From: an uncultured Actinomycetes bacterium
Lineage (GTDB): Bacteria > Actinomycetota > Thermoleophilia > Gaiellales > JAICJC01
Direction: 5' to 3'
Length of the DNA stretch: 64,000 nt
Assembly (NCBI GenBank): GCA_963709425.1
Contig: CAVPWG010000005.1
Span: 216,030 to 280,029, forward strand
Part shown: positions 1 through 64,000 of the stretch, piece by piece
How positions within the stretch are numbered: the stretch's first letter is position 1
How the letters are laid out: the number at the start of each line of letters is the position of its first letter
Translations under genes and position numbers: made by a program
The notes under the pieces: model-generated
Told to the model about the DNA's origin: nothing
The model's database searches: none
Seen by the model: the letters and a program-made list of their open reading frames with translations, nothing else

Positions 1-559
1 CCTGCATGAGGGGCTCTGGATGACGTTCTGGCAGTTTGTCGAGCACGATGCCTCCCGGTCTTTGCCGAGCGCGCACGAGCTCGGCGGCTCGCTGCGCGAG
101 CTGCACGCCGCGCTCGCCGACTTTCCGGGCGAGCTCGGGCAGCTCAGCGAGGTGCGCGACTGGCTCGACCGGCTGGCCGCCGAGCTGCGTCCATCTTCGG
201 GGTTCTCCCCGCAGGAGAGAGAGTTGCTGCGCTCCCACCTCCGAGAGCTGACACCCAATGTCTTTGAGAGCCCGCTCCCCACGCAGGCAATCCATGGCGA
301 CGCGTCGATAGGGAACCTTCTCCGCACCGACACCGGGCTCATCTGGAACGACCTTGAGGACGCCTGTGTTGGCCCGGTCCACTGGGACGTCGCGGGCCTC
401 ATCCTCGAAGTCCGCGCCCATGGGAGAAGTGAGGCGTTCGTCGCGGACGTTCTTCGTGCCTACGGCGGACTGGAGATGGAAGAGCTCGATGACTTCGTCG
501 CGGCCCACGTCCTCTACTCGACCGTCTGGCAGGCGTTCGATGCGCAACGGCGGCCGTAA
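1..559 (+). CDS. Phosphotransferase-fold kinase (APH / choline-kinase-like family), 5' end outside window
   Basis: Frame of ORF 20..559 stays open back to base 2. Catalytic loop IHGDASIGNLL (HxDxxxxN) and DLEDACVGPVHWDVA metal-binding segment are hallmarks of aminoglycoside-phosphotransferase-type kinases. Confidence 0.7.
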   Translation, partial: LHEGLWMTFWQFVEHDASRSLPSAHELGGSLRELHAALADFPGELGQLSEVRDWLDRLAAELRPSSGFSPQERELLRSHLRELTPNVFESPLPTQAIHGDASIGNLLRTDTGLIWNDLEDACVGPVHWDVAGLILEVRAHGRSEAFVADVLRAYGGLEMEELDDFVAAHVLYSTVWQAFDAQRRP

Positions 560-701
560 CCACCGACAGCGCCGATGTTCACGTTGAGGAGCTACCGGGA
601 GTGACAGCCGCGGCGGACCCCGCCAATCCCCCGTGTCGCCGTGCTGTGCCGCCGGTGGTGGGTGCGCCAAACGGGCCGCCCATCCTCGCCTTGCTGCGGG
701 A

Positions 702-1664
702 CTAGGCGGATCGTGCGGAGCCGACGCCGTACGCCTGCATGGCGAGCACGATGCGGTCGGCGCGAAGCACGCCGTTCGGCTGGAGCCGGCCGGGGTTGAG
801 CTCACCCGGGTCGTCGCCTCGCTCGGACTCCTCGACGGTGATCGTGCGCTCGAGCAGGTCGAGCCGGACGACGTACTCGTACCAGGAGATGTCCCAGGCG
901 ATCGTGATCGTGACCGGCCGCGGCAGCTCGGGGCTGTCGAGGCGGACGTTCACGATCGGGTCGCCGAGGCTGCGCGAGATCGCGACCACACGCTCCATGT
1001 GCTCCGAGCGGTTGAACGCCTCGAGCGCAAGACGGCGGACGTGGCGCGCGTCGGCCTCCTTGCGGCGGGCCTCGGCCAACTCGGCGTAGCGGGCGCGCTC
1101 GGCCTCGAGCTGCTGCTCGAGCTCCGTCATCCGCCCCCCGATCCGGCCCGCCTCGGCGGCACGCTCGTCGAGCTGCGCGGCGACGGTGTGGTGCCGTGAG
1201 ATCTCGGCCCGGTGGGCGGCCTCGGCCTGCGCGGCCCGCTCGTCGGCCCGGCGCTTCTCGTCGCTCACGCTCTTGATCTCGCGCTCGCGCCGCTTGAGCT
1301 CGCCCTGGAGCTCCTTCAGCTCACGCTTCGTGCCGCGCAGCTCGGCGGCCTGCTGCTCGGCCTTGGCCAGCGCGTTTCGCACCTGGTCGAGGTCGAACTC
1401 GACCGACTGGAGCTGGCCGCGCAGACGGTCGATGAGCGACTCGCGCTCGCGCAGCGCCTGGTCGGACGGCGGGTTGGCGTGCACGGCGACGATCGGCCGG
1501 CCGTCGGCCCTCCAGCCGCGCCGCTCGGCCCGTTCGTAGCAGAGCGGGCAGACCTTCGCGAACCGTTTCGACGACGGGTCCTGGTACAGGCGCGCAGGCT
1601 CGCCGACCAGCAGGTGTCGGCGGCAGAGCGCGCAGCTCGCGGTGAATTCGGTGGTGCTCGCCAT
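702..1664 (-). CDS. Zinc-ribbon plus long coiled-coil protein, function unknown
   Basis: 320-aa ORF. N-terminal CxxC...CxxC (CALCRR...CPLCYE), about 170 aa of E/R/A/L-rich heptad-like sequence, globular C-terminus. No family recognised. Confidence 0.6.
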   Translation of the reverse strand: MASTTEFTASCALCRRHLLVGEPARLYQDPSSKRFAKVCPLCYERAERRGWRADGRPIVAVHANPPSDQALRERESLIDRLRGQLQSVEFDLDQVRNALAKAEQQAAELRGTKRELKELQGELKRREREIKSVSDEKRRADERAAQAEAAHRAEISRHHTVAAQLDERAAEAGRIGGRMTELEQQLEAERARYAELAEARRKEADARHVRRLALEAFNRSEHMERVVAISRSLGDPIVNVRLDSPELPRPVTITIAWDISWYEYVVRLDLLERTITVEESERGDDPGELNPGRLQPNGVLRADRIVLAMQAYGVGSARSA

Positions 1665-1708
1665 TCCGTCCTCGGAAGCGGACCGTGGAGTCTATCGCGT
1701 TCTGAGGG

Positions 1709-3385
1709 TCAGCAGCCGGAGCCGCCGCCGCCCACCGTCTCTGCGACCTGCTCGAGCGCCGGCTGGATCGTCAGGCTGACGTATCCGCCGGTGGGCGTCG
1801 TGACGGTGGTCATCCCGTCCGCAGAGGAGCCGATGCAGGTCAGCGACGGCGACGCGATCCAGTACGGGCTCGACCGCACGCGCACGAGGTACCGCCCGGG
1901 CGCCGACGTCCAGAGCGTGACGCGGCCCTGCGCGAGCCGGATCAGGCGCGCCTTCGCGCCGGGCGGCGCGGTGACGAGCGCGGTCGGATGCCGGAGCGCG
2001 AACATCGTCCAGTGCTCGGTGCGCGCGATCGGGACGAGGCCCGCCGCACCTGTGCGCAGGAGCGCCGCCTCGCGGGTGGCGCTGTAGTCGAGATCGGCGT
2101 CCGACAAGAGGACGTAGTGGACGCCGAGCGAACGCAGCCAGCGGCGGTACATGCGGCCGGTGAGATCGTCCGAGTAGAGCGGCCCGTTCTGCGGGAAGTC
2201 GTCCTGGCGGTACCACCCGCGCGCCAGTGGGATGCCGTGCTTGGCGAGGTAGTACGCCTCCCAGTGGCCGCGGGTGGCGACGACCTCGACCCGGTGCTCG
2301 GGATCGGAGTGGATGGCGAGCAGGTGCTCGGCGGGCCTCCAGTAGGCGGCCTCGCTCGCCGGATCGCCCCACGACGAGTAGGCGTCGCGGACGAACGGCC
2401 CGACCTGGAGCGCGAGCGCCGCCGCGAGCACGGGCAGCACGACGAGCCGCGAGCGCTCCCGGCTGACGTTGGCCGCGAGCCAGAGGAGCGGCGCGCCGGC
2501 GATCACGAAGAGCCGGCTCGAGTTCGACCCGATCGGCCCCTTCAGGAGGAAGGCGACCAGGTTCAGGGCCAGGTAGCAGGCGAACAGCATCCGGAGCGAC
2601 CGCGCGCGCGGGCTCGTCCCGGTGATGTAGAGGCCGGCAAGCGAGAAGCCGAACACGATGGCCGCGTCGGTCAGATCGTACGGGTACCACGCGCCGGACG
2701 GGAACGCCCGCTCCATCAGCACGGCGACGACGAAGACGGCGACGACCGCCGCGAACGCCGCCCGGTGGCTGCGGAGCGCCCTGCCCGGCCGCGGCTGGCC
2801 GAGGAGCGCTGCGGCGAGCACCGCCATGAGGAGCGCGAAGGCGAGCGGCGAGAAGCCGAGCGTCGCCAGCACCGCGAGGCCGAACCCGACCCGCCAGCGG
2901 CGGTGGATGCAGACGAGCGCCGCGCCGCCGGCGGCCGCGCCCGCGAGGAACGGATAGAGGCCGCCGATCATGAGGATGATCGGCGCCGTCGCGGCGAACG
3001 ACAGGCTCGGCCCGGTCGCCGCGCCCCCCCACTCCCTGCGCGACACGCTCGCAAACGAGCCTGCGAGGACGGCCGCCGCGATCGTGGTGGCGAGCGCCTG
3101 CCCGACGGCCGACGCGACCGGGTAGTAGAGCACCGAGTAGGTGACGAACTCATACCGGCCCGCATACCAGTAGTTGTTCCAGAGGTTGAAGCCGGCGTGC
3201 GAGTAGAGCCAGGTCTGGAAGAGGTGCGAGGGCAGATCCACCCCTGGCGGCCCGCCGTGGTAGACGAGCTGGGCGAGGGCGGCCGCCAGCACCGCGCAGG
3301 CGAGCACGAAGCGGCCTTGTCCCATGCGCTCCCGGAGCCTTCGCAGCACGGCGAGCCAGTATAGCGTCCGGGCGATGCGGCCCAT
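1709..3385 (-). CDS. Polytopic membrane protein, probable GT-C-type glycosyltransferase-like (COG5617-like)
   Basis: 558-aa ORF with more than 10 hydrophobic spans followed by a soluble C-terminal domain. N-terminal GVDLPSHLFQTWLYSHAGFNLWNNYWYAGRYEF resembles predicted integral-membrane glycosyltransferase-like proteins. The overlapping same-strand, other-frame ORF 1692..3032 and antisense ORFs 1212..2087 and 1988..3364 are taken as shadows. Confidence 0.5.
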   Translation of the reverse strand: MGRIARTLYWLAVLRRLRERMGQGRFVLACAVLAAALAQLVYHGGPPGVDLPSHLFQTWLYSHAGFNLWNNYWYAGRYEFVTYSVLYYPVASAVGQALATTIAAAVLAGSFASVSRREWGGAATGPSLSFAATAPIILMIGGLYPFLAGAAAGGAALVCIHRRWRVGFGLAVLATLGFSPLAFALLMAVLAAALLGQPRPGRALRSHRAAFAAVVAVFVVAVLMERAFPSGAWYPYDLTDAAIVFGFSLAGLYITGTSPRARSLRMLFACYLALNLVAFLLKGPIGSNSSRLFVIAGAPLLWLAANVSRERSRLVVLPVLAAALALQVGPFVRDAYSSWGDPASEAAYWRPAEHLLAIHSDPEHRVEVVATRGHWEAYYLAKHGIPLARGWYRQDDFPQNGPLYSDDLTGRMYRRWLRSLGVHYVLLSDADLDYSATREAALLRTGAAGLVPIARTEHWTMFALRHPTALVTAPPGAKARLIRLAQGRVTLWTSAPGRYLVRVRSSPYWIASPSLTCIGSSADGMTTVTTPTGGYVSLTIQPALEQVAETVGGGGSGC

Positions 3386-3412
3386 CCGGCCGAGCGGTAC
3401 AATGCCGCCCGC

Positions 3413-3485
3413 GGGGCGTTAGCTCAGCTGGGAGAGCACCAGCTTTGCAAGCTGGGGGTCACCGGTTCGATCCCGGTACGCTCCA
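3413..3485 (+). tRNA. tRNA-Ala (anticodon UGC)
   Basis: 73-nt cloverleaf folded by hand: acceptor GGGGCGT/ACGCTCC with the G3:U70 Ala identity pair, D arm GCTC-AGCTGGGA-GAGC, anticodon arm CCAGC-TTTGCAA-GCTGG, variable GGGTC, T arm ACCGG-TTCGATC-CCGGT, discriminator A. CCA is not encoded. Confidence 0.95.
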
Positions 3486-3557
3486 CTCGCGTAATCCCTT
3501 TCTGGCAGCCGAACCTAGCGTTTCGGTGCGGCTTGGCGGAGCCGCACCGGAGCGAAC
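3439..3557. repeat. Left copy of 119/120-nt direct repeat (tRNA-Ala positions 27-73 plus 72 nt downstream); putative attL
   Basis: Aligns to 25196..25315 with 2 substitutions and one 1-nt indel (117 identical columns of 120). Covers the tRNA 3' part, a 29-nt spacer and the last ~13 codons plus stop of the integrase. Confidence 0.85.
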
Positions 3558-4640
3558 GGTGCGCACGGATTGCGCACACTCCGCCGAGCCTCTGCGACCG
3601 CGTCGACCATCCGCACGCCAGTCGCGAGCCGCTGCTCATCGAACATGTGCGAGTAGTGCGTCAGCGTCGTGACCGCGGTCGAGTGGCCCATCGACGCCGC
3701 GACGTAGGCGAGGGAGCGGCCCTCGTGGATGAGCAGCGAGGCGTAGGTGTGGCGAAGGTCGTATGGCGCAGCGTCGATGCCTGCGCTCGAGCAGGCAGGC
3801 CTCCAGACGCGGTTTCCGCCAGTTCCGAGGTCCAGGTACTCGCCGACCCCGCCGGCGACGACCAGAGCCCCTCGAGCGGGCTTCGAGGGCCTGAGCGCGG
3901 CCAGGTCGCCGTGGAGCGGCTCGACGATCTCGACCGTTCGCATCCGCCCGGTCTTCGTCCGGCGCAGCGCGCCGTACGACCAGCTCCGATCGACGACGAG
4001 GACGTGCTCGCCGACGCTGTCCCACGTCAACGCGAGGGCTTCGCCCGGCCGCAGGCCGGCGAGGGCGAGCAAGCTGACCAGACCTGGTCGCGCAGCACCG
4101 GCATGGCCGCCCGGATCTGCTCGACCTCAACCGGCGTCAACGCTCGCGGACGCTCCACGAGCACCGGCAGCTTCCGCACGCTCGAGCACGGGTTCGCCGG
4201 CAGATGCCCGTCGCGTACCGCGGCACCACACGCAGCCGAGAGGACGCTAAGCGCGCCGTTCGCGACCCCGGAGTCGCACCGCTCCCCGTGACTTCGGAGC
4301 GCCACTCACGGACGCGGCGGGACCCAGGTCGCGTAGCCGCACTCCCCGATCTGCGGCCGGACCCACCGGCTCAGAACGTCTTCGCGCTGCGACCGCGTTG
4401 ACGCCGCCCACAGCGGACTATCGGCCGCCCACCACACAGTCCAACCACTCGTCGAGCGTCTGCCGGCTCGGCACCGCGGCGGCGTGCACGCCGAGCTGCG
4501 GCCGTGCGGCGCTGCTCGAGCTCGAACGCGGTCGCGTCCTCTTTGCGGGTGAACGACTTGGCGTATTGGCGGTCGTCTCGGCGCCAGCGGACGACGTAGC
4601 TCCGGCCGCGCCGCCGGGTACCTTGCCGATGCGTCCACAC
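3515..4640 (-). pseudogene. Tyrosine recombinase / phage-type integrase, reading frame broken at 3 or more places
   Basis: Minus-strand pieces 4371..4640 (RGRSYVVRWRRDDRQYAKSFTRKEDATAFELE), 4027..4305 (LTPVEVEQIRAAMP) and 3515..4072 (GLRPGEALAL...LRHTYASLLIHEG...MGHSTAVTTLTHYSHMF) together read as one integrase with R..HxxR..Y catalytic residues. May be intact if the frame breaks are assembly indels. Confidence 0.8.
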
Positions 4641-5249
4641 AGGTCACGGAGACGCTGGAGACGAAGTCGTCCTGATCGCCGAGCACGTCGGCGAGTTCCC
4701 GGTTGCTGAGGGTGTGGGTGCGGCCGCGACCCAAACCACCGCCCCGATCCCGACGAGCGTCCCAGCAAGTGCCACCCAGAGCATGTGCTTGCGAATCCAT
4801 TCCATGCGGACATGATCCGTCGTCGCGGCGAGGACGCGCATCAGGGATTGCCCTCGACCTACCCGGCCTTCAGCCCTGCCGAAGAAGTCGCCGGACCCGC
4901 GCCTGCTCGCTCTGCGGCCGTGTCATCGACCGCTCCCAGGTCGCTGCTCTGCCGGCCTCGAGACCGTCGCCTGCTCCGAGTCGGGTCGGTGGCTCTGTCG
5001 CGAACCAGGCGGCGAGCGAACAGCGGGCGGCACTCGTTGCTCTAGGCGAAGGATGTTTGCGGCAGCTGTCCAACCCGCTGTACCGTCATCATGGCCCGAG
5101 ACCGCCGAGACAGCCATGGGGCTCAGGGGCCCGATCCTGCCTGGATAGACGCGCCACCTGGGAGGACGTCCATCACCGAAGCGTCGACCGTCGCGACCGC
5201 GGCACTCCCCTGCTGTAGCCGCCTCTCTGGCTTACAATCGGCCGAGCAT

Positions 5250-5717
5250 CTAGCTGGGGGCATTCGCGGGCAAACCGCGAACGATGACGACTGGGCATGC
5301 CGCCAGCTGCGCGCACTGATGGCTGACGGAGCCCAGCATCAGCCCCTTGAAGCCGCCCAGCCCGCGCGATCCCACGACGAGGAGATCCGCGCCACTCGCC
5401 GCCTCGATCAGGACTTCAGCCGGAGCGCCCTTCCGGACTCGGCAGTCGACCTCGACGCCCTGTAGCTCGTTCGAAACCTCGCTGACCGCCCGATCGAGCA
5501 CAGCCCGCGCGCTGGCCTCAAGATCCGCGCTCAGGTCGGCGAGCTCGGGGCGGATCGGCGCCAGGCTCCGGCTCGGCAACGGCGGCATATACCAGGCGAT
5601 GACAACCCGGACCTTGGCGCGCCGAAGAACCGCCTCGGCCACGCTCCAGCGTAGAGCAGCAACCGCGCTGTCCGAACCGTCCACGCCGACGACAATCAGA
5701 GCATCGTGGTTCTCCAC
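5250..5717 (-). CDS. Universal stress protein (UspA family)
   Basis: 155 aa. IVVGVDGSDSA N-terminus and C-terminal LLVVGSRGLGGFKGLMLGSVSHQCAQLAACPVVIV (ATP-binding G-2x-G-9x-G-S/T type motif). Confidence 0.85.
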   Translation of the reverse strand: MENHDALIVVGVDGSDSAVAALRWSVAEAVLRRAKVRVVIAWYMPPLPSRSLAPIRPELADLSADLEASARAVLDRAVSEVSNELQGVEVDCRVRKGAPAEVLIEAASGADLLVVGSRGLGGFKGLMLGSVSHQCAQLAACPVVIVRGLPANAPS

Positions 5718-5903
5718 CCGCGGATGCTACACCCGGGTCGAAACGGTCCACGACTCGCACCGAGGATGGCTCGGCATCGACCACGCTGTCCGCCGGCGGA
5801 CGGGGGAGCCCCAGAGGGCGGCTCAAGGTGTCCGGCACGAGACTTGCACCGGCGTGGCGAACCGGCGCGTGCGGGTACCCGGGCGAAGCGGCAAAATCCC
5901 GGG

Positions 5904-6887
5904 ATGCTCGACGTGTCGACCGCCGGATGGGCGGTCACGATCACCCTGATCGGCGCGCGTGGCTGGCGATATCGCCCTGTCGACCCGGCGGCCACACGCC
6001 ATCGGCTTCCGCGAGGCCGTGGCCTGGTCGGGCTTCTACGTGGCCGTTGCGGTCGTCTTCGGCGTGGTGTTCGGGGTCGTCGCAGGCTGGAATTTCGGCG
6101 CGCAGTACTTCGCCGGCTACGTCGTCGAGAAGAGCCTCTCAGTCGACAACCTGTTCGTGTTCGTGATCATCATGAGCACGTTCGCGGTGCCCGCCGAGCA
6201 CGAGCAGCGGGTTCTCACCCTCGGCATCGCCGCCGCGCTCGTCCTGCGGGCCTGCTTCATCGCGGTAGGCGCCGCGCTCCTGGACGCCTTCTCACTCATG
6301 CTGGTCGTGTTCGGCCTCCTGCTCGTCGTCACCGGAATCCACTCTTCCGCCACCGCGACGAGGACCCGACGGTGGACGACAACGTGCTGGTGGTCGCGGC
6401 CAGACGCGCGCTGCCGCTCACAGACCGCTACGACGGCGGTCGGCTGGTCACCCACGAGGACGGGCGGCGTGTGGCGACACCGCTCGTCCTCGTCCTGATC
6501 GCAATCGGCGGGACGGATGTCCTGTTCGCGCTCGACTCGATCCCGGCGGTATTCGGCGTTACCCGCGAGGCGTACATCGTCTTCGCCGCGAACGCGTTTG
6601 CGCTCCTCGGACTGCGGGCGCTCTACTTCCTCGTGTCCGGACTGCTCGATCGGCTCGTCTACCTCTCGACCGGCCTCGCGGCCGTGCTCATCTTCATCGG
6701 CGTGAAGCTGGTGCTGCACTACCTGCACGAGCGCCGCGACAGCATCCCGGAAGTGTCGACCGGCCTCTCGCTTGCGGTGATCGCCGCCGTGCTCGCGACG
6801 GCCACCATCGCAAGCGTAATCGCCGTGCGGCGCGACCCGAGCCTCCACGCCCGGGCGGGCTCGCTCCGCGGGCGGCGCCCCGAGTAG
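5904..6887 (+). pseudogene. TerC-family integral membrane protein, two apparent frameshifts
   Basis: MLDVSTAGWAVTITLIGA (frame 0) continues as AGDIALSTRRPHAIGFREAVAWSGFYV...EKSLSVDNLFVF (frame 1, ORF 5959..6498). It then returns to frame 0: RHRDEDPTVDDNVL...GGTDVLFALDSIPAVFGVT...ANAFALLGLRALYF. Breaks near 5955-5962 and 6338-6345. Confidence 0.75.
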
Positions 6888-7051
6888 CGGCGCGGCTGAT
6901 GTCACAAGCCACAGCTCGGAAGAACTTCACGACTTGACGGGATGTTCGGCGCGGGAGCGAAGATGCTTGCGGTTCTCGCGTAGACTCGTGCCGTCGCCGA
7001 CGACCACAACCGCAGCCTTGCAGGGCAACGGCCTGCCGCGCGAGTAGCGGC

Positions 7052-7621
7052 TCACCAGGGCGGCCTGACCCGCAGGCCGGTACGTGATCGTCTCCTTTGG
7101 TCGTCCTGGGAGAGGCGTGCTTTGACGTGCAGTTTCGCCAGCGGCCGGATCATCCCCAGGTGCCCCCCGCTCATCCCCAAGCCGCGGTGGTCGACCGCCG
7201 TGGCGGCCTCGACCTCGAGCTCGTCGCCGATCTGCCGCACTTTCGCGTCGAACTCGAGCGGCATGACCGTGCCCGCGGCTTCGAGACGACCCTCGACGCG
7301 CAGCATGCCATCGCCAGTATCACGAACGCGAGTGGAGGTGAAGCGCACCAGCGGGTGCTCGGCGACGTTGAAGAAGTCGGCCGACAGCAGGTGCCGGTCC
7401 CGCGTCGCGTTTCCGGTGGCCAGGCTGTGGGCGTCGATCGTCAGATCGATCGACGTGCCGTCCGGCCCGACGTCGTACCAGCCGTCGAACCGGTCGAAGC
7501 GACCGCGAACCGTGATCAGGCCCCAGAACGTTTTCACCGCGAAGTCAACAACGGTTTGATCCGGATCGACCCTCCAAAGCGTCGACGCGGCCGCTTTCTG
7601 ATTGGTATCCATGGTGATCAT
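7052..7621 (-). CDS. YceI-family periplasmic/lipid-binding protein
   Basis: Internal ATG at 7621 preceded by AGGAG. WRVDPDQTVVDFAVKTFWGLITVRGRF...LATGNATRDRHLLSADFFNVAEHP matches the YceI signature. The upstream part of ORF 7052..8095 has no coding features. Confidence 0.85.
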   Translation of the reverse strand: MITMDTNQKAAASTLWRVDPDQTVVDFAVKTFWGLITVRGRFDRFDGWYDVGPDGTSIDLTIDAHSLATGNATRDRHLLSADFFNVAEHPLVRFTSTRVRDTGDGMLRVEGRLEAAGTVMPLEFDAKVRQIGDELEVEAATAVDHRGLGMSGGHLGMIRPLAKLHVKARLSQDDQRRRSRTGLRVRPPW

Positions 7622-8148
7622 CGCAAACTCCTGTCGTTGGATATGCGATGAAGCCTGAACGCGAACACTGCCAGGCGGCTGCCACGCCGCGGACGCCCGC
7701 TGCCACGGGCCGCCCGCTCCACCCGCATCGCATAGGCGGGCTACAGGCCGGCGTTGACAGATCGAGCACGCGAACCCGCCACCCGGACGAGTGCGGCGGC
7801 CGCGGCATTCGTCAAGCGACTGGAAGGCGGGCCTCGAGACCGTGGCAGTGAGCACTTCTGGGTCGCAGCACCAGGGGCCGCTATGCGACGGCGAGCTGGT
7901 GCGACCCGATTGCTGCATGTCGTTCCCGAGCTTGCGGCGAGCACGCTCGAGGTGCTCGCTGCCCCTTCCGGGCACGCGGCCCGAGCTTTCACGACGAGGA
8001 GCCGGGGAAGACGCTGCACGAGCTGCGCTTCGGCCAGCCGACCGCTTCCAGAGCGGCCGCACTCGCCGCGAGTGCCGGGAAAGAGCTCCACGCAATCCGT
8101 CCGGCCGTCCTTATTGACCCCGGAATCATCTCGTTCATCCATGCTGGC

Positions 8149-9540
8149 TTAGGGCGGCGGCTGCTGCTTCTCCGCGGCGTCCGCCGCGGCGATGCGAGCT
8201 CGTCTGGCGGCGGTGAGCTCCTCCGTGACGATCTGGAATCCGGACGCGATCGGCACGGCGATGATCGCGCCGATCAACCCGAAGAGCGCCCCGAACGCCA
8301 GGACGCTTGCGAGCACGGTGAAGCCCGAGACCTGTGCGACCTTTCCGATGATCATCGGCTGCAGGATGTAGTTCTCGATCTGTTGGTACAGGACGATCAC
8401 GATCGCAAAGGCGATCAAGGCTCCAAGGCTGACCGACAGCGCGACGAATGCGATGATGACGCCGGCGATCGTGGCCCCGATGGTGGGGACGAGGTCGAGG
8501 ATCGCCGCGATCACCGCCAGGGCGAGCGGGTACGGAAGTCCGAGGATCACCGCCGTGACGCCATAGACCGTCCCGCAGACCAGGGAGATGGCCAGATTGC
8601 CGAGCATGTACCGCGAGGTCGTGTGGATGATTTGATCGGTGACCCGCAGGAACCGCTCCCGCTTGTCCCGATACAGCAGGCCGCCGATCCAGTCTCGGGC
8701 GTGCGGTTCGTCGATCAAGCCGAAGAGCGTCAGGAAGATGACCGAGAAGGCGAGTGTGAGTGTTCCCAGGGCCGAAACTCCGACATGGGTGACGCCGCCC
8801 GAAAGCTTGCCGACCCCCCCGGTGATGTCGGCCATGTGCGTCCTCAGCGTGTCGAGGGAGTCGCTCCCGCTGTTGATGGATTTGCCGAGGTCGCTGTGCC
8901 TCACCTTGTCGACGATCTGTGGCAGATCGCTGCTGAACCCACGCACCGTGTCGCTGATCGCCTGCACGAGCACCAGCGCGACTGCACCGATGAGGATCAC
9001 GATCCCCAGCACGAGCGCCGCCGCACACAGCCCCCGTCTCCAACCCAACCGCCGCTCCATGGAGGTCACCACGGGCGAGAGCACCGCGACGCTGAACACG
9101 GAGACCAGGATCACGAGGAGCGCGTTTCTGATCGACGCCAGTGCCAATGCGATCGCGGCGATGCCGGCGACCAGCAGGACCGTCTGGATCGATATCGTGA
9201 TCTCGACCTTCGGGCGACCGGTGTCCGTGGCCGCCGTGGAGGGCTCGGACGCGTTCGTCTGCTGATCGTGCCGACCGGGGTTGATGACTCCAACCTCCGC
9301 GGGGAAGTGTCTGCATGAACCGGCTCGCCCGTAACAGTCTACGGCCGCTTTCGGCCGAGCCGCGGCGCGGTAGCCGGCGCGCGTCGCAGCCGTCGCGTCG
9401 ACGAGCGAAGATCTGGCCTGCCTCACCCAACGACCGGCAGGATCCTCCAACTCGCTCAGAGCGATGATCGGCTGCGGCGTTTGGGCGAGCGTGACGGGTG
9501 ATCCGCGCACGACCGACCCGCCCCTGTAGCGTGCGGGCAT
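8149..9540 (-). CDS. AI-2E family transporter (PerM/UPF0118); start uncertain
   Basis: Multi-TM core with C-terminal LDLVPTIGATIAG...VIVLYQQIENYILQPMIIGK...GALFGLIGAIIAVPIA typical of AI-2E transporters. ORF is open to 9687; candidate starts at 9540 (ATG) and 9426 (GTG), neither with a convincing SD. Confidence 0.8.
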   Translation of the reverse strand: MPARYRGGSVVRGSPVTLAQTPQPIIALSELEDPAGRWVRQARSSLVDATAATRAGYRAAARPKAAVDCYGRAGSCRHFPAEVGVINPGRHDQQTNASEPSTAATDTGRPKVEITISIQTVLLVAGIAAIALALASIRNALLVILVSVFSVAVLSPVVTSMERRLGWRRGLCAAALVLGIVILIGAVALVLVQAISDTVRGFSSDLPQIVDKVRHSDLGKSINSGSDSLDTLRTHMADITGGVGKLSGGVTHVGVSALGTLTLAFSVIFLTLFGLIDEPHARDWIGGLLYRDKRERFLRVTDQIIHTTSRYMLGNLAISLVCGTVYGVTAVILGLPYPLALAVIAAILDLVPTIGATIAGVIIAFVALSVSLGALIAFAIVIVLYQQIENYILQPMIIGKVAQVSGFTVLASVLAFGALFGLIGAIIAVPIASGFQIVTEELTAARRARIAAADAAEKQQPPP

Positions 9541-10630
9541 GGCGGGGCCGGTTATCGAGCCACCGGACGCGCAATCCGGCGGAGCGGACGACGCCGGCCG
9601 GCGCAGGCCCGGCGGGCGCCGGGACTGGCGGTGGCTTCTGCGCAAGGCAGTCGCTCCGGCGATCAGCCTTGCGGTTGTGGTCGGCATCGCCGCCGTGATC
9701 CCGCAGTTTGCGAGCTACGGTGCGATCTGGCGCTCCATGAGCAGCCTCGACGGCCGCGACTGGGCCTTCATTGCCGGCTGCACCGTGCTGAACGTCGCGA
9801 CCAGCGGGCCGCCGTGGATGGCGGCGGTGCCAGGGCTCACCTACAAGCGATCCATGCTGCTCACGCAGACCTCGGCGCTGATGACGACGGCGTTGCCGGC
9901 GGGGGAGGCGGTGGGCTTCGCCACCCAGATCGCGATGCTACGGAGCTGGCGGCTTACGCCCCAGGTCGTCAGCGCCGGCTTCGTGCTGGTCGCCGGCTGG
10001 AACCAGCTGATCAACGTCATCGTCCCGGTCGCGTCCATCGCCGCGCTCGGCGCCGGGCACGCCAATCCCCTCTATCGCACGGTCAGCCTAATTGCCGGCG
10101 TCGTGCTGGTCGCGGTGGCCGTCGCCGTCGCGGTCCTCTTTCGCAGCCCTGCTCAGGCGCGCAGGATCGGAGACCTCGCCGGTCGGGTCGTCTCCCACGT
10201 GGGGGGGCTCTTCCATCGCCCGCCGCTCACGGGCGGGGGCGACCGCCTGGTCGCGATGCGCTCGCAGACGATCGCCGTGGCAGCTCGGCGCTGGCCCTTC
10301 CTGACGATCGCGACCGTCGCGAACCAGCTCACCGTGTTCGGCGTGCTGCTGGCGTGCCTCGCGGCAACCGGTGTGCACGGGATCACCCTCGTCGAGGCCC
10401 TGGCCAGCTGGTCGTTCGCCCGCCTGATCGGGTCCATCGCCATCACTCCGGGCGGCCTCGGCGTGCAGGAGCTGGGGTTGACCGGCGCGCTGATCGCGTT
10501 CGGTGGGAGTGCCGCGGCGGTGATCGCGACGGCCCTCCTCTTCCGAGTGGTCACCTTCGTGCCGACGGTCGTGGTCGGTTCGGCGTGCGCGCTGATCTGG
10601 CGCCGAGAGCAACAACGCAACGGCGAGTAG
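9539..10630 (+). CDS. Flippase-like membrane protein (lysylphosphatidylglycerol-synthase TM region / UPF0104 family)
   Basis: 363 aa, about 8 TM spans, C-terminal ITPGGLGVQELGLTGALIAFG motif characteristic of LPG_synthase_TM/TIGR00374 proteins. Confidence 0.7.
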   Translation: MAGPVIEPPDAQSGGADDAGRRRPGGRRDWRWLLRKAVAPAISLAVVVGIAAVIPQFASYGAIWRSMSSLDGRDWAFIAGCTVLNVATSGPPWMAAVPGLTYKRSMLLTQTSALMTTALPAGEAVGFATQIAMLRSWRLTPQVVSAGFVLVAGWNQLINVIVPVASIAALGAGHANPLYRTVSLIAGVVLVAVAVAVAVLFRSPAQARRIGDLAGRVVSHVGGLFHRPPLTGGGDRLVAMRSQTIAVAARRWPFLTIATVANQLTVFGVLLACLAATGVHGITLVEALASWSFARLIGSIAITPGGLGVQELGLTGALIAFGGSAAAVIATALLFRVVTFVPTVVVGSACALIWRREQQRNGE

Positions 10631-10878
10631 CACGTTGGCAGCTTCACCAGGCGCGGGCGAGGAACGTCATCCCGATCTCGACAAACCCGGCCGCGAGTGC
10701 GACGAGGCCGAAGAGCAGCGATCGAGAACCCTGATGTGTAGTCCTACCGTCAGCCGAACGCGGTGACCCAGTCCTGGCAAATTGCAAATCGCATCCGAGC
10801 CCTGCGCCGAACCCCGTACGCTGGTACCTTTAGCCGTCGTTCCTCCGTGCGGAAAGGCACGGCAAGCAAAGGAGGGCC

Positions 10879-12348
10879 GTGGCGAAGCCTGTTCCCGACC
10901 CGGCTTCGAGGGCTCCGTACATGACGAGGCGTGGCGGCCGTCGTGCTGAACTGGACGTCCGGCAAACCAGCGTTGACGAGCGTGTAGCACGCGGCCGTGC
11001 GGCTCGCGCGACTGCGAAGCGATCGAGTCTCGCCGAGTTCGATGTCGCAGCCGAGCGCCCGGATCCGATCGATCTGCTGGAGCGGCAGGCCGAGACGCGG
11101 GTGGCCGACCTGGTTCCGATTCGGTATGGGCGGATGCTGGTGTCTCCGTTCGCGTTCTTTCGCGGCGGTGCGCTGATCATGGCTTCGGATCTAGCAGGTA
11201 TGCCGCGGACTGGTCTGCGGGTGCAGCTGTGCGGCGATGCGCACCTGTCGAATTTCGGCGTGTTCGGATCGCCGGAGCGGCGCCTGGTGTTCGACGTCAA
11301 CGACTTCGACGAGACACTCCCGGGGCCGTTCGAATGGGACGCGAAGCGGTTGGCCGCGAGCCTCGCTGTGGCTGGTCGCGAGAACGGCTTCACCACTCGC
11401 GAGCGCGCCCGTATCGTCCGCGAAGCTGCCCGAAGCTACCGGCAGGCGATGCGCAGCTTCGCGGCGATGGGGAACCTGGAGGTGTGGTACGCGCACTTGG
11501 AAGTCGAATCGTTGCTCGACCAGATCCGAGCGCAGATCCGGGCGAAAGATCGCAAGCTCATCGAGCGCGACGTTGCCAAGGCCCGCACCCACGACAGCCT
11601 GCAAGCCTTCTCCAAGCTGACCCACGAGGTGGAGGGCGAGCCGCGGATCATCTCCGCTCCACCGCTGATCGTGCCGGTCGAGGAACTGTCCGGCACGACG
11701 GCGGAACAGACGACTGCGGCCGTGAGCGAGTTCGTGCGCGGCTACCGAAGGTCGCTCACGCCGGATCGCCGTGCATTGCTTCGGCAGTACCAGTTCACAC
11801 ATCTCGCCCACAAAGTGGTCGGCGTCGGCAGCGTCGGTACGCAGGCGTGGATCGCGCTCTTCCTCGGTCGCGACCGGCAGGATCCGCTCCTTCTGCAGGT
11901 AAAACAGGCTCAGCCGTCGGTGCTCGAGCAGTTCTTGGGCAGGAGCGCGTATGCAAACTATGGCGCTCGGGTCGTAGCCGGCCAACGTCTCATCCAGGCC
12001 TCCGGCGACATCTTCCTCGGCTGCCAGCGGTTGACCGAGCCCGTCGGCAAGCAGATCGTCGACTTCTATGCGCGACAGCTCAAGGACTGGAAGGGATCAG
12101 CCCAAGTCGAGACGATGCAGCCTCGGCACATGGCCGCCTACGGCCACATGTGCGGCTGGACGCTCGCGCGTGCCCACGCGCGCTCCGGCGATCGTGTCGC
12201 CATCGCCGCCTACCTCGGAGGCAGCGACGCGTTCGACCGCGCCATGGTGACCTTCGCAGAGGCCTACGCCGACCAGAACGACCGTGACTACGCCGCGTTC
12301 GCCCAGGCCGTCAAAACCGGCCGAATAATCGCCGTCACTGACTCGTGA
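10879..12348 (+). CDS. DUF2252 domain-containing protein
   Basis: GTG start preceded by AAGGAGGG. VPIRYGRMLVSPFAFFRGGALIMASDLA...LCGDAHLSNFGVFGSPERRLVFDVNDFDETLPGPFEWD is the conserved DUF2252 core. Confidence 0.85.
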   Translation: MAKPVPDPASRAPYMTRRGGRRAELDVRQTSVDERVARGRAARATAKRSSLAEFDVAAERPDPIDLLERQAETRVADLVPIRYGRMLVSPFAFFRGGALIMASDLAGMPRTGLRVQLCGDAHLSNFGVFGSPERRLVFDVNDFDETLPGPFEWDAKRLAASLAVAGRENGFTTRERARIVREAARSYRQAMRSFAAMGNLEVWYAHLEVESLLDQIRAQIRAKDRKLIERDVAKARTHDSLQAFSKLTHEVEGEPRIISAPPLIVPVEELSGTTAEQTTAAVSEFVRGYRRSLTPDRRALLRQYQFTHLAHKVVGVGSVGTQAWIALFLGRDRQDPLLLQVKQAQPSVLEQFLGRSAYANYGARVVAGQRLIQASGDIFLGCQRLTEPVGKQIVDFYARQLKDWKGSAQVETMQPRHMAAYGHMCGWTLARAHARSGDRVAIAAYLGGSDAFDRAMVTFAEAYADQNDRDYAAFAQAVKTGRIIAVTDS

Positions 12349-12658
12349 AGCCGGAACCCGCACATCGAGACATGGCTGTCGGCGTCCCCGCTATCAAGTG
12401 AGCGCCTTCCGTCGCAACAACACGAAGCTCCGGTGCCACTGCCTCGGGATCACGGTCGATGGTTTCCCTCTCGGATGTCCTCGGTGTTCGCCCAACACCC
12501 GGCCCGCACGCGCCGCCGATGGAGAGCGCACGGTAGATGGAATCAGTTCCCGATGCTCCATCCTTTGATCGCTCGATTCGATAGGTCCGGCGATCCTGGC
12601 GATGCTCAAGGATCGTCATGATGACTAAGACGATCCTGGGCCGGCCAGTGTCCGCGTC

Positions 12659-12686
12659 GGGGTGCGGGGACGAGCCCCCGCACCCC
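12659..12686. terminator. GC-rich hairpin between convergent genes (possible bidirectional terminator)
   Basis: GGGGTGCGGGG-acgagc-CCCCGCACCCC, a perfect 11-bp stem, lying between the stops of DUF2252 (12348) and HdeD (12694). No U-tract on either strand. Confidence 0.4.
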
Positions 12687-12693
12687 GTTACTC

Positions 12694-13260
12694 CTAGGCG
12701 GCGGCTCCACTGAGCTTGTTCATCTCGCGCTTGGCGATCCGCTCGCCGCCGATTGCGACGATCAGCTGGGTGACGCCGACCACGAGCGAGAACGACGCGA
12801 TCAGCGCGAGGAGCACCAGTGCTCCGGCGCCCGGCTTCACGAACATGACAATGCCGAACAGGATCGACATCAGCCCGCTCACTGCGAGCAGGAACGAGTC
12901 GCCGCGGCTGAGCGGCAGCCGGGCCGCCGTGCCGACGATCGCGACGCCGATGGCGATCGCGTAGGCGGCGATCACGTAGAGCAGGCTGAGCGCCGAGATG
13001 CTCGGCCAGAGCAGGACTGCGACGCCGACCCCGATGCCGAGCAGGCTCGAGGCCACCGTCCACGCGCGACCGTCCTTTACGTTGGCCGCGTTCACCAGCC
13101 CGACCACTCCGCCGGCCAGCGCGTAGGCGCCGAAGAGGATCGTGAGGGCGTAGAGGCTGATGCCCGGCCAGATCAGGATCATCACGCCGAACGCCACAGA
13201 GAGCACCCCGTTGATCCCGATTGTCCAGCGGATTCGCTTGATGTTGGCTTCCAGGTTCAT
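12694..13260 (-). CDS. HdeD-family acid-resistance membrane protein (DUF308 repeats)
   Basis: Start MNLEANIKRIRW at 13260. Repeated G(V/I)xxIxxGxxxLxxP spans (GVLSVAFGVMILIWPG, SLLGIGVGVAVLLWPS, GLMSILFGIVMFVKPG). Confidence 0.85.
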   Translation of the reverse strand: MNLEANIKRIRWTIGINGVLSVAFGVMILIWPGISLYALTILFGAYALAGGVVGLVNAANVKDGRAWTVASSLLGIGVGVAVLLWPSISALSLLYVIAAYAIAIGVAIVGTAARLPLSRGDSFLLAVSGLMSILFGIVMFVKPGAGALVLLALIASFSLVVGVTQLIVAIGGERIAKREMNKLSGAAA

Positions 13261-13283
13261 GTCATTCCTCCTTGCGATTTGGG

Positions 13284-13813
13284 TTACTTCAACGTCTCTG
13301 ACAGGTCGTCCGCCTTGTGCTCCAGCTGCTCGCGCGCGGCGGTGACGCGCGTCTCGAGCTGACGCCATGCATCGCATGAGCCGGCGCGCAGCTCTGCGAG
13401 GCGACGGCCGACCTCGAGCCGCTGCCTGCGCAGCTCGCCGATGCCGACCTCCGCCCGCTCTCGTGCCCGCCCGGCCCGCGTCGCGGCCGACGTCTGCAGC
13501 CGCTCGAGATAGGCGTCCCAGCTATGCAGCTCTTGGTCGACCGCGCTCGTGAACGTCGAGCGATCATCGGCTGCGTCCGCGCTTAGGGAGTGTCCCGCGA
13601 CGTCCAGCCTCGCCTCGAACTCCGCCAGCGTTCCGTCGATCTCGTCGGTCGTCTCGCCGATCGCCGAGCGGGCACGGGCCTCGTACTGTCGCAGTGCTCG
13701 CGGTGACGCTGCATGCGCGGCGTCACCTCATCGCCGGAGCGAGCACGTGCATCCAGCTCCTCGATGTGCCGGCTGAGCTTGGCCAGCCGCCGTTCGATGG
13801 TCATTGTCGTCAT
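13284..13813 (-). pseudogene. Coiled-coil protein, one apparent frameshift
   Basis: MTTMTIERRLAKLSRHIEELDARARSGDEV (ORF 13583..13813) continues only in another frame as ALRQYEARARSAIGETTDEIDGTLAEFEARLD...QLETRVTAAREQLEHKADDLSETLK, ending at TAA 13284..13286. The second frame has no start codon of its own. Confidence 0.5.
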
Positions 13814-13924
13814 GCGAACCTCCTCGGTCGTTCGTCCGTTCTTCAGGGCACGCGTAAGCTCGCGGCCGCCTCTGCCACGGCGCTGCCACGTGCTGCGGCG
13901 CCGCTGCCTCGGAGGGGACTCAGC

Positions 13925-16845
13925 TCAGGCCATGTCGGCGCGGATGCGAAGGTCGCCGGCCGTGACGGTGTCGCCGAGGGCCTCGGCGATCTCCGCCAGT
14001 CCAAGGAGCGCGGCCGTGGCCGGACTTCCGGCAAGCGCCAGGAACAGGCTCTCGCGGGAAAGGTGGGAGCGCGGCGCCTGCGACCATTCGAGGGCGGTCC
14101 GGTAGAGCCGCTCAGCGGCCTCGAGATCCCCCCTCGCGGCGAGCACCCGCGCGAGCTCGGTGCGCGCGCGGGCAGCCACCCACGGCGCTCTCGCCGCCTC
14201 GGCCGCGCCGAGCGCCTGCCGCTGGAACTCCTCGGCGCGGGGCAAGTCCGCCTTCGCCAGCGCCTGCGACCCGAGCCCGGTCAGCACGAACGCGGCGTGG
14301 TCGGCGAACCCGGCCCGGCCGGCAACCTCGAGTGCCCGCCGGTATGCATTCTCCGCGGCGTTCGCGTCGTTCCGCTGCTCGGCGACCCAAGCGTCGAGTA
14401 GGAGGGCGGGGACTCGGAACGCGTCGTAGCCGATCGGCTCGGAGTGGGCAAGGATCTCCGGCGTGATCGCGGCGACCGCGGGGACGTCACCTGCCGCAGC
14501 GCCCGCCATCGCCCGCACCAGGCCGGCCGCCGCGAGCCCCCAGTCGTCTCCGGCCGCGCGGTAGGCAGAGTGCGCCTCTTCCGCCAGCGCCGCCGCCCGC
14601 TCCTGATCGCCCGATTGTGCGACAGCGAGTGCGAGCGTCAGGTGTGCGAGTCCGAGCTGCGGTGAGGTCGGGACGGCCGCCGCGAGCGCGCGGGCACGCT
14701 CGCCGATCGACACGGCGGCCTCGGCGTCGAGCTCCTCGGCGGCGAGGTAGCTGAGGTTCGCGAGCAGCTCGGCGCGGAGCTCCAGCGGGGTGTCCTCGGT
14801 CGCGGCCGCGAGAGCCTGCTCAAGGAATCCCCGCCCCTCCGAGACACGCTCGGCGAGCGCGAAGTACCAGCCCAGCGGCGCCCCGAGGCGGACCGCGATC
14901 GACGGGTCGGGCACGTCGCGCGCGTACTCAAGCGCGGCCCAGAGGTTGTCGTTCTCGAGGTTCAGCCGGCCCAGCCAAGCCAGCCAGTCCGGCCCGCGCA
15001 GCCCGCTTCGCGCCTCGCCGGCGAGCGTGGCGAAGTACTCGGCATGGACGCGTCGGGGCGCGGCCAGACCGCCTGTCTCGGCAAGGCGCTCGAGCACGTA
15101 GTCGCGAACCGTCTCGAGGAGGTCGTACCGGGCATCGCCGTCCGGGAACGATGCGAGAACGATCGACTTGTCGACCAACGCGCCGAGCAGGTAGACGGCT
15201 GTCGCGTCGTCCCCCCCGCTCCGCACACCGACGGAGACCAGGGACGGCAGCGACGCCCCGCCGCGGTGCACGGCGAGCTGATGCAGCAGCGTCTTCTCGT
15301 CGGTGTGCAGGAGGTCGTAGCTCCACTCGACGAGCGCGCTCAGCGCGGCGCGCGCCGGATCGGACGCCGGCCCGGCGCCGAGCAGCGAGAGACGGCGCTC
15401 CACGACCGCCAGCAGCTCCCGAAGCCCGACGACGTTCACTCGCGCCGCTGCCAGCTCGATGGCGAGCGGCAGGCCGTCCAGCCGACGGATGATCTCGATC
15501 GCAACCGGCGTCGACTCCCGCGTGAGCTCGAACCCCGGACGCGAGGCACGCGCCCGCGCGAGGAACAGTTGCATGGCGGGGGAGTCGACCACGTCCGCGG
15601 ACTCGGGGTCTGGCAGTGGGAACGGTTCGACGCTGATCCGCACCTCGGCGCCGAGGCCGAGCACGCGGCGACTCGTCGCAAGCACGCTCACGCCGCGACA
15701 TCCCGCGAGTACCGATGCGGCGACGCGGGCCGCCTCCTCGACGACGCGCCCGCAGCCATCCAAAACGAGCAGCGCGTCCGCGTCCCGAAGCCGGGCCACC
15801 GTCCGTGCGAGCGGATCGGCACCCCGCGCGTCGACCGCATGGGCGACGAGCCGGACGACGTCGGCCTCCTTACTGGCACGGGCGAGGTCGACGAACCAGA
15901 TGCCGTCCGGGAAACGATCCTCGAGCCCGCGAAGCACTTCGAGCGCCAGCCGACTCTTGCCGACCCCAGGAGGGCCGGTCAGCGTGACGAGCCTATGCTC
16001 GAGCAGGAGGTCGCTGACCCGGGCGACCTCGTTCACCGAGTCGACGAACGAGGTGAGGGCGCCGGCGCGTTTCCGCGCCGACTCGGTGCGACGGGCACGC
16101 CGGCGATCGCCGGGTCCTGTGCCAGGATCGCCTCCTGCAACCGCCGAAGCTCCGGCCCCGGCTCCAGGCCGAGCTGGTCGGACAACACCCGCCGGGCCTC
16201 CTGGAACACGTCGAGCGCGTCCGCCTGACGGCCGCTGCGGTACAGCGCGAGCATCAATTGCCCCCACAACCGCTCCCGGAACGGATTCTCGACCAGCGCC
16301 GATCGGAGCTCCGCCACGACCTCGCGGTGCTCGCCGCGCACGAGCGCCACCTCGAACTGCTCCTCGATCGCGTCGATGTGAAGCGCTTCAAGCCGTCGCG
16401 CCTCGGCGCTCATCCACGCCGTGTCGGTCAGCCCCAGCAAGGCCGGGCCGCGCCACAACGCAAGGGCGGCAGCAACCGCGTCACCGGCACGAAGCGCATC
16501 GGCCTCGCGGATCGCCACCCTGGCCGTCCCCAGCAACTCCTCGAACCGAAGCGCGTCCACGGCCGCATCGGTCAGCGCATAGCCGTCGGGCGACGCGTTG
16601 ATCGCGTCGTGGCCGAGGGCTGCGCGAAGCCGCGTGACGTGGTGCTGCACGGCGTTCCTCGGCGCTGCGGGAAGATCGTGCCCCCACAGCGCGTCGACCA
16701 GCGCGTCGACGCTCACCACCCTGCCCTGCTGGAGCGCCAGCATGGCGAGAATGGCATGGCGCTTGGAGCCCCTCAGCTCCGCCCGGCAACCCCCTATCAC
16801 CACCTCGAATGGGCCGAGAAGCCGGATCTCCAGCGGGGAGCTCAT
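13925..16845 (-). pseudogene. AfsR/SARP-type regulator: OmpR-like wHTH + BTAD + NB-ARC ATPase + TPR; one frame break
   Basis: ORF 16033..17013 from MSSPLEIRLLGPFEV (ATG 16845) gives the wHTH and BTAD (RERLWGQLMLALYRSGRQADALDVFQ). ORF 13925..16267 gives LTSFVDSVNEV...LTGPPGVGKSRLA (P-loop) plus TPR repeats. The frames join if GCGCCCTCACC (GGG run near 16057) has lost one C. Confidence 0.85.
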
Positions 16846-16847
16846 AG

Positions 16848-16879
16848 TATAAGGTCGGAGGCTTATAAGGTCGGAGGCT
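16848..16879. repeat. Perfect tandem 16-mer (TATAAGGTCGGAGGCT x2), with a third partial copy at 16895..16906
   Basis: 16848..16863 and 16864..16879 are identical; ATGGTCGGAGGC recurs 16 nt further on. The array starts 3 nt upstream of the SARP start codon (minus strand). Confidence 0.9.
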
Positions 16880-17107
16880 GCGCGGGCAGTCAGCATGGTC
16901 GGAGGCGGCCGCGCGGACAGTGCTCGCATGGCGGCAGCCGCCGCGCCAGCGGCGGTAGGGTGTCTCATCGTGCGCCTCCGCTCGAGTCTGGGCATGCATG
17001 ACGTCGCGGCCATTTCCCGGATCCGCTCGCCGCCGTAGGCTTCTTTTCCGGCGGGCGGGCTTCAGTTCGCCTAAAGGGATCGCGGCGCCGTCGCTGGCAG
17101 ATGAGAC

Positions 17108-19543
17108 CTATACGTACGCCTTCTGTTGGAGCCACTTCAGCGCGAAAAAGCCCCACAGCGGTGGGAGGAAGTAGGTGCACAGGCGGTGGGTGATCGCGAT
17201 CGCGAAGGCGGTGTCCTGGTCGACTCCCATCGCCACCAGCCCGGCGGTGATGCCTGCCTCGGCGGCGCCGATTCCGCCCGGAACCGGCACCAGGCTTGAA
17301 AGCGCCGCGGCGGCCATATTGACTAGGAGGAGCTGGGCCAAGCCGAGGTCGACGCCATACGCTTGGCAGGCGGCTCCCAGTGTAAGTGCGAACAGCACCT
17401 GTGTGGCAAGGTTGGCGCCGAAAAGTTCCAGGCGCTTGCGTCGTGATCGCGCCACCGCCCAAAGGCTGCTGAGCGCGCTCCGCACTCCAGGAACCACCTT
17501 GGCTCGCAGGCGCGGAACCGCCATGGTGACGATCACACCGGCGACTAGCGCACCCAGGATCAGTCCGACCATCTGGGGGTCGGGGCCGCCATGGCCGAGT
17601 TGGCTGGTGTCGACCTTGAGATCGACGAAGGGCAGCAGCACTGCCACCAGCAGGATCTGAATCACGGTCTCCGAGACGCCGTCGACGGCGCTTGCGGCGA
17701 CCGCCTCGGGCGTGGGGGCTCCCATTCGCTGCAGGAAGCGTACGTTCATCGCGACCCGCGCGGCTGAGCCAGGCACGGTCAGGCTGACGAACTTGACAGC
17801 GGACTCCAGTGCGACGCAGGGCAAGAGCGGCAACGGTGTGGTGACTGCGCCGCGTAGCGAGATCGCGTCGCTTATCAGCGTCATCTGGGCGAGCACGACG
17901 CCGAGCACCACCCACGAGATCGACGCTGTGCGGAGTTCATCGGCGATGGTGCCGAATCCGATCTCGCCGAGCTGCTTGATCAGTAGGTACGCGGCGAGGC
18001 CGACGAGACCGGTGGTAAGAATGCCCTTCCAGGTGACTCTGTTGATTGGTGCGAGCTCGGGAGGTTCTTCTTGGTTCGTCGCGGACGCCGCGGCCGCGCG
18101 CAGCTCTTTGAGCGCGACGTCGCTGTGACGAGCCAGGTCGCGGAGGTGCGGTGTCAGCGCCGATCGCTGCAGGTAGGGAAGAGCGCCAGCTACCGCGTCG
18201 GTGCCGACTCCTCCGATCGCAGCTCGAAGCGCACGTTTCGGGCCAACCATCACCGTGCAGGCGACCAGCAGTTCGGCGACGTCGATGTCGATCGCAGACT
18301 GGGGCGCCCCCAACGTCGCTGCCGACAGATCAAGGATCGTCGCCGCTCCGTCGATGACGACGATGTTGCTTGCGTTGAGCCTGCCGTGGGAGATGCCGGC
18401 GTCATGCAGCCGGCCGACCTGATCCCAGAGGTCGTCGAGGATGCTGTCGGTGACGAGCTCTGTGGGGGACGTCTCGAGCGGTTCAAGATCCGGCTGTCGA
18501 GTGACCAGCAGCGCATCACCTTCCGCTCCCAACGCCGCCATGACCACCCCAGGCACGCGCACACCGGCTTGCGCCGCCATCAGCGCGGCCAGCGCTTCGT
18601 GCTCGACCTGCTCCAGGCGTCCGTCGGCGACGCTGCGGGGTGGATCCCGGTAGGCCAGCGAGCGCCAGCGTCGCGCAAGCCGCTGGGTATCTTGGGCGTC
18701 GCGACCCAGCAGCCGAACCCGCAGCGGCCTTGCCTCACCGTCGGCGGCACCGTATTGTGCGGCACCCATCCGCTGCTGCGGCCAGACCCGAACGTCGGTG
18801 GCGTCGATGCCGAGCTCCGCAAGCTGGTAGGCAACGCGCTGGACTGGTGGCACGCCTGCGGCCGTCCCGAAGCACAATCGCACTAGGGCACCACAGGCGA
18901 CACCAACGGCGAGCGCGCCGAACGCATGCGCCGGCAACGCGTAGCCCAGCGCGACAACACCTAGTGCAGCCAGCACGATAACCCAGTCAGCGAAGGCACG
19001 TGCGAATCTGGCCATCTCCGGTCCGGCCACAACGACGACGACGGCGACGACTGCCAAGCGGATCTCCGGGAATCCCCAGGTCGACGACCACCCATCCTCC
19101 GGCGTCGGCCACCGCGACTCCACCAGCCGACCAAGCACGGTCACCACAGCCGCAACAACGACGAGCCCCGCCACCAGATCGCGAGCCAAGAGCCACCGAC
19201 GGTGGATCACCACGTCCACCACGATCCCCGCGGCTACTACCAACGCAGCGATGAACAGCACCCGCCAAGGCGCCACCGCCCAGCCCAGAATCGTACGAAG
19301 AGCGTCCGCCACACGGTCGTCCACTCTGGCGTCGGACGCCGCGATCGCCGCCGACCAGCCAAGCACGAGAATCGCGCAGACCAGCAGTACACCGTCGACC
19401 GGACGCCGGTTCCGCTGCCCCGGCGCGACGTCCGCCAGCAGAATCGGCGCCGCCCGACTGTCCGAAAAATTCGCCTTCTCGCGCCGGCGCCGCACTTGCA
19501 CGGAAACCAACCCTCCTATCGCATCAGGGCCGCGCCGTCGCAC
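17108..19543 (-). CDS. Membrane protein: N-terminal TM bundle + kinase-like domain + C-terminal LPG-synthase-TM (UPF0104) domain
   Basis: 811-aa uninterrupted ORF. Central ISHGRLNASNIVVIDGAATILDLSAA resembles the HxDxxxxN / D(F/L)x catalytic core of RIO/LPS-kinase-like folds. C-terminus PVPGGIGAAEAGITAGLVAMG is the UPF0104 motif. Confidence 0.7.
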   Translation of the reverse strand: MRRRGPDAIGGLVSVQVRRRREKANFSDSRAAPILLADVAPGQRNRRPVDGVLLVCAILVLGWSAAIAASDARVDDRVADALRTILGWAVAPWRVLFIAALVVAAGIVVDVVIHRRWLLARDLVAGLVVVAAVVTVLGRLVESRWPTPEDGWSSTWGFPEIRLAVVAVVVVVAGPEMARFARAFADWVIVLAALGVVALGYALPAHAFGALAVGVACGALVRLCFGTAAGVPPVQRVAYQLAELGIDATDVRVWPQQRMGAAQYGAADGEARPLRVRLLGRDAQDTQRLARRWRSLAYRDPPRSVADGRLEQVEHEALAALMAAQAGVRVPGVVMAALGAEGDALLVTRQPDLEPLETSPTELVTDSILDDLWDQVGRLHDAGISHGRLNASNIVVIDGAATILDLSAATLGAPQSAIDIDVAELLVACTVMVGPKRALRAAIGGVGTDAVAGALPYLQRSALTPHLRDLARHSDVALKELRAAAASATNQEEPPELAPINRVTWKGILTTGLVGLAAYLLIKQLGEIGFGTIADELRTASISWVVLGVVLAQMTLISDAISLRGAVTTPLPLLPCVALESAVKFVSLTVPGSAARVAMNVRFLQRMGAPTPEAVAASAVDGVSETVIQILLVAVLLPFVDLKVDTSQLGHGGPDPQMVGLILGALVAGVIVTMAVPRLRAKVVPGVRSALSSLWAVARSRRKRLELFGANLATQVLFALTLGAACQAYGVDLGLAQLLLVNMAAAALSSLVPVPGGIGAAEAGITAGLVAMGVDQDTAFAIAITHRLCTYFLPPLWGFFALKWLQQKAYV

Positions 19544-19617
19544 TCATCCTTCCGCCCGGCCCGGCCACCCCCGGAGAGCGAGGTGGGCGGGCCGGGCTCG
19601 CTGAGGAAGCGACCTTC

Positions 19618-20064
19618 CTAGCTTTTCATCGCGAGATCGTCAGCATCCATACGCGCCGAGACGGCATCCAGCACCGCATACTCGGCCTCCTCGACGGTCG
19701 CATAGGCGTAATCGATCGCCATCAGCGCGTCCGCTTCGGCATCGTCGGCTCGAGTCTCGGCCCGGTTGGCGTCGAGCTGGCTCTTCTTCGCATCGATATT
19801 CCGACGCATCTCCGCGACATGGCTCGTCCACGACTTCTGAATGTCATCCCACGAGGCAGAGATTTGGGCGCCGGTCGCCGCCGCGCTCGCCCGCAACTCC
19901 TGGGCATGCGCCTCCGCCGTCGCTCTGACCTGATCGGCCGATTTCTCGACGTCGGCCTTGGCCTGGGTTCGCGCCGCGGCGGCGTGATCCTCAGCCTCCT
20001 TGGCGCGACTGGACAGCCTCGCCAACTGCTGCGAAGCGTCCTCGAGCTTCTCCGACGTAGTCAT
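19618..20064 (-). CDS. Alanine/glutamate-rich coiled-coil protein, function unknown
   Basis: 148-aa ORF with GGAGG-containing leader (CCAGGGAGGTCGCG ATG). No family recognised. Confidence 0.55.
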   Translation of the reverse strand: MTTSEKLEDASQQLARLSSRAKEAEDHAAAARTQAKADVEKSADQVRATAEAHAQELRASAAATGAQISASWDDIQKSWTSHVAEMRRNIDAKKSQLDANRAETRADDAEADALMAIDYAYATVEEAEYAVLDAVSARMDADDLAMKS

Positions 20065-20160
20065 CGCGACCTCCCTGGTCGTCGGTTTGCCCTCCCCTCG
20101 GAACGGCCGATCCTACTCCCGCAGTGCGCCGCCGACAACTGCGGCCATCCGGCGGCCTGC

Positions 20161-20188
20161 TATCTATCCATCTATCCATCTATCTATC
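20161..20188. repeat. Tetranucleotide tract (YATC)7
   Basis: TATC TATC CATC TATC CATC TATC TATC: a 28-nt AT-rich microsatellite in the 590-bp divergent intergenic region between 20064 and 20656. Confidence 0.9.
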
Positions 20189-20655
20189 TGCATGTTGTGG
20201 GTGACGATGATGGTGTGCTCGTCCTTGAGCCTAGACACGAGGAACTCGGCGCAGCCGGCGTTCAGTGTTCAAGCCACCTGCGAGCGACTTGGTGGCCGCG
20301 CCGCGGCCGTTTCGGCCGCTCGATCGCGCGGTCTTAACCTCCGGCAGCCGTCCATCTTCATCGACCCGGCGGCATCGGCTGCTCAACCAAGCCAAAGCCG
20401 CACAAACAAGGCCTTTTTTAGAATGGCGGCGGCGCTTACAGCCATGGCTAGCGGCTGCGGTCCTCCGAGAACTCATCGACCCCGAGCGTCGTTTTCCGGA
20501 TGCCGCGGGCGAGCCGTTCCCGAGTGGCCTCGCGAAGCAGTTCGGCGAGTGGCCGCGGGCGAGCTTCTTGATGTGACTGCGGAAACACCCGGCTACGAGG
20601 CGGGCGGCAGCGACGGTCTTCTAGGACGCCGCCGCCGCGGCCCTATGCTTCTTCC

Positions 20656-23600
20656 ATGGGGGTTTGTGCGGCTTGTGGGCAGGAGAACCCGGAGGGCGCC
20701 CGGTTCTGCAACGCCTGCGCCGCTCCTCTGCAACCCGCGGCGCCGCGCCGGGAGGAGCGCAAGGTCGTGACGGCGCTGTTCGCCGACCTGGTCGGCTTTA
20801 CGTCTCGCGCCGAACAGCTCGACCCGGAGGACGTGAGGGCCCTGCTGGCTCCCTACCACTCGCATCTGCGTGCCGAGCTGGAGCGCTACGGCGGGACGGT
20901 GGAGAAGTTCATCGGCGATGCCGTGATGGCGCTGTTCGGCGCACCGGTCACACACGAGGACGATCCGGAGCGGGCTGTGCGCGCGGCCCTGGCGATTCGC
21001 GACTGGGTGCGCGAGCACGAGGAGGAGCTGCGGCTGCGGATCGCGGTCAACACGGGCGAGGCGCTCATCGCATTGGGCTCGCGCCCGGAGGTGGGCGAAG
21101 GCATGGCCTCGGGGGACGTCGTCAACACCACGGCACGCCTGCAGGCAGCAGCACCAGTGAACGGGATCCTCGTCGGCGAGACGACGCACCGCGCCACGCG
21201 ACACGCGATCGACTACGCGGAGCGAGAGCCCGTCAGCGCAAAGGGAAAGGCGGAGCCGATTCCCGTTTGGGAGGCGATGCAGGCGCGCGCGGCCCACGGC
21301 GTCGACCTGCTCCGCGACGTGCACACGCCGCTCGTCGGCCGGACCCGCGAGCTCGAAGCGCTGCGAAACGCACTCGCCCGGGCAAGCGAGGAGCGTACCC
21401 CTCAGCTCGTCACGCTCGTCGGCGTGCCCGGGATCGGCAAGAGCCGGCTCGTATACGAGCTGTTGCAACTCGTTGAGGCGGAGCCCGAGTTGATCGCGTG
21501 GCGGCAGGGGCGATCGCTCCCCTACGGCGAGGGGGTGAGCTTCTGGCCAGTCGCGGAGATCGTGAAGGCCGAAGCGGGCATCCTCGAGAGCGATCCGCCC
21601 GCGGAGGTCGAAACCAAGCTACGACACGCGGCGGAGGGGATCGTGGTCGAGGATCGGGACTGGGTCGTCGGCCACCTGCAGCGACTCCTCGGCCATGGCG
21701 ACGACGTGGCAGTGGCGATCGAGCGGCGCGCGGAGGCGTTCGCGGCGTGGCGCAGTTTCCTCGAGGCCCTCGGCGAGCTCGGGCCTGCCGTTCTTGTCTT
21801 CGAGGACCTGCACTGGGCAGACGACGGAACGCTCGACTTCGTCGACCACCTCGTCGAGTGGGCGTCGGGCGTGCCGCTACTCGTCGTCGGCACCGCTCGG
21901 CCGGAGCTGCTCGAGCGCCGGTCGGCGTGGGGCGGCGGCAAGACCAACGCGCTTACGCTCGCGCTCTCACCCTTGTCCGACGAGGAGACGGCGCGCCTGA
22001 TCGCCGCCCTCGCCGAGCAGCCGCTGCTCGACGCAACGACCCAGCAGGGGCTACTCGCCCATGCGGAGGGAAACCCGCTCTATGCCGAGCAGTACGTCAG
22101 GATGGTCCTGGAGCGCTCCGACAAATCGGAGCTGCCGCTGCCGGAGACCGTGCACGGCATCATCGCGGCCCGTCTCGACGGTCTCGGCCCGGACGAGAAA
22201 TCGCTCATTCAGAACGCGGCCGTCCTCGGCAAGGTCTTCTGGGCTGGAGCCGCAGCAGCGCTCGGAGACAACGACCCACACGGCGCGGCGGAGCTCCTCC
22301 ACGGCCTCGAACGCAAGGAGTTCGTCCAGCGTGCCCGCCGTTCGTCCGTCGCCGGCGAGACCGAGTACTCCTTCCGCCACGTCCTGGTACGCGACGTCGC
22401 CTACGCGCAGATTCCACGCGCCGCGCGGGCCGAGAAGCACCAACGCGCCGCCGGCTGGATCGAGACTCTCGGGCGCCCCGAGGACCACGCCGAGATGGTC
22501 GCGCATCACCTGACCACCGCACTCGAGTTCGCTGGCGCCGCCGGGATGGACACCGCAGGGCTCGAGCGGGACGCCCGGCGAGCCCTTCGCCGCGCTGCCG
22601 ACCGTGCGGCGGGCCTCGGCTCGCTGCCGGCGGCGGCGTCGTTCTATGAGCGGCTGCTCGAGCTTACGCCGCGAGACGATCCAGGTCGTGCACAGCTCCT
22701 GTACCGCTACATACGCGTCCCGGACCGAGGACTACGAGATCGACGACGCCCTCTTGGAGGAAGTGCGCGCCGCGCTGCGGGCGACCGGCGATAGCGCCAC
22801 AGCCGCGGAGGCTGAGGCCGCGTTCGCGAACATCTACTGGCTCCGGGGCGACCGAGATGCCTGCCTTGCCTCGGTCGCACGCGCAGTCGAGCTAATCTCG
22901 GACCAGGAGGCTTCTCCGGAGAAGGCGTATGTTCTCGCCCAGGCGTCCCGTTTCGAGATGCTGGCCGGGCACGACGAGCATGCGATCGAGCTCGGCCGCG
23001 GGGCGCTGGAGCTAGGAGAGCGCTTCCGACTCGACCGAGGTCCGCGCGCGCTCACTAGACAACATCGGCGTCTCGCGGGTCAACATCGGCGACGTGGGCG
23101 GCATCGAGGATCTCAAACGGAGCCTCGCCATCGGCGAGGCGGCTAACTCGATCGAGGCCTGGCAGGCCGCCTCGAACATGGCGTCGATGTTCTTCCAGCT
23201 CGGCTATCTCGAGAAGGCAGAGGAGATGCGGTCGCGGGCGAGGGCCATCAACGAGCGCTTCGGCATCCCTGGGTTCGAACGCTGGAGCCTTGGCGAGGAC
23301 GTCGAGTCCTTCTACCAGCGCGGTCGCTGGGACGAAGCCGAAACGATCAGCAAGCAATGGCTCGCGGACCTGGGCCCGTCCGGCCATTACTTGGAAGCCA
23401 CTGTGCGCGTCTACCGGTCGCAGCTGTCGTTCGCACGCGACGACGTCGACGCCGCCGTTCAGGAGGGCGAGCTCTCCTTGCAACGCGCCCGCGTCGTCAA
23501 GGATCCCCAGGTCCTGGAGCCGATTCTGGCCTGGTGGGCTTTTCTCACCTTGAAACTCGGGCGGCAAGCTGACGCTGCGGATTCGCTCGACGAGCTCCTC

Positions 23601-23969
23601 ACCGAGTGGGGCGGCGTGCACTGCGGCTACGCGAACGGAGCCGTGGCGCCCGCCTGGGTGGCCCACGCACTCGGCCGCGGGCCGGAGGTCGAGCCAACGC
23701 TCAAACCACGCGCGCCGATGAATCTTTGGGCGAACGCAGCGCTCCACATCGTCCGCGGTGAGTTCACTGCGGCCGCGGACATCATCGACCAGATCGGCTC
23801 CCTTCCGGATGCGGCGTACGCACGCCTTCGCGCCGCGCACGCGCTCGTCGATGCCGGGCGACGCGCGGAGGCCGACGAGCAGCTCGGACGCGCACTCACG
23901 TTCTACCGCTCGGTCGGCGCGGCACGTTACGTCCGCGAAGCCGAGGCGCTGCCGGCCGCCACGGCGTGA
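20656..23969 (+). pseudogene. Zn-ribbon + class III adenylate/guanylate cyclase + AAA (STAND-like) ATPase + TPR signalling protein; two frame breaks
   Basis: CAACGQENPEGARFCNAC zinc ribbon, FADLVGFT...GDAVMALFGAP cyclase core, GVPGIGKSRL P-loop, then TPR-like repeats continuing through ORFs 22604..23146 and 23094..23969. Breaks near 22712 and 23035 (removing one nt gives ...LDEVRARSLDNIGVSRVNIGDVGGIEDL). Confidence 0.85.
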
Positions 23970-24080
23970 TCTCTGTGGTCGCCGGAACGCACTTTTCAGG
24001 CTGCACGGTAAGGAGGGGGCAACGGTTCGAGTCCGTCAGAGGGCTCTAAAGACGTGATCCCGATCTGCCTAACGGCCGTG

Positions 24081-24686
24081 TCATCCGGTGATGACGACGC
24101 CGCGGCGGCTGTAGAGGTCTTCCGTGGCCGCTTGCAGGAGGAACGAGGCCACGCCCGCGCGTGAGATTTTCTGCGACATCCCGACCTTCTCGCTTTCGGG
24201 GACGACACTAGCCTCGGTCTTGGGCCCGTTGGTCAGCTTGGTGGCGTAGACAATCGTCCAGTCGAGGCTGCTGGCGCGCAGGACTTCCTCACCGGCAGTC
24301 TTGTCCTTGATCTGACTACCCATTGCTATGCCGGTTACGACCTTGGTGACGGGAGTGAGCCGGTCACGCGCGACGGCGAAGGAGGACAACATGACGACGC
24401 GCTCGGGCCCATTCTGTTTGGCCGCGTCCACAATGGCGCGCGTCGCCTCGGCCATCACCGGCCCCCTCGCGCCGAGGACGCTGATGACAGCGTCGCCCCC
24501 GTTCATGGCCTCGGAGACCGCTGCGCGGTCGGTTGCGTCGCCTTCGACAACATGGAGGTTGGGATTGGTGATGGGCAGTTTCTGCCCGGACCGAACGAGG
24601 GCCGTGACGCGATGTCCCGCAGCGAGCGCCTGCTCGACCAGCGGAATGCCGGTGGCGCCAGCGGCGCCGAGGATGCTCAGTTTCAT
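24081..24686 (-). CDS. NAD(P)H-binding (NmrA/BVR-B-like) oxidoreductase
   Basis: MKLSILGAAGATGIPLVEQALAAGHRVTALVR Rossmann GxxGxxG start; 201 aa, typical size for atypical SDR/flavin-reductase-like proteins. Confidence 0.85.
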   Translation of the reverse strand: MKLSILGAAGATGIPLVEQALAAGHRVTALVRSGQKLPITNPNLHVVEGDATDRAAVSEAMNGGDAVISVLGARGPVMAEATRAIVDAAKQNGPERVVMLSSFAVARDRLTPVTKVVTGIAMGSQIKDKTAGEEVLRASSLDWTIVYATKLTNGPKTEASVVPESEKVGMSQKISRAGVASFLLQAATEDLYSRRGVVITG

Positions 24687-25107
24687 CGGTCTCCTCCCAT
24701 CGCGTTCGCGCGCGCGGCGCCCGCGAACGTCTCATCATCGGAAGCTTCCCGCCGCTCATTCTACGGCTGATGCTGCCGAGGAGGACTGCCAACGTGATGC
24801 CACGGTGGAGCGGCAGGTAACGCCGGACGGCGGCCGAGCGGCGCCGCTATCGGTCGGCCCTGCGCGCGCTCGCCGACGACCTAGCCGCCACATGGCAGGC
24901 GCGCTACCACCTCGTGTGGTACTTCGCCCTGCCGACCGGCCATCCGATGCGGCGGGCAGGCGAGTCTCCGACTGAGACAAGTCATTAGGACATACCCGCA
25001 ACCGAGCCATTGCTCGGGCCAGGAGCGTTGCAAGCGCTCAACTGCGCGCCGCTAAGGTCGGCGATGCGCGCCGTGCGCACATTTTGCGCACACCCGGCAG
25101 ACTATCG

Positions 25108-25180
25108 GGGGGTACGAGAGGGCACGGCCGCGGTTGGTATTTCGCTTAACCATGCTCCCCTCGTACCCTCTCGTACCCCC
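25108..25180. repeat. 15-bp perfect inverted repeat flanking a 43-nt loop, 15 nt left of the attR repeat
   Basis: GGGGGTACGAGAGGG (25108..25122) versus CCCTCTCGTACCCCC (25166..25180). The right arm region also contains a CTCGTACCC tandem. Confidence 0.9.
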
Positions 25181-25195
25181 ACTCCCCGCCGCGAT

Positions 25196-25315
25196 CCAGC
25201 TTTGCAAGCTGGGGGTCACCGGTTCGATCCCGGTACGCTCCACTCGCGATAATCCCTTTCTGGCAACCGAACCTAGCGTTTCGGTGCGGCTTGGCGGAGC
25301 CGCACCGGAGCGGAC
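25196..25315. repeat. Right copy of the tRNA-Ala 3'-half direct repeat; putative attR
   Basis: Begins at the anticodon-stem CC and runs through the tRNA 3' end plus 73 nt. The 5' half of the tRNA is absent here. Confidence 0.85.
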
Positions 25316-25318
25316 TAG

Positions 25319-25968
25319 ATGACCCTCCTCCGCGTCTGCCGCTGCGGCAAACTCATCCCCGCAACCAGGCGCCGCTGCCTCACCTGCGACCGGACCGACT
25401 CGGCACGCCGCAACCGCAAGCCAACCGCAAGCCAACCGCCAAGATCTACCAGAGCTCGCGTTGGCGCGGACCAAACGGTACACGCCGAACCGTCCTCGAG
25501 CGCGACGAACACACCTGCCAACTCTGCCGCGCCCCCGCGACCCACGTTGACCACCAACCCCCGGTCACCACCCTGCTCGCCCGCGGCCTCGACCCATTCG
25601 ACCCTGACCACTGTCGCGCGCTCTGCGCCAGCTGCGCCGGCCGCGCGGATGCCGCACGAGCGCACACCCAGGGGGGCGGGGGTCGCCTCGAGAAACGGTT
25701 CCAGCCTGAAACCCCAAGCCAGCTTGCGGCGAAGAAGATTTCTCCGCGCCTCGACAGACCCGATAATCAGTGGGTCAGGCCGGACGGTACGAAGTCGTGC
25801 TCGAAATGCGAGCGAGCCTTGCCGGTCGACTGCTTCCGCACGAATCCGAGGCTGTCGTCGGGCCTGGATTCATGGTGCCGAGAGTGCCACGCCCAGGCGA
25901 ACAGGGCGTGGCGGGCTCGTGAGCGAGCAGCCAGGGCAGACGCTGATACTGGCCCGCTGGTCGCCTAA
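25319..25968 (+). pseudogene. Phage-type HNH endonuclease with C-terminal zinc-ribbon, frameshifted by an 11-bp tandem duplication
   Basis: MTLLRVCRCGKLIPATRRRCLTCD... (frame of 25319) switches to IYQSSRWRGPNGTRRTVLERDEHTCQLCRAPATHVDHQPP...HCRALCASC (frame of 25291). Deleting one CAACCGCAAGC unit joins them as ...RRNRKPTAKIYQSSRW... Confidence 0.8.
25411..25443. repeat. 11-nt tandem repeat CAACCGCAAGC x2, plus imperfect third unit CAACCGCCAAG
   Basis: Read directly: 25411..25421 equals 25422..25432; the third unit at 25433..25443 differs at the end. Confidence 0.95.
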
Positions 25969-26096
25969 ACGGCGAAGCGTGGTCGGGTATCGCGATGGCG
26001 AATAGCGCCGGCGCCCCTGTGCCAGGCTTCGCTGTGGGCCGTGATTGCCGTTCGCGGCTCCAGTTCGGGGGCGCGGCCCTTTCGGCGAGCGGCCCC

Positions 26097-27203
26097 TCAC
26101 CTCTGTACACCCGGTTTCGGCATGGCGTTGATCCGCTCCGCGCGCTCGTCGAGCAGCTCGATCACGACGGCGTGGATCGTGCCCGCGATGGGGATCGCAA
26201 GCAAGGCACCGATCAGCCCTAACACGGCGCCGCCACAGAGCACGGCGATCAACACGGTAAGAGACGGGATCTGTACGGTCCGGCCGTATATGAGCGGCTG
26301 CAGGATGTGGTTCTCGATCTGCTGGTAGACCATCACGATCACGAACATGATGATCCCGGCGCGAGTGTCGACGAATATGAACGCCGAGGCGATCACGACC
26401 ACCGACCCGATCGTGGCGCCGACCAACGGGATCAGGTCGAACACGGCCATGAACACCCCCAGCGCCAACGAGTAGGGGACGTCCAGCATGTACAGGGCGA
26501 GCGTCGTCACGGCTCCGCAGATCAGCGAAATGACGAGATTGCCGGCCACGTAGCCGCCAATGTTGCGGTTCATATGCTGTGCCGCGGCCACTACCCGCGG
26601 CCGGCGTTCCGGTGGCATCTGAGCCAGTGCCATCTGCGCTAGGGCGGGGAGCTCGTAGAGCAGGAACAGGGTTAGGAAGAAAACCGTCGAGACGGCGACG
26701 ACGCCGCCCAGCACGGTACTGGCCGCGCCGAATACGATGTCGGGCAGCACGCCTAGGTGCTCCTTGGCGTGTTCGGCGATGTGGTACTTGGTGTCAAGGC
26801 GCTTGATTGTGCTGTCCTGGCGTGCATCGGATATGGCCTGCGGCAGGCCGGTCGAAAGTTGGTCGACCTGCGACACGAACGGCACCACCAGCGCTGCCAC
26901 GATCGCCAGAAAGCCGATCACGGTGGCGAGGGAGACGACGGTAGCCGCGGGCCGTCGACCCAGACGCGGCTCCAACCGCTCGACCAACGGGTTGAGAGCA
27001 ATCGCGAGGAACGCCGCCGCCAGCGTCCACACGAACACGTTACGCATCTGGCCTGCCAGATCGCCGATGAACCCCAGGGCCAGCAGTCCGACCACGATCT
27101 TCGCGACCGCGGACGTGCTGATGTCGAAGGTCACACGACGCTGCCGGCCAGAGACCTCGGCCGGCGCAAACTGTTCGTCTGCTTCGGTGGAGAGTTCTGT
27201 CAC
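26097..27203 (-). CDS. AI-2E family transporter (second copy in window)
   Basis: 368 aa. FDLIPLVGATIGS...VMVYQQIENHILQPLIYGR...GAVLGLIGALLAIPIAG matches the paralogue at 8149. Confidence 0.85.
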   Translation of the reverse strand: MTELSTEADEQFAPAEVSGRQRRVTFDISTSAVAKIVVGLLALGFIGDLAGQMRNVFVWTLAAAFLAIALNPLVERLEPRLGRRPAATVVSLATVIGFLAIVAALVVPFVSQVDQLSTGLPQAISDARQDSTIKRLDTKYHIAEHAKEHLGVLPDIVFGAASTVLGGVVAVSTVFFLTLFLLYELPALAQMALAQMPPERRPRVVAAAQHMNRNIGGYVAGNLVISLICGAVTTLALYMLDVPYSLALGVFMAVFDLIPLVGATIGSVVVIASAFIFVDTRAGIIMFVIVMVYQQIENHILQPLIYGRTVQIPSLTVLIAVLCGGAVLGLIGALLAIPIAGTIHAVVIELLDERAERINAMPKPGVQR

Positions 27204-27605
27204 GTCAGGAGCTCCGGCCGGTGTCGTCGGTTGTTTCGTGAGGTTGGGTACTGGTGATCGTCGCCGCGCGGGGGACGGATCCTTCTTCGCAATCGTGTCG
27301 GATTCGTCGGATTTGCCGCAGCGGCCGTGGATGCGAGTTCGCCACCGCTTGCGCTGGTCGCATGGCGGCGAGTAGCGTCGTCATGGGACCTTGGGCGCTT
27401 GGCCGTGTGTGCGATGACGTCCAAGCTGCCATCAGCGCCTGCGGTGCCTTTGAGGTCGCGGCATCGTGATCGTTTTTCGTGGCTTTTCGCGGGTTCGCGG
27501 GCTCAGAGATGAGGCGTCAACAGCGTCCGGAGCCAGTGCCGAAGCCCCGTGCGAGGCTGCCCGGTAGTCGCAAATGCCCCGCTCGGCCGACTCGCGCATG
27601 GCGTG

Positions 27606-28589
27606 CTAATGCTGCGCCGTCGTTTCCGCGAGGGACGCGTCCGCTGCACGCTCGAACGTCCCGGCGATCGCGCCGGCCGCCACGCGCTCATCCATGAGGA
27701 TCTGTGCGCAGGCATCGCAGGTGTGATCGTCACCCGCACGCCGGGCGACCCGGGAAAGCAGCTCATAGCTCGCGATCTCGAGGTGCTCGAAGGCGTACGC
27801 GAACGCCGCGAGCTTCCCCGGCGTGTCGGGATGCGCCCGGAAAAAGGCGTTCCAGTTCAGGCCGCCGAGCCGCATCGCCGAGTCCTTAAACATCGAAGGG
27901 CGGGCGTGGTGCGCGGCGAGGCGGCGCTTGATCATGTCGGCATGCTCGCGCGACTGCTCCAAGTGGCGTTCGTAGACCTCGGTGAACAGCGGGTCCCCAG
28001 TCATTGTGGAAGCGCGTTCCATCAGCGCGATCGCTTGCTGCTCGACCGCATGGGCGTCGGCTAAATACGCTACGAGCGCGGAGAGATCGCCCAGATCGCC
28101 GAGATGCGAGTCGGAAAGTGAATCCTCGACGGCTTCGTCGTAGCATTCGGCCAAGCGCTCGCCCATCAGCCGTTCCTGCTCGGCGATCTCCTTCGCGATC
28201 GCCGTCGTCCGCAGGTCGCCGGCTCGGTCGGCTACCAGCGCCAGCAGCCGATAGGCGGCCTGCTCGAAGCGCTCATACGAGTACGCGTGGGCAAGCAGCT
28301 TCCCCGGCGTGTCGGGCTGCGATCGGGCAAACAGGACGAATCCCTTGCCACCGGCCGCCATCACGACGTCCTTCAACGTGGACGGCGAACCCCCCAACTG
28401 CTCGAGGCGCTGGCACACCATCCGCTTGTGGTGCTCCGTCTCTCCTAGGTGCTGGGTGAACGCGGCCGACATCTGTCCTTCGCCGGCTAGCTCGGGAGCG
28501 ACCCTCAGCTGCGCCAGCGCTTGCTCCTCAATCGAGTGAGCATCGGCGAGGTACTTCACGAGCTGGTCGCTTGTGGATTGGTGACTCAC
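27606..28589 (-). CDS. Tandem DUF892 (YciE-like ferritin-like) stress protein
   Basis: Two repeats of the LVKYLADAHSIEEQAL...HLGETEHH / LVAYLADAHAVEQQAI...HLEQSREH pattern. GTG start with GGAGGA SD. Confidence 0.85.
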   Translation of the reverse strand: MSHQSTSDQLVKYLADAHSIEEQALAQLRVAPELAGEGQMSAAFTQHLGETEHHKRMVCQRLEQLGGSPSTLKDVVMAAGGKGFVLFARSQPDTPGKLLAHAYSYERFEQAAYRLLALVADRAGDLRTTAIAKEIAEQERLMGERLAECYDEAVEDSLSDSHLGDLGDLSALVAYLADAHAVEQQAIALMERASTMTGDPLFTEVYERHLEQSREHADMIKRRLAAHHARPSMFKDSAMRLGGLNWNAFFRAHPDTPGKLAAFAYAFEHLEIASYELLSRVARRAGDDHTCDACAQILMDERVAAGAIAGTFERAADASLAETTAQH

Positions 28590-28699
28590 AGGTCCTCCGA
28601 TTCGGTGGGCACTGCTACCCCGTTCCGGGCCGTCGCCGCGCGGACGGTGGAGCGGCTCGCCCGGCGGTGCGCGTTCCGCCGGGCGAGCCTCTGGTCTGT

Positions 28700-29254
28700 C
28701 TACGATCGGGCCTGCTCCACGGTCTCGTGAGCAGATTCGCGCATGCTCGCCTGGAGGTCACTGGCGTGCTCCTGACCGGTTTCCTTCGCCGTCTCGGCTG
28801 CGGCCTGGGCAGCGCCTTGTGCGAGCTCCTTTCCGTGTTCGATCGCCTCGCCGCCGACTTCCCGTGCCTGGTCTTTGACCTGGTCAGACAGCGGCCCGAG
28901 GCGCTCATCCTCGATTCGACTCGTCGGCAAGACCATGCCGAGTAGGAATCCGGCGGCCACGGAACCGATCGCGAAACCGAGCGGGTTCTCCTTCACGATG
29001 CCGGCGCGTTGGCGCGCCGCCTGCGCGGCTTGGCCGGCGACTTGGCTTCCGTTGTCGCCCTTTGATCCGGCGATGCCTGTCACCTTCTCTTTGGCGCCCG
29101 AAACCTTGGAGGTGACGGCGTCCTTCTTGTCTTCCACGTATCCCTTGACTCGGCCGGGAACGTCCGCCTTGGCTGACAGCGCGTCGACGGTGTCTCCCAT
29201 CCGCTCGCGGGTGTTCTCTATTCGCTGCTCGACGTCGCGTGGGTCTTCGCCCAT
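28700..29254 (-). CDS. DUF3618 domain-containing protein
   Basis: ATG at 29254 after AGGAGG. DPRDVEQRIENTRERMGDTVDALSAKADV is the DUF3618 signature; central TM segment GFAIGSVAAGFLLGMVL. Confidence 0.75.
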   Translation of the reverse strand: MGEDPRDVEQRIENTRERMGDTVDALSAKADVPGRVKGYVEDKKDAVTSKVSGAKEKVTGIAGSKGDNGSQVAGQAAQAARQRAGIVKENPLGFAIGSVAAGFLLGMVLPTSRIEDERLGPLSDQVKDQAREVGGEAIEHGKELAQGAAQAAAETAKETGQEHASDLQASMRESAHETVEQARS

Positions 29255-29634
29255 TGCACGTCCTCCTTCACTGATTCGATGGTTTGTGTCGGTGCCGGCG
29301 GGGTTGCGTGGCGGATCCGCTCCTTCCCACGGAGAGCCAAAATGCCAGCCGCGGCGGCATACACGATGGTCACGATCAACGTTGCAAGCCATCCCGGCAT
29401 CCACGAGTCGAGCACCAGCATGAGAAACGCCATCGAGCCACCGACCGCCGCGAGCCCCAACACCGCGGCTCCTGACAACATCCCCGCACCGATCCCAGCG
29501 TGCTTGCCCTTCTGGGTCATCTCTGCCTTCGCCAGCGCGATCTCCTCCCGCACGAGCTGGCTTACCTCGCGTGAGAGCTCCTTGATGAGCTCGGCGGTCG
29601 AGGCGTTTCGCTTGTCATCCATAGGGGTTGCCAT
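29218..29634 (-). CDS. Holin-X / phage holin family (superfamily III) membrane protein
   Basis: STAELIKELSREVSQLVREEIALAKAEMTQKGKHAGIGAGMLSGAAVLGLAAVG followed by a second TM. This is the usual partner of DUF3618 in actinobacterial stress operons. Confidence 0.7.
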   Translation of the reverse strand: MATPMDDKRNASTAELIKELSREVSQLVREEIALAKAEMTQKGKHAGIGAGMLSGAAVLGLAAVGGSMAFLMLVLDSWMPGWLATLIVTIVYAAAAGILALRGKERIRHATPPAPTQTIESVKEDVQWAKTHATSSSE

Positions 29635-29645
29635 CGCCTCTACCC

Positions 29646-30194
29646 CTAGACTGTCGGCGCGAGTGCCGGCGGCCGGACAGCCTCGGGCTCGATCAGGCTC
29701 CGGGAGGAGTCCCATGAAGGCGGCGGCGCATCATGCACCTGCTGCTGCTGCTGGTAGTAGCGCTCGGTGCTTGAGGCCTTCAAGAACCGGGCGGTGGCGA
29801 TCCCCAGGATGAGTCCCGTCCCGACCACCAGCCACGGCTGCCTGCGCGCTGCCTCCTCGACGTTCGAAAGCAGCTCCTCAGCGTCGCTCTCCGTGAGGTA
29901 GCCGCCGACGCGCTCTAAGCGATCCGCGCTTTGGTCGGCGATCCCGGCATAGCGAGTCTTCTGGTCATCGCCTGTCTGGCGAAGCTGCGTCGCCGTCTGC
30001 CGGAGGGTCTCGGCCAGCGACTGGGCATGTCCGCCCGCCTGAGTCGAGCGCGTATCAACCTGCGTGCGCAGCGCCCCCCGTCCCTTCTCCACTGCGTGGC
30101 TCGCCTGCTCTTGAGTCCGCTCCCGAGCCGAGTCGACCACCTCCGCCACCGGCGTCTTCGCCGTGTCCGTGTCCATCGTTTCTCCAATCTCCAT
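29646..30194 (-). CDS. ElaB/YqjD-like (DUF883-like) tail-anchored stress protein
   Basis: Hydrophilic Q/E/T/R-rich body and a single C-terminal TM (RRQPWLVVGTGLILGIATARFL). First gene of the three-gene minus-strand operon 30194..28700. Confidence 0.5.
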   Translation of the reverse strand: MEIGETMDTDTAKTPVAEVVDSARERTQEQASHAVEKGRGALRTQVDTRSTQAGGHAQSLAETLRQTATQLRQTGDDQKTRYAGIADQSADRLERVGGYLTESDAEELLSNVEEAARRQPWLVVGTGLILGIATARFLKASSTERYYQQQQQVHDAPPPSWDSSRSLIEPEAVRPPALAPTV

Positions 30195-30355
30195 AATGAG
30201 TCGGTGTCGGAGCGCTACCGCCCCGGCCCCGGGATTTCGCTCCCAGGGATTGCGCTAGATCCCCGCAGGGCCCATCCCGCCGAGGGTCCGCAGCGCCTCC
30301 GCATCCGGGCTTCGAGCTACTTTGGTTTGCCCTCACGAATCGCTTGTGTGACCAC

Positions 30356-30381
30356 GCGGTTCAATGAGCTACTTGAACCGC
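30356..30381 (-). terminator. Hairpin downstream of csbD-like gene
   Basis: GCGGTTCAA-tgagctac-TTGAACCGC, a 9-bp stem about 50 nt after the stop at 30430. No U-tract. Confidence 0.3.
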
Positions 30382-30429
30382 CGCGGGTCCTGGCGGACCT
30401 CACGCTGCAGCCGCGGTCTTCGGCGGGTG

Positions 30430-30600
30430 CTAGTCGCGACCGAGAGCCTTCTTCCCTGCATCCTTCAGTTCCTCGATGCCATGCTTCGCCTTGCCCTTTG
30501 CGTCTTGGGCTTCGCCTTCCTGCTTCAGACGCTGATCGCGAGAGACCGTGCCGGCCCCCTCCTTGAGCTTGCCTTCGACTCTGTCGGTCTTGTCACCCAT
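30430..30600 (-). CDS. CsbD-family general stress protein
   Basis: MGDKTDRVEGKLKEGAGTVSRDQRLKQEGEAQDAKGKAKHGIEELKDAGKK is a 56-aa CsbD pattern. ATG at 30600 preceded by AGGAGGAG. Confidence 0.85.
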   Translation of the reverse strand: MGDKTDRVEGKLKEGAGTVSRDQRLKQEGEAQDAKGKAKHGIEELKDAGKKALGRD

Positions 30601-31401
30601 CGAACTCCTCCTGTTGTGGGGCCTAGTCGGCCGGGGTAGCCACAGACGCGCCATCGTGGCGACCTCGTCGACCACCACGCAACAGCGTCCATCTGCATTA
30701 CGGTCGCGGATTCCGACTGCGTCGGCGCCGCGCTACTCCCGGGCCCTAGGTAGGCGCGACCAATAACATGTCCGCGCGTGCCCGCCGAGAAGCTCGACCG
30801 TGTCTACACCTGTACCCCCGCCACCATCCCCCCAAACCGCCGCATCAACCTCTTCGCCTAACGCCGCCACCCTCGACCGGCAAGCCTGTGCGGCCGGGTA
30901 GCCCCGTTTTCCTCGGCCCGGTTGACGGGTGATGATCCGATCGGGGTACTAAGGGAGACCGTATGGTCTTCCCGCGAATGCCAACGTCGCCGGTTGGGCC
31001 CGCCGCTCACTCCAATGGCGGGCGGGCCCGGCCAGCGTTGGCCTCGAACCACGTTGGAAGCCGCCGGCTGAAGGTGCTCGATCGCCGCGGCCCCTAGCAA
31101 CCAAGTTCCGGCCATCACTCGGCTACGTAGCACCGGCGACCGTTCAAGATCTCAACGGCGTGGGTCCCCTTTGGGCTAGCCTCGGCTCCACGTCGTCACG
31201 CGTCCGCGGGCGACGATCCCGCGGCCCAAAGTTGGCTTGACAGGAGCCTTCCGACACGCAATTATTTTTGTCGGTCAAGCAGTGGCCAGCGCGTCGGGAA
31301 CCCGTCCGGCGATTCGCGCTGGACTGGGTGCAGAGCCGATCCGCATGCGACCGGCCTTCCCGACGCACCGAATTCAAACGGTGCCTAGGGAAGGAGGATC
31401 T

Positions 31402-31776
31402 GTGTACAGCGGAACCATCGAACTGCGACGGCTGGACGGTGTATGGGTTTTGGCCCTGCACGGTGAGCACGACCTGTCGACGCTCCCGAGTCTTCGCCGC
31501 GAACTCGACGATGCGCTCGACAGCGCGGCGGCGATCGTGGTCGACCTTTCTCATGCCGAGTTTATCGACAGCACAGTCCTCGGCAGTCTTGCCCGGGCCC
31601 ACGACTCGACATCAGAGCGCGACCTCCAATTCGCAGTAGTCGCGCCCGCTGGGAGCTTCGCCCGCCAACTGCTCGACCTGGTCAATCTCTCCGAACCGAT
31701 GGGGGTACACGAGACGCGGGCGAACGCAATCGCGAACGTCGCCGACGACGATCTTCTCCGAGAGGCTGCCAGCTAG
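31402..31776 (+). CDS. STAS-domain anti-sigma-factor antagonist (RsbV/SpoIIAA-like)
   Basis: GTG at 31402 after GAAGGAGG. LALHGEHDLSTLPSLRRELDDAL...VVDLSHAEFIDSTVLGSL matches the STAS fold pattern (the FIDS segment carries the phosphorylatable Ser position). Confidence 0.75.
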   Translation: MYSGTIELRRLDGVWVLALHGEHDLSTLPSLRRELDDALDSAAAIVVDLSHAEFIDSTVLGSLARAHDSTSERDLQFAVVAPAGSFARQLLDLVNLSEPMGVHETRANAIANVADDDLLREAAS

Positions 31777-31922
31777 AAAGGACGTCGCAGTGGAGAGCTG
31801 GTGGCGGGGTCTGCCTCCCGCCCCTGGATCGGGTTACTCGCAGCCCCTAAGATACGGGCCAGGGCCGCTCCTCGGTCTCGGTGGCGGGGTTGCGACTAGG
31901 GGCCCTCGGGAAGGATACGCGC

Positions 31923-32246
31923 ATGTCTTCGAATGGCAGAGCACGCCTCGATCGGGCTGAGAAGAATGAGGAGGCGTTCAAGGCTCATAACGAGCGGCGC
32001 GCAGCGATCGAAGAAGCGGGCCATGTGCCTGAGGATGAGCCGGTCCCATTCGCGTGCGAGTGTGACGATGCCGAGTGTGCCACGGCGATTGAGCTGCCGC
32101 TCGGCGAGTACGAGCGGGCCGTGACACCCGTCGACCGTTTTGTGGTTGCCCCCGGCCATGAAGATCAATCTGTCGAGGTCGTCGTTGAGCGGCGCGACAC
32201 GTATCTTGTCGTCTCCAAGCCGGATCTCAAGCGGCGACGTGGTTGA
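31923..32246 (+). CDS. Hypothetical small protein (CxC...C motif)
   Basis: ATG 31923 after GGAAGGA. 107 aa, PFACECDDAECAT cluster. Lies between the STAS and RsbW-like genes. Confidence 0.4.
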   Translation: MSSNGRARLDRAEKNEEAFKAHNERRAAIEEAGHVPEDEPVPFACECDDAECATAIELPLGEYERAVTPVDRFVVAPGHEDQSVEVVVERRDTYLVVSKPDLKRRRG

Positions 32247-32383
32247 GCCGGAAAGAGCACGACGTTTGGGTCGCCGTTCTTCGTCGATCGCGTCTAGCGG
32301 AGATGCCGCCGTCCAAGAGTAGGCGGTGATCGCTGCCACAGGCGAGTGCTACGGAGCCGCGAAGCAGGGTATACGCCTCTCTG

Positions 32384-32830
32384 GTGACGTCGACGATTCT
32401 CAGCCGGCGGTGGCCCGCGACTGCGAGATCGCTGCCCGACGCCAGACACGCCACCACCGACGCACTTACGCAGGCTGGCGTCGTCAACGATCAGCTGCTC
32501 GCTGCGATCGTTCTCGCCATGAGCGAAGCCTTCGGAAACGCAGTCCGTCACGCCTACCCAGACGCTGTCGGTGATGTCGACCTGACGATCGACTACGACG
32601 ACCGGGACGTCAGCATCAGGGTTTCCGACACGGGTGTTGGGATCGATTGTCCAACCCCAGAACCTGGCCTCGGCTTGGGTCTGCAACTGATCGGCGCCCT
32701 CACGACCACATGGAAGATCGACTCCGACGCCACCGCAACGACGCTCACCATGCGCTTCAACTCGAACCCCGAACCGCCGCCGTCACCCGAACACACCTCG
32801 GACGTCCACGACCCCGAGACGCCGGTCTAG
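32384..32830 (+). CDS. Anti-sigma regulatory factor, serine kinase (RsbW/SpoIIAB-like HATPase)
   Basis: N-box AMSEAFGNAVRHAY, G1 VSDTGVGI, G2 GLGLGLQLIGAL. Confidence 0.75.
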   Translation: MTSTILSRRWPATARSLPDARHATTDALTQAGVVNDQLLAAIVLAMSEAFGNAVRHAYPDAVGDVDLTIDYDDRDVSIRVSDTGVGIDCPTPEPGLGLGLQLIGALTTTWKIDSDATATTLTMRFNSNPEPPPSPEHTSDVHDPETPV

Positions 32831-33224
32831 CCAAGGCGTTCACTGCCCAGACTCCGATCGTCATAGGAGGCGTCTTAGAACGACGGTTCGCACAGCCGCC
32901 ACCTGGGCATTCGTAGGGCGTGAGCGACGATCAGATACGGCGGGCCGACGACACGACCGCAAAACCCGTCCCACAGCCGGCGAGGGGGTCAGAGGTCGTT
33001 CCTGTCGTCTCGGATCGGAACTCGAACCTCCAGATTGGTGGCACCATCATCACCTTCCACGCGCGGCGCCCGCGGAAGACCCTCTAGGCGAGACCCCCCT
33101 CCTCGAACTGAGGTTACTGACCAGGGGAGGCCGGGATGGGATTCCAGCCGCAACAGATGCATAATCGGATACCCCGTGGTCCGTGGATCTCGATCCCATA
33201 TGGCCACGCTGCCGCGAAGCTTGC

Positions 33225-33722
33225 CTACCGCTCGATCATCTGCCGGTAGGTCATCACCTCGGGTCCGCCGGCATCGAAGATCTGGCCGATGGCGGCGTGG
33301 TTTCCCGCGACGCCCGCCAGGTAGCGCGCGACGTCGTCGACGGCGATCGGCTGGGTCGGGGTCGAGACCCAACTCGGAGTGATCATCACCGGCAGCCTCT
33401 TCACCAGTCCGAGGATCGTCTCGAAGGCGGCGCTGCCCTCGCCGATCACGATCGCTGCGCGCAGGGTCGTCACGGGCACGCCGTCCGCCGCCAGGCGCTC
33501 TCCAGTCTCGCGCCGGCTGCGGAGGTGCGCGGAGGTGGACGGGTCGTCCCCGCCGAGGCCGCCGAGGTACACGATCTGCTTCACACCCGCTCGGGCGGCG
33601 CCTCTGGAGACGTTCGCCGCAGCCCGCCGGTCCTGCTGCTCGAAGTCACGCGCGCCGAGCGAGTGGACGAGGTAGTAGACGACGTCCGCACCCTCCAGAG
33701 CACCGAAGACGGCGACCGTCAC
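33225..33722 (-). pseudogene. NAD(P)H-binding (NmrA/atypical SDR) gene fragment lacking the Rossmann N-terminus and the C-terminal part
   Basis: Begins ...ALEGADVVYYLVHSLG and ends ...GPEVMTYRQMIER*. The GxxGxxG region is missing and the GTG at 33722 overlaps the preceding stop (GTGA). Confidence 0.5.
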
Positions 33723-34242
33723 CGCGGAGGCTCGCCGTCGAGTAGCTCGAAGTAGCGCCGGCTCACGGCCGCATGGAATGGCTGCTGGCCCTTCGCGTAG
33801 AGGATGCCAGCCCACGGCGGAGACCCGCCGCGCGGAGCAAGTCTCGGCAGATAGCCTTCGACAGTGACGCTCAACTCGTACTCCCCGGCGCTCGGCCGTT
33901 GCCGCAAACGCAACCCAACCGCCCGCCCGCAGCGCTAACAAGCCGCCCTCAATCCCGTAGCGGCACAAGACTTCGCCGTCACCGACGCCGAACTGCGGGC
34001 GGCCGAAGCGAAACAGCACGGCTCCACCCAGAAGCCTGTGCGTCCGCCCACGCCGGTCCAACTCGCCCGCACGCCGCCACGAGTTACAGTTCGACGGCCT
34101 TCCAGTAGGTCACGCCCAACCATCTGGCCCCCGCCTCCGAGGCGTCGACCCTGGCCTCGGAGAACACCACGCGCTGGCACGACTCGAACGCGCCGTCCGC
34201 AAGCACGCGATCGGTGGTGTGCCAACCGCGAAGGCCGCTCAC
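33719..34242 (-). pseudogene. Hypothetical protein readable only across three frames
   Basis: Three pieces: VSGLRGWHTTDRVLADG...WLGVTYWKAVEL*, then ...LLGGAVLFRFGRPQFGVGDGEVLCRYGIEGGLLALRAGGWVAF, then ...EYELSVTVEGYLPRLAPRGGSPPWAGILYAKGQQPFHAAVSRRYFELL. Family not recognised. Confidence 0.35.
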
Positions 34243-34250
34243 CGCGACTG

Positions 34251-34448
34251 TTAACGCTCGACGATCGTCGTGCCGGCCCGCCGGCCCGCCGACACCATCC
34301 AGACCAGCGAGAAGACCAGCCCGAGCGCCCCGGCGATCATGAGCACATCCCCGACGATGTTCCAGTTGATGTGCGCCGTGTGCAGGGTGACCGCAAACCG
34401 GAGAATCGCCCCAGCCGCGATCAGGATGATGGCGGTTCCAACGCCCAT
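34251..34448 (-). CDS. DUF6458-family small membrane protein
   Basis: MGVGTAIILIAAGAILRFAV...NWNIVGDVLMIAGALGLVFSLVWM: two TM helices, the typical DUF6458 pattern. Confidence 0.7.
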   Translation of the reverse strand: MGVGTAIILIAAGAILRFAVTLHTAHINWNIVGDVLMIAGALGLVFSLVWMVSAGRRAGTTIVER

Positions 34449-34455
34449 GTCTGCC

Positions 34456-34539
34456 CTAGACCCGACGGCCGGCCACGTTGCGCCAGATGAACAGCGCCAG
34501 CGCAATGATCGCAAGAATGACCAGAATTTCGATGAGCAT
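34456..34539 (-). CDS. 27-aa hydrophobic micro-ORF (MLIEILVILAIIALALFIWRNVAGRRV)
   Basis: Below the ORF-track cutoff and translated by hand. ATG preceded by GAAGAAGGGG; stop lies 7 nt before the DUF6458 start; single TM with a basic tail. Confidence 0.35.
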   Translation of the reverse strand: MLIEILVILAIIALALFIWRNVAGRRV

Positions 34540-34689
34540 GAGTTCCCCTTCTTCGGGGTGGCTGAGCGGCTAGCTCGCGTTCGCTAACCGCCCATCGCGA
34601 CGATTGTCGCCCGAAGTGGATACCCATTCCGCTGCGACCCTAACCGCGCACGGCGCACCAGCTACGGGCCCGGTTCGGAGCGCCGGCGG

Positions 34690-36153
34690 TTGGGGTACGT
34701 CATCCGGATGCGTGCCCCTTCCGCGATGGACCGTGTCGATCGAGCGATTGGACGCAGTGTCACTACGGCGGTGCGGGCCAAGCATCGGCGTCGGTTGGCT
34801 CGTGTGAGCAATCCCGTACTTGATGCGCCGCCCGGCGGCTGGGCGGTGGATGGGCCGCCTCCGCGTTCGGGAAATCTCCTCCGCGTACTGATCGACGGCG
34901 AGGAGGCGCTCACCGAGGTCGTGGATGAGCTTCGGGGCGCCCGGTCGCATGTGCATCTGACCGGGTGGTTCATGTCCCCGGACTTCGTGTTACGTGACGC
35001 TGGGCGTCCAGTCGTCTTGCGGTCGTTGCTGGCCGAGGTGGCGAGGCGCGTCGACGTGCGCGTGCTCCTGTGGGCGGGTGCGCCGCTTCCCGTCTTTCGG
35101 CCATCCCGCCGAACCGTGCGCCGGGTGCGTGACGAATTCCGGCAGGCTGCCCCGATTCAGTGCGCTCTCGACGCACGCGAACGGCCGCTTCATTGCCATC
35201 ACGAAAAGACGATCGTTGTCGACGATCGAGTGGCGTTCGTCGGCGGCATCGACCTGACGAGCTTCGGCGGCAATCGCCGCGACAGCAGTGACCATCCGGC
35301 GCGGGCCCAGCTCGGGTGGCATGACGCTACTGCTCGCCTCGAGGGGCCTGCCGTCGGGGACGTGGCTGCCCATTTTCGGATGCGCTGGAGCTCGGTCACT
35401 GGACAGCGGATCGCAGTTGGCGCTCCGCCAGCCGCGGCGGGATCAAGCACGGTGCAGTTCGTTCGGACGATTCCCGAGCAGATCTATCCCGGGTGCCGGC
35501 GGGGATCGTTCGGGATTCTCGAGTCGTACCTTCGAACCCTGCGAGGAGCCCAACGCCTGGTGTATATCGAGTCGCAGTACCTATGGTCGCCGGAGATCGT
35601 GCGAGTGCTGGCCGCGAAGCTGCGACACCCGCCGAATGACCGGTTCAGGATCGTGCTCGTGCTTCCGGGCAAGCCGAAGGGTGGAGGCGATGACACCCGC
35701 GGCGCCCTGGCCGAGCTGGTCGACGCGGACGACGGCGCTGGTCGAGTGCTGGCGTGCTGCTTGAAAGCGCGTTCCGGCCCGGCCACCGACCCGATCTATG
35801 TGCACGCAAAGCTCGCAATCGTGGACGACTCTCGACTGATCATCGGCTCCGCCAACCTGAACGACCATTCGCTGTTCAATGACACCGAGGCGTGCCTCGT
35901 CACCGACGACCGCGACCTGGCCAGAATGACCAGGCACCGCCTCTGGGCTGAGCACCTCGAATCCGACATCGACGATGTGTCGGGCGATCCGACGGATCTC
36001 GTCGACCACCGCTGGCGGCCGATCGCCCAGGCACAGCTGGAGCGGCGCCGGTCGGGACTGGCACTCGATCACCGGCTGATGCTCCTAGACCACGTCTCAC
36101 GCAGGTCGGACAGACTGCGCGGCCCGCTTCAGGGTCTCATCGTTGACGGTTAG
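34690..36153 (+). CDS. Phospholipase D / cardiolipin-synthase-like protein (two HKD motifs)
   Basis: HCHHEKTIVVDDRVAFVGGIDL and YVHAKLAIVDDSRLIIGSANLNDHS are two HxK(x)4D(x)6G(S/G)xN motifs. Confidence 0.85.
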   Translation: MGYVIRMRAPSAMDRVDRAIGRSVTTAVRAKHRRRLARVSNPVLDAPPGGWAVDGPPPRSGNLLRVLIDGEEALTEVVDELRGARSHVHLTGWFMSPDFVLRDAGRPVVLRSLLAEVARRVDVRVLLWAGAPLPVFRPSRRTVRRVRDEFRQAAPIQCALDARERPLHCHHEKTIVVDDRVAFVGGIDLTSFGGNRRDSSDHPARAQLGWHDATARLEGPAVGDVAAHFRMRWSSVTGQRIAVGAPPAAAGSSTVQFVRTIPEQIYPGCRRGSFGILESYLRTLRGAQRLVYIESQYLWSPEIVRVLAAKLRHPPNDRFRIVLVLPGKPKGGGDDTRGALAELVDADDGAGRVLACCLKARSGPATDPIYVHAKLAIVDDSRLIIGSANLNDHSLFNDTEACLVTDDRDLARMTRHRLWAEHLESDIDDVSGDPTDLVDHRWRPIAQAQLERRRSGLALDHRLMLLDHVSRRSDRLRGPLQGLIVDG

Positions 36154-36455
36154 CGCACACGACCGCCGGCCCTGCAGGGTCATGCGCTTGCGCCTAGCAT
36201 GTCGAATGCGACCTCGTCGACATCGCACCAGCTCCAGTACGCGCCGGTCCAGGCCGAGCGGAGCTCGGCGCATATGCGCAGCTGCGCTCGCGCGGATATC
36301 ATTGATGTCGCCTTTGGCCCGGTCGGTCTTGCCCTCCGCCCGGCGTTTGTCGTCGTCGGCCAAGTCGCCTTGGGCTTGCCCCTTGTATGTGAAGGCCCTG
36401 GGCCGGCTGGGCCGTCGCCCTTCGCATGGGCGCACGTCGAGAGCCGAGGTGGCTT

Positions 36456-36719
36456 CTAGTCGCGGACGGTGATCTGTGAGCCGATGTGAAGGACGCGCTT
36501 CCAGGGGATGATGTCGTGGTTGTGGGTCTTGGCTTGGTTTGGCCCGCCGCGGCTATCGGTGGCGATGCCGTAGCGTTCGAGTAGGCCTAACTCGCCGGCG
36601 ACGAGGCCGGTCACGGTTAGGCTTTGTCCGACGATTTGGCCGCGGATGTCGTGTACGTGGCCTAGGGTCCGGCCGGACTGGGTGACGACTTTTCGGTTGA
36701 GGAGCTGGGACAGGCGCAT
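36456..36719 (-). CDS. PRC-barrel domain protein
   Basis: LLNRKVVTQSGRTLGHVHDIRGQIVGQSLTVTGLV...IIPWKRV is the PRC-barrel pattern. Its start shares one nt with the preceding stop (TGATG). Confidence 0.7.
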   Translation of the reverse strand: MRLSQLLNRKVVTQSGRTLGHVHDIRGQIVGQSLTVTGLVAGELGLLERYGIATDSRGGPNQAKTHNHDIIPWKRVLHIGSQITVRD

Positions 36720-37063
36720 CAGGATCCTGGGAGCCTCCCGACACGGGCGCCCCAGCGGTCGTCACCGCGGTTCAGGCGCAGTTCCGACGCTGGACGCTTG
36801 AGGGTCACGACGGATGAGACGGAGGTGACTTCGGGCCATGGCACGTGGACGGCATTTCCTGAGAGGCGGGCTGCGAGGCGGCCGAGGCGGCCGCGGGAGT
36901 GCCAGGCGTTGCCGCCGACGAGGATCTCCGCGACTTCGGGGGAGTCGCCGTTGAGACCGGTGATCTCGAGGTCGTCGACCTTGCCGCAGTTGTTGCCGTC
37001 GCTGTCGACGAGTTGGTGGTCGAGGATGCCGAGGGCGAGGTCGACGTCAGTGATCTGGGTCAT
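36719..37063 (-). CDS. PRC-barrel domain protein
   Basis: MTQITDVDLALGILDHQLVDSDGNNCGKVDDLEI...; ATG 37063 overlaps the Nramp stop (ATGA). Confidence 0.65.
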   Translation of the reverse strand: MTQITDVDLALGILDHQLVDSDGNNCGKVDDLEITGLNGDSPEVAEILVGGNAWHSRGRLGRLAARLSGNAVHVPWPEVTSVSSVVTLKRPASELRLNRGDDRWGARVGRLPGS

Positions 37064-38295
37064 CCTTGGCCTCCGTGGGTGAGCAGCATCAGGGGTATGG
37101 CGGAGACAGCGATCAGGAGGATGACCACGAAGTAGAGGATGCCGAGGGTGTTCGCCAGCCTTCCGTTCACGTTGGGGCCCATGTAGCTCGGGTCGTTCGC
37201 GACGAGGAGGATGGGTAGGTAGGTCAGGGGCAGGGCGACGACCGAGAAGATGACCGAGTATTCGGTCAGCTTTACCGGGTCGTACCCGGTCATGACCACT
37301 GCCATGGCGAGACCGAAGATCGCGATCCATGCGAGGGTGAAGCGGGCGGCTCCAGCGGGTCGTTCCTTTTTGCCCCACTTCCAGCCGAAGAACTGGGCGA
37401 GGTTGTAGGCGCCGGAGAAGGACGTCTCGATGGCTGCGCCGCCGACGGCGAAGAGGATGCCGACCAGTGCCAGCAGCAGGCCGACCTGACCCAAGACGTG
37501 CTCGGCGGCGAGGGGTGGCGTGCCGAGAAACGCGGGCGAGATGCCCCGTGGCAGGAACAAGACCGCCGCGACGATCATCAATGAGAGAGACAGGAAGCCG
37601 CCGAGACCGTATCCGATCATCGTCGTCACCTTGTTCAGCCCGAGCTCCTGAAGTCCCCAGCCGTCCTCGACGGCTCCCGAGGAGTAGAAGTAGACCTCAT
37701 ACGGAGTCATCGCTGCTCCGAGCAGCCCGACCACGAAGTACAGGTACACCATGAGGCTGCCACCGGAGTGCGCCCCGGGCACAAACCCGCGGCCGACCTG
37801 GCCCCAGTCGGGGTGCAGCTTGATCGCGGCCACGGCGAAGACGAGCAGACCAAGACCGAGATACCCGAAGATCCGCTCGATCCACTCGAACGGCAGAATC
37901 CAAGAGCAGAGCACGAGGCCCGCGATCGCAATCAGGATCAAGTAGCGGTACGGAAGACCCGACAGCAGCTGGAGGCAGATGGCGATCCCGCCGACCTCCG
38001 CGGCACACGTCATCAGGTTCACTACTTCGGATGCGACGAGAGTCGTTAGTCCGGCACCGAACCCGGCCCGCTCGCGGACCAGGTCGAACACCGGCCGCTT
38101 TGCGACCGCCGAGACGCGTCCACACATCTCCGAGTAGACGATGATCCCGACCACGCCGACCACGACCACCCACAGCAGCTGGAAGCCGAAGGTCGCTCCC
38201 GCCTGCATATTGAACACGAGATCGCCGATGTCGACGAACCCGCCGATCGCCGACAGGATGCCGAGCGCGACGGCAAGCACGTTCTTCAAGCTCAT
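37060..38295 (-). CDS. Nramp-family divalent metal cation transporter
   Basis: 411 aa, about 11 TM spans. N-terminal GGFVDIGDLVFNMQAGATFGFQLLWVVVVG corresponds to the Nramp DPGN/GA-FG-LLW region. Confidence 0.85.
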   Translation of the reverse strand: MSLKNVLAVALGILSAIGGFVDIGDLVFNMQAGATFGFQLLWVVVVGVVGIIVYSEMCGRVSAVAKRPVFDLVRERAGFGAGLTTLVASEVVNLMTCAAEVGGIAICLQLLSGLPYRYLILIAIAGLVLCSWILPFEWIERIFGYLGLGLLVFAVAAIKLHPDWGQVGRGFVPGAHSGGSLMVYLYFVVGLLGAAMTPYEVYFYSSGAVEDGWGLQELGLNKVTTMIGYGLGGFLSLSLMIVAAVLFLPRGISPAFLGTPPLAAEHVLGQVGLLLALVGILFAVGGAAIETSFSGAYNLAQFFGWKWGKKERPAGAARFTLAWIAIFGLAMAVVMTGYDPVKLTEYSVIFSVVALPLTYLPILLVANDPSYMGPNVNGRLANTLGILYFVVILLIAVSAIPLMLLTHGGQG

Positions 38296-38730
38296 GTAAG
38301 CGACCGGCCGAGCGCCTCGATCCGCAAAGCCGCCACCTCGAGACGACGACTAAGCGCACGATCCTCGGCTCCCGACGCGTCACGGATGCGATCGAGGTAC
38401 GAGGTGACTTGTGTCGCGAGCACCGCGAGCCGGCGCCGCTTTGGATCGAGGGATGCCGTAGTCGTGGCCGCCTCTAGGGACATCGCGGTCTGCGAGGCGG
38501 CGCCGCCCAGCTCGGTGGAATGCTCGTCCGAAAAGGTGCGCGTCGTCCTGCTCAACGCGGCGTCCTCCGCCAGCAGCGCACCCTCGGCAGCTACCGACTG
38601 CAGCGACTTCGCCTGCTGCGAAAGCGCGCCCGCATCCAACTCCCCGCCACCGCCGCACCCAGTAACGAACGCTACGGCGACCCCCAAGGCCAGAATCCGC
38701 CGTACACTCGTATTCGCCCAAACCAGACAT
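38292..38730 (-). pseudogene. Lipoprotein, start frame offset by one nt
   Basis: Lipobox RRILALGVAVAFVTGCGGG has no in-frame start. ATG 38730 (other frame) reads MSGLGEYE and joins after a 1-nt correction near 38705. Stop overlaps the Nramp ATG (ATGA). Confidence 0.5.
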
Positions 38731-38808
38731 CCGTCATTCCACGCTGCCTGCTTGCGGGAACCCGAGGGCCAGCCGACGCTACCGGCCCCTCCCCTCGGCC
38801 CAGCCACC

Positions 38809-39312
38809 CTACGAGAACGCGCGCTTCGCAGCGTCGATCCGGAACGGTTCGAGCCTTTCTCGCTGATCCACAGCACGTTGGATCAATGCATCCAGGTCGA
38901 CACCCAAGCCGCGGGGAACAACCTTCAGAGCCCGCCAACCGGCCGGTTTTCCGTCGACGCCCAATGCCAGCGTCTCCGTCTCCATCAGACGGCTCAGGTG
39001 TTCGCTGCCGGTGACCCGATGGTCAAACTTAATCTTGCTGGCCTTCTCGAGCAGCCAGCCGCCTGCCACCTTTATCGCGCTGGGTGAGACCTCAAGCGCT
39101 TCCATCACCTGCTCGAGCGCAGCTCGATCCGCCTCAACGTCTAACTCCAACTCGGCAAGGCAAGCGCCAAACTCACCGTCACCGTTCGTCGAGCGAAGCT
39201 TGGCAATGAGTTCGATCGCAGCCGCGGAACCTGCGAAATGGTCGGTCAGGTATGCGCCTAATGGCGTTGAAACGGACACGCGGCTCAAGGTACCCCGCAC
39301 CCCGCACACCAA
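38809..39312 (-). CDS. Hypothetical protein
   Basis: 167-aa ORF with good third-position GC. No family recognised (LGAYLTDHFAGSAAAIELIAKL...). Confidence 0.45.
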   Translation of the reverse strand: MVCGVRGTLSRVSVSTPLGAYLTDHFAGSAAAIELIAKLRSTNGDGEFGACLAELELDVEADRAALEQVMEALEVSPSAIKVAGGWLLEKASKIKFDHRVTGSEHLSRLMETETLALGVDGKPAGWRALKVVPRGLGVDLDALIQRAVDQRERLEPFRIDAAKRAFS

Positions 39313-39372
39313 AACGAGCGAGCGGCACGGCTTCCTCTTGGCCGCCCAGCACGATGGGCGGAGGCCGCCGCC

Positions 39373-39669
39373 ATGCTCGAGGTTGAGGATCCCGAAACCG
39401 ACGCGCTGCGCGGAAAGATCCTAGCTCGCAGCGGTGAACTTGAGCAAGGCGAGCGCATCACGAGGCGTGCCGTCGAGCGTCTCAAGACCTCCGACTACCT
39501 GGACACACGAGCCAAAGCCTCCATGGATCTAGCCGCCGTGCTCCGCCTCGCCCAACGGTTCACCGAAGCCGCCGCTGCCATCACCAACGCCATTCGTCTC
39601 TACGAGCAAAAGGGAAACACAGTCTCCGCCAAAACCGCTCGTGACCTGCTGCGAACACGAACACCCTGA
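39373..39669 (+). pseudogene. Isolated C-terminal TPR fragment of a cyclase/ATPase/TPR-type regulator
   Basis: Ends ...AITNAIRLYEQKGNTVSAKTARDLL, the usual C-terminal tail of large AAA-TPR regulators. No upstream ATPase part. Confidence 0.45.
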
Positions 39670-39730
39670 AGATGCCCCGGGCGTCTCCCCCTGATCCGCG
39701 CACTCGGTCCCCCCGATATCACCTCCGCGG

Positions 39731-41152
39731 TTAGAGCGATCGTCTCCGCTTGTCGAATTTGGCCCACGCCTTGGGAAACGCGGCTCGAGCTTCGGCCTGG
39801 CGGGCGAGTTGTCGCTCGATAAGCGCTTCGGCAGCCATGTGCGCGACGGGACGTGCCACCTCCCGGTCGAGATCGGCGAGTACCCTCGCGGCGACGACTG
39901 CGTCTTGATGGTCGCCAAGCACGTCCTGGACGTCCTCGGCGCGCTTGATGTATTTGCGCGTCCCCTTCGCACCGACAGCGCCTGCGAGCTCCGCGGCGTA
40001 CCGGGCGCGCTTGACCGCCTTTCGCACCTCGTGGAGATCGCGGTCCGACGGCTGGTTCGCGAGCCGGCGGACGTGCCTTTGCGCCCGCCGGTGCTCCTTG
40101 CGCAGTTCCTTTGACAGCGACCCTGAGCCTGCGAATCGTGGAGCCTCGACGGCCCGCTCGAGCCGGTTCAGCAGGCTGACATACCAGGCTTCGCACAAAG
40201 CGCCTGACAGCTCGCGGTGTGCCTGGTCTCGCCTGGTCTGGAGCCGTTCCAGCAGGTCGCGCGCTCCGGTCCGCATTGGCTCGTCGAGCCCCCGTGCGTC
40301 GGTCTCGACTTGGGCCAGCAACACGTCCAGGTCGCGCACATCGGCCAATGCTTGACCGGCGGTTCGCAACAATCGCCGCAGGTCGTCGGTCCAGCGCCGG
40401 TCGAGCAACGGGCGTCCGGCCCGCAGCATCGCACGCAGACGGCGCACCGCCACCCGGTGGTCATGCAGCGCGTCGGGATCGTCGCCCAGGCGCGTGGCCG
40501 GGTCATAGGTCAGGATCTCCCGGTACTGCTCCTCGAGGGCGGCCACGAGCCGTGCCCGCCTGCCGCGCGGGCGTCGCCGCCGGCGCCACGGCGAAACATC
40601 CAGAGCCTGGAACAGCTTCGGGCGGCCGTCCGGGTCATCGGCCCCGGCGCGCCGCAGACGCTTCTCGATCCGCCGGATCGCCTTGGCGTCTCCGGACACC
40701 AGCTCGACCTCGATCTCATCGAACGTCCCGACAGGCCGGTCGTCGTGGAGCACCTCGACCGAGTCCTCCACCACGTCCGCCACCCCCACGCCGTCCTCAC
40801 GAACCGTCACGCCCGTTCGACGCGTCCGCAGAGTCGCCACCGCACTCAGCGGCCGACCGCGGGTATGCGCGATCAGAAGCTGCCGGACGTGCTCAGGGAC
40901 GGCGTCGGTCGGCGCAGGCCACTCCAACTCCAAGCGGTCATCCCCAGTGGGCAGTTTGAGCTGCCAGGCAGCGTCCCCATCGTCCCCGGATCTGCATCGC
41001 AAGGTGATCGACCCATCTGCCAGCCGCAGGTCGTTGGTGTCGTAGTACGTCGACATCAGCACCCGCTCAGCGATCCGATCGCCATCAAACTGGATGCCCG
41101 AGAACCGCTCGCCGGGCCGCAGCTTCACCTCACGCTCCACAGTCGACTTCAT
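39731..41152 (-). CDS. CYTH + CHAD domain protein (triphosphate tunnel metalloenzyme-like)
   Basis: MKSTVEREVKL start (ExExK CYTH signature); C-terminal half has CHAD-type HDHRVAVRRLRA...HEVRKAVKRARYAAE helices. Confidence 0.85.
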   Translation of the reverse strand: MKSTVEREVKLRPGERFSGIQFDGDRIAERVLMSTYYDTNDLRLADGSITLRCRSGDDGDAAWQLKLPTGDDRLELEWPAPTDAVPEHVRQLLIAHTRGRPLSAVATLRTRRTGVTVREDGVGVADVVEDSVEVLHDDRPVGTFDEIEVELVSGDAKAIRRIEKRLRRAGADDPDGRPKLFQALDVSPWRRRRRPRGRRARLVAALEEQYREILTYDPATRLGDDPDALHDHRVAVRRLRAMLRAGRPLLDRRWTDDLRRLLRTAGQALADVRDLDVLLAQVETDARGLDEPMRTGARDLLERLQTRRDQAHRELSGALCEAWYVSLLNRLERAVEAPRFAGSGSLSKELRKEHRRAQRHVRRLANQPSDRDLHEVRKAVKRARYAAELAGAVGAKGTRKYIKRAEDVQDVLGDHQDAVVAARVLADLDREVARPVAHMAAEALIERQLARQAEARAAFPKAWAKFDKRRRSL

Positions 41153-41381
41153 GCCCCGGCCATACCCACCGGGCCGTTCGGCCAACCACCAACACAACCG
41201 CCGCGGTGCGATCCGACAACCACACGACGACGAGTGGCGCGATCTCGCGCCGGTTCGGGTGGGGCGGTGTGCCCCCGAGCGGCACAACCACAAGCTCCGG
41301 ACGTTCTTGTGGTGTTCGCTACGCACCATCGCCCACCACCCGAGCGGTCAGTGCGTCGGGGCTGTGCTGAGGAGCGCGAGG

Positions 41382-41918
41382 TTAGCGGGGTGAATCCAGA
41401 TGGCGCCGTACCTGCCCACTCAGGCGTTCCACCTCGCCGAGGGCTGCGTTCGCGAGTTCACGACGGGCCGCGCCGTCGCGCACCCGCACGCGCGTCCATT
41501 CGAAGGCCGTGCGGACGATCGTGTTTGTTGCCGCGCGACGCTTCGGATCGAGCATCCACACCGTACTCACTAGCGCTGCGCGCCGGCCGGCGCGTGTGCG
41601 ACCGCCAGGTACTCGAGCGACCACCGCCTCGGCGAAAAGGAGCTGGATAACCTCGCTCTGGGCAACCTCTCCCAAACCCGACAACGCGGCTCGGAGTTGC
41701 CTGGTCGAGTGCCGAGTACGTGCGCGCCGAGCCGCGTCAAGTTCATCGCTACCGTCAGCGTACTGGGCGTCGCCATGGCTCCCGTCGCGAGCCGTAACCA
41801 CCGCGCGCCAGGTTCCGTTCGGCCGCTCCAAGACGGCCAGCTCGAGCGATCGAGCCTCAAACCAGGCTCGGATCGACTCGAGTTCGCGATCGTGATCGAT
41901 CCATCCCACTGCGGGCAT
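41382..41918 (-). CDS. Hypothetical protein
   Basis: ORF from MPAVGWIDHDRELESIRAWFE. No family recognised. Confidence 0.45.
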   Translation of the reverse strand: MPAVGWIDHDRELESIRAWFEARSLELAVLERPNGTWRAVVTARDGSHGDAQYADGSDELDAARRARTRHSTRQLRAALSGLGEVAQSEVIQLLFAEAVVARVPGGRTRAGRRAALVSTVWMLDPKRRAATNTIVRTAFEWTRVRVRDGAARRELANAALGEVERLSGQVRRHLDSPR

Positions 41919-42198
41919 GGTACGCGCATACGGCCTCGACTCGTAGGCGCACGAGTGCGCCTGTCGAGGAACGGAACGGGGGCTAAGGCCGTCGGAACCG
42001 CCGCCGACCACCGGGACTGGCGCTCCGCGCCATGGCGGTGGAGGGGAGCGCCTATCTTCCTCGCACTGCTCGAGCTCGCCGCTGCTCCATCACCGCGTCG
42101 ATCGCCCAGTGTTCGCATTTCCGCCACTCGCTGTTCAGCGTGTCGCGGCCGAGCCAGCGGGTCGACTCGGAATAGCCGAGCAGGCCGTGCTCGGACAC

Positions 42199-42630
42199 CT
42201 ACGCTTCGATCACCGATTCGGCCGGACGAGCGGCGGTGATGGGATCGGCGTGGCGGTGCACCAGTTTCCAGTCTCCTCGCTCTGGGCGAAAGACGCTCGT
42301 GACCCGTACCGAGACCGAGCTGGCGTGGGAGCGTCCGCCGACTTTCGCTCGGTAGTGCTCTACCTCAACGAAGCAGGCAAGGTCGTCCGTCACGTGTTCG
42401 GAGATCCGCTCGTTCCGCGTCGCCTCGCCATCCCGGTAGTTAGCGGCCGCGCCCTGCAACGTGCCCAGGACGTTATCGTATCCGCGAGCGAAGGGCCCGA
42501 ACGGGTTCCCGAGCGTCACGTCATCCTGCCGGGAGTAGAGCGCGGCGTATCCCTCGCAGTCGCCGCGCACAATGCGGTGGCCCGCTTCGTGGTGCAGTTC
42601 GACCGCTTCGTCCAGCGACAGACCTGGCAT
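42199..42630 (-). CDS. SnoaL-like / NTF2-fold (DUF4440-like) protein
   Basis: 143 aa. Pattern ...YSRQDDVTLGNPFGP...GDWKLVHRHADP is typical of ketosteroid-isomerase-like folds. Confidence 0.65.
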   Translation of the reverse strand: MPGLSLDEAVELHHEAGHRIVRGDCEGYAALYSRQDDVTLGNPFGPFARGYDNVLGTLQGAAANYRDGEATRNERISEHVTDDLACFVEVEHYRAKVGGRSHASSVSVRVTSVFRPERGDWKLVHRHADPITAARPAESVIEA

Positions 42631-42896
42631 GCTCGCCCCCTTAATGGCTGAGACAGGCGGATTGTCCCAGGACGGACTGTGACAATCAACAACCCCAGGA
42701 GCCTGCTAGGGAAGGTGCCCGCCGAACCGGTGGTGCCGGCTCGGCACGCGCGTCGCGGTCCCCTATCGAGCACCTCTGTGGAAAAGACGGCGGGAACGGG
42801 AAAGCCTCAACGGTTTTCGGGCCTGGCGTGCGCTGCGGAAGCGCGACCGGTCCGAGCGCAAAGTCCGCGCCCGAGAGAACCTCAAGAACCGCGAGA

Positions 42897-44009
42897 TCAC
42901 CGAGCGGCAAGGCCGGTCTCCGGGCCGGTGCGCGAGATGGCGTCGGCATACACTCGCTCGTAGGCGGCGCAGACAGCGGAGACATGGAACCGCTGCACGG
43001 ACGAGCGGCAGTGATGGGAGTCGATCTCGTCGAGCCGGTCGATCGCCGCCGCCATACCGTCGACGTCCTCGACCAGAAACCCGTTCTCGCCGTCGACGAC
43101 GATTTCGGACGCAGCGCCACGATCGAAGGCAATCACCGGCGTACCGGTGGCAAGCGCCTCGATCATCACCAGTCCGAACGGCTCCGGCCATTCGATCGGC
43201 ATCAACAGGCCCCGTGCTCGTGCAAGCGCCTTCCGCTTCTCCTCCGGTCCGAGCGCTCCCAGATATCGCACGCGGTCGCCGCCGAGGTGCGGCTCCACCT
43301 CGCCGGCGAAGAACTCCTCGCCGTCCGGCTGTACCGGGCCTGCCAACGCCAGTCGCCGGCCCGCCCGCTGCGCCGCCTCGACGGCGCGATGCGGCCCCTT
43401 GTCCGGGTCGATCCTGCCCAGGAACAGCAACTCGTCCGCCTTCTCATCCTGGAAGGGCCACTCGTCGAGGTCGATCGGGTTCGGCACCACATGTCGGCAG
43501 TCGACGCCATCCGGTGCCTGCGAACGCTGCGAATCGCTGATCGCCACCAACGTGGCCTTATGCCCCTGCCGGCGATAGAGCTCTGTTCGTTCCTCATCGA
43601 ACGGGCCATGCAGCGTGTGCACGAACGGCTCACGGAGGCGATCCGCCATCGCCAGAGCCACCGCCGGGCAGTGATCGTGCACGACATCGAACCCGGCCCC
43701 ATCCACACGTTCGCGGTCGATGCGGTCAAACACCGAACCCACATGCGCCGCCTCAATCAGCGAGTGCTCGATCTGATCCGGCTGCGGCTCGTCCAACACC
43801 GCCACCACGCGCGCATCCGACTCCGACTCCGGCGCGGCGAACAGGGTGACCTGATGCCCGTGCGCGACGAGGCCCTCACACAGCAGCCGCACCACCTCCT
43901 CGATACCCCCATAGGTCGGCGCCGGAATCGAGATCCACGGCGGCGCCACCACCGCGATCCTGAGCGGACGATGCGTCCTGACCGTCCCGCTGTGGATCGA
44001 CGCCTGCAT
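42897..44009 (-). CDS. Glycosyltransferase family 4
   Basis: LRIAVVAPPW...YGGIEEVV N-terminus and EPFGLVMIEALATGTPVIA (E-x7-E region). Start taken at MQASIHSG; the upstream part of ORF 42897..44609 looks non-coding. Confidence 0.85.
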   Translation of the reverse strand: MQASIHSGTVRTHRPLRIAVVAPPWISIPAPTYGGIEEVVRLLCEGLVAHGHQVTLFAAPESESDARVVAVLDEPQPDQIEHSLIEAAHVGSVFDRIDRERVDGAGFDVVHDHCPAVALAMADRLREPFVHTLHGPFDEERTELYRRQGHKATLVAISDSQRSQAPDGVDCRHVVPNPIDLDEWPFQDEKADELLFLGRIDPDKGPHRAVEAAQRAGRRLALAGPVQPDGEEFFAGEVEPHLGGDRVRYLGALGPEEKRKALARARGLLMPIEWPEPFGLVMIEALATGTPVIAFDRGAASEIVVDGENGFLVEDVDGMAAAIDRLDEIDSHHCRSSVQRFHVSAVCAAYERVYADAISRTGPETGLAAR

Positions 44010-44122
44010 AGCCCGGTGGTTACCCCGCGTTTTCGCAAACCGAACCGCGCCCTGCGCTCGCATGGTTGGGGTGCCGACAGAAGGCATCGGCCGGCCGACG
44101 AATTGGCAAGGGGGACAACGAG

Positions 44123-44363
44123 ATGGCGACAGCCCGATCGCTGCCCGAGGCGCGGCACGCACCACTGACGCGCTTACCCAGACCGGCGTTCGGGAAGCAA
44201 GCTCCTGGAGGCGATCGCACTGGCTGTAAGCGAAGCCGTCGGCAACGCCATACGACGGGACAGGGACGGCGGCCAGGCACCGCATCGCAGGCAGCGATGG
44301 ACGGTGCCCGGCGCGCCTGAGCGTCACGCGGTGGCTAACTTGCCCGCTTCGGAGCGCGCCTAA
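44123..44363 (+). pseudogene. Decayed paralogue of the RsbW-like kinase gene at 32384
   Basis: MATARSLPEARHA / TTDALTQTGV / LLEAIALAVSEAVGNAIRR appear in three different frames and parallel PATARSLPDARHATTDALTQAGV...AIVLAMSEAFGNAVRH of 32384..32830. Confidence 0.5.
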
Positions 44364-44656
44364 CCGCGAAGGCGATGCGCCGGACACCGTTGCTCGTAGC
44401 TGAACACCCGCTGAGGATCCCGCAAGAGAGCTGAGCGTAGAGGGCCGTTCAGGCCACGGGCCAGCCGCGCGGCAGGTGTTGCGCGAACGCCTCCGGCGTG
44501 GATAAGCGGTCTGGCTAGACCGGCCGTCCTCTAACGGCTCGTAGCGCGTCGCAACCGACGACGCACCACCGATCGCCCGATCTTCCAGGCGATGAGCCCG
44601 AATAGCCAATAGAATCGTCTACGCATCAGCACGTGGTTCCCGCCGGCGAGGCAAAG

Positions 44657-44890
44657 CTAAACCCTCCGAACCATGGCGTCTGCAAGCGGGCAGGCCACGA
44701 GATCCATCTCGCCTTCGGCGTAGTCGATGCGCTCGGCGCGGACGACCTCGGAGACCCAGTCCTCGCCCCAACCGAGCGAGTCCGCGACTTCCACGGCCGC
44801 ATCCTCGAACTCGAAATCGACGGGTTGCTGCGAGACGCTGAAGAGGCCGCCTATGGGCGGTGCTTGGGTGTGCAAGCTGACTCGCGGCAT
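44657..44890 (-). CDS. Hypothetical small acidic protein
   Basis: 77-aa ORF only; no motif recognised. Confidence 0.3.
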   Translation of the reverse strand: MPRVSLHTQAPPIGGLFSVSQQPVDFEFEDAAVEVADSLGWGEDWVSEVVRAERIDYAEGEMDLVACPLADAMVRRV

Positions 44891-45134
44891 CGAGCAGATC
44901 TAGCGGGAAGAGGTGCTCGCGCGCAGGGCTCAGCTCATGGCGACCGATTCCTCCCACGTGTCCGCCAGCAGGGTGCGAAGCAGACGAGCGGGATCGGCGA
45001 GATGTCGGCAGATGAGTCCGAGAGCCCTGCTGATGCACAATTGAACCACCACCTCGGCCGGGCTAGCATCGGCGTCACCGGCCGCGGCAAGCCTGAAGTG
45101 GGCGTGATGCGGCCAACCGACCCAGGAGGGAACC

Positions 45135-45431
45135 ATGGAGACGTACGTCATTCTGCGTCGCGGCGGCTGGCGGACGGCCGAGGATCTGCAGGCGGCTGCC
45201 GCACGTTCGACGGCCGAAGGGGATCGGATGTCCGAGGACGTACGCTGGATTCGAAGCTACGTCCTCGCCGAGCCGGATGACGGTGGCGTCGGCACTGTGT
45301 GCATCTACCAGGCCACTAGCCCGGAGGCGATCCGTCGCCACGCAACTGCGGCCGACCTGCCTGTCGACGAGGTGATCCATGTCGCCGACACCGTGATTGT
45401 CCGGCCTGACCCGGTGCCGGCGGACGCCTGA
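45135..45431 (+). CDS. DUF4242-like small protein
   Basis: METYVILRRGGWRTAEDL...VRWIRSYVLAEPDDGGVGTVCIYQATSPEAIRRHA...LPVDEVIHV. SD GGAGGG lies 5 nt upstream. Confidence 0.6.
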   Translation: METYVILRRGGWRTAEDLQAAAARSTAEGDRMSEDVRWIRSYVLAEPDDGGVGTVCIYQATSPEAIRRHATAADLPVDEVIHVADTVIVRPDPVPADA

Positions 45432-45479
45432 GCCGGCATCCAAAACGTCGCGGGCGTCCGATCGAAGTCTCGCGTTCGG

Positions 45480-45802
45480 ATGTTCGATCAGCTCACCCGA
45501 GCGACCAGCGAGATCGGCCGGACGCTCGACGCCCTCGACACGAGGTGTAGAGGACGCCCTCGCCTTTCTTGGAAGGATCGCCCGCCAGCACCACGGAGGC
45601 GAAGACGGCGATTGCCGACGCGGTGCGGCGAGTGGCAGCCGACCTCGGCAATACCGCGGCCGTGGCGCGGTCCGCCTATATCCACTCGGCGGTCATCGAC
45701 GCCTTCACCGCCGCGACGCTGCCGCGCGACGCGATCCTGGCGTGCGCATCGCAACACGACGTCGAGGACGTGATACTCGATTTCCTGGAGGAAACGGCCT
45801 AA
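45480..45802 (+). pseudogene. 3' fragment of a type IB DNA topoisomerase gene
   Basis: AIADAVRRVAADLGNTAAVARSAYIHSAVIDAF matches the C-terminal LGNTPAV(C/A)RKSY(I/V)HP catalytic-Tyr region. The upstream ~250 codons are absent, and one frame break occurs within the fragment. Confidence 0.55.
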
Positions 45803-46234
45803 GAGCGCTTCAAGATGAGATATGCGGAGTGCGACGGGGGAAGTAGAGAGCGTCGTCCATGCCCCAGCCGTCGGGCGCCCACCTCGGGAGCCTCGCTAGA
45901 CCTCGGCACTGAATCGTGGTGACACGAGGTAGCGGGGATACGACACGGCGGGCTGGCGGTGGGTGTACTGGTCGTCGCGGTAAAGACGCCACCCGGCTTG
46001 CGACTGGGCGGCGACGGTGACCATGGAAGAACAGCGTCAGCGAGTTCTGACGGACAAAGCGTTTCCAATGGCCGGTCAACCCAACCACGATCGACCCGGC
46101 CAGCCCGAAAACGATCACGCCGAGTACGCGATGAACATCGTCCGCATCCGGGTCCGATTCGCCACTCCCAGTGCGAACCCTGCGGTGTCAGACCCGGACA
46201 AGGTCGTTCTCGATTGCGTTACCTCGCGCTGCGC

Positions 46235-46261
46235 GTTTCCCGTTCGAGCAGGAGAGGGTAT
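46235..46261 (+). promoter_or_regulatory. Candidate SigB/SigF-type stress promoter (GTTT-N17-GGGTAT)
   Basis: GTTT at 46235..46238 and GGGTAT at 46256..46261, 38 nt upstream of the DUF892 ATG. Confidence 0.35.
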
Positions 46262-46299
46262 CAGGCTGGCGTCCAGGGAAAACCAAGGTGGGAGGAACG

Positions 46300-46791
46300 A
46301 TGAAGCTGCAGACGCTGGACGATGTTCTCATGGCCGAGCTGACGGATCTCCTGAGCGCTGAGAAGCAGCTCGTGAAGGCGCTTCCGAAAGTCGCCGAGGC
46401 TGCATCGTCATCCGAGCTCCGCGACGCCATTAAGGAGCACCTGGAAGAGACGCGCGGCCACGTGCAGCGGCTCGAGAGGGTGTTCCAGTCGCTGGGCACG
46501 GAGGTGCGGTCCGAGCACTGCGAGGCGATGGAGGGCCTGATCGGCGAGGGCGAGGAGATCATCGAGGCTGACGGTGACGGCAACGCCAAGGATGCGGCGC
46601 TGATCGGCGCCGCCCAGCGGGTCGAGCACTATGAGATCGCTGCGTACGGCACTGCGCGGACGCTCGCGGAGCAGCTCGGCAACGACGATGCCGCGGCGCT
46701 GCTGCAGGAGACGCTCGACGAGGAGAGCGCGGCCGACCAGACCCTGACCAAGATCGCGGTTGGGCGCGTGAACGAGCGAGCCTCGAGTTAG
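46300..46791 (+). CDS. DUF892 (YciE-like ferritin-like) stress protein
   Basis: MKLQTLDDVLMAELTDLLSAEKQLVKALPKV...HLEETRGHVQRLE...VEHYEIAAYGT. SD GGTGGGAGGA. Confidence 0.9.
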   Translation: MKLQTLDDVLMAELTDLLSAEKQLVKALPKVAEAASSSELRDAIKEHLEETRGHVQRLERVFQSLGTEVRSEHCEAMEGLIGEGEEIIEADGDGNAKDAALIGAAQRVEHYEIAAYGTARTLAEQLGNDDAAALLQETLDEESAADQTLTKIAVGRVNERASS

Positions 46792-46816
46792 GGCAGGCCC
46801 CACGAAGGAGGACGAG

Positions 46817-47026
46817 ATGGCGGTGAAGAACGAGAAGCAGTACGAAGCGCTCAAGGACGAGGGCATGTCGAAGGGCCGCGCCGCCCGGATCGCAAACTCG
46901 CCTGGCGCCTCCAAGCGCGGCGGCAAGAGCTCCGGCTCGGGCGGAAGCCCAAAGCAGGGCGGCACAACCGCACAGAAGAAGGCCGCCGGACGCAAGGGCG
47001 GCAAGGCCGCCGCGAAGAAGAGCTAG
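46817..47026 (+). CDS. Small basic protein of the KNEKQYEALKDxGMSKxRAARIAN family (DUF7218-like)
   Basis: 69 aa. Conserved N-terminal helix-hairpin and a G/K/S-rich tail. SD GAAGGAGGA. Confidence 0.6.
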   Translation: MAVKNEKQYEALKDEGMSKGRAARIANSPGASKRGGKSSGSGGSPKQGGTTAQKKAAGRKGGKAAAKKS

Positions 47027-47031
47027 CCACG

Positions 47032-47068
47032 GAGGCTCCCGGCCGGCTCTGAGCCGGCCGGGAGCCTC
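47032..47068 (+). terminator. Strong hairpin directly after the 46817..47026 stop
   Basis: GAGGCTCCCGGCCGGCTC-t-GAGCCGGCCGGGAGCCTC: 18-nt perfectly complementary arms. Confidence 0.6.
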
Positions 47069-47708
47069 GGCGCAGCGGGAGCGACTCCTCGCGGCCCTGC
47101 CAGGTGGTAGCCGGTGACTGAACGTCCACCCGTTTGCTGCTTCGTGACGGTGGCGCGGCGGCTTGCGATCGGGAACTCGTCGAGCTGCGCCTTTGTCCGA
47201 TGCTGAGAGATCTGAACACGGTCAGCGGCGGTAGGAAAGACGCCCGCGGGTCTCGTCGCGCTTAGCCCTTCATCACCGGCTGTGGCCTACGAAAGTGAGG
47301 GAGCCGGCGCCCGCTGCGGCGTGCGCCCCGTAGGCGCGTCGGCCTGGTTCGTCTGCCGTGCGCGAGCCAATCCTTGGTCAGCTTGGTCGATGTTCTTGAT
47401 CGCGTCCGAGAGGCGTCCGCGGGCAGCGGATCTCCGGTTCCGTGTATCCCGTCGTGCCGTCGTGAGCACCTCAGCATTACCCGGTGGCGCATTCGCCGGG
47501 AGCAGCAGGACGGAAGCGTCGAGAGTCAGGACCCGCCACCTGAGCAGCCGAGCCATGACCGATGCTTCAACCACGACGCCTTCCGAAAGACGGCGCGTGC
47601 GAATAGCTCGCGCCGGCGCACGTACTCCGTTGATTGCCGATGCTCGTTCAGCCACGTGCGCGGATTGCGCGGAGGCGTCGAGTTGACGCCGGGAAGGTCG
47701 CCCGGCAG

Positions 47709-47915
47709 TCACGAGTCGCTCGACGTCTCCAGGCGATCCCGCAGCGACGAAATGCCGGCGCTGGCCGCCGTCAATACCGCGACGCCCGCGGCCGCATACG
47801 CGGCGCGGCGGACCCTCCGCTTCTTGGCGGGGTCATCGGTCAGCCCTGGCTCGAGCGAGTCGACGAACTTCCGAAGCCGCTGGGATTTGGTCTCGCGAAA
47901 CCTCATCTCAAGCAC
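47709..47915 (-). CDS. Hypothetical small membrane protein
   Basis: 68-aa ORF with one hydrophobic span (AAYAAAGVAVLTAASAGI). Overlaps the stop of the upstream gene by 8 nt. Confidence 0.3.
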   Translation of the reverse strand: MLEMRFRETKSQRLRKFVDSLEPGLTDDPAKKRRVRRAAYAAAGVAVLTAASAGISSLRDRLETSSDS

Positions 47916-48813
47916 CTGATCGTGATCGTGATGCGCGTGACGCAGCTTGGATCGCAGCGATGAGCTCGTCCTTCGCCATTTTGGTGCGTCCCTCGATGCC
48001 GATGGTGGACGCCAGCTCCATGAGGTCCGACTTCCTGTACTCCTGAAGATCGCCGTTCGTCTCGACGTGGCCGCTGTCGGCGGCGGTCTGTCGGGCCGTC
48101 GCCTTCGACCGCCCGCGCAGCTGCTCGGCGCGACTCACCTGGGCTTCCGCCTGGCGGGCCTGCTGCTCGGCGTCTCGCGCCAACTGTTGCGCGCGACGTT
48201 GCGCCTCCTCGGCAGCGAGGTTCGCCGCCTCGGCGGCCTCCTCTGCCAACTGCCTTGCCTCCAGCATCGCCTCATGTGCCTCCTGGACGAGATTCTCGGC
48301 CCACTCTTTCGCCTCCTCGGCCTCGCCCTGAGCGCGATCGCTCTCCTCGTCGACCTCCTCGTACACGTCTTGCCGCTGCCGCTCAGCGTCCTCCTCTGCA
48401 GCGAGCCGCTCCTGCTTCACGAGTTCCTCGGCGTCTCGCTCGGCCTGCTTGATGCGTTGCTCCAGCTGCCGCTGAGTGTCGCGGTTGACCTCCTTGACGC
48501 GCGCCTGCCCGCGCTGGGCCACATCGACCGCATAGTCCGAACATTCCTTCGCCTCCTGCGCAGCCTCCGCCGCCCGCTCCTCAGCCTCGCGCGCCCGCTC
48601 GGCAGCATCCTCGGCGCGCTTCATCCGCAGCTGAATCGAATCCTCCCCCGACGGAACAGCATCCCTCACGGCCTCGCTGAATCGACGACCCTGATTGCGG
48701 GCCTTCGACACCGCGCCGGCCGACCGACTCGATCCCAACACTTGCGACACCGTCCACTCCGCGTTGGACGGCATATCACGAAGACCGCTACGGGCCCGTT
48801 CTAGCAGCGACAT
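47908..48813 (-). CDS. Coiled-coil protein with C-terminal Rho_N/SAP-like domain
   Basis: ATG 48813 (MSLLERARSG) after GAGGGAGG. About 180 aa of E/A/R/Q coiled coil; C-terminus YRKSDLMELASTIGIEGRTKMAKDELIAAI. Confidence 0.65.
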   Translation of the reverse strand: MSLLERARSGLRDMPSNAEWTVSQVLGSSRSAGAVSKARNQGRRFSEAVRDAVPSGEDSIQLRMKRAEDAAERAREAEERAAEAAQEAKECSDYAVDVAQRGQARVKEVNRDTQRQLEQRIKQAERDAEELVKQERLAAEEDAERQRQDVYEEVDEESDRAQGEAEEAKEWAENLVQEAHEAMLEARQLAEEAAEAANLAAEEAQRRAQQLARDAEQQARQAEAQVSRAEQLRGRSKATARQTAADSGHVETNGDLQEYRKSDLMELASTIGIEGRTKMAKDELIAAIQAASRASRSRSGA

Positions 48814-48926
48814 TTTTCGACCTCCCTCAGACGACGACAAGCCTGGTCATTGCCACGTCATGGGAGAAAACAAACCTGCGAGTCGTGCGCGCGCCTCGGC
48901 GAGGGCGTCTAGGTCTGCTCGCTCTT

Positions 48927-49318
48927 ATGTTGTTTCGAGACCACACCGGGACCACACGGGCACGCCATCTCCCGGCGTGTACGGCAGGTACAAACCGCGT
49001 AGTTGAGCCATAACGGCATGGTTGCGACGGTCCTGCCTTTCCTCGCCGAGAACCTCCGAGCCGACGACTTCACCGTCATCACGGCAGCGAGCGGCAACGA
49101 GGCCATCGACGTCCTCGCGGCGTCGCGCCCCGACGTCGTCCTGCTCGACGTCGTCCTCCCCGACATGAGCGGCTATGACGTCTGCCGCCGAGTCCGCCAG
49201 GGCGATGCCGTGGACGACCCGTGGGATCCCGATCTCCCGATCATCATGGTGTCGGCGAAAGCCGAGCACACGGACCGGGTCCGCGGTCTCAACCGAGGCG
49301 CCGACGACTTCGTCACGA
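48927..49318 (+). pseudogene. OmpR-family response regulator, 5' part (receiver domain up to ...GADDFVT)
   Basis: ...NRVVE / HNGMVATVLPFLAENL...PDVVLLDVVLPDMSGYDVC...PIIMVSAKAEHTDRVRGLNRGADDFVT, with a 1-nt frame break near 49008. Homology stops abruptly at 49318. Confidence 0.75.
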
Positions 49319-49455
49319 CGCACTCGGCCCACCCGGCCACGCGCATGGGCGGTCAGCCTGATCCGCCAGACCTGGCCTGTCAACCCTGCGCGGTATTGTG
49401 CCGGTGGGCCTGGGGGCTCGCGGTGGCGCCGGGCATCCAAGAGCAGGGAGGCCGC

Positions 49456-50013
49456 ATGGTTTCAGAGGCTCCGATGGAGGACGCGCCGGGCGGGAAGAGG
49501 CCCGCTGGCGAGGGGTGGTTCGTCGTCAACACGCGTGAGGCGCAGTGGATCCACAACGAGAGGTTCGGGGCCAACGTGACGTTCGAGGGCAGTCCCGGCC
49601 TCGCCATCGGCCCGCTCCTGTTCACGGAGCTCGGGATCAACATCCAGGTGCTATGGCCGGGGCAGCCGAACGGCTACTACCACGCTGAGGCAGGTCAGGA
49701 GGACTTCCTCGTGCTGCGGGGCGAGTGCCTGCTCCTGATCGAGGGCGAGGAGCGACGGCTCAAGGCGTGGGACTTCGTACACTGTCCGCCCTGGACAGAG
49801 CATGTCTTCGTTGCCACGAGTGACGGCCCGTGTGTGTACGTCGGCGTCGGCGCCCGCAACGTCGGTGAGGGCATCGTCTACCCCGTGTCCGAGCTGGCGC
49901 TGCGCCACGGGGTGGGCGTGACCGTGGAGGCGACCACCGGCGAGGTCGCCTACGCGGGGTCGCCCAAGACGGTTCCCGGCCCCTATCCCGAGGGAGTGCT
50001 CGCCAACAAGTAG
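49456..50013 (+). CDS. Cupin-domain protein
   Basis: ATG after AGGGAGG. GYYHAEAGQEDFLVLRGECLLLIEGEERRLKAWDFVHCPPWTEHVF is a cupin_2 pattern. Confidence 0.8.
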   Translation: MVSEAPMEDAPGGKRPAGEGWFVVNTREAQWIHNERFGANVTFEGSPGLAIGPLLFTELGINIQVLWPGQPNGYYHAEAGQEDFLVLRGECLLLIEGEERRLKAWDFVHCPPWTEHVFVATSDGPCVYVGVGARNVGEGIVYPVSELALRHGVGVTVEATTGEVAYAGSPKTVPGPYPEGVLANK

Positions 50014-50054
50014 AGGTTGGCCCGGCTGCGCGCCGCTGGCCCAGCCAACGACTC

Positions 50055-50080
50055 GGTGCCTGACTCTGCCGGTATCACGA
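50055..50080 (+). repeat. 26-bp module-end repeat, copy 1 (GGTGCCTGACTCTGCCGGTATCACGA)
   Basis: 25/26 identical to 50695..50720 and 23/26 to 51312..51337. Confidence 0.9.
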
Positions 50081-50189
50081 AGCCGTTCCTCGCTCCTGGC
50101 GCGGGTTCAGATCCAAAGCTAAGTGTGGTACGAGGTCGCGGCGCCATTGCGGCAGGGTTACGCAGGCTGGCAGCGCACTGAGGAGGGAC

Positions 50190-50678
50190 GTGACCGAGCC
50201 GAGACAGTTGATCAAGATTGCCGCTCTGGCCGACTATCCGCAGCTGGTGCCGGAGGTGGTCGCCATCGCCTGGGAGGAGTGGGGAGAGGCGCTGGCTGAA
50301 GACCCGCGCGAGCGCTGGCTGCGGGAGGCGGACCTCGACAGTCGCCTGCACGTGCCTACCTCAGCGGCGTTCGTGGCGGTGGCCGGTGATCGCGCGGTGG
50401 GCACAGTTCAGCTGCATGAGTTTGAGATCGACGCGATTCGCGACCGGTCGCCGTGGGTGTGTGGCATGGTCGTGCGGCCCGAGTACCGCAATGCCGGAGT
50501 GGGTCGGGGGCTACTGGCCGGGCTTGAGCGGTTCGCCGCAGAACACGGGGTGCCACGGCTGTGGGTGTTCACCGAACACGCGGCCGGGTTCTACGAGAGC
50601 TGCGGCTGGCAGCGGTATGGCGAGGCCGTCGAGGACGGGCAACCCGGCGTGGTGCTCACGCGCGAACTCTCGGTCTGA
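50190..50678 (+). CDS. GNAT-family N-acetyltransferase
   Basis: GTG after GAGGAGGG. MVVRPEYRNAGVGRGLLAGLERFAAEHG is the acetyl-CoA-binding motif A (R/Q-x-x-G-x-G/A). Confidence 0.85.
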   Translation: MTEPRQLIKIAALADYPQLVPEVVAIAWEEWGEALAEDPRERWLREADLDSRLHVPTSAAFVAVAGDRAVGTVQLHEFEIDAIRDRSPWVCGMVVRPEYRNAGVGRGLLAGLERFAAEHGVPRLWVFTEHAAGFYESCGWQRYGEAVEDGQPGVVLTRELSV

Positions 50679-50694
50679 ACGCGCGCCGGTTCGC

Positions 50695-50720
50695 GGTGCC
50701 TGACTCTGCCGGCATCACGA
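50695..50720 (+). repeat. 26-bp module-end repeat, copy 2 (GGTGCCTGACTCTGCCGGCATCACGA)
   Basis: Lies 17 nt after the GNAT stop. Followed by CGCTGTCC, like the left insertion junction (CGCACTCGG at 49319). Confidence 0.9.
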
Positions 50721-50822
50721 CGCTGTCCTAGACGCTGCGTTGGGTAGAGCGGTGCGTTCGTCGCGCAGGTGGTGGGGTACCGGTCAGTGGTCGCCCGCGG
50801 CAGAAGCGGTCGAAGGACTGAC

Positions 50823-51245
50823 TCAGCCGGCCTCGTGGAACCACGGGGCGTAGGAGATGCCGACGATCAGCCCCTCGGCGGAGAGCAGCCGGGCGACGGT
50901 CTGTCCCCATGGCTCCTCGCGGGGGTCGTGGACGAGTTCGAAGCCCGCGTGGCGGAGTTCGGCCGCCGCGCTCGCGACCGCCGCCGCATCGGCCACCTCG
51001 AACTCGACGGACGCCTGCGGAACGGTCATGTCCTTCGGCCACGCTGCCTCCCCGAAGCACGCCTGGGCCGCCTCGGCGAGCGGCCAGACGCCGAAGTGCC
51101 TGGCGCCGCCGATCCGCTCGCTGTGGAAGTAGTCGCTGCCCGGGCTCGCCTCGAGCGGCAGCCCGAGCGCGTCGACGTAGAGCCCGCGGCTTGTGGCCGG
51201 GTCGGGCGCAATGACGGCGAAGCTGGCGATGAACTCGATGTCCAT
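50823..51245 (-). CDS. VOC-family (glyoxalase/bleomycin-resistance/dioxygenase fold) protein
   Basis: 140 aa. ATG after GGAGGA. FAVIAPDPATSRGLYVDALGLPLE...FEVADAAAVASAAAELRHAGFELVHDPREEPWGQ is a typical VOC pattern. Confidence 0.8.
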   Translation of the reverse strand: MDIEFIASFAVIAPDPATSRGLYVDALGLPLEASPGSDYFHSERIGGARHFGVWPLAEAAQACFGEAAWPKDMTVPQASVEFEVADAAAVASAAAELRHAGFELVHDPREEPWGQTVARLLSAEGLIVGISYAPWFHEAG

Positions 51246-51311
51246 GGGATCCTCCGATCATGGTGCTCCATGCCTCCTAGAGACGGTAGCCGGTTGGCCG
51301 TCCGGATCGCC

Positions 51312-51337
51312 GGTGCCTGAGCCTGCCGATATCACGA
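51312..51337 (+). repeat. 26-bp module-end repeat, copy 3 (GGTGCCTGAGCCTGCCGATATCACGA)
   Basis: Abuts the resumption of the response-regulator reading frame (AGCCCTTCCAC = K)PFH). Confidence 0.9.
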
Positions 51338-51612
51338 AGCCCTTCCACTATCCCGAGCTCCTGGCCCGGATCGGAGCCGTGCTGAAGCGCGTAACCCGCG
51401 CACGCGACGCCCACCAGCTGTCCTATGGCGATCTGGCCGTCAACATCCTGTCGCGCGAGGTCACCGTGGCGGGCATGCGAGTCGAACTCTCGGCGAAGGA
51501 GTTCGCCCTGCTCGCGACCCTCGCGGGCGACCCCGACCGCGTCTTCACAAAACGCGAGCTGCTTCAGATGGTGTGGGATTTCCGAAGCCCCGGCAAGACA
51601 CGGACGGGTTAG
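51331..51612 (+). pseudogene. OmpR-family response regulator, 3' part (linker + winged helix), also 3'-truncated
   Basis: ITKPFHYPELLARIGAVLKRV...LSYGDLAVNILSREVTVAGMRVELSAKEFALLATLAGDPDRVFTKRELLQMVW, then a stop after ...GKTRTG. The usual RTVDxHxxRLRxKL...GxGY tail is missing. Confidence 0.75.
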
Positions 51613-51720
51613 GAGATAAGGGTGGTCGAAACCGGCCTCTCGGCGTTCGGATGGCTCGCGTATGTGGGCAAACGTGAGGTTCTGGCGAGTCAGCTGTCGA
51701 TCGGCGATCTGCGGACGGCT

Positions 51721-52026
51721 TTACCTACCGGACTGCAGTTCCCAGGCGCCGATGACGGCATCTTCGATGGCATCTGCATCTCCGTTCCCGAGGTCGGCGA
51801 CCACCATCATGTGCTTGACGTAGCGCCGTGGTACCGAGAACGTCTCAGGGAACGACTGGAGCAGGAAATCCCGGGAGTCGAACGACGCACGAATCACGAC
51901 GTGACTGTCGTCGAGTTGCCGGGCGACCAAGCGGCCACGATACCGCCAGTCGAGCAAGCCGTTCCGGCGTCGCTCGGTGACACGATCAAGCTGGGAGACC
52001 AAGCGGCTGAGTTCGACGAGCCGCAT
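51721..52026 (-). CDS. MmcQ/YjbR-family protein
   Basis: 101 aa from MRLVELSRLV. ...WRYRGRLVARQLDDSHVVIRASFDSRDFLLQSFPETF...HMMVVADLGNGDADAIEDAVIGAWELQ parallels the YjbR fold pattern. Confidence 0.55.
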   Translation of the reverse strand: MRLVELSRLVSQLDRVTERRRNGLLDWRYRGRLVARQLDDSHVVIRASFDSRDFLLQSFPETFSVPRRYVKHMMVVADLGNGDADAIEDAVIGAWELQSGR

Positions 52027-52483
52027 CAGGTCATGTTCGCACGTTCCTCCACCATCCGGGCGGTGCGCCCGCCACGACGGCATACCCCTCCTCGACGCAG
52101 CCCAGCGGCGCGCCCCGGCCCGACCGTGACCCTGCCCATCTAGCACGATTAGGCGACGCTTGGAAGGCCGCTCAAGCCCCGGCCCACACCCGACGATGCC
52201 CCACTCACCGGTAGACCCTGAGAAGCCCACCGGAGCGGGCCTGAGAAACCCGACTTGCACGAGCCGCAGCGGCCCCACGGGACCGCTGCGGCTCGCGCAC
52301 CCGCACCGTCGCCGCCGACCCGGAAGGTGCCTCCCCCTCGACCCCCGCGTGGACCCGAAGCAGGCTCCGACTCGGGGTGTGCGAGCCCCTGGAATACCGC
52401 GTCGCCGCGTAGGCTGTGTTGTTCGGCGAAACGAGCGGGCGGGGTAACAGGGAGACGAACCGCACCTCAGACTGGAGGCAGAG

Positions 52484-53230
52484 ATGGCGGAGCACACGAT
52501 CGGCACGCAGGAGGAGTGGCAGGCGGAGCGCGACGAGGTGCTGAAGGAGGAGAAGGAGCTCACGCGCCGGAGTGACGAGTTAGCCGCGAAGCGGCGACGC
52601 CTGCCGTGGGTCCCGGTCGAGAAGGATTACCGGTTCGAGACCGAGCAGGGCGAAAAGAGCCTCGCCGACCTCTTCGATGGCCGAAGCCAGCTCATGGTCT
52701 ACCACTTCATGTTCGGGCCGTCCTACCAGGCGGGATGCCCGGCGTGCTCCTCGATCGCGGACACTCTCGCCCCACAGGTGCCGCACCTCCAGGCGAGGGA
52801 CACCACACTGCTGCTCGCGTCACGAGGGCCGCTCGCGAAGCTGATCGCCTACGGCGACCGGATGGGCTGGGACATCGACTGGGTCTCGAGCGGCGGCAGC
52901 GAGTTCAACCGCGACCTCGGCTTCGCCCACACGGAGGATGAGCTGAAGCCATTTCTCGAGGGCGAGATCGCGGCCACCATCGTCCAGAACGCGGAGATGT
53001 GCGGAACGAGCCCCGGCGGCTACGTGGCGGAGGGGCCGGGCCTGAGCGTGTACACGCTCGCGGACGGGCTCGTCTACCGCACGTATGTCAGCACCGCACG
53101 CGGCCTCGAGCCTGCGATGGCCTACTACGCCCTGCTCGACCGCACGCCAAAGGGTCGCGACGAGACCGGCACCAAGCCCCATTGGCTGCGCCGCCACGAC
53201 GAGTACGAGTCGAGCATGCCGGCGGTGTGA
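52484..53230 (+). CDS. DUF899 thioredoxin-like protein
   Basis: EEWQAERDEVLKEEKELTRRSDELAAKRRRLPWVPVEKDYRFE...LFDGRSQLMVYHFMFGPSYQAGCPACS...RMGWDIDWVSS. Confidence 0.85.
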   Translation: MAEHTIGTQEEWQAERDEVLKEEKELTRRSDELAAKRRRLPWVPVEKDYRFETEQGEKSLADLFDGRSQLMVYHFMFGPSYQAGCPACSSIADTLAPQVPHLQARDTTLLLASRGPLAKLIAYGDRMGWDIDWVSSGGSEFNRDLGFAHTEDELKPFLEGEIAATIVQNAEMCGTSPGGYVAEGPGLSVYTLADGLVYRTYVSTARGLEPAMAYYALLDRTPKGRDETGTKPHWLRRHDEYESSMPAV

Positions 53231-53243
53231 GCCGCCGGTACCC

Positions 53244-53990
53244 TCACCCGCCCATGTTCATCTGCATCGAGGGCGAGCCGGTGGGGTCGGTCAGCCCAGG
53301 CACGGTCGCCGGCGAGACGGCGACCCACACTCCGAGGGCGATGAGCGCCACTGCGACAACGGGCGCGAGCCGCGGGCCCGTTGGCAGAACCTTCTCGGCG
53401 AAGATCACGACGGTCGCGACGGCCATCCACAGCAGGCTCATCACGCCCAGCACGAAGAGCACCGCCATCAGCGCCCCGGAACAGCCGACGCAGTCGCGGC
53501 CGTGCGCGATGCCGCTCCGGAACGCGCCCCCAGGCGGAGCGCTGCGACAGCGGCGCAGGCTCACCCGCTTGACCGGCGTCAGCTCATAGAGGCCCGCAGC
53601 GACGATCACGCCGCCCGCCACATACGGGCCGGACCGATCCCAGGCCAACAGGCCGATGTCGAGCGAGCCCACGAACCGGTAGGCGGCGTAGGCCAGGATG
53701 CCGTAGACCGTCCAGACGGCCAGATACCCGGCCGCGAAGAGCAGCGTCGGAACCTGAGAGGCGCGCCGCGCGACGTGTCGTGCCGCCGGCGCCGCCGTGG
53801 GCAGCATCATCGCCGCGGTCATCGTGACCCAGACGCCGAGGTACCAGCCGAGCCCGCCGAGGTCCGTGCCCGGGCCGTCGTCCATGCCGCGCATCCGATC
53901 GATCGTGACCGCCCACGCGGCGAGCGCTCCGGCGACGAGCGCGAGCGTCGTCCGGTTCCGGGGCGTGAGGCGCTCCGTCATCCAGGTCAT
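53244..53990 (-). CDS. DUF2182 predicted metal-binding membrane protein
   Basis: From MTWMTERL. WYLGVWVTMTAAMMLPTAAPA and C-terminal CVGCSGALMAVLFVLGVMSLLWM are characteristic. Confidence 0.7.
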   Translation of the reverse strand: MTWMTERLTPRNRTTLALVAGALAAWAVTIDRMRGMDDGPGTDLGGLGWYLGVWVTMTAAMMLPTAAPAARHVARRASQVPTLLFAAGYLAVWTVYGILAYAAYRFVGSLDIGLLAWDRSGPYVAGGVIVAAGLYELTPVKRVSLRRCRSAPPGGAFRSGIAHGRDCVGCSGALMAVLFVLGVMSLLWMAVATVVIFAEKVLPTGPRLAPVVAVALIALGVWVAVSPATVPGLTDPTGSPSMQMNMGG

Positions 53991-54117
53991 CCTGCTCTCC
54001 TTCCCGCGTTGCTCGCTCTCTAGACCTGCCGGAGCGCGAAAACTCATCGCCGATGAGTTTTCGGGGTATCACCGGTCTCATCTGGTACTCCGGTAGTCCA
54101 CGAGGAGGGGATCTGAG

Positions 54118-54856
54118 ATGTCGGAGCACACGAATCGGAACTCGCGAGGAATGGCAGGCGGCCCGGGACGAGCTCGCGAAGCTTGAGGCCGATCAGGCAG
54201 TGCGGAACGAGGAGGTCAAGCGGAAGCGGCTCGAGCTTCCCTGGGTGCCGGTCGAGAAGGAGTACGAGTTCGACACCGACGACGGCAAGAGGACGCTGGC
54301 CGACCTCTTCGACGGGCGCTCGCAGCTGCTCGCCTACAACGTCATGTTCGGCCCCGACTACACGCTCGGCGCCTGCCCGGGCTGTACCAGCCTGGCCGAC
54401 GGGCTCGAGGGGTCGCTCGTCCACCTGAACCACCGCGACGTGACCCTGATCTGCTTCTCGCGGGCGCCGATCGAACGGCTGACCGCCTACAAGCGGCGCA
54501 TGGGGTGGGAGTTCCCGTACGTGTCTACCTACGACACCGACTTCGCATTCGACTTCGGCCTCGCGCTCACCGACGAACAGGCACAGGCCGTCCCCGAGAT
54601 CACACAGATGGTCGAGAACCCGCCCGAGTGGCTCGAGGAGTGGTCAGGCCAGATCGGGGCCGAGCTGAAGGACGGGCTGCGCGAGAACCCCAGCTGGATC
54701 GCCTTCGCACGCGAGAACGGCACCGTCTACCACACCTACACGGTCTCGGCGCCCGACCCGTTCGTCGCGCCGTACTTCATGTTCCTGGAGGAGCGGATGC
54801 CGAAGCCGGGACCGGACGAGCCGCGGATGTGGCGGAAGGACGAATACCCGGATTGA
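54118..54856 (+). pseudogene. DUF899 thioredoxin-like protein (paralogue), 1-nt frame break after codon 5
   Basis: ATG 54118 after GAGGAGGGG reads MSEHT. The body (IGTREEWQAARDELAKLEA...LPWVPVEKEYEFD...LFDGRSQLLAYNVMFGP...CPGCT) is in the next frame; removing one A from ACGAATCGG joins them. Confidence 0.8.
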
Positions 54857-54889
54857 CGGCGTCGACCGCGAACCGACGCGGGCCCTCGG

Positions 54890-56395
54890 CTAGGCCGACG
54901 CGGCCAGCGCGCGGGCGCGGTCCAGCAACGCCGCCTCCGCCGCCGCCTCTCGCTTGCATGCGCTGTCGCTCCAGTCCGTGTGGGCCGTGAGCGCCTCGTC
55001 GATGTCGGCGAGCATCGCGTCGATCGCCGACTCGGATGATGAGCCGGTCTGCCGACGTGCGGCAGCGCAGGCGGCCGGGTCGAGCGCGTCGCCGAGCGCC
55101 GCGCGGTCGATCATCACCGGCCGGCCGATGACGGCCTCCGCCGCGGCGGAGAGGCGCTCGGGCGTCAGCGCCGAGGGCGAGTCGCCCGCATCGACCAGCT
55201 CGCGGACGGCGCCGCCGACGACCTTGTGCGCGCTGCGGTAGTCGAGCTCCCCCGACAGCGCCAGCACGTCGGCGACGTCGGCCGCGGTGATGAAGCTCTG
55301 GCGAGCGATCTCGCCGAACCGCTCGGGCCGAAGCTCGATCCCATCGATTACCGACGCGGTGAGCCGGGCGATCGCGACCGCCGCGTCGAGCGCGCGCGGC
55401 ACCGCGCCGTTCAGCAGATGGAAGTGATCGGTGCGAGCCGAGCCGGTGTGCAGCGCGGCCAGCGCGGCGGCGAGATCTCCGGCCGCCTGGCCGGCCTGCG
55501 TACGAATGGCGGCGAGGGCGTAGGGGTTCTTCTTCTGCGGCATGAGCGCGCTGGCGCGGCTGTGTGCATCGGCGAGCTCCACGAGACCGAACTCCTGGCT
55601 TGCGTAGATCTCGAAGTCCTGGCCGAGCTGCGACTGGTGCGTCGCGGCGATCGCAAGCGCCGCCAGCAGCTCGAGGTACACGTCGGCCTGCCAGGCGGCG
55701 TCCTTCGCGTGGTCGACGAGCGTCTCGCAGCCGAGCAGCTCCGCAAGCCGACGGCGGTCGAGCGACCAGCGGGAGCCGGCGCTGCCGCCGGCACCAGCGA
55801 CGCTCGCGCCGAGCGACACATGCAATCCGCGGGCACGGTCGGCGTCTCGGAGCGCGGGGAACGCGTAGGCGAGCAGCAGGTGGCCGACGGTCGTCGGCTG
55901 CGCCGGCTGCAGATAGGTGTAGTCGGTCGCGAGCGCGGTCTTCGTCGCCCGAGCGTGAGCAGCAAGCCCCGCCGCCTGCTCGACGAGCGCGTCGTGGAGC
56001 TCGCGGACGCCGTGGCGCGCGGTAAGTCGCAGCGCAACCCGGAACGCCTCGCGCCGGGGACGGCCCGCGCTCAGCCATCCGGCGGCGGAGCGGCCGACGC
56101 GACGCTCGAGCTCGGCCTCGCGGGCGTTGAACGCATCGCCAAGCGCCGGATCCCACGGGAACTCCTCCCCCGGGATCGCCTGCAACTCGAGCAGCCCGCG
56201 CAGGAGCGACCGCCCGTCGTTACCCGAAAGGTCGCCACCCTCGACCAGCGCCACCGCATGCGCGAGGTCGGCCAACGACAGCCCACGCGCCAGCCGAGGG
56301 CCGTGTGCGCTCTCCGCGGCGTACGCCGCGACCACCAGTTCCCCCGCGGCGCCGCCACGGAGCCGCCCGCGGCGTCCCAGTTCCTCCGGTTCCAT
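54890..56395 (-). CDS. Argininosuccinate-lyase-like enzyme (fumarate lyase superfamily)
   Basis: From MEPEELGRRG. TYLQPAQPTTVGH and the signature SALMPQKKNP (GSxxMxxKxN). The overlapping same-strand, other-frame ORF 54777..56156 and antisense ORF 55226..57097 are judged shadows. Confidence 0.8.
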   Translation of the reverse strand: MEPEELGRRGRLRGGAAGELVVAAYAAESAHGPRLARGLSLADLAHAVALVEGGDLSGNDGRSLLRGLLELQAIPGEEFPWDPALGDAFNAREAELERRVGRSAAGWLSAGRPRREAFRVALRLTARHGVRELHDALVEQAAGLAAHARATKTALATDYTYLQPAQPTTVGHLLLAYAFPALRDADRARGLHVSLGASVAGAGGSAGSRWSLDRRRLAELLGCETLVDHAKDAAWQADVYLELLAALAIAATHQSQLGQDFEIYASQEFGLVELADAHSRASALMPQKKNPYALAAIRTQAGQAAGDLAAALAALHTGSARTDHFHLLNGAVPRALDAAVAIARLTASVIDGIELRPERFGEIARQSFITAADVADVLALSGELDYRSAHKVVGGAVRELVDAGDSPSALTPERLSAAAEAVIGRPVMIDRAALGDALDPAACAAARRQTGSSSESAIDAMLADIDEALTAHTDWSDSACKREAAAEAALLDRARALAASA

Positions 56396-56558
56396 TCGCG
56401 AGAGCCTAGAGGACGCTGGGGCCGATCCCCGGCTGGACTTGTCCCCTTCCGTGATGCTCGTTCGTCGTCCTGGCGCACCCAATACGTCAATCCTGGAGGA
56501 GCGATCATGCACGCAGCCGCGGCCGTGTCGGAGGGAACGGAAGCCGGGCTTGCTCTTG

Positions 56559-56724
56559 TCGATCAACGGGTACCAGTACTTCCACTCGACACGTGCCGAC
56601 CTGCTCCGCCGCCTCGGCCGGGCCGACGAGGCGGGCACCGAGTACGAGCGCGCGCTCGAGCTTGCGCGCAGCGAGCCCGAACGCCGCTTTCCTGCGGCGG
56701 CGGCTCACCGAAACGGGCCGGTGA
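56559..56724 (+). pseudogene. 3' fragment of an ECF-type sigma-factor gene (DUF6596-type tail)
   Basis: YQYFHSTRADLLRRLGRADEAGTEYERALELARSEPERRF, and after a 1-nt correction LRRRLTETGR*. This is the conserved C-terminal tail of SigJ-like ECF sigma factors; no sigma-2/sigma-4 regions lie upstream. Confidence 0.45.
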
Positions 56725-56733
56725 GGGTGCTGC

Positions 56734-57483
56734 TCACCAGATGCTGCCGAGCGCGACGGTGACCGCCTCGCCGTTGACCCCGGAGGCGGTGTCGCCGCAC
56801 AGAAAGACGATCACCTCCGCCACCTCACGCGCCGTCAGCACTCGGCCCGGCGGATACGAGGCGGCCCGCTCGGCCCACACCCGATCGGTCGTCATCCCAC
56901 GGCGCTCGGCCTCGGCACGCGCTGACCGCTCGGCCATCTCGGTGCGCACCCAGCCGGGCAGGACGGCGTTCGAGCGGACGCCGAACGGGCCGGCGTCCTG
57001 GGCGACGGCCCGCATCAACCCGAGCAGCCCATGCTTCGAGGCCGTGTACGCGCTGCCGGCGTGCTCGGCCACCTGCCCGGCCGTCGAGCTGGTGTAGACG
57101 ACGCTGCCGGCGCCGCGCTCGACCATCCCCCCGACCACCAGCCGCGACAGCTCGAACGGCGCGTCGAGGTTGACGCGCATCGTCTCGCGCCACACCTCGG
57201 GGTCCTGCTCCCAGATCACCCGCTCGTGGGCCGACCCGATGCCGTGGTTCACGACCAGCACGTCGATCGGGCCCAGCCGCCGCTCCGTCTCGGCCACGAG
57301 TCGTTCGCATTCACCCGCGGCCCCCAGGTCGGCCGCGACGTGGTCAAGCCCGACCGCGGCCAGCTCCGGCTCGCTGCGAGCCGTGATCATCACGCGCGCA
57401 CCCGCATCGGCCAGGAGCAGCGCCGCCTCGCGGCCGATCCCCCGACCCCCTCCGGTGACCAGCGCCACCCGACCTTCCACCAT
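56734..57483 (-). CDS. SDR-family oxidoreductase (FabG-like)
   Basis: TGGGRGIGRE cofactor motif, NHGIG, catalytic SSTAG...YTASKHG (S...YxxxK). Confidence 0.9.
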   Translation of the reverse strand: MVEGRVALVTGGGRGIGREAALLLADAGARVMITARSEPELAAVGLDHVAADLGAAGECERLVAETERRLGPIDVLVVNHGIGSAHERVIWEQDPEVWRETMRVNLDAPFELSRLVVGGMVERGAGSVVYTSSTAGQVAEHAGSAYTASKHGLLGLMRAVAQDAGPFGVRSNAVLPGWVRTEMAERSARAEAERRGMTTDRVWAERAASYPPGRVLTAREVAEVIVFLCGDTASGVNGEAVTVALGSIW

Positions 57484-57569
57484 TCACCTCCCACAGTCGC
57501 CGCTCCTCCGCCAGATCATCGCAGCCCCGCCGCGGGCGCAGGGGTCGCCGACCGCGTACACTCCCCACC

Positions 57570-57779
57570 ATGGCATGGCTCGACCAGCTTATGGATCGCC
57601 TGACCAAGCGGGGGACGAAGGTCGTCGCCACCGGCCATCCACCGGGGGATACGACTCCCCCCACAGGTTCGGGCGAGCTGTCCGAAGAGCTCGAGGCGGA
57701 CTACGGGCCGGACTCTGCCGCGGCGGAGCCGCCCGCCGCCGCCGACGACCGCACCGCCGACGAGCCGGACAGCACGTAG
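57570..57779 (+). CDS. Hypothetical small acidic protein
   Basis: 69-aa ORF only; low-complexity P/A/D/E-rich tail. Confidence 0.25.
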   Translation: MAWLDQLMDRLTKRGTKVVATGHPPGDTTPPTGSGELSEELEADYGPDSAAAEPPAAADDRTADEPDST

Positions 57780-57894
57780 CGGCGGCCTGCGCCCACCTCG
57801 ACCAGTTCCAGGTGACGGAGCTGCCGGTGCCGCCGGCCGGATGCGAGCAGTGCTTGCCGAGCGACGAGTCGCAGCACCCGAGCGACCGCCTTGC

Positions 57895-58185
57895 TTAGGT
57901 CTGTCTTGCTATCGGATCGATAACGTGCTCTCGCACTTCCTGGCCAAGCCGGTGCGCCGCCGACGCCTCGTCTTCGGCTGATGCCTCGATGAGCTCGACC
58001 GACACGATGGCGTATGGCGAATACGATCTGCCGGTCCCGGGGATCTCGAACCACCGCCCCGTCTCGATCGTCTGGCGGATCTGCTCGAACGTGTCTTCCG
58101 CCGAGACGTGGTGCTGGATCGCCCATTCGTGCTGATACCCATCGGCGAACGAGACGCGCACGGACGCGGGGCTACTCGAGGTCAT
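57895..58185 (-). CDS. Hypothetical protein
   Basis: 96-aa ORF with balanced composition. No motif recognised. Confidence 0.4.
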   Translation of the reverse strand: MTSSSPASVRVSFADGYQHEWAIQHHVSAEDTFEQIRQTIETGRWFEIPGTGRSYSPYAIVSVELIEASAEDEASAAHRLGQEVREHVIDPIARQT

Positions 58186-58245
58186 ATCCCGATCGACTCC
58201 GCCGCCGATCGCGCATGTGTCGTCGGTACCGCAGGTGTGTCGTCG

Positions 58246-58590
58246 TCATGCGTCACGCGCGGCCTCCCGGTCCGTATCGGGATCGATCTCCCGAGCCTGT
58301 GCTTCGTGGTGTTCAGCAGCGGCACGCTCCTGCTCGGCACGTTGCGCCTGCTCTTCGGCTGCTAGCCGCTCCCGCTCCGCCCGCGCAGCCTGCTCTTCGG
58401 CTCTGAGCGTGGCTTGCTCGGCGCTTCGACTGCTCGATGCCGCCTCCTCGCGGTGCGCGGCAGCGGCAGTGCGACGCTGGTCGAGCTTCTCGGCGCGCTG
58501 TCGCCGATATACGACACCGGCCAGGGCAACAAGAGCCACGACCACCACGGCGATGAGGACGATGGTCGTGCTGGAGATGAGGAATGGCAT
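58246..58590 (-). CDS. N-terminally membrane-anchored coiled-coil protein
   Basis: TM segment TTIVLIAVVVVALVALAGVV followed by A/E/R/Q-rich helix repeats. Confidence 0.45.
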   Translation of the reverse strand: MPFLISSTTIVLIAVVVVALVALAGVVYRRQRAEKLDQRRTAAAAHREEAASSSRSAEQATLRAEEQAARAERERLAAEEQAQRAEQERAAAEHHEAQAREIDPDTDREAARDA

Positions 58591-58707
58591 GTTGGATCCC
58601 TTTCGATTTCGCGGCGGGCCACACCGACCGTGCCGCGCAAGACCTCAGAGCGATGTACCCGGACACAGGGTGTTCCAATCCGGGTCGCGGTAAGACGCCG
58701 CGATGGA

Positions 58708-59550
58708 CTACCCACGGACGAACGCTGAAATCACATCCCGGACATGATCCGGCCGCTCGTGCCAGGTGAAGTGCCCGGCCCCGTCGACGATCTCAACATG
58801 GGCGTGCGGGATCAGCCTCGCGGTCTCCGTCGACGCACGCATCGGCATCGGGCTCGCGGCGCCGTGCACGAAGAGGACCGGGACACCGGCGGGCACGGCG
58901 GGCAGTCCGCGGACGAGCGTCCCCGCCTGGTCGTGCTCGCGCACCGACGCCATCGTCGCCGCGAACGCCGGCACGGCCAGCTCGATGTCCGGCATCGGCG
59001 GGGCGGCGGACGGATCCGCGAAATACGACGGCCAGACCAGGCGGAACGCCTCCATCGACTCCTCGGCCGTCGCCGTGCCCGCCTCCTCCTTCGCTTCGAT
59101 CTCCTCCACCCGCGCCCGCTGCCCGTCGGCCAGGGGCGCCTCCATCCGCTCGCCGAACTCCGCCATCACCTCGACATGTGCTCCGAGCGGGTCGATGATG
59201 ATCGCACCGGCGAGCCGCTCCGGGCAGGTGACGAGCACGTGCAGCGCCAGGTACCCGCCCCACGAATGCCCGACGATCCAGGCCCGTCCGCCGACGGCCT
59301 CGTCGATGACCGCCGCGGCGTCGGCGACGTGCGTCTCGACCGTGAAGGGCTCGCCGACGGTCGTGGGCAGCAGCCCCCGCTGCTGGTACAGGATCGGGGA
59401 GAAGGGCCCGGTCAAGAGCTGCACGAGCGGGTCGAGGTAGTTCGCCGACATGCCCGGGCCGCCGTGAAGCAGCACCACCGGAAGGCCCTCGCCGCCGAAC
59501 CGCCAGGCCTGAATCGTGCCTTCCGGCGTCCGGACCGTGAGCGGCTCCAC
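58708..59550 (-). CDS. Alpha/beta hydrolase (proline-iminopeptidase-like)
   Basis: VVLLHGGPGMS oxyanion region and nucleophile elbow GHSWGG. GTG start abuts the upstream stop. Confidence 0.85.
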   Translation of the reverse strand: MEPLTVRTPEGTIQAWRFGGEGLPVVLLHGGPGMSANYLDPLVQLLTGPFSPILYQQRGLLPTTVGEPFTVETHVADAAAVIDEAVGGRAWIVGHSWGGYLALHVLVTCPERLAGAIIIDPLGAHVEVMAEFGERMEAPLADGQRARVEEIEAKEEAGTATAEESMEAFRLVWPSYFADPSAAPPMPDIELAVPAFAATMASVREHDQAGTLVRGLPAVPAGVPVLFVHGAASPMPMRASTETARLIPHAHVEIVDGAGHFTWHERPDHVRDVISAFVRG

Positions 59551-60783
59551 CTACGCCCGCCCCCGTGCGAGGTCGATCAGCCGCCCGAGGATTCGGTCGC
59601 CGTCGGCGCGCAGGCCGTCATGCTGGTACTCATTCGTGACCCAGGCCCTGAGCCCGCTGACCTGGGCGGCCGTCTCCTCCGAGAACACCCGCTCGACGTA
59701 CATGTCCTCGGCGTACACGGCCGCCGCCGCTGGAACCTCGTTCCGGCGCAGCTGGTCCGCGTCGTAGAGGCGCGGCCAGTCGACGTTCGCCAGAAGCCCG
59801 GCCGCCTCGCGGAGCGGCGCGAGCGCTGAGTAGTCCTCGAACATCCACGAGTAGACGTGCTCGCCGGTGAAGAGCCCCGGGTCGTCGTACGCCTCCGGCA
59901 GCAGCCGCTCGGCCGACCACCGGGTCGCGCAGCCGTCTGCGTAGCAGGCCTCGTGGATCGCGGCGTAGAGCGGGTTTCGAGGGAACTGGCCGGCCGCATC
60001 GACGTCGTGCAGGAAGGCGGGCGAGTCGACCGGAAGCTCGAGGATGTAGTGCAGGTGCTCGGCGCCGGATCCCATCCCCAGCATGTGGCCGATCTTGCGG
60101 AAGCGGCGCCCGGTGAGGCGATCGCCGCCCGGAAGCAGCACATCCTCGGCCTCGATCCGGCGGCGAATCTCGCGCACCCGAACGCGGTCACCGGGGTAGC
60201 GGTCGTAGTAGCGGCGGTTCCGGTCGAGCACCCGGTCGTAGGTGGCGCGGTACACGTCGTCGACCGGGCGGCCGATCGGCGGCAGCCCGCCGGTGAAGAA
60301 CGCCTCCCGCAGGCCCTCAGGCGCACGCGAGAGATACGTGAGCACGCAGAACCCGCCGAAGCTCTGGCCGAGCACGCTCCAGCGATCGACGTTCAGCTCG
60401 CGCCGAACCCACTCGGCGTCGCGGACGATCGAGTCGGCGCGGAAGTGCTGCAGGTACTCGGCCTGTTCCTCCGGCGTCCTGCCCGGCAGCGCGCCGGCCG
60501 GCGTCGAGCGCCCGGTGCCGCGCTGGTCGAGCATCAGGACGCGAAACTCGCTGAGCGCCCGGTCGAGCCAGGATGGTGCCGTCGGGTGTCGCGCCGGGCG
60601 GGGCGCTTCGAACCCCGGCCCGCCCTCGAGGAACACGAGGAACGGCCGGTCGCGGCCGTCGGGATCGGCCACCTCGCGCGCGAACACGCTGATACGCTCG
60701 CCGTCCGGCCGGTCGTGATCGAGCGGGACCGAGAACTCGTGCTCGGTCAGGACGAGACCGGCCGTGCGGATGATGTCGGGCAT
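59551..60783 (-). CDS. Alpha/beta hydrolase, prolyl aminopeptidase (S33) type
   Basis: FLEGGPGFEAPRP and nucleophile elbow GQSFGG; 410 aa. Confidence 0.85.
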   Translation of the reverse strand: MPDIIRTAGLVLTEHEFSVPLDHDRPDGERISVFAREVADPDGRDRPFLVFLEGGPGFEAPRPARHPTAPSWLDRALSEFRVLMLDQRGTGRSTPAGALPGRTPEEQAEYLQHFRADSIVRDAEWVRRELNVDRWSVLGQSFGGFCVLTYLSRAPEGLREAFFTGGLPPIGRPVDDVYRATYDRVLDRNRRYYDRYPGDRVRVREIRRRIEAEDVLLPGGDRLTGRRFRKIGHMLGMGSGAEHLHYILELPVDSPAFLHDVDAAGQFPRNPLYAAIHEACYADGCATRWSAERLLPEAYDDPGLFTGEHVYSWMFEDYSALAPLREAAGLLANVDWPRLYDADQLRRNEVPAAAAVYAEDMYVERVFSEETAAQVSGLRAWVTNEYQHDGLRADGDRILGRLIDLARGRA

Positions 60784-60870
60784 CCCCCGCGATTATGCCC
60801 CAGGGCCGGCGGGCGCCGTGCGTGGGTTCGGAGAAGGGTGGCAGGCGCGATCGTTGTGCGATGGCGGTTG

Positions 60871-61527
60871 TCAGTCCGCGGAGCGGGCCAGGTCGACGCC
60901 GACCGGGCCCTCGCACGCCGCGTTCACGTAGCCGGAGCGGAAGGGCCGCGCCTCCCCGGTGTCCTCGTCGTAGGTGTGGCGCAGCACGCAGCCGGTGTCG
61001 TTCGCGAGCAGATGGATCGAGACCGACGTCATCGGCGAGGTCGTCCGCACCCGGTGGATGTCGTTCCGCGGCGGAAGGAGCGCGTAGAAGTCGCCGGGCG
61101 AGAGCGGCCGGCGACGGGTGCAGACGAGCTCCCCACCCGTCGGCTCGTAGAACTCCTCGTCCTGGGAGCCCCGATACAGGCCGACGAGCCCCCAGGCCAG
61201 GTGGTCGTGCACGGGCGTCATGGCACCCGGCGGCACGACCAGGCTGAACAGCGAGAGCGACCGATCGGCAGCGCGGAAGAGCAGCCACTGACCGATGCCG
61301 CCGCCCATCCCGCTCTCGGGCGCCGGCTCCTGGTAGCGCTCCGGCAGCCACCCCGGGTCGCGGAGGAGCTGCACGAAGAACGGCTCGATCGCCGCGCAGG
61401 CCTCGGTCGGCTCGGACGCCTGGGCGATGGCGGCCCGCACGCTGCCCAGGAAGTCCCTTACGACGGCGGAATCGAGGACGTAGGCGTCCTCGTCCAGCGG
61501 CGGAAGCGCGTGCACGGAGTCGCACAC
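60871..61527 (-). CDS. Cysteine-dioxygenase-type-I-like cupin
   Basis: VVPPGAMTPVHDHLAWGLVGLYRGSQDEEFY...NDIHRV matches the bacterial CDO-homologue His triad region. Confidence 0.65.
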   Translation of the reverse strand: MCDSVHALPPLDEDAYVLDSAVVRDFLGSVRAAIAQASEPTEACAAIEPFFVQLLRDPGWLPERYQEPAPESGMGGGIGQWLLFRAADRSLSLFSLVVPPGAMTPVHDHLAWGLVGLYRGSQDEEFYEPTGGELVCTRRRPLSPGDFYALLPPRNDIHRVRTTSPMTSVSIHLLANDTGCVLRHTYDEDTGEARPFRSGYVNAACEGPVGVDLARSAD

Positions 61528-61539
61528 GGGGCCGAACGC

Positions 61540-61782
61540 CTACTGCCGGTAGTGCTCGACGGTGTCGGCGCTCCGCGGCTGCGCCTCGTCCGGGTCGAGG
61601 CCGAACTCGCGGCGGGCCCGGCGCTGGCGCAGCAGGTCCCAGCAGCGGTCGAGCGAGATCGCGATCTCCTGGAGCCTGGCGTGATCGCCGGGCTCCAGGT
61701 CGCCGTGTCCCTCGCGTTCGAACAGCTGCTGCTCCTCGGCGACAAGCTCGTCGATCCGGCCCAGGACTTCGGTGTCATTCAT
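61540..61782 (-). CDS. DUF2630 family protein
   Basis: VLGRIDELVAEEQQL...RLQEIAISLDRCWDLLRQRRARREFGLDPDEA is the DUF2630 signature. Confidence 0.8.
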   Translation of the reverse strand: MNDTEVLGRIDELVAEEQQLFEREGHGDLEPGDHARLQEIAISLDRCWDLLRQRRARREFGLDPDEAQPRSADTVEHYRQ

Positions 61783-61873
61783 GTCGTCGCTCCTTCGTCG
61801 GGATCCCAGGGGATTCTAGGGCGCTCGGACAGAGCTACGACCTTTGGAATGCAGCCGGGTCGGCGGCGCGGCG

Positions 61874-62488
61874 ATGTGGTTGACTGGCGAGGTGAACGCG
61901 GCGCGTTACTGCAGACGCTGCGGCGAGGCACTCGCGCCGGACGCCGCCTTCTGCGCAGCCTGCGGAACGGCCGTCGCCTACTCGCCGGGCACGGCCGACC
62001 CCGGCCACGGGTCGGAGGTCCCGCCCGCGCCCGAAGCCGGCACGATCCTCGGGACGATGGCCACCTACGGCCAGCGGGTCGGGGCCTGGGCCATCGACTG
62101 CCTCATCGTGTACGGCCTCCTGTTCGTGGTGGCGGTCATCGTCGTCGCGGTCTATTTCCCGGACGCGTCCGATACGGAGTCGGGCCAGACGGGCCTGGGG
62201 CTCCTGCTCGTCCTGCTCGTGCCGCTCTACTCGGCGTTCCTGCACGGGCTGTGGCATGGGCAGACCATCGGTAAGCGCGCCGTCGGGATCGCCGTCAGGC
62301 GGGTCGACCGGACGGAGATCGGGCTCGGTCGCTCGTTCCTGCGCTCCTATGCGCGGGCGATGTGCTGGGTCTTCTTCCCGGTCTGGGTGCTCGATTCCCT
62401 GTGGCCCTTATGGGAAGGCAAGCGCCGGACGCTCCACGACCTCGTCGCGGAAACGGTCGTGATCGTCAGGCCGCGCGACAGCCTATAG
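61874..62488 (+). CDS. Zinc-ribbon + RDD-family membrane protein
   Basis: CRRCGEALAPDAAFCAACG then YGQRVGAWAIDCLIV...GQTIGKRAVGIAVRR...RRTLHDLVAETVV (RDD domain). Confidence 0.8.
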   Translation: MWLTGEVNAARYCRRCGEALAPDAAFCAACGTAVAYSPGTADPGHGSEVPPAPEAGTILGTMATYGQRVGAWAIDCLIVYGLLFVVAVIVVAVYFPDASDTESGQTGLGLLLVLLVPLYSAFLHGLWHGQTIGKRAVGIAVRRVDRTEIGLGRSFLRSYARAMCWVFFPVWVLDSLWPLWEGKRRTLHDLVAETVVIVRPRDSL

Positions 62489-62491
62489 CGC

Positions 62492-63046
62492 GTGCCGCGG
62501 TACTGCGGAGTCTGCGGAGAGGCGTTGCCGCCGGACGCGTCGTTCTGCCCCTCGTGCGGGCGAGCCGTCCCCGACGCCCCCGGGGTCGCCGATTCGATGC
62601 CGTTCGCCGGCTACGGGCGACGGGTCGGCGCATGGCTCGTCGATCTCGCCGTGCTCTGCGTGCTGGCGGCCATTCTCGTGCTCGTGCTCGTCGCCGTCCC
62701 CCAGCCGGACACGCCCAGCGAGGTGGACGCGGCCGCTCTCGCCGTCACCGGCATCGTCCTGCTCATCGTCTGTCTGCTTCCGTGCTACTCGGCCCTGCTG
62801 CACAGGTTCTGGAGCGGCCAGACCGTCGGGAAGCGCACCGTGGGCATCGCCGTGCGCCGCCTCGACGGCATCGAGATCGGACTGGGCCAGTCGCTTGGGC
62901 GCTCGTACCTGCGCGCGGCCTTCTGGGTCTTCTGGCCGGCATGGGTCGTCGACTCGCTCTGGCCGCTCAACCGGGCCGACGGGCGCAGCCTGCACGACCT
63001 CGCCGCCGGGACGGTCGTCCTGCGAGCGGCGCACCCGGAGGCGTAG
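62492..63046 (+). CDS. Zinc-ribbon + RDD-family membrane protein (tandem paralogue)
   Basis: CGVCGEALPPDASFCPSCG then YGRRVGAWLVDLAVL...GQTVGKRTVGIAVRR...GRSLHDLAAGTVV. Starts 3 nt after the previous stop. Confidence 0.8.
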   Translation: MPRYCGVCGEALPPDASFCPSCGRAVPDAPGVADSMPFAGYGRRVGAWLVDLAVLCVLAAILVLVLVAVPQPDTPSEVDAAALAVTGIVLLIVCLLPCYSALLHRFWSGQTVGKRTVGIAVRRLDGIEIGLGQSLGRSYLRAAFWVFWPAWVVDSLWPLNRADGRSLHDLAAGTVVLRAAHPEA

Positions 63047-63048
63047 CC

Positions 63049-63699
63049 GTGCCGACGGAGAACGCGGCCGGCGTCGTGTGCCTGCACGGACTCGGGAGAG
63101 GCCCCTCCGACTGGGACGCGGTCCGCTCCCGGCTCGAGGCCCACGGCGCACTCTCGACGCCAAGCCTTCCGCGCGACTCGACCCGGGCGCTTGCAGTAGC
63201 CGCGAACGTCGTCAGGCCCGGAGCGATCGTCATCGGGCACTCCATGGGCGGCGTCGTTGCCCTCCATCTCGCCGCCGACGCGTCGCATGCCCTCGGCGGC
63301 GTCGTGCTTACCGGCTGCGCGTTCCCGGTGGCCCGGAACGGCCGCACCCGCCGTGCGACGGCAGCCGACTATGCGGGCCACCGGATCGCCTTCCTGCGCT
63401 CCCTGCGCCGCACCCCACGCCGGTCCGGCACGCACGGCCGACCTCTGGCCGGGCTGTCCGGTATCGCCCGAGTGCTCGCCCGGCCGGGCCGGTTCGACGC
63501 CCTGGCCGGCTCGATCACGGCGCCCGTTCTCGTCGTGCACGCCCGCGACGACCACCACGTGCCGGTGGACTTCGCCCTCGCCGCCGCCGCCCGCCGCCCG
63601 GGTTGGGAGATCCGCGTGCTCGAGGCGGGTGGCCACCACGCCCATCTGCGCTCACCCGCCGAGTGGCTCGCAGCCGTCGAGCCGTGGCTGGCTCGGTGA
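63049..63699 (+). CDS. Alpha/beta hydrolase
   Basis: GTG 63049; VCLHGLGRGPSDW, nucleophile elbow GHSMGG, C-terminal GGHHAHL. Taken from the C-terminal part of ORF 62362..63699. Confidence 0.7.
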   Translation: MPTENAAGVVCLHGLGRGPSDWDAVRSRLEAHGALSTPSLPRDSTRALAVAANVVRPGAIVIGHSMGGVVALHLAADASHALGGVVLTGCAFPVARNGRTRRATAADYAGHRIAFLRSLRRTPRRSGTHGRPLAGLSGIARVLARPGRFDALAGSITAPVLVVHARDDHHVPVDFALAAAARRPGWEIRVLEAGGHHAHLRSPAEWLAAVEPWLAR

Positions 63700-63933
63700 T
63701 CAGCCGTCGAAGCGCCCGTCGGCGATGGTTCCGCCGGGCCGGATGCCAGGCGGAACCCCGTACGCTCAGGATCGTCGTCGTCGGCACCGCCGGCCGGCCA
63801 CGCGTCGACATCGACGCATTCGCCGTTTCGGCGCTCTAGGAGACGCCTCGGCGACTTTGGATCCATTGAGAAGCTAGACTTTCTGCATGCGCCGGGAAGG
63901 CCGAGGGCGCGCACACGCAAGAGAGGGGACAAC

Positions 63934-64000
63934 ATGAGTTTGCAGATCGGCGATACCGCACCCGACTTCGAGGCGCAGACCACCGAGGGAACGATCAATT
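63934..64000 (+). CDS. Peroxiredoxin (AhpC/TSA, 1-Cys/Prx6-like) N-terminus, 3' end outside window
   Basis: Hand translation MSLQIGDTAPDFEAQTTEGTIN matches the canonical peroxiredoxin start. Only 22 codons are visible. Confidence 0.6.
   Translation, partial: MSLQIGDTAPDFEAQTTEGTIN

Follow-up and report, generated by a model that had tools for sequence, protein, structure and literature searches.

A decayed integrase element at a tRNA-Ala(UGC) gene of Gaiellales, probably in tandem with the stub of a related element

The window analysed here, 64,000 nt of DNA from an uncultured Gaiellales bacterium, contains a 21.9-kb interval (island A) bracketed by two near-identical direct repeats that begin inside a tRNA-Ala gene. 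Is island A a mobile unit, as an earlier note on this DNA had proposed, or what is left of one? In our view island A is probably what remains of a tyrosine-integrase element that entered tRNA-Ala(UGC) in its 3′ half and has become immobile; next to it, in tandem, there probably lies the stub of another element, a close relative. As a relic, island A would be unable to excise by itself any more.

The tRNA-Ala target and the direct repeat

The sole tRNA gene in the whole window, detected by both ARAGORN and Rfam, is an intact tRNA-Ala(TGC). The features of the target, the repeat and the adjoining arms were as follows.

3413-3486, + strand: tRNA-Ala(UGC), intact, the integration target (ARAGORN, TGC; Rfam RF00005, 66 bits)
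3439-3557, + strand: left repeat copy (attL), inside the complete tRNA
3560-3577: TGCGCAC-N4-TGCGCAC motif, candidate arm-type integrase site (P′ arm), directly past the left repeat
25074-25091: second TGCGCAC-N4-TGCGCAC motif, candidate arm-type site (P arm), on the island side of the right repeat and about 105 nt from it
25108-25180: strong hairpin in the P arm (19-nt arms, 95% complementary, 35-nt loop)
25196-25315, + strand: right repeat copy, made up of a displaced tRNA-Ala 3′ fragment (25196-25243), a spacer and the 3′ end of a second integrase gene

The repeat proved to be as first described. Its copies (119 and 120 nt) start at tRNA position 27, which is 3439 in the left copy. They are identical over 53 nt (3439-3491 and 25196-25248), after which come a 1-nt indel (an extra A at 25249) and 66 nt with 2 substitutions (3492-3557 against 25250-25315). 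Exactly two copies occur in the window with up to 3 mismatches allowed, against none in 100 shuffled sequences, and a sensitive scan of the whole window found no third copy, degenerate ones included. The left copy completes the tRNA, whose 3′ part from position 27 onward is supplied by the repeat. It consists of 48 nt of tRNA (positions 27-74) and a further 71 nt, comprising a 28-nt spacer, the integrase stop codon and about 13 terminal integrase codons (P′ side). The right copy holds the same tRNA positions on the + strand, as a displaced fragment oriented like the tRNA-Ala; the sequence upstream of it is unrelated, so the 5′ half of a tRNA is lacking, again as the earlier note had it.

The motif TGCGCAC-N4-TGCGCAC was found at two sites in the window against 0.12 expected. 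Both may function as arm-type integrase sites. The left motif is identical in two relatives (L015 and L016) and present in a third (L017), each time beside the orthologous integrase. It overlaps the C-terminal codons of the integrase and also encodes its conserved residues VRxxCA; coding constraint on these residues could be the cause of its conservation. Matches to miRNA precursors are explained by the hairpin at 25108-25180 and are spurious.

Occupancy and composition of the site

The tRNA-Ala is conserved beside its anchor gene in 13 of 14 related loci. The island A interval was absent from this site in all 14; BLAST homology of these loci (L001-L014) ends at about window 3497-3509. The sister genome (L001) has an insert of its own, 9.1 kb long and without an integrase, whose perfect 47-nt repeats lie at the same position of the tRNA. 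L004 shows the exact empty site for this insert; none was seen for island A. Integration at this tRNA position is active within the lineage, with the site occupied in the sister genome and empty in L004.

Variability at this site extends beyond the 21.9 kb, since nothing of the stretch from about 3.5 to 56.7 kb is present there in the closest genomes. Synteny with two of them (L002 and L003) resumes at window 56734, which in those loci is just 3.3 and 6.8 kb away from the tRNA. The earlier note had proposed looking in relatives for the sequence right of 25315 directly behind the tRNA-Ala; the empty-site relatives (L004, L005, L006 and L014) have unrelated sequence there. It had also called for a comparison of GC3, in which the island genes were lower than the flanks (median 0.83 vs 0.92, p=5e-5), but the DNA right of 25315 was as atypical as the island (0.80). 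Being atypical in GC3 and missing in relatives to about 56.7 kb, this right-hand DNA is not the ancestral neighbour of the tRNA.

25968-56733: further DNA, without synteny here to the closest genomes (Pfam, BLAST, GC3)

Up to about 50.7 kb it holds stress-type genes (a second AI-2E transporter, two DUF892 genes, DUF3618/Holin-X, an anti-sigma kinase, PLD, Nramp, CHAD-CYTH, GT4, RR-cupin and GNAT) and its GC3 is low; from there up to 56.7 kb GC3 is flank-like.

The cargo of island A and the element family

5250-13377: cargo block 1 (Pfam)
5250-5717, - strand: USP (Pfam)
5959-6887, + strand: TerC, frameshift-split, the two halves in different frames (Pfam)
7052-8095, - strand: YceI (Pfam)
8149-9687, - strand: AI-2E transporter (Pfam)
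9539-10630, + strand: UPF0104/LPG_synthase_TM (Pfam)
10879-12348, + strand: DUF2252 (Pfam)
12694-13377, - strand: DUF308/HdeD (Pfam)
13925-23969: cargo block 2 (Pfam; frame plot)
13925-16267, - strand: NB-ARC/TPR (Pfam)
16033-17013, - strand: SARP/BTAD (Pfam)
17108-19543, - strand: kinase-like plus flippase-like protein (Pfam)
19618-20064, - strand: small ORF
20656-22794, + strand: Zn-ribbon/cyclase/AAA_16 (Pfam)
23094-23969, + strand: TPR (Pfam)
24013-24821, - strand: NAD(P)H-binding gene (24081-24686) with short flanks
24021-24044, + strand: tRNA-like 3′ fragment within the NAD(P)H-gene unit

Pfam bore out the cargo named previously (USP, TerC, YceI, AI-2E, UPF0104, DUF2252, HdeD and three large multidomain proteins), together with the statement that 3.5-25.2 kb contains no phage, conjugation or replication genes. 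The USP, YceI, AI-2E, UPF0104, DUF2252, HdeD and NAD(P)H-binding genes are still intact, and TerC is decaying. To judge from domain order, SARP/BTAD and NB-ARC/TPR are probably a single frameshift-split gene, and Zn-ribbon/cyclase/AAA_16 and TPR probably one broken gene, so that these two are probably decaying as well. The NAD(P)H-binding gene is a separately shared unit, 96-98% identical in nucleotide sequence to copies in three unrelated contexts; it aligns without gaps to L028 and has a repeat-flanked form of its own in L030. PADLOC gave only weak, generic domain-level matches (the cyclase to PycC, PLD to DrmC, a P-loop protein to mad8). An anti-phage defence island was rejected, as no complete known defence system was detected in the cargo.

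Intact members of the element family carry Prim-Pol, an AAA_25 ATPase, an HTH_17 gene matching the TIGR01764 excisionase, and the integrase beside the tRNA. The integrase, tRNA-Ala and anchor gene of L015 and L016 are collinear with window 4611-891 (87% nucleotide identity), and a 56%-identical family member (L018) lies at the same tRNA and anchor gene. The window retains no remnant of the Prim-Pol/AAA_25/excisionase module and no HTH_17/excisionase homolog. Loss of this module gives island A its cargo-only look, which the earlier note had taken for a cargo unusual for the element type.

The 20-kb cargo may have come with the integrase element or may have accreted later. In the latter case it would never have travelled with the integrase, but would be chromosomal or mosaic Gaiellales DNA accumulated between two att-bearing ends through later insertions, recombination of tandem elements or accretion of small units. 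The orthologous element in L015 departs from the window immediately past the integrase start, and no relative found carries the island A cargo beside an orthologous integrase. The abundance of Gaiellales homologs of the cargo genes, the separately shared NAD(P)H unit and the similar gene types and GC3 right of the repeat would also fit accretion. We nevertheless hold accretion to be unlikely. The cargo is contiguous with the P arm and core on the right and the integrase on the left, which makes it element interior by definition, it is absent from the site in the closest genomes, and other family members also bear non-mobility genes past the module.

The integrase pseudogene

3515-4625, - strand: tyrosine integrase pseudogene (three-frame reading; nucleotide alignment to L015)

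A tyrosine integrase frame does abut the tRNA, as the earlier note had seen (PF00589, E=4.5e-10; ORF end at 3515), but judged by its sequence the gene is a pseudogene and not functional. Alignment with L015 shows uncompensated 1-nt indels at six places (about 4499, 4438, 4345, 4319, 4269 and 4081) and an extra compensating pair at 3830/3815. Past 4611 its 5′ end diverges from the ortholog and the first ~5 codons are replaced. Joined across frames, the protein is 85% identical in amino acids to an intact 370-aa ortholog (P0001) at the same tRNA site in a related metagenome contig. The C-terminal frame retains the R, HxxR, H and Y motifs, with GLRPGE, TKTGR, LRHTYAS, MGHS and THYSH readable in it, and the homologs carry PF14659, PF22022 and PF00589. 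The catalytic R...K...HxxR...H/W...Y set and the N-terminal SAM-like/core-binding domain of tyrosine recombinases were thus both found, in the window with the N-terminal domains out of frame with the catalytic domain. The family was absent from the viral contigs searched.

The frameshifts could instead be consensus errors of a long-read metagenome assembly, so that the integrase would be intact in the organism and the island mobile or mobilisable. Consensus errors of metagenome-assembled genomes (MAGs) can concentrate in strain-variable regions, which polish poorly. The window may itself come from a MAG, as the closest genomes do; related sequences derive from MAG or metagenome assemblies. One of these, L020, has an HNH-like gene (homologous to that of the second element, below) which is out of frame, split over three frames; such assemblies evidently do contain indels, whether genuine or artefactual. 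However, in the comparison that gave six uncompensated indels in 1.1 kb of the integrase, the 1.6-kb anchor gene next to it came out with no net frameshift, and the NAD(P)H gene alignment had none either. The integrase indels lie mainly outside homopolymer runs, and an 11-nt tandem duplication, as found in the second element, is untypical of read error. Even after repair of the indels, the 5′ end of the integrase and the whole excisionase/replication module would still be missing. Consensus error is therefore a quite improbable explanation.

The right junction and the second element

25319-25967, + strand: HNH-like ORF, first gene of the second element, frameshifted

The right repeat had been taken for a plain attR bordering host flank; it contains the 3′ end of a second integrase gene, and the gene that comes next is of element type. 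Since the 71 nt of the repeat past the tRNA are spacer and integrase 3′ codons, the right copy is, on the sequence evidence, an attP-like junction between two elements, in which 25074-25195 and the repeat form a P-core-P′ arrangement leading into a second, internally deleted element. The frameshift in the HNH-like ORF is caused by an 11-nt tandem duplication (25411-25432), repair of which yields a 212-aa ORF. This ORF had no Pfam or NCBIfam match and resembled an HNH endonuclease of known structure (PDB 5h0m, E=2e-4). Its homology to L020 (5479-6128, 70% nucleotide match; tblastn E=2e-48) begins at 25314, and the L020 homolog lies in the interior of an intact family member, past the Prim-Pol/excisionase module and about 4 kb from the integrase. 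The second element retains only about 13 integrase codons. A sensitive whole-window scan detected no distal att site for it, so that solely the attP-like junction and the L020 homology argue for a tandem.

A single, still mobile island of attL-int...attR layout, with the 119-nt repeat as the attP/attB identity segment and native host flank from 25316 onward, would suit the orientation of the tRNA and its fragment, the integrase adjoining the tRNA and the near-identity of the repeats. That much of the earlier reading stands: island A is a tRNA-targeted element with a tRNA-proximal integrase and a displaced fragment at its other end. As a mobile island it is largely refuted, and we regard it as very unlikely, given an integrase with six frameshifts and a replaced 5′ end, the absent excisionase, integrase codons in the repeat extension that are not expected of host flank, the homology of 25314-25971 to the interior of an intact family element, and the unrelated post-tRNA sequence of the empty-site relatives. 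An assembly artefact, in which the right-hand repeat copy or the join between 25.2 and 25.3 kb is chimeric or mis-collapsed, might be suspected because the DNA probably comes from a MAG and assemblies classically go wrong at the repeats of mobile elements, but it is hardly credible when the copies differ (2 substitutions, 1 indel), all four flanks are unique, the junction is coherent (arm motif, hairpin, core, integrase 3′ end, element gene with an L020 homolog) and the sister genome shows the same architecture independently.

Comparison with known systems

Islander is a database defining tRNA/tmRNA-integrated genomic islands (Hudson, Lau & Williams 2015, PMC4383910). Like those islands, island A has a regenerated tRNA, a same-orientation displaced 3′ fragment and an internal tyrosine integrase gene beside the tRNA, and its repeat start in the anticodon-stem region fits the anticodon-centred class described there (PMC4383910). 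Unlike them, its integrase is a pseudogene and its repeat reaches 71 nt beyond the tRNA, since what adjoins it is the integrase-proximal end of another element. By the Islander criteria, island A shows an intact target tRNA, a displaced fragment, an integrase in the interval (as a pseudogene only) and absence in relatives. In an Islander tandem array, every member contributes a tRNA fragment and an integrase gene of its own (PMC4383910); this assignment was rejected, there being only two core copies and a second element without either. A functional self-mobile element was rejected for want of an uninterrupted integrase ORF and of any excisionase homolog in the window, and a prophage because Pfam detected no capsid, terminase, portal or tail genes in 3.5-50.7 kb. 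The Holin-X match (29218-29715) lies in a DUF3618/Holin-X gene pair, with other phage genes absent.

Actinomycete integrative and conjugative elements (AICEs) combine int/xis with a replication gene and an FtsK/SpoIIIE-type DNA translocase. An AICE was rejected, as the window has no intact int/xis, replication gene or translocase of this type; in the relatives, the available segments hold int, xis, Prim-Pol and AAA_25 and lack an FtsK-type gene. pSAM2 and SLP1 are actinomycete integrative (and conjugative) elements that integrate at the 3′ end of tRNA genes. They appear to resemble the present family in the actinobacterial host, in tRNA 3′-end integration and in the int-xis beside a small replication module of its intact members. 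Unlike them, the window and the sequenced parts of relatives contain no FtsK/SpoIIIE-type transfer gene or Rep, and the window copy lacks the whole module. CIMEs, described for Streptococcus ICESt-type elements, are att-flanked units that have lost their own recombination genes and are formed by accretion and decay. Island A is CIME-like in keeping both att sites, in the loss of integrase/excisionase function and in having a related remnant in tandem; the sister genome's integrase-less insert with perfect 47-nt repeats is likewise CIME-like. By analogy, island A might be mobilised in trans by an intact family member.

Proposed history and significance

The integrase of a tRNA-integrating element recombines attP (P arm, tRNA-identical core, P′ arm) with the tRNA gene. 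For a relic in tandem with the stub of a related element, the following history is probable. Recombination of attP (P arm, 47-nt core, P′ arm) with tRNA-Ala from position 27 would have regenerated the gene with the element's copy of the 3′ half and moved the original 3′ half to the far end. Two related elements, or two copies, would have ended up at the tRNA in head-to-tail order. In the distal element a deletion would have fused integrase codon ~357 to the region upstream of the HNH-like gene, its far att site being lost, and a second deletion would have removed the module of the proximal element up to integrase codon ~5.

Island A belongs, in decayed form, to a known class. As a kind of mobile island it is ordinary, its mechanism is textbook, and it opens no new question. 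A literature search at title and abstract level found no papers describing such integrase elements in Gaiellales. Island A also serves as a warning about method: where a direct repeat continues far past the tRNA, it should be taken as an inter-element junction, not as the host boundary. We offer only tentatively that Gaiellales may harbour an undescribed small Prim-Pol/AAA_25/excisionase/integrase family that repeatedly colonises tRNA-Ala(UGC) (tRNA-Gly(GCC) in one relative) and then loses its mobility module, leaving att-flanked, integrase-less blocks of stress genes, CIME-like and movable in trans. Separately, and as tentatively, a one-gene NAD(P)H-binding unit flanked by ~95-nt repeats containing a tRNA-like fragment may be spreading between contexts at 96-98% nucleotide identity. 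An integrase-element family and an integration hot spot are documented here in Gaiellales, a very abundant uncultured soil lineage. The growth of a tRNA locus to a variable region of ~53 kb by serial insertion and decay bears on how stress-tolerance genes are shuffled in soil actinobacteria.

The tRNA-Ala repeat and the integrase pseudogene

The tRNA-Ala(TGC) gene at 3413-3486 (+ strand; ARAGORN and Rfam) was the sole tRNA of the window, and the Rfam search of the window yielded nothing else. The near-identical direct repeats of the tRNA-Ala 3′ half reported in the earlier note are real. The first part of the repeat was exact over 53 nt (3439-3491 and 25196-25248); the right copy then had one extra base, followed by 2 substitutions in 66 nt (3492-3557 versus 25250-25315). 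The repeat started at tRNA position 27. Its left copy formed part of the complete tRNA. Unrelated sequence preceded the right copy, which indeed lacked the tRNA 5′ half. The window contained only these two copies, with none expected by chance, and a sensitive scan of the window detected no degenerate third copy. A candidate third, decayed att core at ~26,021-26,062 (CCAG at its start, CTCCA at its end) was rejected, as its score of 20 was background (mean 17.8, 95th percentile 24).

A tyrosine integrase had been noted beside the tRNA. Integrase sequence does adjoin the tRNA, but the gene is broken. The adjoining ORF (3515-4072, minus strand) matched the last third of PF00589 only, and a three-frame reading found the remainder of a typical integrase dispersed over other frames. 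The frame-joined conceptual integrase retrieved 226 homologs. The best of them (P0001), 85% identical, was an intact integrase of 370 aa with its complete set of SAM-like, core-binding and catalytic domains. It was encoded on metagenome contigs L015 and L016, which were collinear with window 4611-891 at 87% nucleotide identity and carried, in order, the integrase, tRNA-Ala and the same neighbouring gene (530-558 aa) as the window. Nucleotide alignment with this ortholog revealed eight 1-nt indels in the window integrase, mostly outside homopolymer runs, six of which were uncompensated (codons 43, 63, 93, 102, 119 and 182). In the same comparison, the adjacent 1.6-kb anchor gene, to the left of the tRNA, had no net frameshift. 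Homology to L015 was lost ~14 nt into the integrase gene, so that other DNA now stands in place of the original 5′ end and of all the sequence upstream. Judged from these alignments, the window integrase is predicted to be dead. No member of the integrase family was found in viral contigs.

Gene content of the island

Genes were called by third-position GC bias (the DNA is ~68% G+C) and annotated with Pfam. Between the tRNA and the right repeat copy (3.5-25.2 kb, island A) the following were identified.

Features of island A (3.5-25.2 kb; Pfam)
Integrase fragment
USP, TerC, YceI, AI-2E transporter, LPG_synthase_TM (UPF0104) protein, DUF2252, DUF308/HdeD
SARP/BTAD ORF overlapping an NB-ARC/TPR ORF
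Kinase-like and flippase-like protein, 811 aa
Zn-ribbon/cyclase/AAA_16 ORF, then a TPR ORF
NAD(P)H-binding protein

Pfam identified no phage, conjugation or replication genes in 3.5-25.2 kb, which bears out the earlier description of the cargo in this respect. The STAND-like large proteins were considered as a defence system and set aside, since they had generic matches only.

Part of the cargo was decayed. TerC was split, with Pfam model positions 1-82 falling in the 5959-6498 frame and 95-177 in another. The SARP and NB-ARC/TPR ORFs overlapped by 234 nt in different frames, and 300 nt in a third frame lay between the cyclase-AAA_16 and TPR ORFs; from its domain order, each pair is probably a broken single gene. 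The remaining cargo genes appear intact. The AI-2E gene of the island and the one just to its right shared a 75-nt stretch of 73% identity (8314-8388 and 26253-26327). These two transporter genes are paralogs, separate from the att repeat.

The gene nearest the right end of the island, encoding the 201-aa NAD(P)H-binding protein (24013-24821), was 96-98% identical at the nucleotide level to copies in three unrelated neighbourhoods.

Copies of the NAD(P)H-binding gene
L028, 1230-1894
L029, 6039-6723
L030, 8543-9634

The shared homology took in the gene, 16-135 nt before it and 43-68 nt after it, and no further; the neighbourhoods all differed, and the att site of the window element was found in none of the three. 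The clusters of this protein were very large (up to 578 members), and synonymous and nonsynonymous differences among the copies were about equal. In L030 a direct repeat of ~95 nt, composed of a tRNA-like T-arm/acceptor fragment and reiterated GGCAAC motifs, bracketed the gene, and the window retained only the downstream copy of this repeat (24021-24044). Possibly, this is a one-gene unit with flanking att sites and no integrase. The segment 24021-24044 is only a tentative second tRNA fragment, as the ARAGORN call was malformed and appeared at relaxed thresholds only, and Infernal gave no match.

Both the divergence of L015 from the window directly beyond the integrase and the occurrence of one cargo gene, for the NAD(P)H-binding protein, as an independently shared unit would fit a 20-kb cargo that did not travel with the integrase element. 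We consider this unlikely, and read the cargo as a probable part of a tRNA-integrated island.

The tRNA-Ala site in related genomes

The anchor protein recovered 14 loci from Gaiellales MAGs (59-94% amino acid identity), and tRNA-Ala(UGC) adjoined the anchor gene in 13 of them. Homology to the window stopped 11-23 nt past the tRNA in all of these. The earlier note had asked whether tRNA-Ala in relatives is directly followed by the sequence to the right of 25315; this was so in none.

In locus L001 an exact 47-nt repeat, from the same tRNA position 27, bracketed 9.1 kb (763-9941) containing an AAA_25 fragment, an amino-acid permease, a GntR regulator and an FAD monooxygenase; no integrase was detectable in this insert. 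Its tRNA-adjacent ORF (8041-9921) was considered as a possible intact integrase and rejected, being an Arg-rich shadow ORF with no Pfam match. A contiguous stretch of L004 (3261-5485) aligned to L001 in two blocks 9,085 nt apart, the core aligning with both. The alignments identify L001 and L004 as an occupied/empty pair. The tRNA-Ala site is read as an integration hot spot.

Homologs of window 56,736-57,856 were close to the tRNA in the two closest genomes, at a distance of only 3.3 kb in L002 and 6.8 kb in L003, so a stretch of ~53 kb (window 3.5-56.7 kb) is non-syntenic at this site. An empty-site search of metagenome contigs via the junction ORF returned distant relatives only (27-58% over short stretches). 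The AI-2E gene to the right of the repeat was used for the same purpose; its homologs had differing contexts, none of them adjoining tRNA-Ala.

Window 33209-34248, holding a 278-aa weakly NAD-binding ORF and a small ORF, was 81-92% identical in nucleotides to L002, L003, L005 and L006, a divergence similar to that of the syntenic flank. The homologs were in opposite orientation and at another position, past an SDR gene in L002 and L003; in L005 they lay at a distance of 8.5-9.6 kb from the tRNA, with a similar placement in L006. This would indicate translocation or inversion, or independent acquisition.

The right repeat as a probable element junction

The tRNA end and the integrase stop codon were 28 nt apart. 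Past the tRNA, the remaining 71 nt of the repeat are thus spacer, stop and ~13 terminal integrase codons, and the right copy therefore holds the terminal part of a second integrase gene. No integrase remnant was found beyond 25315, and tblastn support was confined to the repeat. Post-tRNA sequences were of two types. The ‘CTCGC...’ type, by integrases or at occupied sites, was present at both window copies and in L015, L002, L003, L012 and the proximal side of L001, the last with AATGCTCGCAAAATGCTCGCAA repeats; L004, L005, L006, L014 and the distal side of L001 had unrelated, host-type flanks. In this comparison the right repeat copy is assigned to the element type.

Directly past the repeat, 25314-25971 matched L020 (5479-6128) at 70% nucleotide identity. 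L020 is an intact element with an integrase of this family; there the matched gene lies beyond the Prim-Pol/HTH_17 module, ~4 kb from the integrase. In the window an 11-nt tandem duplication at 25411-25432 (CAACCGCAAGC twice, then a near-copy) shifts the frame of this ORF. Removing one unit restored a 212-aa ORF that matched L020 (E=2e-48) and a solved HNH endonuclease in the PDB (E=2e-4). The junction ORF had no match in Pfam or NCBIfam, and is called HNH-like solely from the PDB sequence match. Against the repaired ORF, its homolog in L020 (5485-6101) occupied three different frames. The 206-aa product called there is largely out of frame, and the gene is either a pseudogene too or an assembly indel problem.

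The motif TGCGCAC-N4-TGCGCAC was located left of the right core (25074-25091) and again directly past the left repeat (3560-3577), two occurrences in the window versus 0.12 expected. It was identical beside the orthologous integrase in L015 and L016 and present in L017. Between this candidate arm-type motif and the att core was a near-perfect hairpin (25108-25180; 19-nt arms, 95% complementary, 35-nt loop). The hairpin also gave rise to a cluster of spurious miRNA-precursor matches in Rfam.

We interpret 25074-25315 as a putative P-core-P′ junction, such as arises where two elements lie head to tail. Of the earlier attL-int...attR layout, the reading as a tRNA-integrated island stands, but the right copy is reassigned to a junction with a second element. 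This distal element would have lost everything from integrase codon ~357 to its own HNH-like gene, and its far att site was not detectable in the window.

Consensus error in a strain-variable region could also generate frameshifts, given that the closest genomes are all MAGs and that one may be the source of the window too. However, the decay of the integrase contrasts with its intact neighbours, the contexts are non-homopolymer, and the HNH-like ORF carries the 11-nt duplication. These points argue for the indels as real mutations, and we regard consensus error as unlikely.

Composition and the DNA right of the repeat

Median gene-level GC3 was 0.83 in island A, 0.80 in the 26-50.7 kb region (B) and 0.92 in the outer flanks. 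Both A (p=5e-5) and B (p=2e-5) differed from the flanks, and A versus B was not significant (p=0.06). The proposed GC3 comparison thus finds the island atypical, but the DNA to its right equally so. In gene type that DNA likewise resembled the island, with a second AI-2E, two DUF892, DUF3618/Holin-X, PLD, Nramp, CHAD-CYTH, GT4 and RR-cupin.

The stretch 28700-29715 holds two overlapping ORFs, DUF3618 and ‘Phage_holin_3_6’ (Holin-X), with a homologous pair near the AI-2E gene in L026. Holin-X was rejected as evidence of a prophage, with no other phage genes nearby. Outside the island, the ORF at 51193-51612 ended in the first half of Trans_reg_C (model positions 3-45 of 77) and a second ORF began 10 nt past it; 51193-52143 is probably another frameshifted regulator.

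Intact family members and classification

Family members P0012 (L018/L019), P0016 (L020) and P0021 were compared, and shared a conserved tRNA-adjacent layout of Prim-Pol, AAA_25 ATPase, small ORFs, an HTH_17 gene and the integrase. The HTH_17 protein matched excisionase family TIGR01764 above cutoff. L018 had the same tRNA-Ala and the same anchor gene as the window. Integrase P0002 (L017, 191-1408), 64% identical to the reconstructed window integrase, adjoined tRNA-Gly(GCC), so the family has more than one tRNA target. No Prim-Pol, AAA_25 or excisionase remnants were found in the window by tblastn with the module proteins (E<1e-2). The cargo, which had been thought unusual for such an element, therefore owes its cargo-only look to loss of the mobility module.

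All the features by which Islander defines tRNA-integrated islands were found: the tRNA is regenerated, its displaced 3′ fragment has the same orientation, and an integrase lies within the interval. Island A did not qualify as a self-mobile element, nor as an Islander tandem array, prophage, AICE or defence island. CIME-type remnants are decayed, att-flanked elements, and island A resembles them in both respects. Island A is best read as a decayed example of a known element class, the tRNA-integrated island.

Follow-up and report, generated by a model that had tools for sequence, protein, structure and literature searches.

A three-cassette insert in a response-regulator gene of an uncultured soil actinobacterium likely belongs to an integron-like, site-specific cassette system

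An OmpR-type response regulator (RR) gene in an uncultured soil actinobacterium (Gaiellales) is cut between its GADDFVT and KPF codons by a 2,019-bp insert, which is very probably an array of three mobile cassettes of an integron-like, trans-mobilised site-specific system that recurs widely among uncultured soil Actinomycetota (Gaiellales/Thermoleophilia and relatives). The DNA that was analysed, referred to here as the window, comprises 64,000 nt of contig CAVPWG010000005.1 (GCA_963709425.1; positions 216,030-280,029), and all of the data are from assemblies, in which no circular cassette junction or excision product was seen. A first-pass annotation of the window had proposed a cassette-type insertion in which an element-borne site recombined with a look-alike chromosomal site, and the comparative data presented below support this reading.

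The first part of the RR frame closes with GADDFVT at 49318 and the second opens with KPFHYPELL at 51338, flanking an inserted segment at 49319..51337; these coordinates agree base for base with those annotated previously. When the two halves are joined, both Response_reg (1.3e-23) and Trans_reg_C (1.6e-08) are identified by Pfam. The left part (49039..49318, + strand) comprises the receiver domain from approximately codon 18 to 107 (Pfam Response_reg), exhibits 96-97.5% identity to the intact genes in L065/L066, and terminates in GGCGCCGACGACTTCGTCACGA, the left arm of the target. The right part (51338..51606, + strand) comprises the end of the receiver domain, the linker, and the winged helix up to about its midpoint (Pfam Trans_reg_C, positions 3-45 of 77), stops after KTRT, and is 98% identical to L065/L066 and 99.3% identical to L067/L068. 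The insertion is real and not an impression created by the alignment: in blastn, 49039-49324 and 51332-51606 align contiguously with a single intact RR gene (L065, L066; 96-98% identity). The RR copy in the window is also broken at approximately codon 17 (49038|49039) and after KTRT (51606|51607), and it is therefore a gene remnant.

The insert is made up of three single-gene modules. Cassette 1 (49319..50080, + strand, 762 bp) encodes a cupin (49456-50013, + strand; Cupin_2, 1.2e-11) and closes with a 26-mer at 50055-50080, cassette 2 (50081..50720, + strand, 640 bp) encodes a GNAT protein (50190-50678, + strand; Acetyltransf_1, 5.9e-15) and closes with the 26-mer at 50695-50720, and cassette 3 (50721..51337, + strand, 617 bp) encodes a VOC/glyoxalase protein (50823-51245, - strand; Glyoxalase, 3.9e-05) and closes with the 26-mer at 51312-51337. 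A Shine-Dalgarno motif of the GGAGG type can be read upstream of each gene. Both the Pfam assignments and the sequence thus bear out the earlier description of three modules, each with its own Shine-Dalgarno motif and each ending in the same 26-mer. The copies starting at 50055, 50695, and 51312 are all on the + strand, carry 0, 1, and 3 mismatches, and are spaced by 640 and 617 bp; these are the only matches in 64 kb, all are within the insert, and 0 are expected based on 100 shuffles.

The left, attL-like junction (49297..49334, + strand) consists of the RR left arm, the core TCACGA, and the right arm of cassette 1, CGCACTCGGCCCACCC, which fits nGC...CC. Full site 1 (50055..50096, + strand) consists of the 26-mer GGTGCCTGACTCTGCCGGTATCACGA and the right arm AGCCGTTCCTCGCTCC, full site 2 (50695..50736, + strand), a cassette-cassette junction, consists of the 26-mer and the right arm CGCTGTCCTAGACGCT, and full site 3 (51312..51353, + strand), which is attR-like, consists of the 26-mer GGTGCCTGAGCCTGCCGATATCACGA and AGCCCTTCCACTATCC, the native right flank of the RR, which agrees with the consensus for right arms. 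As previously noted, the core TCACGA is common to all four junctions and is followed by CGC at 49319 and 50721 and by AGCC at 50081 and 51338. The shortened copy of the RR right flank reported after the first 26-mer was also recovered, at the left end of cassette 2 (50081 to ~50115). The same GNAT cassette is carried by L008 with GGCA replacing the first 22 nt of the window version, and the GNAT-to-VOC junction of the window is present there as well; the VOC cassette has different neighbours in L024 and L045.

RR orthologues that lack an interruption were identified (P0002/P0003; 235 aa, 97% identity), and in L067 and L068 uninterrupted GADDYVT-KPF codons are joined to the window's own downstream flank (99.3% identity). 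The L067 and L068 contigs are short, of low coverage, and mosaic in their SNPs, and they may have arisen through chimeric assembly of a native RR with a window-type locus; the evidence from intact orthologues is independent of them. The same target is occupied by other cargo elsewhere. In L036, the RR reads ...GACTACGTAACGA|GGCACGTTCGGG, followed by a methyltransferase gene and then by 26-mer|AGCCGTTTCAC, and its left junction is at the identical nucleotide as in the window despite the different cargo. The locus in a metagenome-assembled genome (MAG), L006, carries two to three other cassettes at the same RR position, and the RR right half directly follows a site in L025, L034, L038, and L045. 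Interruption of the RR, as initially described, is therefore recurrent, but the system is not confined to the inside of a gene, since most arrays are located outside the RR gene (L001, L003, L004, L012, L070).

Beyond the window, the site was found in approximately 10 soil MAGs (Gaiellales, Thermoleophilia) and 48 soil metagenome contigs, where it flanks different single genes. There are 14 genome loci with the site (10 of them convincing), and 98 site instances represent 73 distinct combinations of left and right flanks. Within a locus, every site is in one orientation, such that the sites form direct repeats, and arrays contain up to five sites. Identical cassettes are found next to different neighbours with their boundaries exactly at the site, and cassette ends are precise in genomes from different orders. 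For example, the left end of the methyltransferase cassette, GGCACGTTCGGGCTCC, is preceded by the 26-mer in L001, L013, and L042 and by the RR left half in L036. At least five different right neighbours and three different left neighbours are seen for the ACT cassette, and a 545-bp VOC cassette is highly similar in L001, L003, L018, and L061 while the sequences upstream of its left end differ. No match to the site was detected in 72,556 PLSDB plasmids, and no description of the system was found in the literature, nor any in plasmids or phages.

Cassettes range from 41 to 1162 bp and are mostly 545-640 bp. Their cargo comprises small accessory enzymes, including VOC, cupin, GNAT, NTF2-like, SRPBCC, methyltransferase, P-loop kinase, ACT, and YCII proteins. 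The gene is on the strand opposite to the site in 14 cassette families and on the same strand in seven; the two thirds of families with opposed genes cannot all be driven from a shared promoter. Several cassettes start with RR-right-like stretches 35-100 nt long, including the one at 50081-50115 in the window, two in L013, and others in L038 and L075. Many arrays look decayed, with degenerate or truncated sites and RR pseudogenes, and the cassette system could be largely fossil.

The first-pass annotation described the site as 26 bp. A conserved 26-mer does end each module, but the full site extends to approximately 42 bp through a weakly conserved right arm, nGCnG(N9)CC, and forms an imperfect palindrome. 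The left arm and core constitute the strongly conserved 26 nt, GGTGCCTGACTCTGCCGGTATCAC(G/C)A, at the end of one cassette, and the right arm starts the next. Conservation of the 26-mer is inflated by ascertainment, given that the scans used to collect sites demanded 20-21 fixed bases, and the right-arm result is unaffected by this. Among 63 non-redundant right flanks, five positions are conserved (p from 1e-9 to 1e-22), namely +2 (G, 58/63), +3 (C, 48/63), +5 (G, 47/63), +15 (C, 56/63), and +16 (C, 49/63), and all five are the mirror complement of the left arm around a centre between -6 and -5 (T|C). In L024, two sites are 41 nt apart and delimit a unit consisting solely of one full site; neither this unit nor a 12-nt duplication around the 26-mer in L004 is explained by simple reciprocal recombination. 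The site resembles the RR coding sequence at both ends (GGTGCC...ATCACGAAGCCGTTCC versus GGCGCC...GTCACGAAGCCCTTCC), and the cassette site looks to be derived from RR coding sequence. Relative to the 26-mer, the GG of both known target left arms is shifted 4 nt toward the core, and the spacing in the RR right arm is of the cassette type.

The RR junctions confine the crossover to between -7 and +1. The base at -2 (G/C) goes with the right-hand cassette in eight of eight comparisons, against a baseline of 46%, and with one left-hand cassette it changes along with the partner. In a refinement of the first-pass annotation, the crossover is thus more likely inside TCAC, at the dyad centre, than after TCACGA. 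The earlier suggestion to fold both strands of the boundaries yielded no structure: the minimum free energy of the 26-mer, which is not self-complementary, is 0 kcal/mol on both strands with no hairpin, and, within their 71-nt contexts, the three window sites show no more stable folding than shuffled sequences (z +0.8 to +1.45).

Each cassette comprises one small gene, on either strand, and one recombination site of approximately 42 bp, which is split in a linear array: the 26-nt left arm and core close one cassette and the right arm opens the next. From these features, a scheme can be proposed in which excision would yield a circle that contains a single intact site. A recombinase acting from another genomic locus would catalyse strand exchange within the core, most likely within TCAC; the partner of a cassette site would be a second cassette site or a chromosomal sequence that resembles it. 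In this scheme, the RR codons GADDY(V/I)T|KPFHYP are one such look-alike and serve as a recurrent landing site, and the array could then grow, shrink, and reshuffle like that of an integron.

No intact recombinase gene was found next to any array, either in the window or in the 8-20 kb around approximately 15 other arrays, and there is no intact integrase within 4-10 kb of the arrays in L001-L014 or L070. The only recombinase gene in the window is, as first reported, a frame-broken tyrosine integrase (3515-4305) approximately 45 kb away, and it belongs to a separate, unrelated tRNA-Ala island that is bounded by 48-nt direct repeats (3439-3486 and 25196-25243) and excludes the RR locus. C-terminal Phage_integrase fragments were found at two of approximately 60 loci, one (L045, 229-534) just downstream of and on the same strand as an RR-right fragment and the other (L059, 640-1296) near a site, and these are 43-47% identical to each other. 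No HUH gene was identified in any locus and no serine recombinase gene was seen. The enzyme could well be a tyrosine recombinase that acts on double-stranded DNA; a large serine recombinase is less likely. The att sites of large serine recombinases are 40-50 bp imperfect palindromes with a central-dinucleotide crossover and attB half-sites shorter than those of attP, to be compared with a 42-bp palindrome here that is centred on T|C with the crossover near its centre.

Several properties of the arrays are shared with integrons, including single-gene cassettes of ~0.5-1 kb with one site at one end, uniform orientation, recurrence of one cassette in different arrays and array orders, small accessory-enzyme cargo, a few bases past the crossover that belong to the next cassette, and a non-cassette landing sequence at the array head, with the RR codons functionally like attI. 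Integron attC sites, however, are 57-141 bp imperfect palindromes (R''-L''/L'-R') with the core GTTRRRY whose conservation is structural, not sequence-based, and whose recombination proceeds through folded single-stranded hairpins, whereas the 42-bp site is sequence-conserved, non-folding, and has the core TCAC(G/C)A. Likewise, an integron array has intI next to it, with attI, and most of its cassette genes lack promoters and point along the array; here, no intI is beside any array, the gene opposes the site in two thirds of families, and the system resides in Actinomycetota of the Thermoleophilia type. The absence of attC-type hairpins and of an IntI gene beside the arrays led us to reject an integron.

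The dif (pdif) modules of Acinetobacter plasmids, for which host XerC/XerD are the presumed recombinases, are also small gene modules with short sites and no internal recombinase that are shuffled between replicons, and they too have one well conserved and one degenerate half-site. Their 28-bp sites (11-6-11) resemble chromosomal dif and alternate in orientation (XerC-XerD / XerD-XerC), whereas the 42-bp sites here are direct repeats on one strand of each array, none opposed, in arrays that are chromosomal and not plasmid-borne, and a dif module was rejected on the basis of this orientation. We know of no evident similarity of the site to the general dif consensus (ATAA/TTAT arms), although that consensus may not be the host's. 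Among asymmetric tyrosine-recombinase sites, the sfx sites of shufflons (Rci) have one highly conserved and one nearly free arm, a short crossover region, and fixed polarity, as seen here, but Rci inverts segments between inverted plasmid sites, while here direct repeats delimit excisable cassettes.

A possible, if doubtful, alternative is that the modules derive from an ordinary integrative element, either as decayed tandem insertions or as satellites that lack an integrase. The tyrosine integrase of this element would target the RR and its attP would copy part of the gene, such that the 26-mer would be an att repeat between insertions, as with islands stacked at tRNA genes. The resemblance of the site to RR coding sequence at both ends, the RR-right-like starts of several cassettes, and the integrase fragments in L045 and L059 are consistent with this, and composite SCC islands (rlmH) and tycheposon satellites (tRNA genes) similarly occupy a specific place in a conserved gene as units that are parted by target-like direct att repeats and mobilised by a recombinase encoded elsewhere. 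Those islands, however, are kilobases to tens of kilobases long, carry many genes, and usually preserve the target, whereas here the RR frame is destroyed by units of ~0.6 kb. Passive decay of kilobase-sized islands would not yield units with one gene (545-640 bp) that occur in many permutations with precise ends across orders. Moreover, most arrays are outside the RR gene, and the integrase pieces are few, fragmentary, and divergent. An integrative element of this type has its integrase gene within the element, next to one att site, to be compared with the L045 fragment directly after an RR-right fragment. This alternative overlaps with the cassette system that we prefer, and the two differ mainly in the autonomy and activity of the small modules.

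Single-stranded movement by an HUH-type nuclease (IS91, ISCR, Helitrons, rolling circle), which would nick after TCAC(G/C)A, peel the strand to the next site, and rejoin it, is improbable. It would account for the asymmetric conservation (26 nt left of the junction versus five positions to the right), the uniform orientation, units of 41-108 nt that are easier to picture as single-stranded circles, and cassettes with extra flanking RR fragments, as yielded by one-ended rolling-circle transposition. Yet IS200/IS605, IS91/ISCR, and Helitron-like elements are recognised in single-stranded form through subterminal hairpins or ori/ter ends, and HUH-type ends were rejected here given no hairpin at the conserved end and left ends that are unconserved beyond the five mirror positions. 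Such mirroring is the hallmark of a dimer that acts on double-stranded DNA, the behaviour of the -2 base places the exchange inside TCAC, and no HUH gene was seen at the loci. Still less credible, and largely refuted, is a REP/MITE-like repeat with modules shuffled by homologous or illegitimate recombination and a one-off accidental insertion in the RR. The repeats are intergenic, some copies are degenerate or truncated, and no enzyme is known, but REP/MITE elements have many dispersed intergenic copies that are palindromic or have terminal inverted repeats. A genome-wide repeat, which the first-pass annotation had raised as an objection, is at odds with three copies in 64 kb, all in the insert, and was rejected on this basis and for want of self-complementarity. 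There are also no terminal inverted repeats or consistent target-site duplication, array orientation is strictly uniform, a conserved right arm on unrelated cassettes is unexpected for a 26-nt repeat spread by insertion, and the RR left junction lacks the 26-mer and has ~6 nt in common with the site yet recurs at the same nucleotide in L036. Finally, a chimeric contig is extremely improbable. The source is probably a MAG, mis-joins are a classic problem with RR paralogues and repeats, and L067/L068 have mosaic SNP patterns, but the RR is split at the same position, with the layout of RR left half, cassettes, and RR right half, in independent assemblies from other projects and assemblers (JGI L025, L034, L036, and L045; MAG locus L006), and both window junctions are base-precise and in frame.

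On balance, we lean toward an independent, hitherto undescribed cassette-capture system that is functionally parallel to integrons, with a 42-bp double-stranded, palindromic, RR-derived site and a trans-acting recombinase unrelated to IntI. Dedicated cassette capture is known in textbook form from integrons and, in a narrower form, from dif modules. If correct, this would be a third cassette system, unrelated in sequence and present in abundant uncultured soil Actinomycetota, implying that cassette capture evolved more than once. The short double-stranded site may be a useful recombination tool once the enzyme is found, and the 26-mer could serve as a PCR primer or search key for harvesting cassettes from soil DNA, like attC-targeted integron primers. 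The system would also represent a new pool of mobile accessory genes (VOC/glyoxalase, GNAT, cupin, methyltransferase, kinase) in these bacteria, from families that include antibiotic- and xenobiotic-modifying enzymes.

The interrupted gene encodes an OmpR-type response regulator (RR), and the window sequence reads as the first-pass annotation had described it, with a split RR surrounding single-gene modules. The receiver-domain frame stops at 49318 (...RGLNRGADDFVT) and the same protein picks up at 51338 (KPFHYPELLARIGAVLKR...), such that GADDFVT and KPF are separated by a 2,019-bp insert comprising a Cupin_2 gene (49456–50013, +), a GNAT gene (50190–50678, +), and a glyoxalase/VOC gene (50823–51245, −). 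The 26-mer GGTGCCTGACTCTGCCGGTATCACGA is present on the forward strand at 50055, 50695, and 51312 (0, 1, and 3 mismatches, respectively); no further copies were detected in the 64-kb window, and none would be expected there by chance. When the RR halves were joined, Pfam identified Response_reg (1.3e-23) followed by Trans_reg_C (1.6e-08), and a search with the joined protein recovered thousands of relatives, the best of which (P0002 and P0003; 235 aa, 97% identity) carry an unbroken GADDYVTKPF. Moreover, positions 49039–49324 and 51332–51606 align to a single continuous gene with 96–98% DNA identity. In two short contigs, each from a different sample (L067 and L068), the unbroken codons are followed by the window’s own downstream flank (99.3% identity); because their SNP pattern is mosaic, we take these putative empty sites as supportive rather than decisive. 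Collectively, the alignments indicate that the insert in the window interrupts a genuine gene.

The RR copy in the window is broken twice more, at approximately codon 17 (49038|49039) and after KTRT (51606|51607), and it is therefore a gene remnant in a rearranged locus. The native order at related loci (L065 and L066) is RR, histidine kinase, and tad-type pilus genes; unlike L065, the region downstream of the window RR lacks a histidine kinase and tad genes. The first ~17 RR codons and the promoter are replaced by unrelated sequence with ~77% identity to locus L036, and the window RR ends after KTRT in ‘G-stop’, a variant also found cassette-free as P0001 (201 aa) in L067 and L068. Directly after this breakpoint lies an unannotated ORF of 106 aa (51721–52041, −), for which a YjbR-like guess was dropped, Pfam having returned no match. 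Two DUF899 paralogs (52484–53230 and 54053–54856, both +) surround a gene for a 267-aa membrane protein (53244–54047, −) in window 52484–54856.

When one genome was scanned for each species, 14 loci with the site were identified; the 10 convincing ones all belong to uncultured Actinomycetota from soil (Gaiellales, Thermoleophilia, and ‘Actinomycetes’ MAGs). The remaining matches, from Gemmataceae, Alphaproteobacteria, Nocardia, and Pseudarthrobacter (L007, L009, L010, and L011), have neither the GG prefix nor the right arm that follows the 26-mer (nGCnG-N9-CC) and were treated as chance matches. Screening of metagenomes revealed 48 soil and rhizosphere contigs with the site, and a site profile search recovered more, further diverged copies within the same loci. 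Site instances numbered 98, with 73 distinct combinations of left and right flanks. PLSDB plasmids yielded no site match, the site was absent from GenBank phages (chance-level matches only, E = 0.7, inside helicase genes), and viral contigs yielded two matches, both weak.

The site copies of any one locus are on a single strand throughout, and this holds for every locus. Arrays contain up to five sites (L003, L013, and L070) at intervals of 41–1162 bp, mostly 545–640 bp, each usually holding one small gene, which lies on the opposite strand from the site in 14 cassette families and on the same strand in 7. Among the arrays outside the RR gene, that of L003 is flanked by DUF1028 and Mrp genes, and that of L004 adjoins bipA. 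Cargo comprises several families of VOC/glyoxalase, cupin, GNAT, NTF2-like, SRPBCC/AHSA1, DUF3237, methyltransferase, P-loop kinases, ACT, YCII, and small membrane proteins. Cargo genes also exist as ordinary chromosomal genes, as evinced by site-free homologs: a SnoaL_3/DUF4440 gene in the window (42199–42630, −) is homologous to cassette genes of L012 and L026 and has no site nearby, and an ACT protein in L069, a locus without any site, is 94% identical to a cassette-borne ACT.

In opposite-strand cassette genes (e.g., L070 4384–4932; proteins P0121–P0123 and P0128), the reversed 26-mer reads as the codons GTG ATA CCG GCA GAG TCA GGC ACC, and ORF calls therefore often begin in the site, with false N-termini of the form ‘M/V-IPAESGT...’. 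Long public ACT models (190–210 aa vs. 123–126 aa) may be the same start-in-site artifact; the long models P0131 and P0181 are from loci without any site. Genes for non-homologous end joining were observed within a few kb of arrays at three loci, as a LigD primase-polymerase domain (L056 3105–4109) and as ATP-dependent ligase fragments at contig ends (L018 and L027), which may reflect coincidence or one common chromosomal location.

No conservation was detected upstream of the 26-mer. Downstream, five positions outside the search patterns are strongly conserved among 63 non-redundant flanks (p 1e-9 to 1e-22): G at +2 (58/63), C at +3 (48/63), G at +5 (47/63), C at +15 (56/63), and C at +16 (49/63), where negative positions are counted back from the end of the 26-mer and positive positions follow it. 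Each of these bases is the complement of its mirror position in the left arm about a center between −6 and −5 (T|C of GGTATCAC), and the functional site is thus an imperfect palindrome of ~42 bp whose left half is strong and whose right half is weak. The RR’s own right flank, AGCCCTTCCACTATCC, matches this right arm. The array first junctions of L001 (1360–1400) and L003 (2528–2568) are outside the RR gene and have the left arm CAGGATCGTGGRACCRYKTGACCA, which has AGG, GAC, A, GT, and ACCA in common with the RR left arm at equal distances from the core; these common features may represent a consensus for the left arm of landing sites. In both target left arms, GG is 4 nt nearer the core than in the 26-mer. 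A resemblance between the initial 13 nt of the 26-mer and the outermost part of Tn3-family inverted repeats was dismissed, given that each site is single, in direct orientation, and lacks a partner inverted repeat. A search of Rfam families in 48500–52500 returned no match.

Junctions at other loci show that cassettes are mobile units with exact boundaries, and that other cargo interrupts this RR at the identical codon. At L036, the RR left half (...GACTACGTAACGA) directly abuts GGCACGTTCGGGCTTC..., followed by a methyltransferase gene, the 26-mer, and the RR right half; in L001, L013, and L042, the methyltransferase left end, GGCACGTTCGGGCTCC, is preceded by the 26-mer that closes a different cassette upstream. 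At L006, this RR position holds two or three other cassettes, and a site followed by the RR right half was identified in L025, L034, L038, and L045. To its right, the ACT cassette adjoins at least five different neighbors, and to its left three. L001, L003, L018, and L061 share a highly similar VOC cassette of 545 bp, with the similarity beginning exactly at the junction. The GNAT-to-VOC junction of the window recurs in L008, and the window VOC cassette has different neighbors in L024 and L045. The second copy of the target’s right flank that had been noted after the first 26-mer is present but is the GNAT cassette’s left end, which varies: in L008, GGCA replaces its first 22 nt, and RR-right-like pieces also open other cassettes (L013, L038, and L075).

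Two other types of junction were observed. The 12 nt CGCGGGACCGCA are found on both sides of the 26-mer where a YCII gene meets the ACT cassette (L004 1483–1553; also L048, L049, and L051), which looks like a duplication around the 26-mer that simple reciprocal recombination would not give. ‘Empty’ cassettes consist of site pairs 41, 83, and 108 nt apart (L024 1343–1409; L003 3090–3198; L057 216–349). The 41-nt unit of L024 amounts to one full 42-bp site with no other content and is too small for a double-stranded circle.

The RR junctions limit the crossover to positions −7 to +1. Within this interval, the −2 base is polymorphic (among 70 unique sites, 39 have G and 29 have C) and tracks the right-hand cassette in all 8 comparisons (baseline 46%), whereas −17 and −16 track the left-hand cassette; one left-hand cassette has C or G at −2 according to its partner. 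The simplest reading is that the crossover would take place inside TCAC, at the dyad center. This position is a few bases further left than the crossover point put forward in the first-pass annotation.

A palindromic site with a central crossover, uniform array polarity, precise reusable units, and a look-alike chromosomal landing site together fit site-specific recombination, in which a dimeric enzyme would act on double-stranded DNA and cassettes would pass through circular intermediates. A single-strand mechanism of the HUH type is unlikely, since the site is mirror-symmetric and has no hairpin, and the tests that define an HUH element came out negative, as did those for a REP/MITE repeat. 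The 26-mer does not fold on either strand (0 kcal/mol), and shuffled controls fold at least as well as the 71-nt sequences surrounding the three window sites, which rules out attC-like folding. No intact recombinase was found beside the arrays in the window or at the related loci examined, suggesting that the enzyme probably acts in trans. For such an enzyme we favor a tyrosine recombinase, because recombination seems possible between any two sites, because the site resembles the target gene as integrase attP sites do, and because tyrosine-integrase fragments adjoin sites in L045 and L059. The alternative is a large serine recombinase, with which the 21-bp half-sites would agree, as would the position of GG in both known target left arms, 4 nt nearer the core than it is in the 26-mer.

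Pfam scans of the larger ORFs of the window and related loci revealed no relevant recombinase candidate, and homologs of the ACT cassette gene were in a recombinase-free array (L070) or outside any array (L069, L071, and L072). A JAB-like ORF adjoining integrase fragments (L024, L047, and L059) gave no lead in homology searches. The distant frame-broken integrase recognized earlier is indeed present (3515–4305, −) and is of the tyrosine type, but it belongs to the tRNA end of a 21.8-kb island (3413–25243) that excludes the RR locus. This island is at tRNA-Ala(TGC) (3413–3486), the last 48 nt of which are repeated exactly at 25196–25243, and its cargo includes a STAND/TPR NTPase, a BTAD regulator, an adenylate cyclase fused to AAA_16, and DUF2252.

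By analogy, the cassette system is an integron in logic, with the likeness confined to that of the array; in contrast to integrons, there is no IntI near the arrays, no attC-type hairpin, and no GTTRRRY core, and the genes are not co-oriented with the array. Dif modules offer a second parallel in their trans action and in a site with one strong arm, although dif-module sites alternate in orientation whereas those described here are direct, and no plasmid carriage was detected here (PLSDB). Literature searches found no paper with the site sequence, the few matches being GFP11 primers, and no paper on such cassettes in these taxa. The idea that Actinomycetota have no integrons was dropped, since a review includes Actinobacteriota among the phyla with integrons, and our claim is therefore not one of the first cassettes in the phylum. 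Rather, the sequence comparisons argue for a different cassette system, of the site-specific gene-cassette array type, and the chance is substantial that its enzyme will make this system categorically new.
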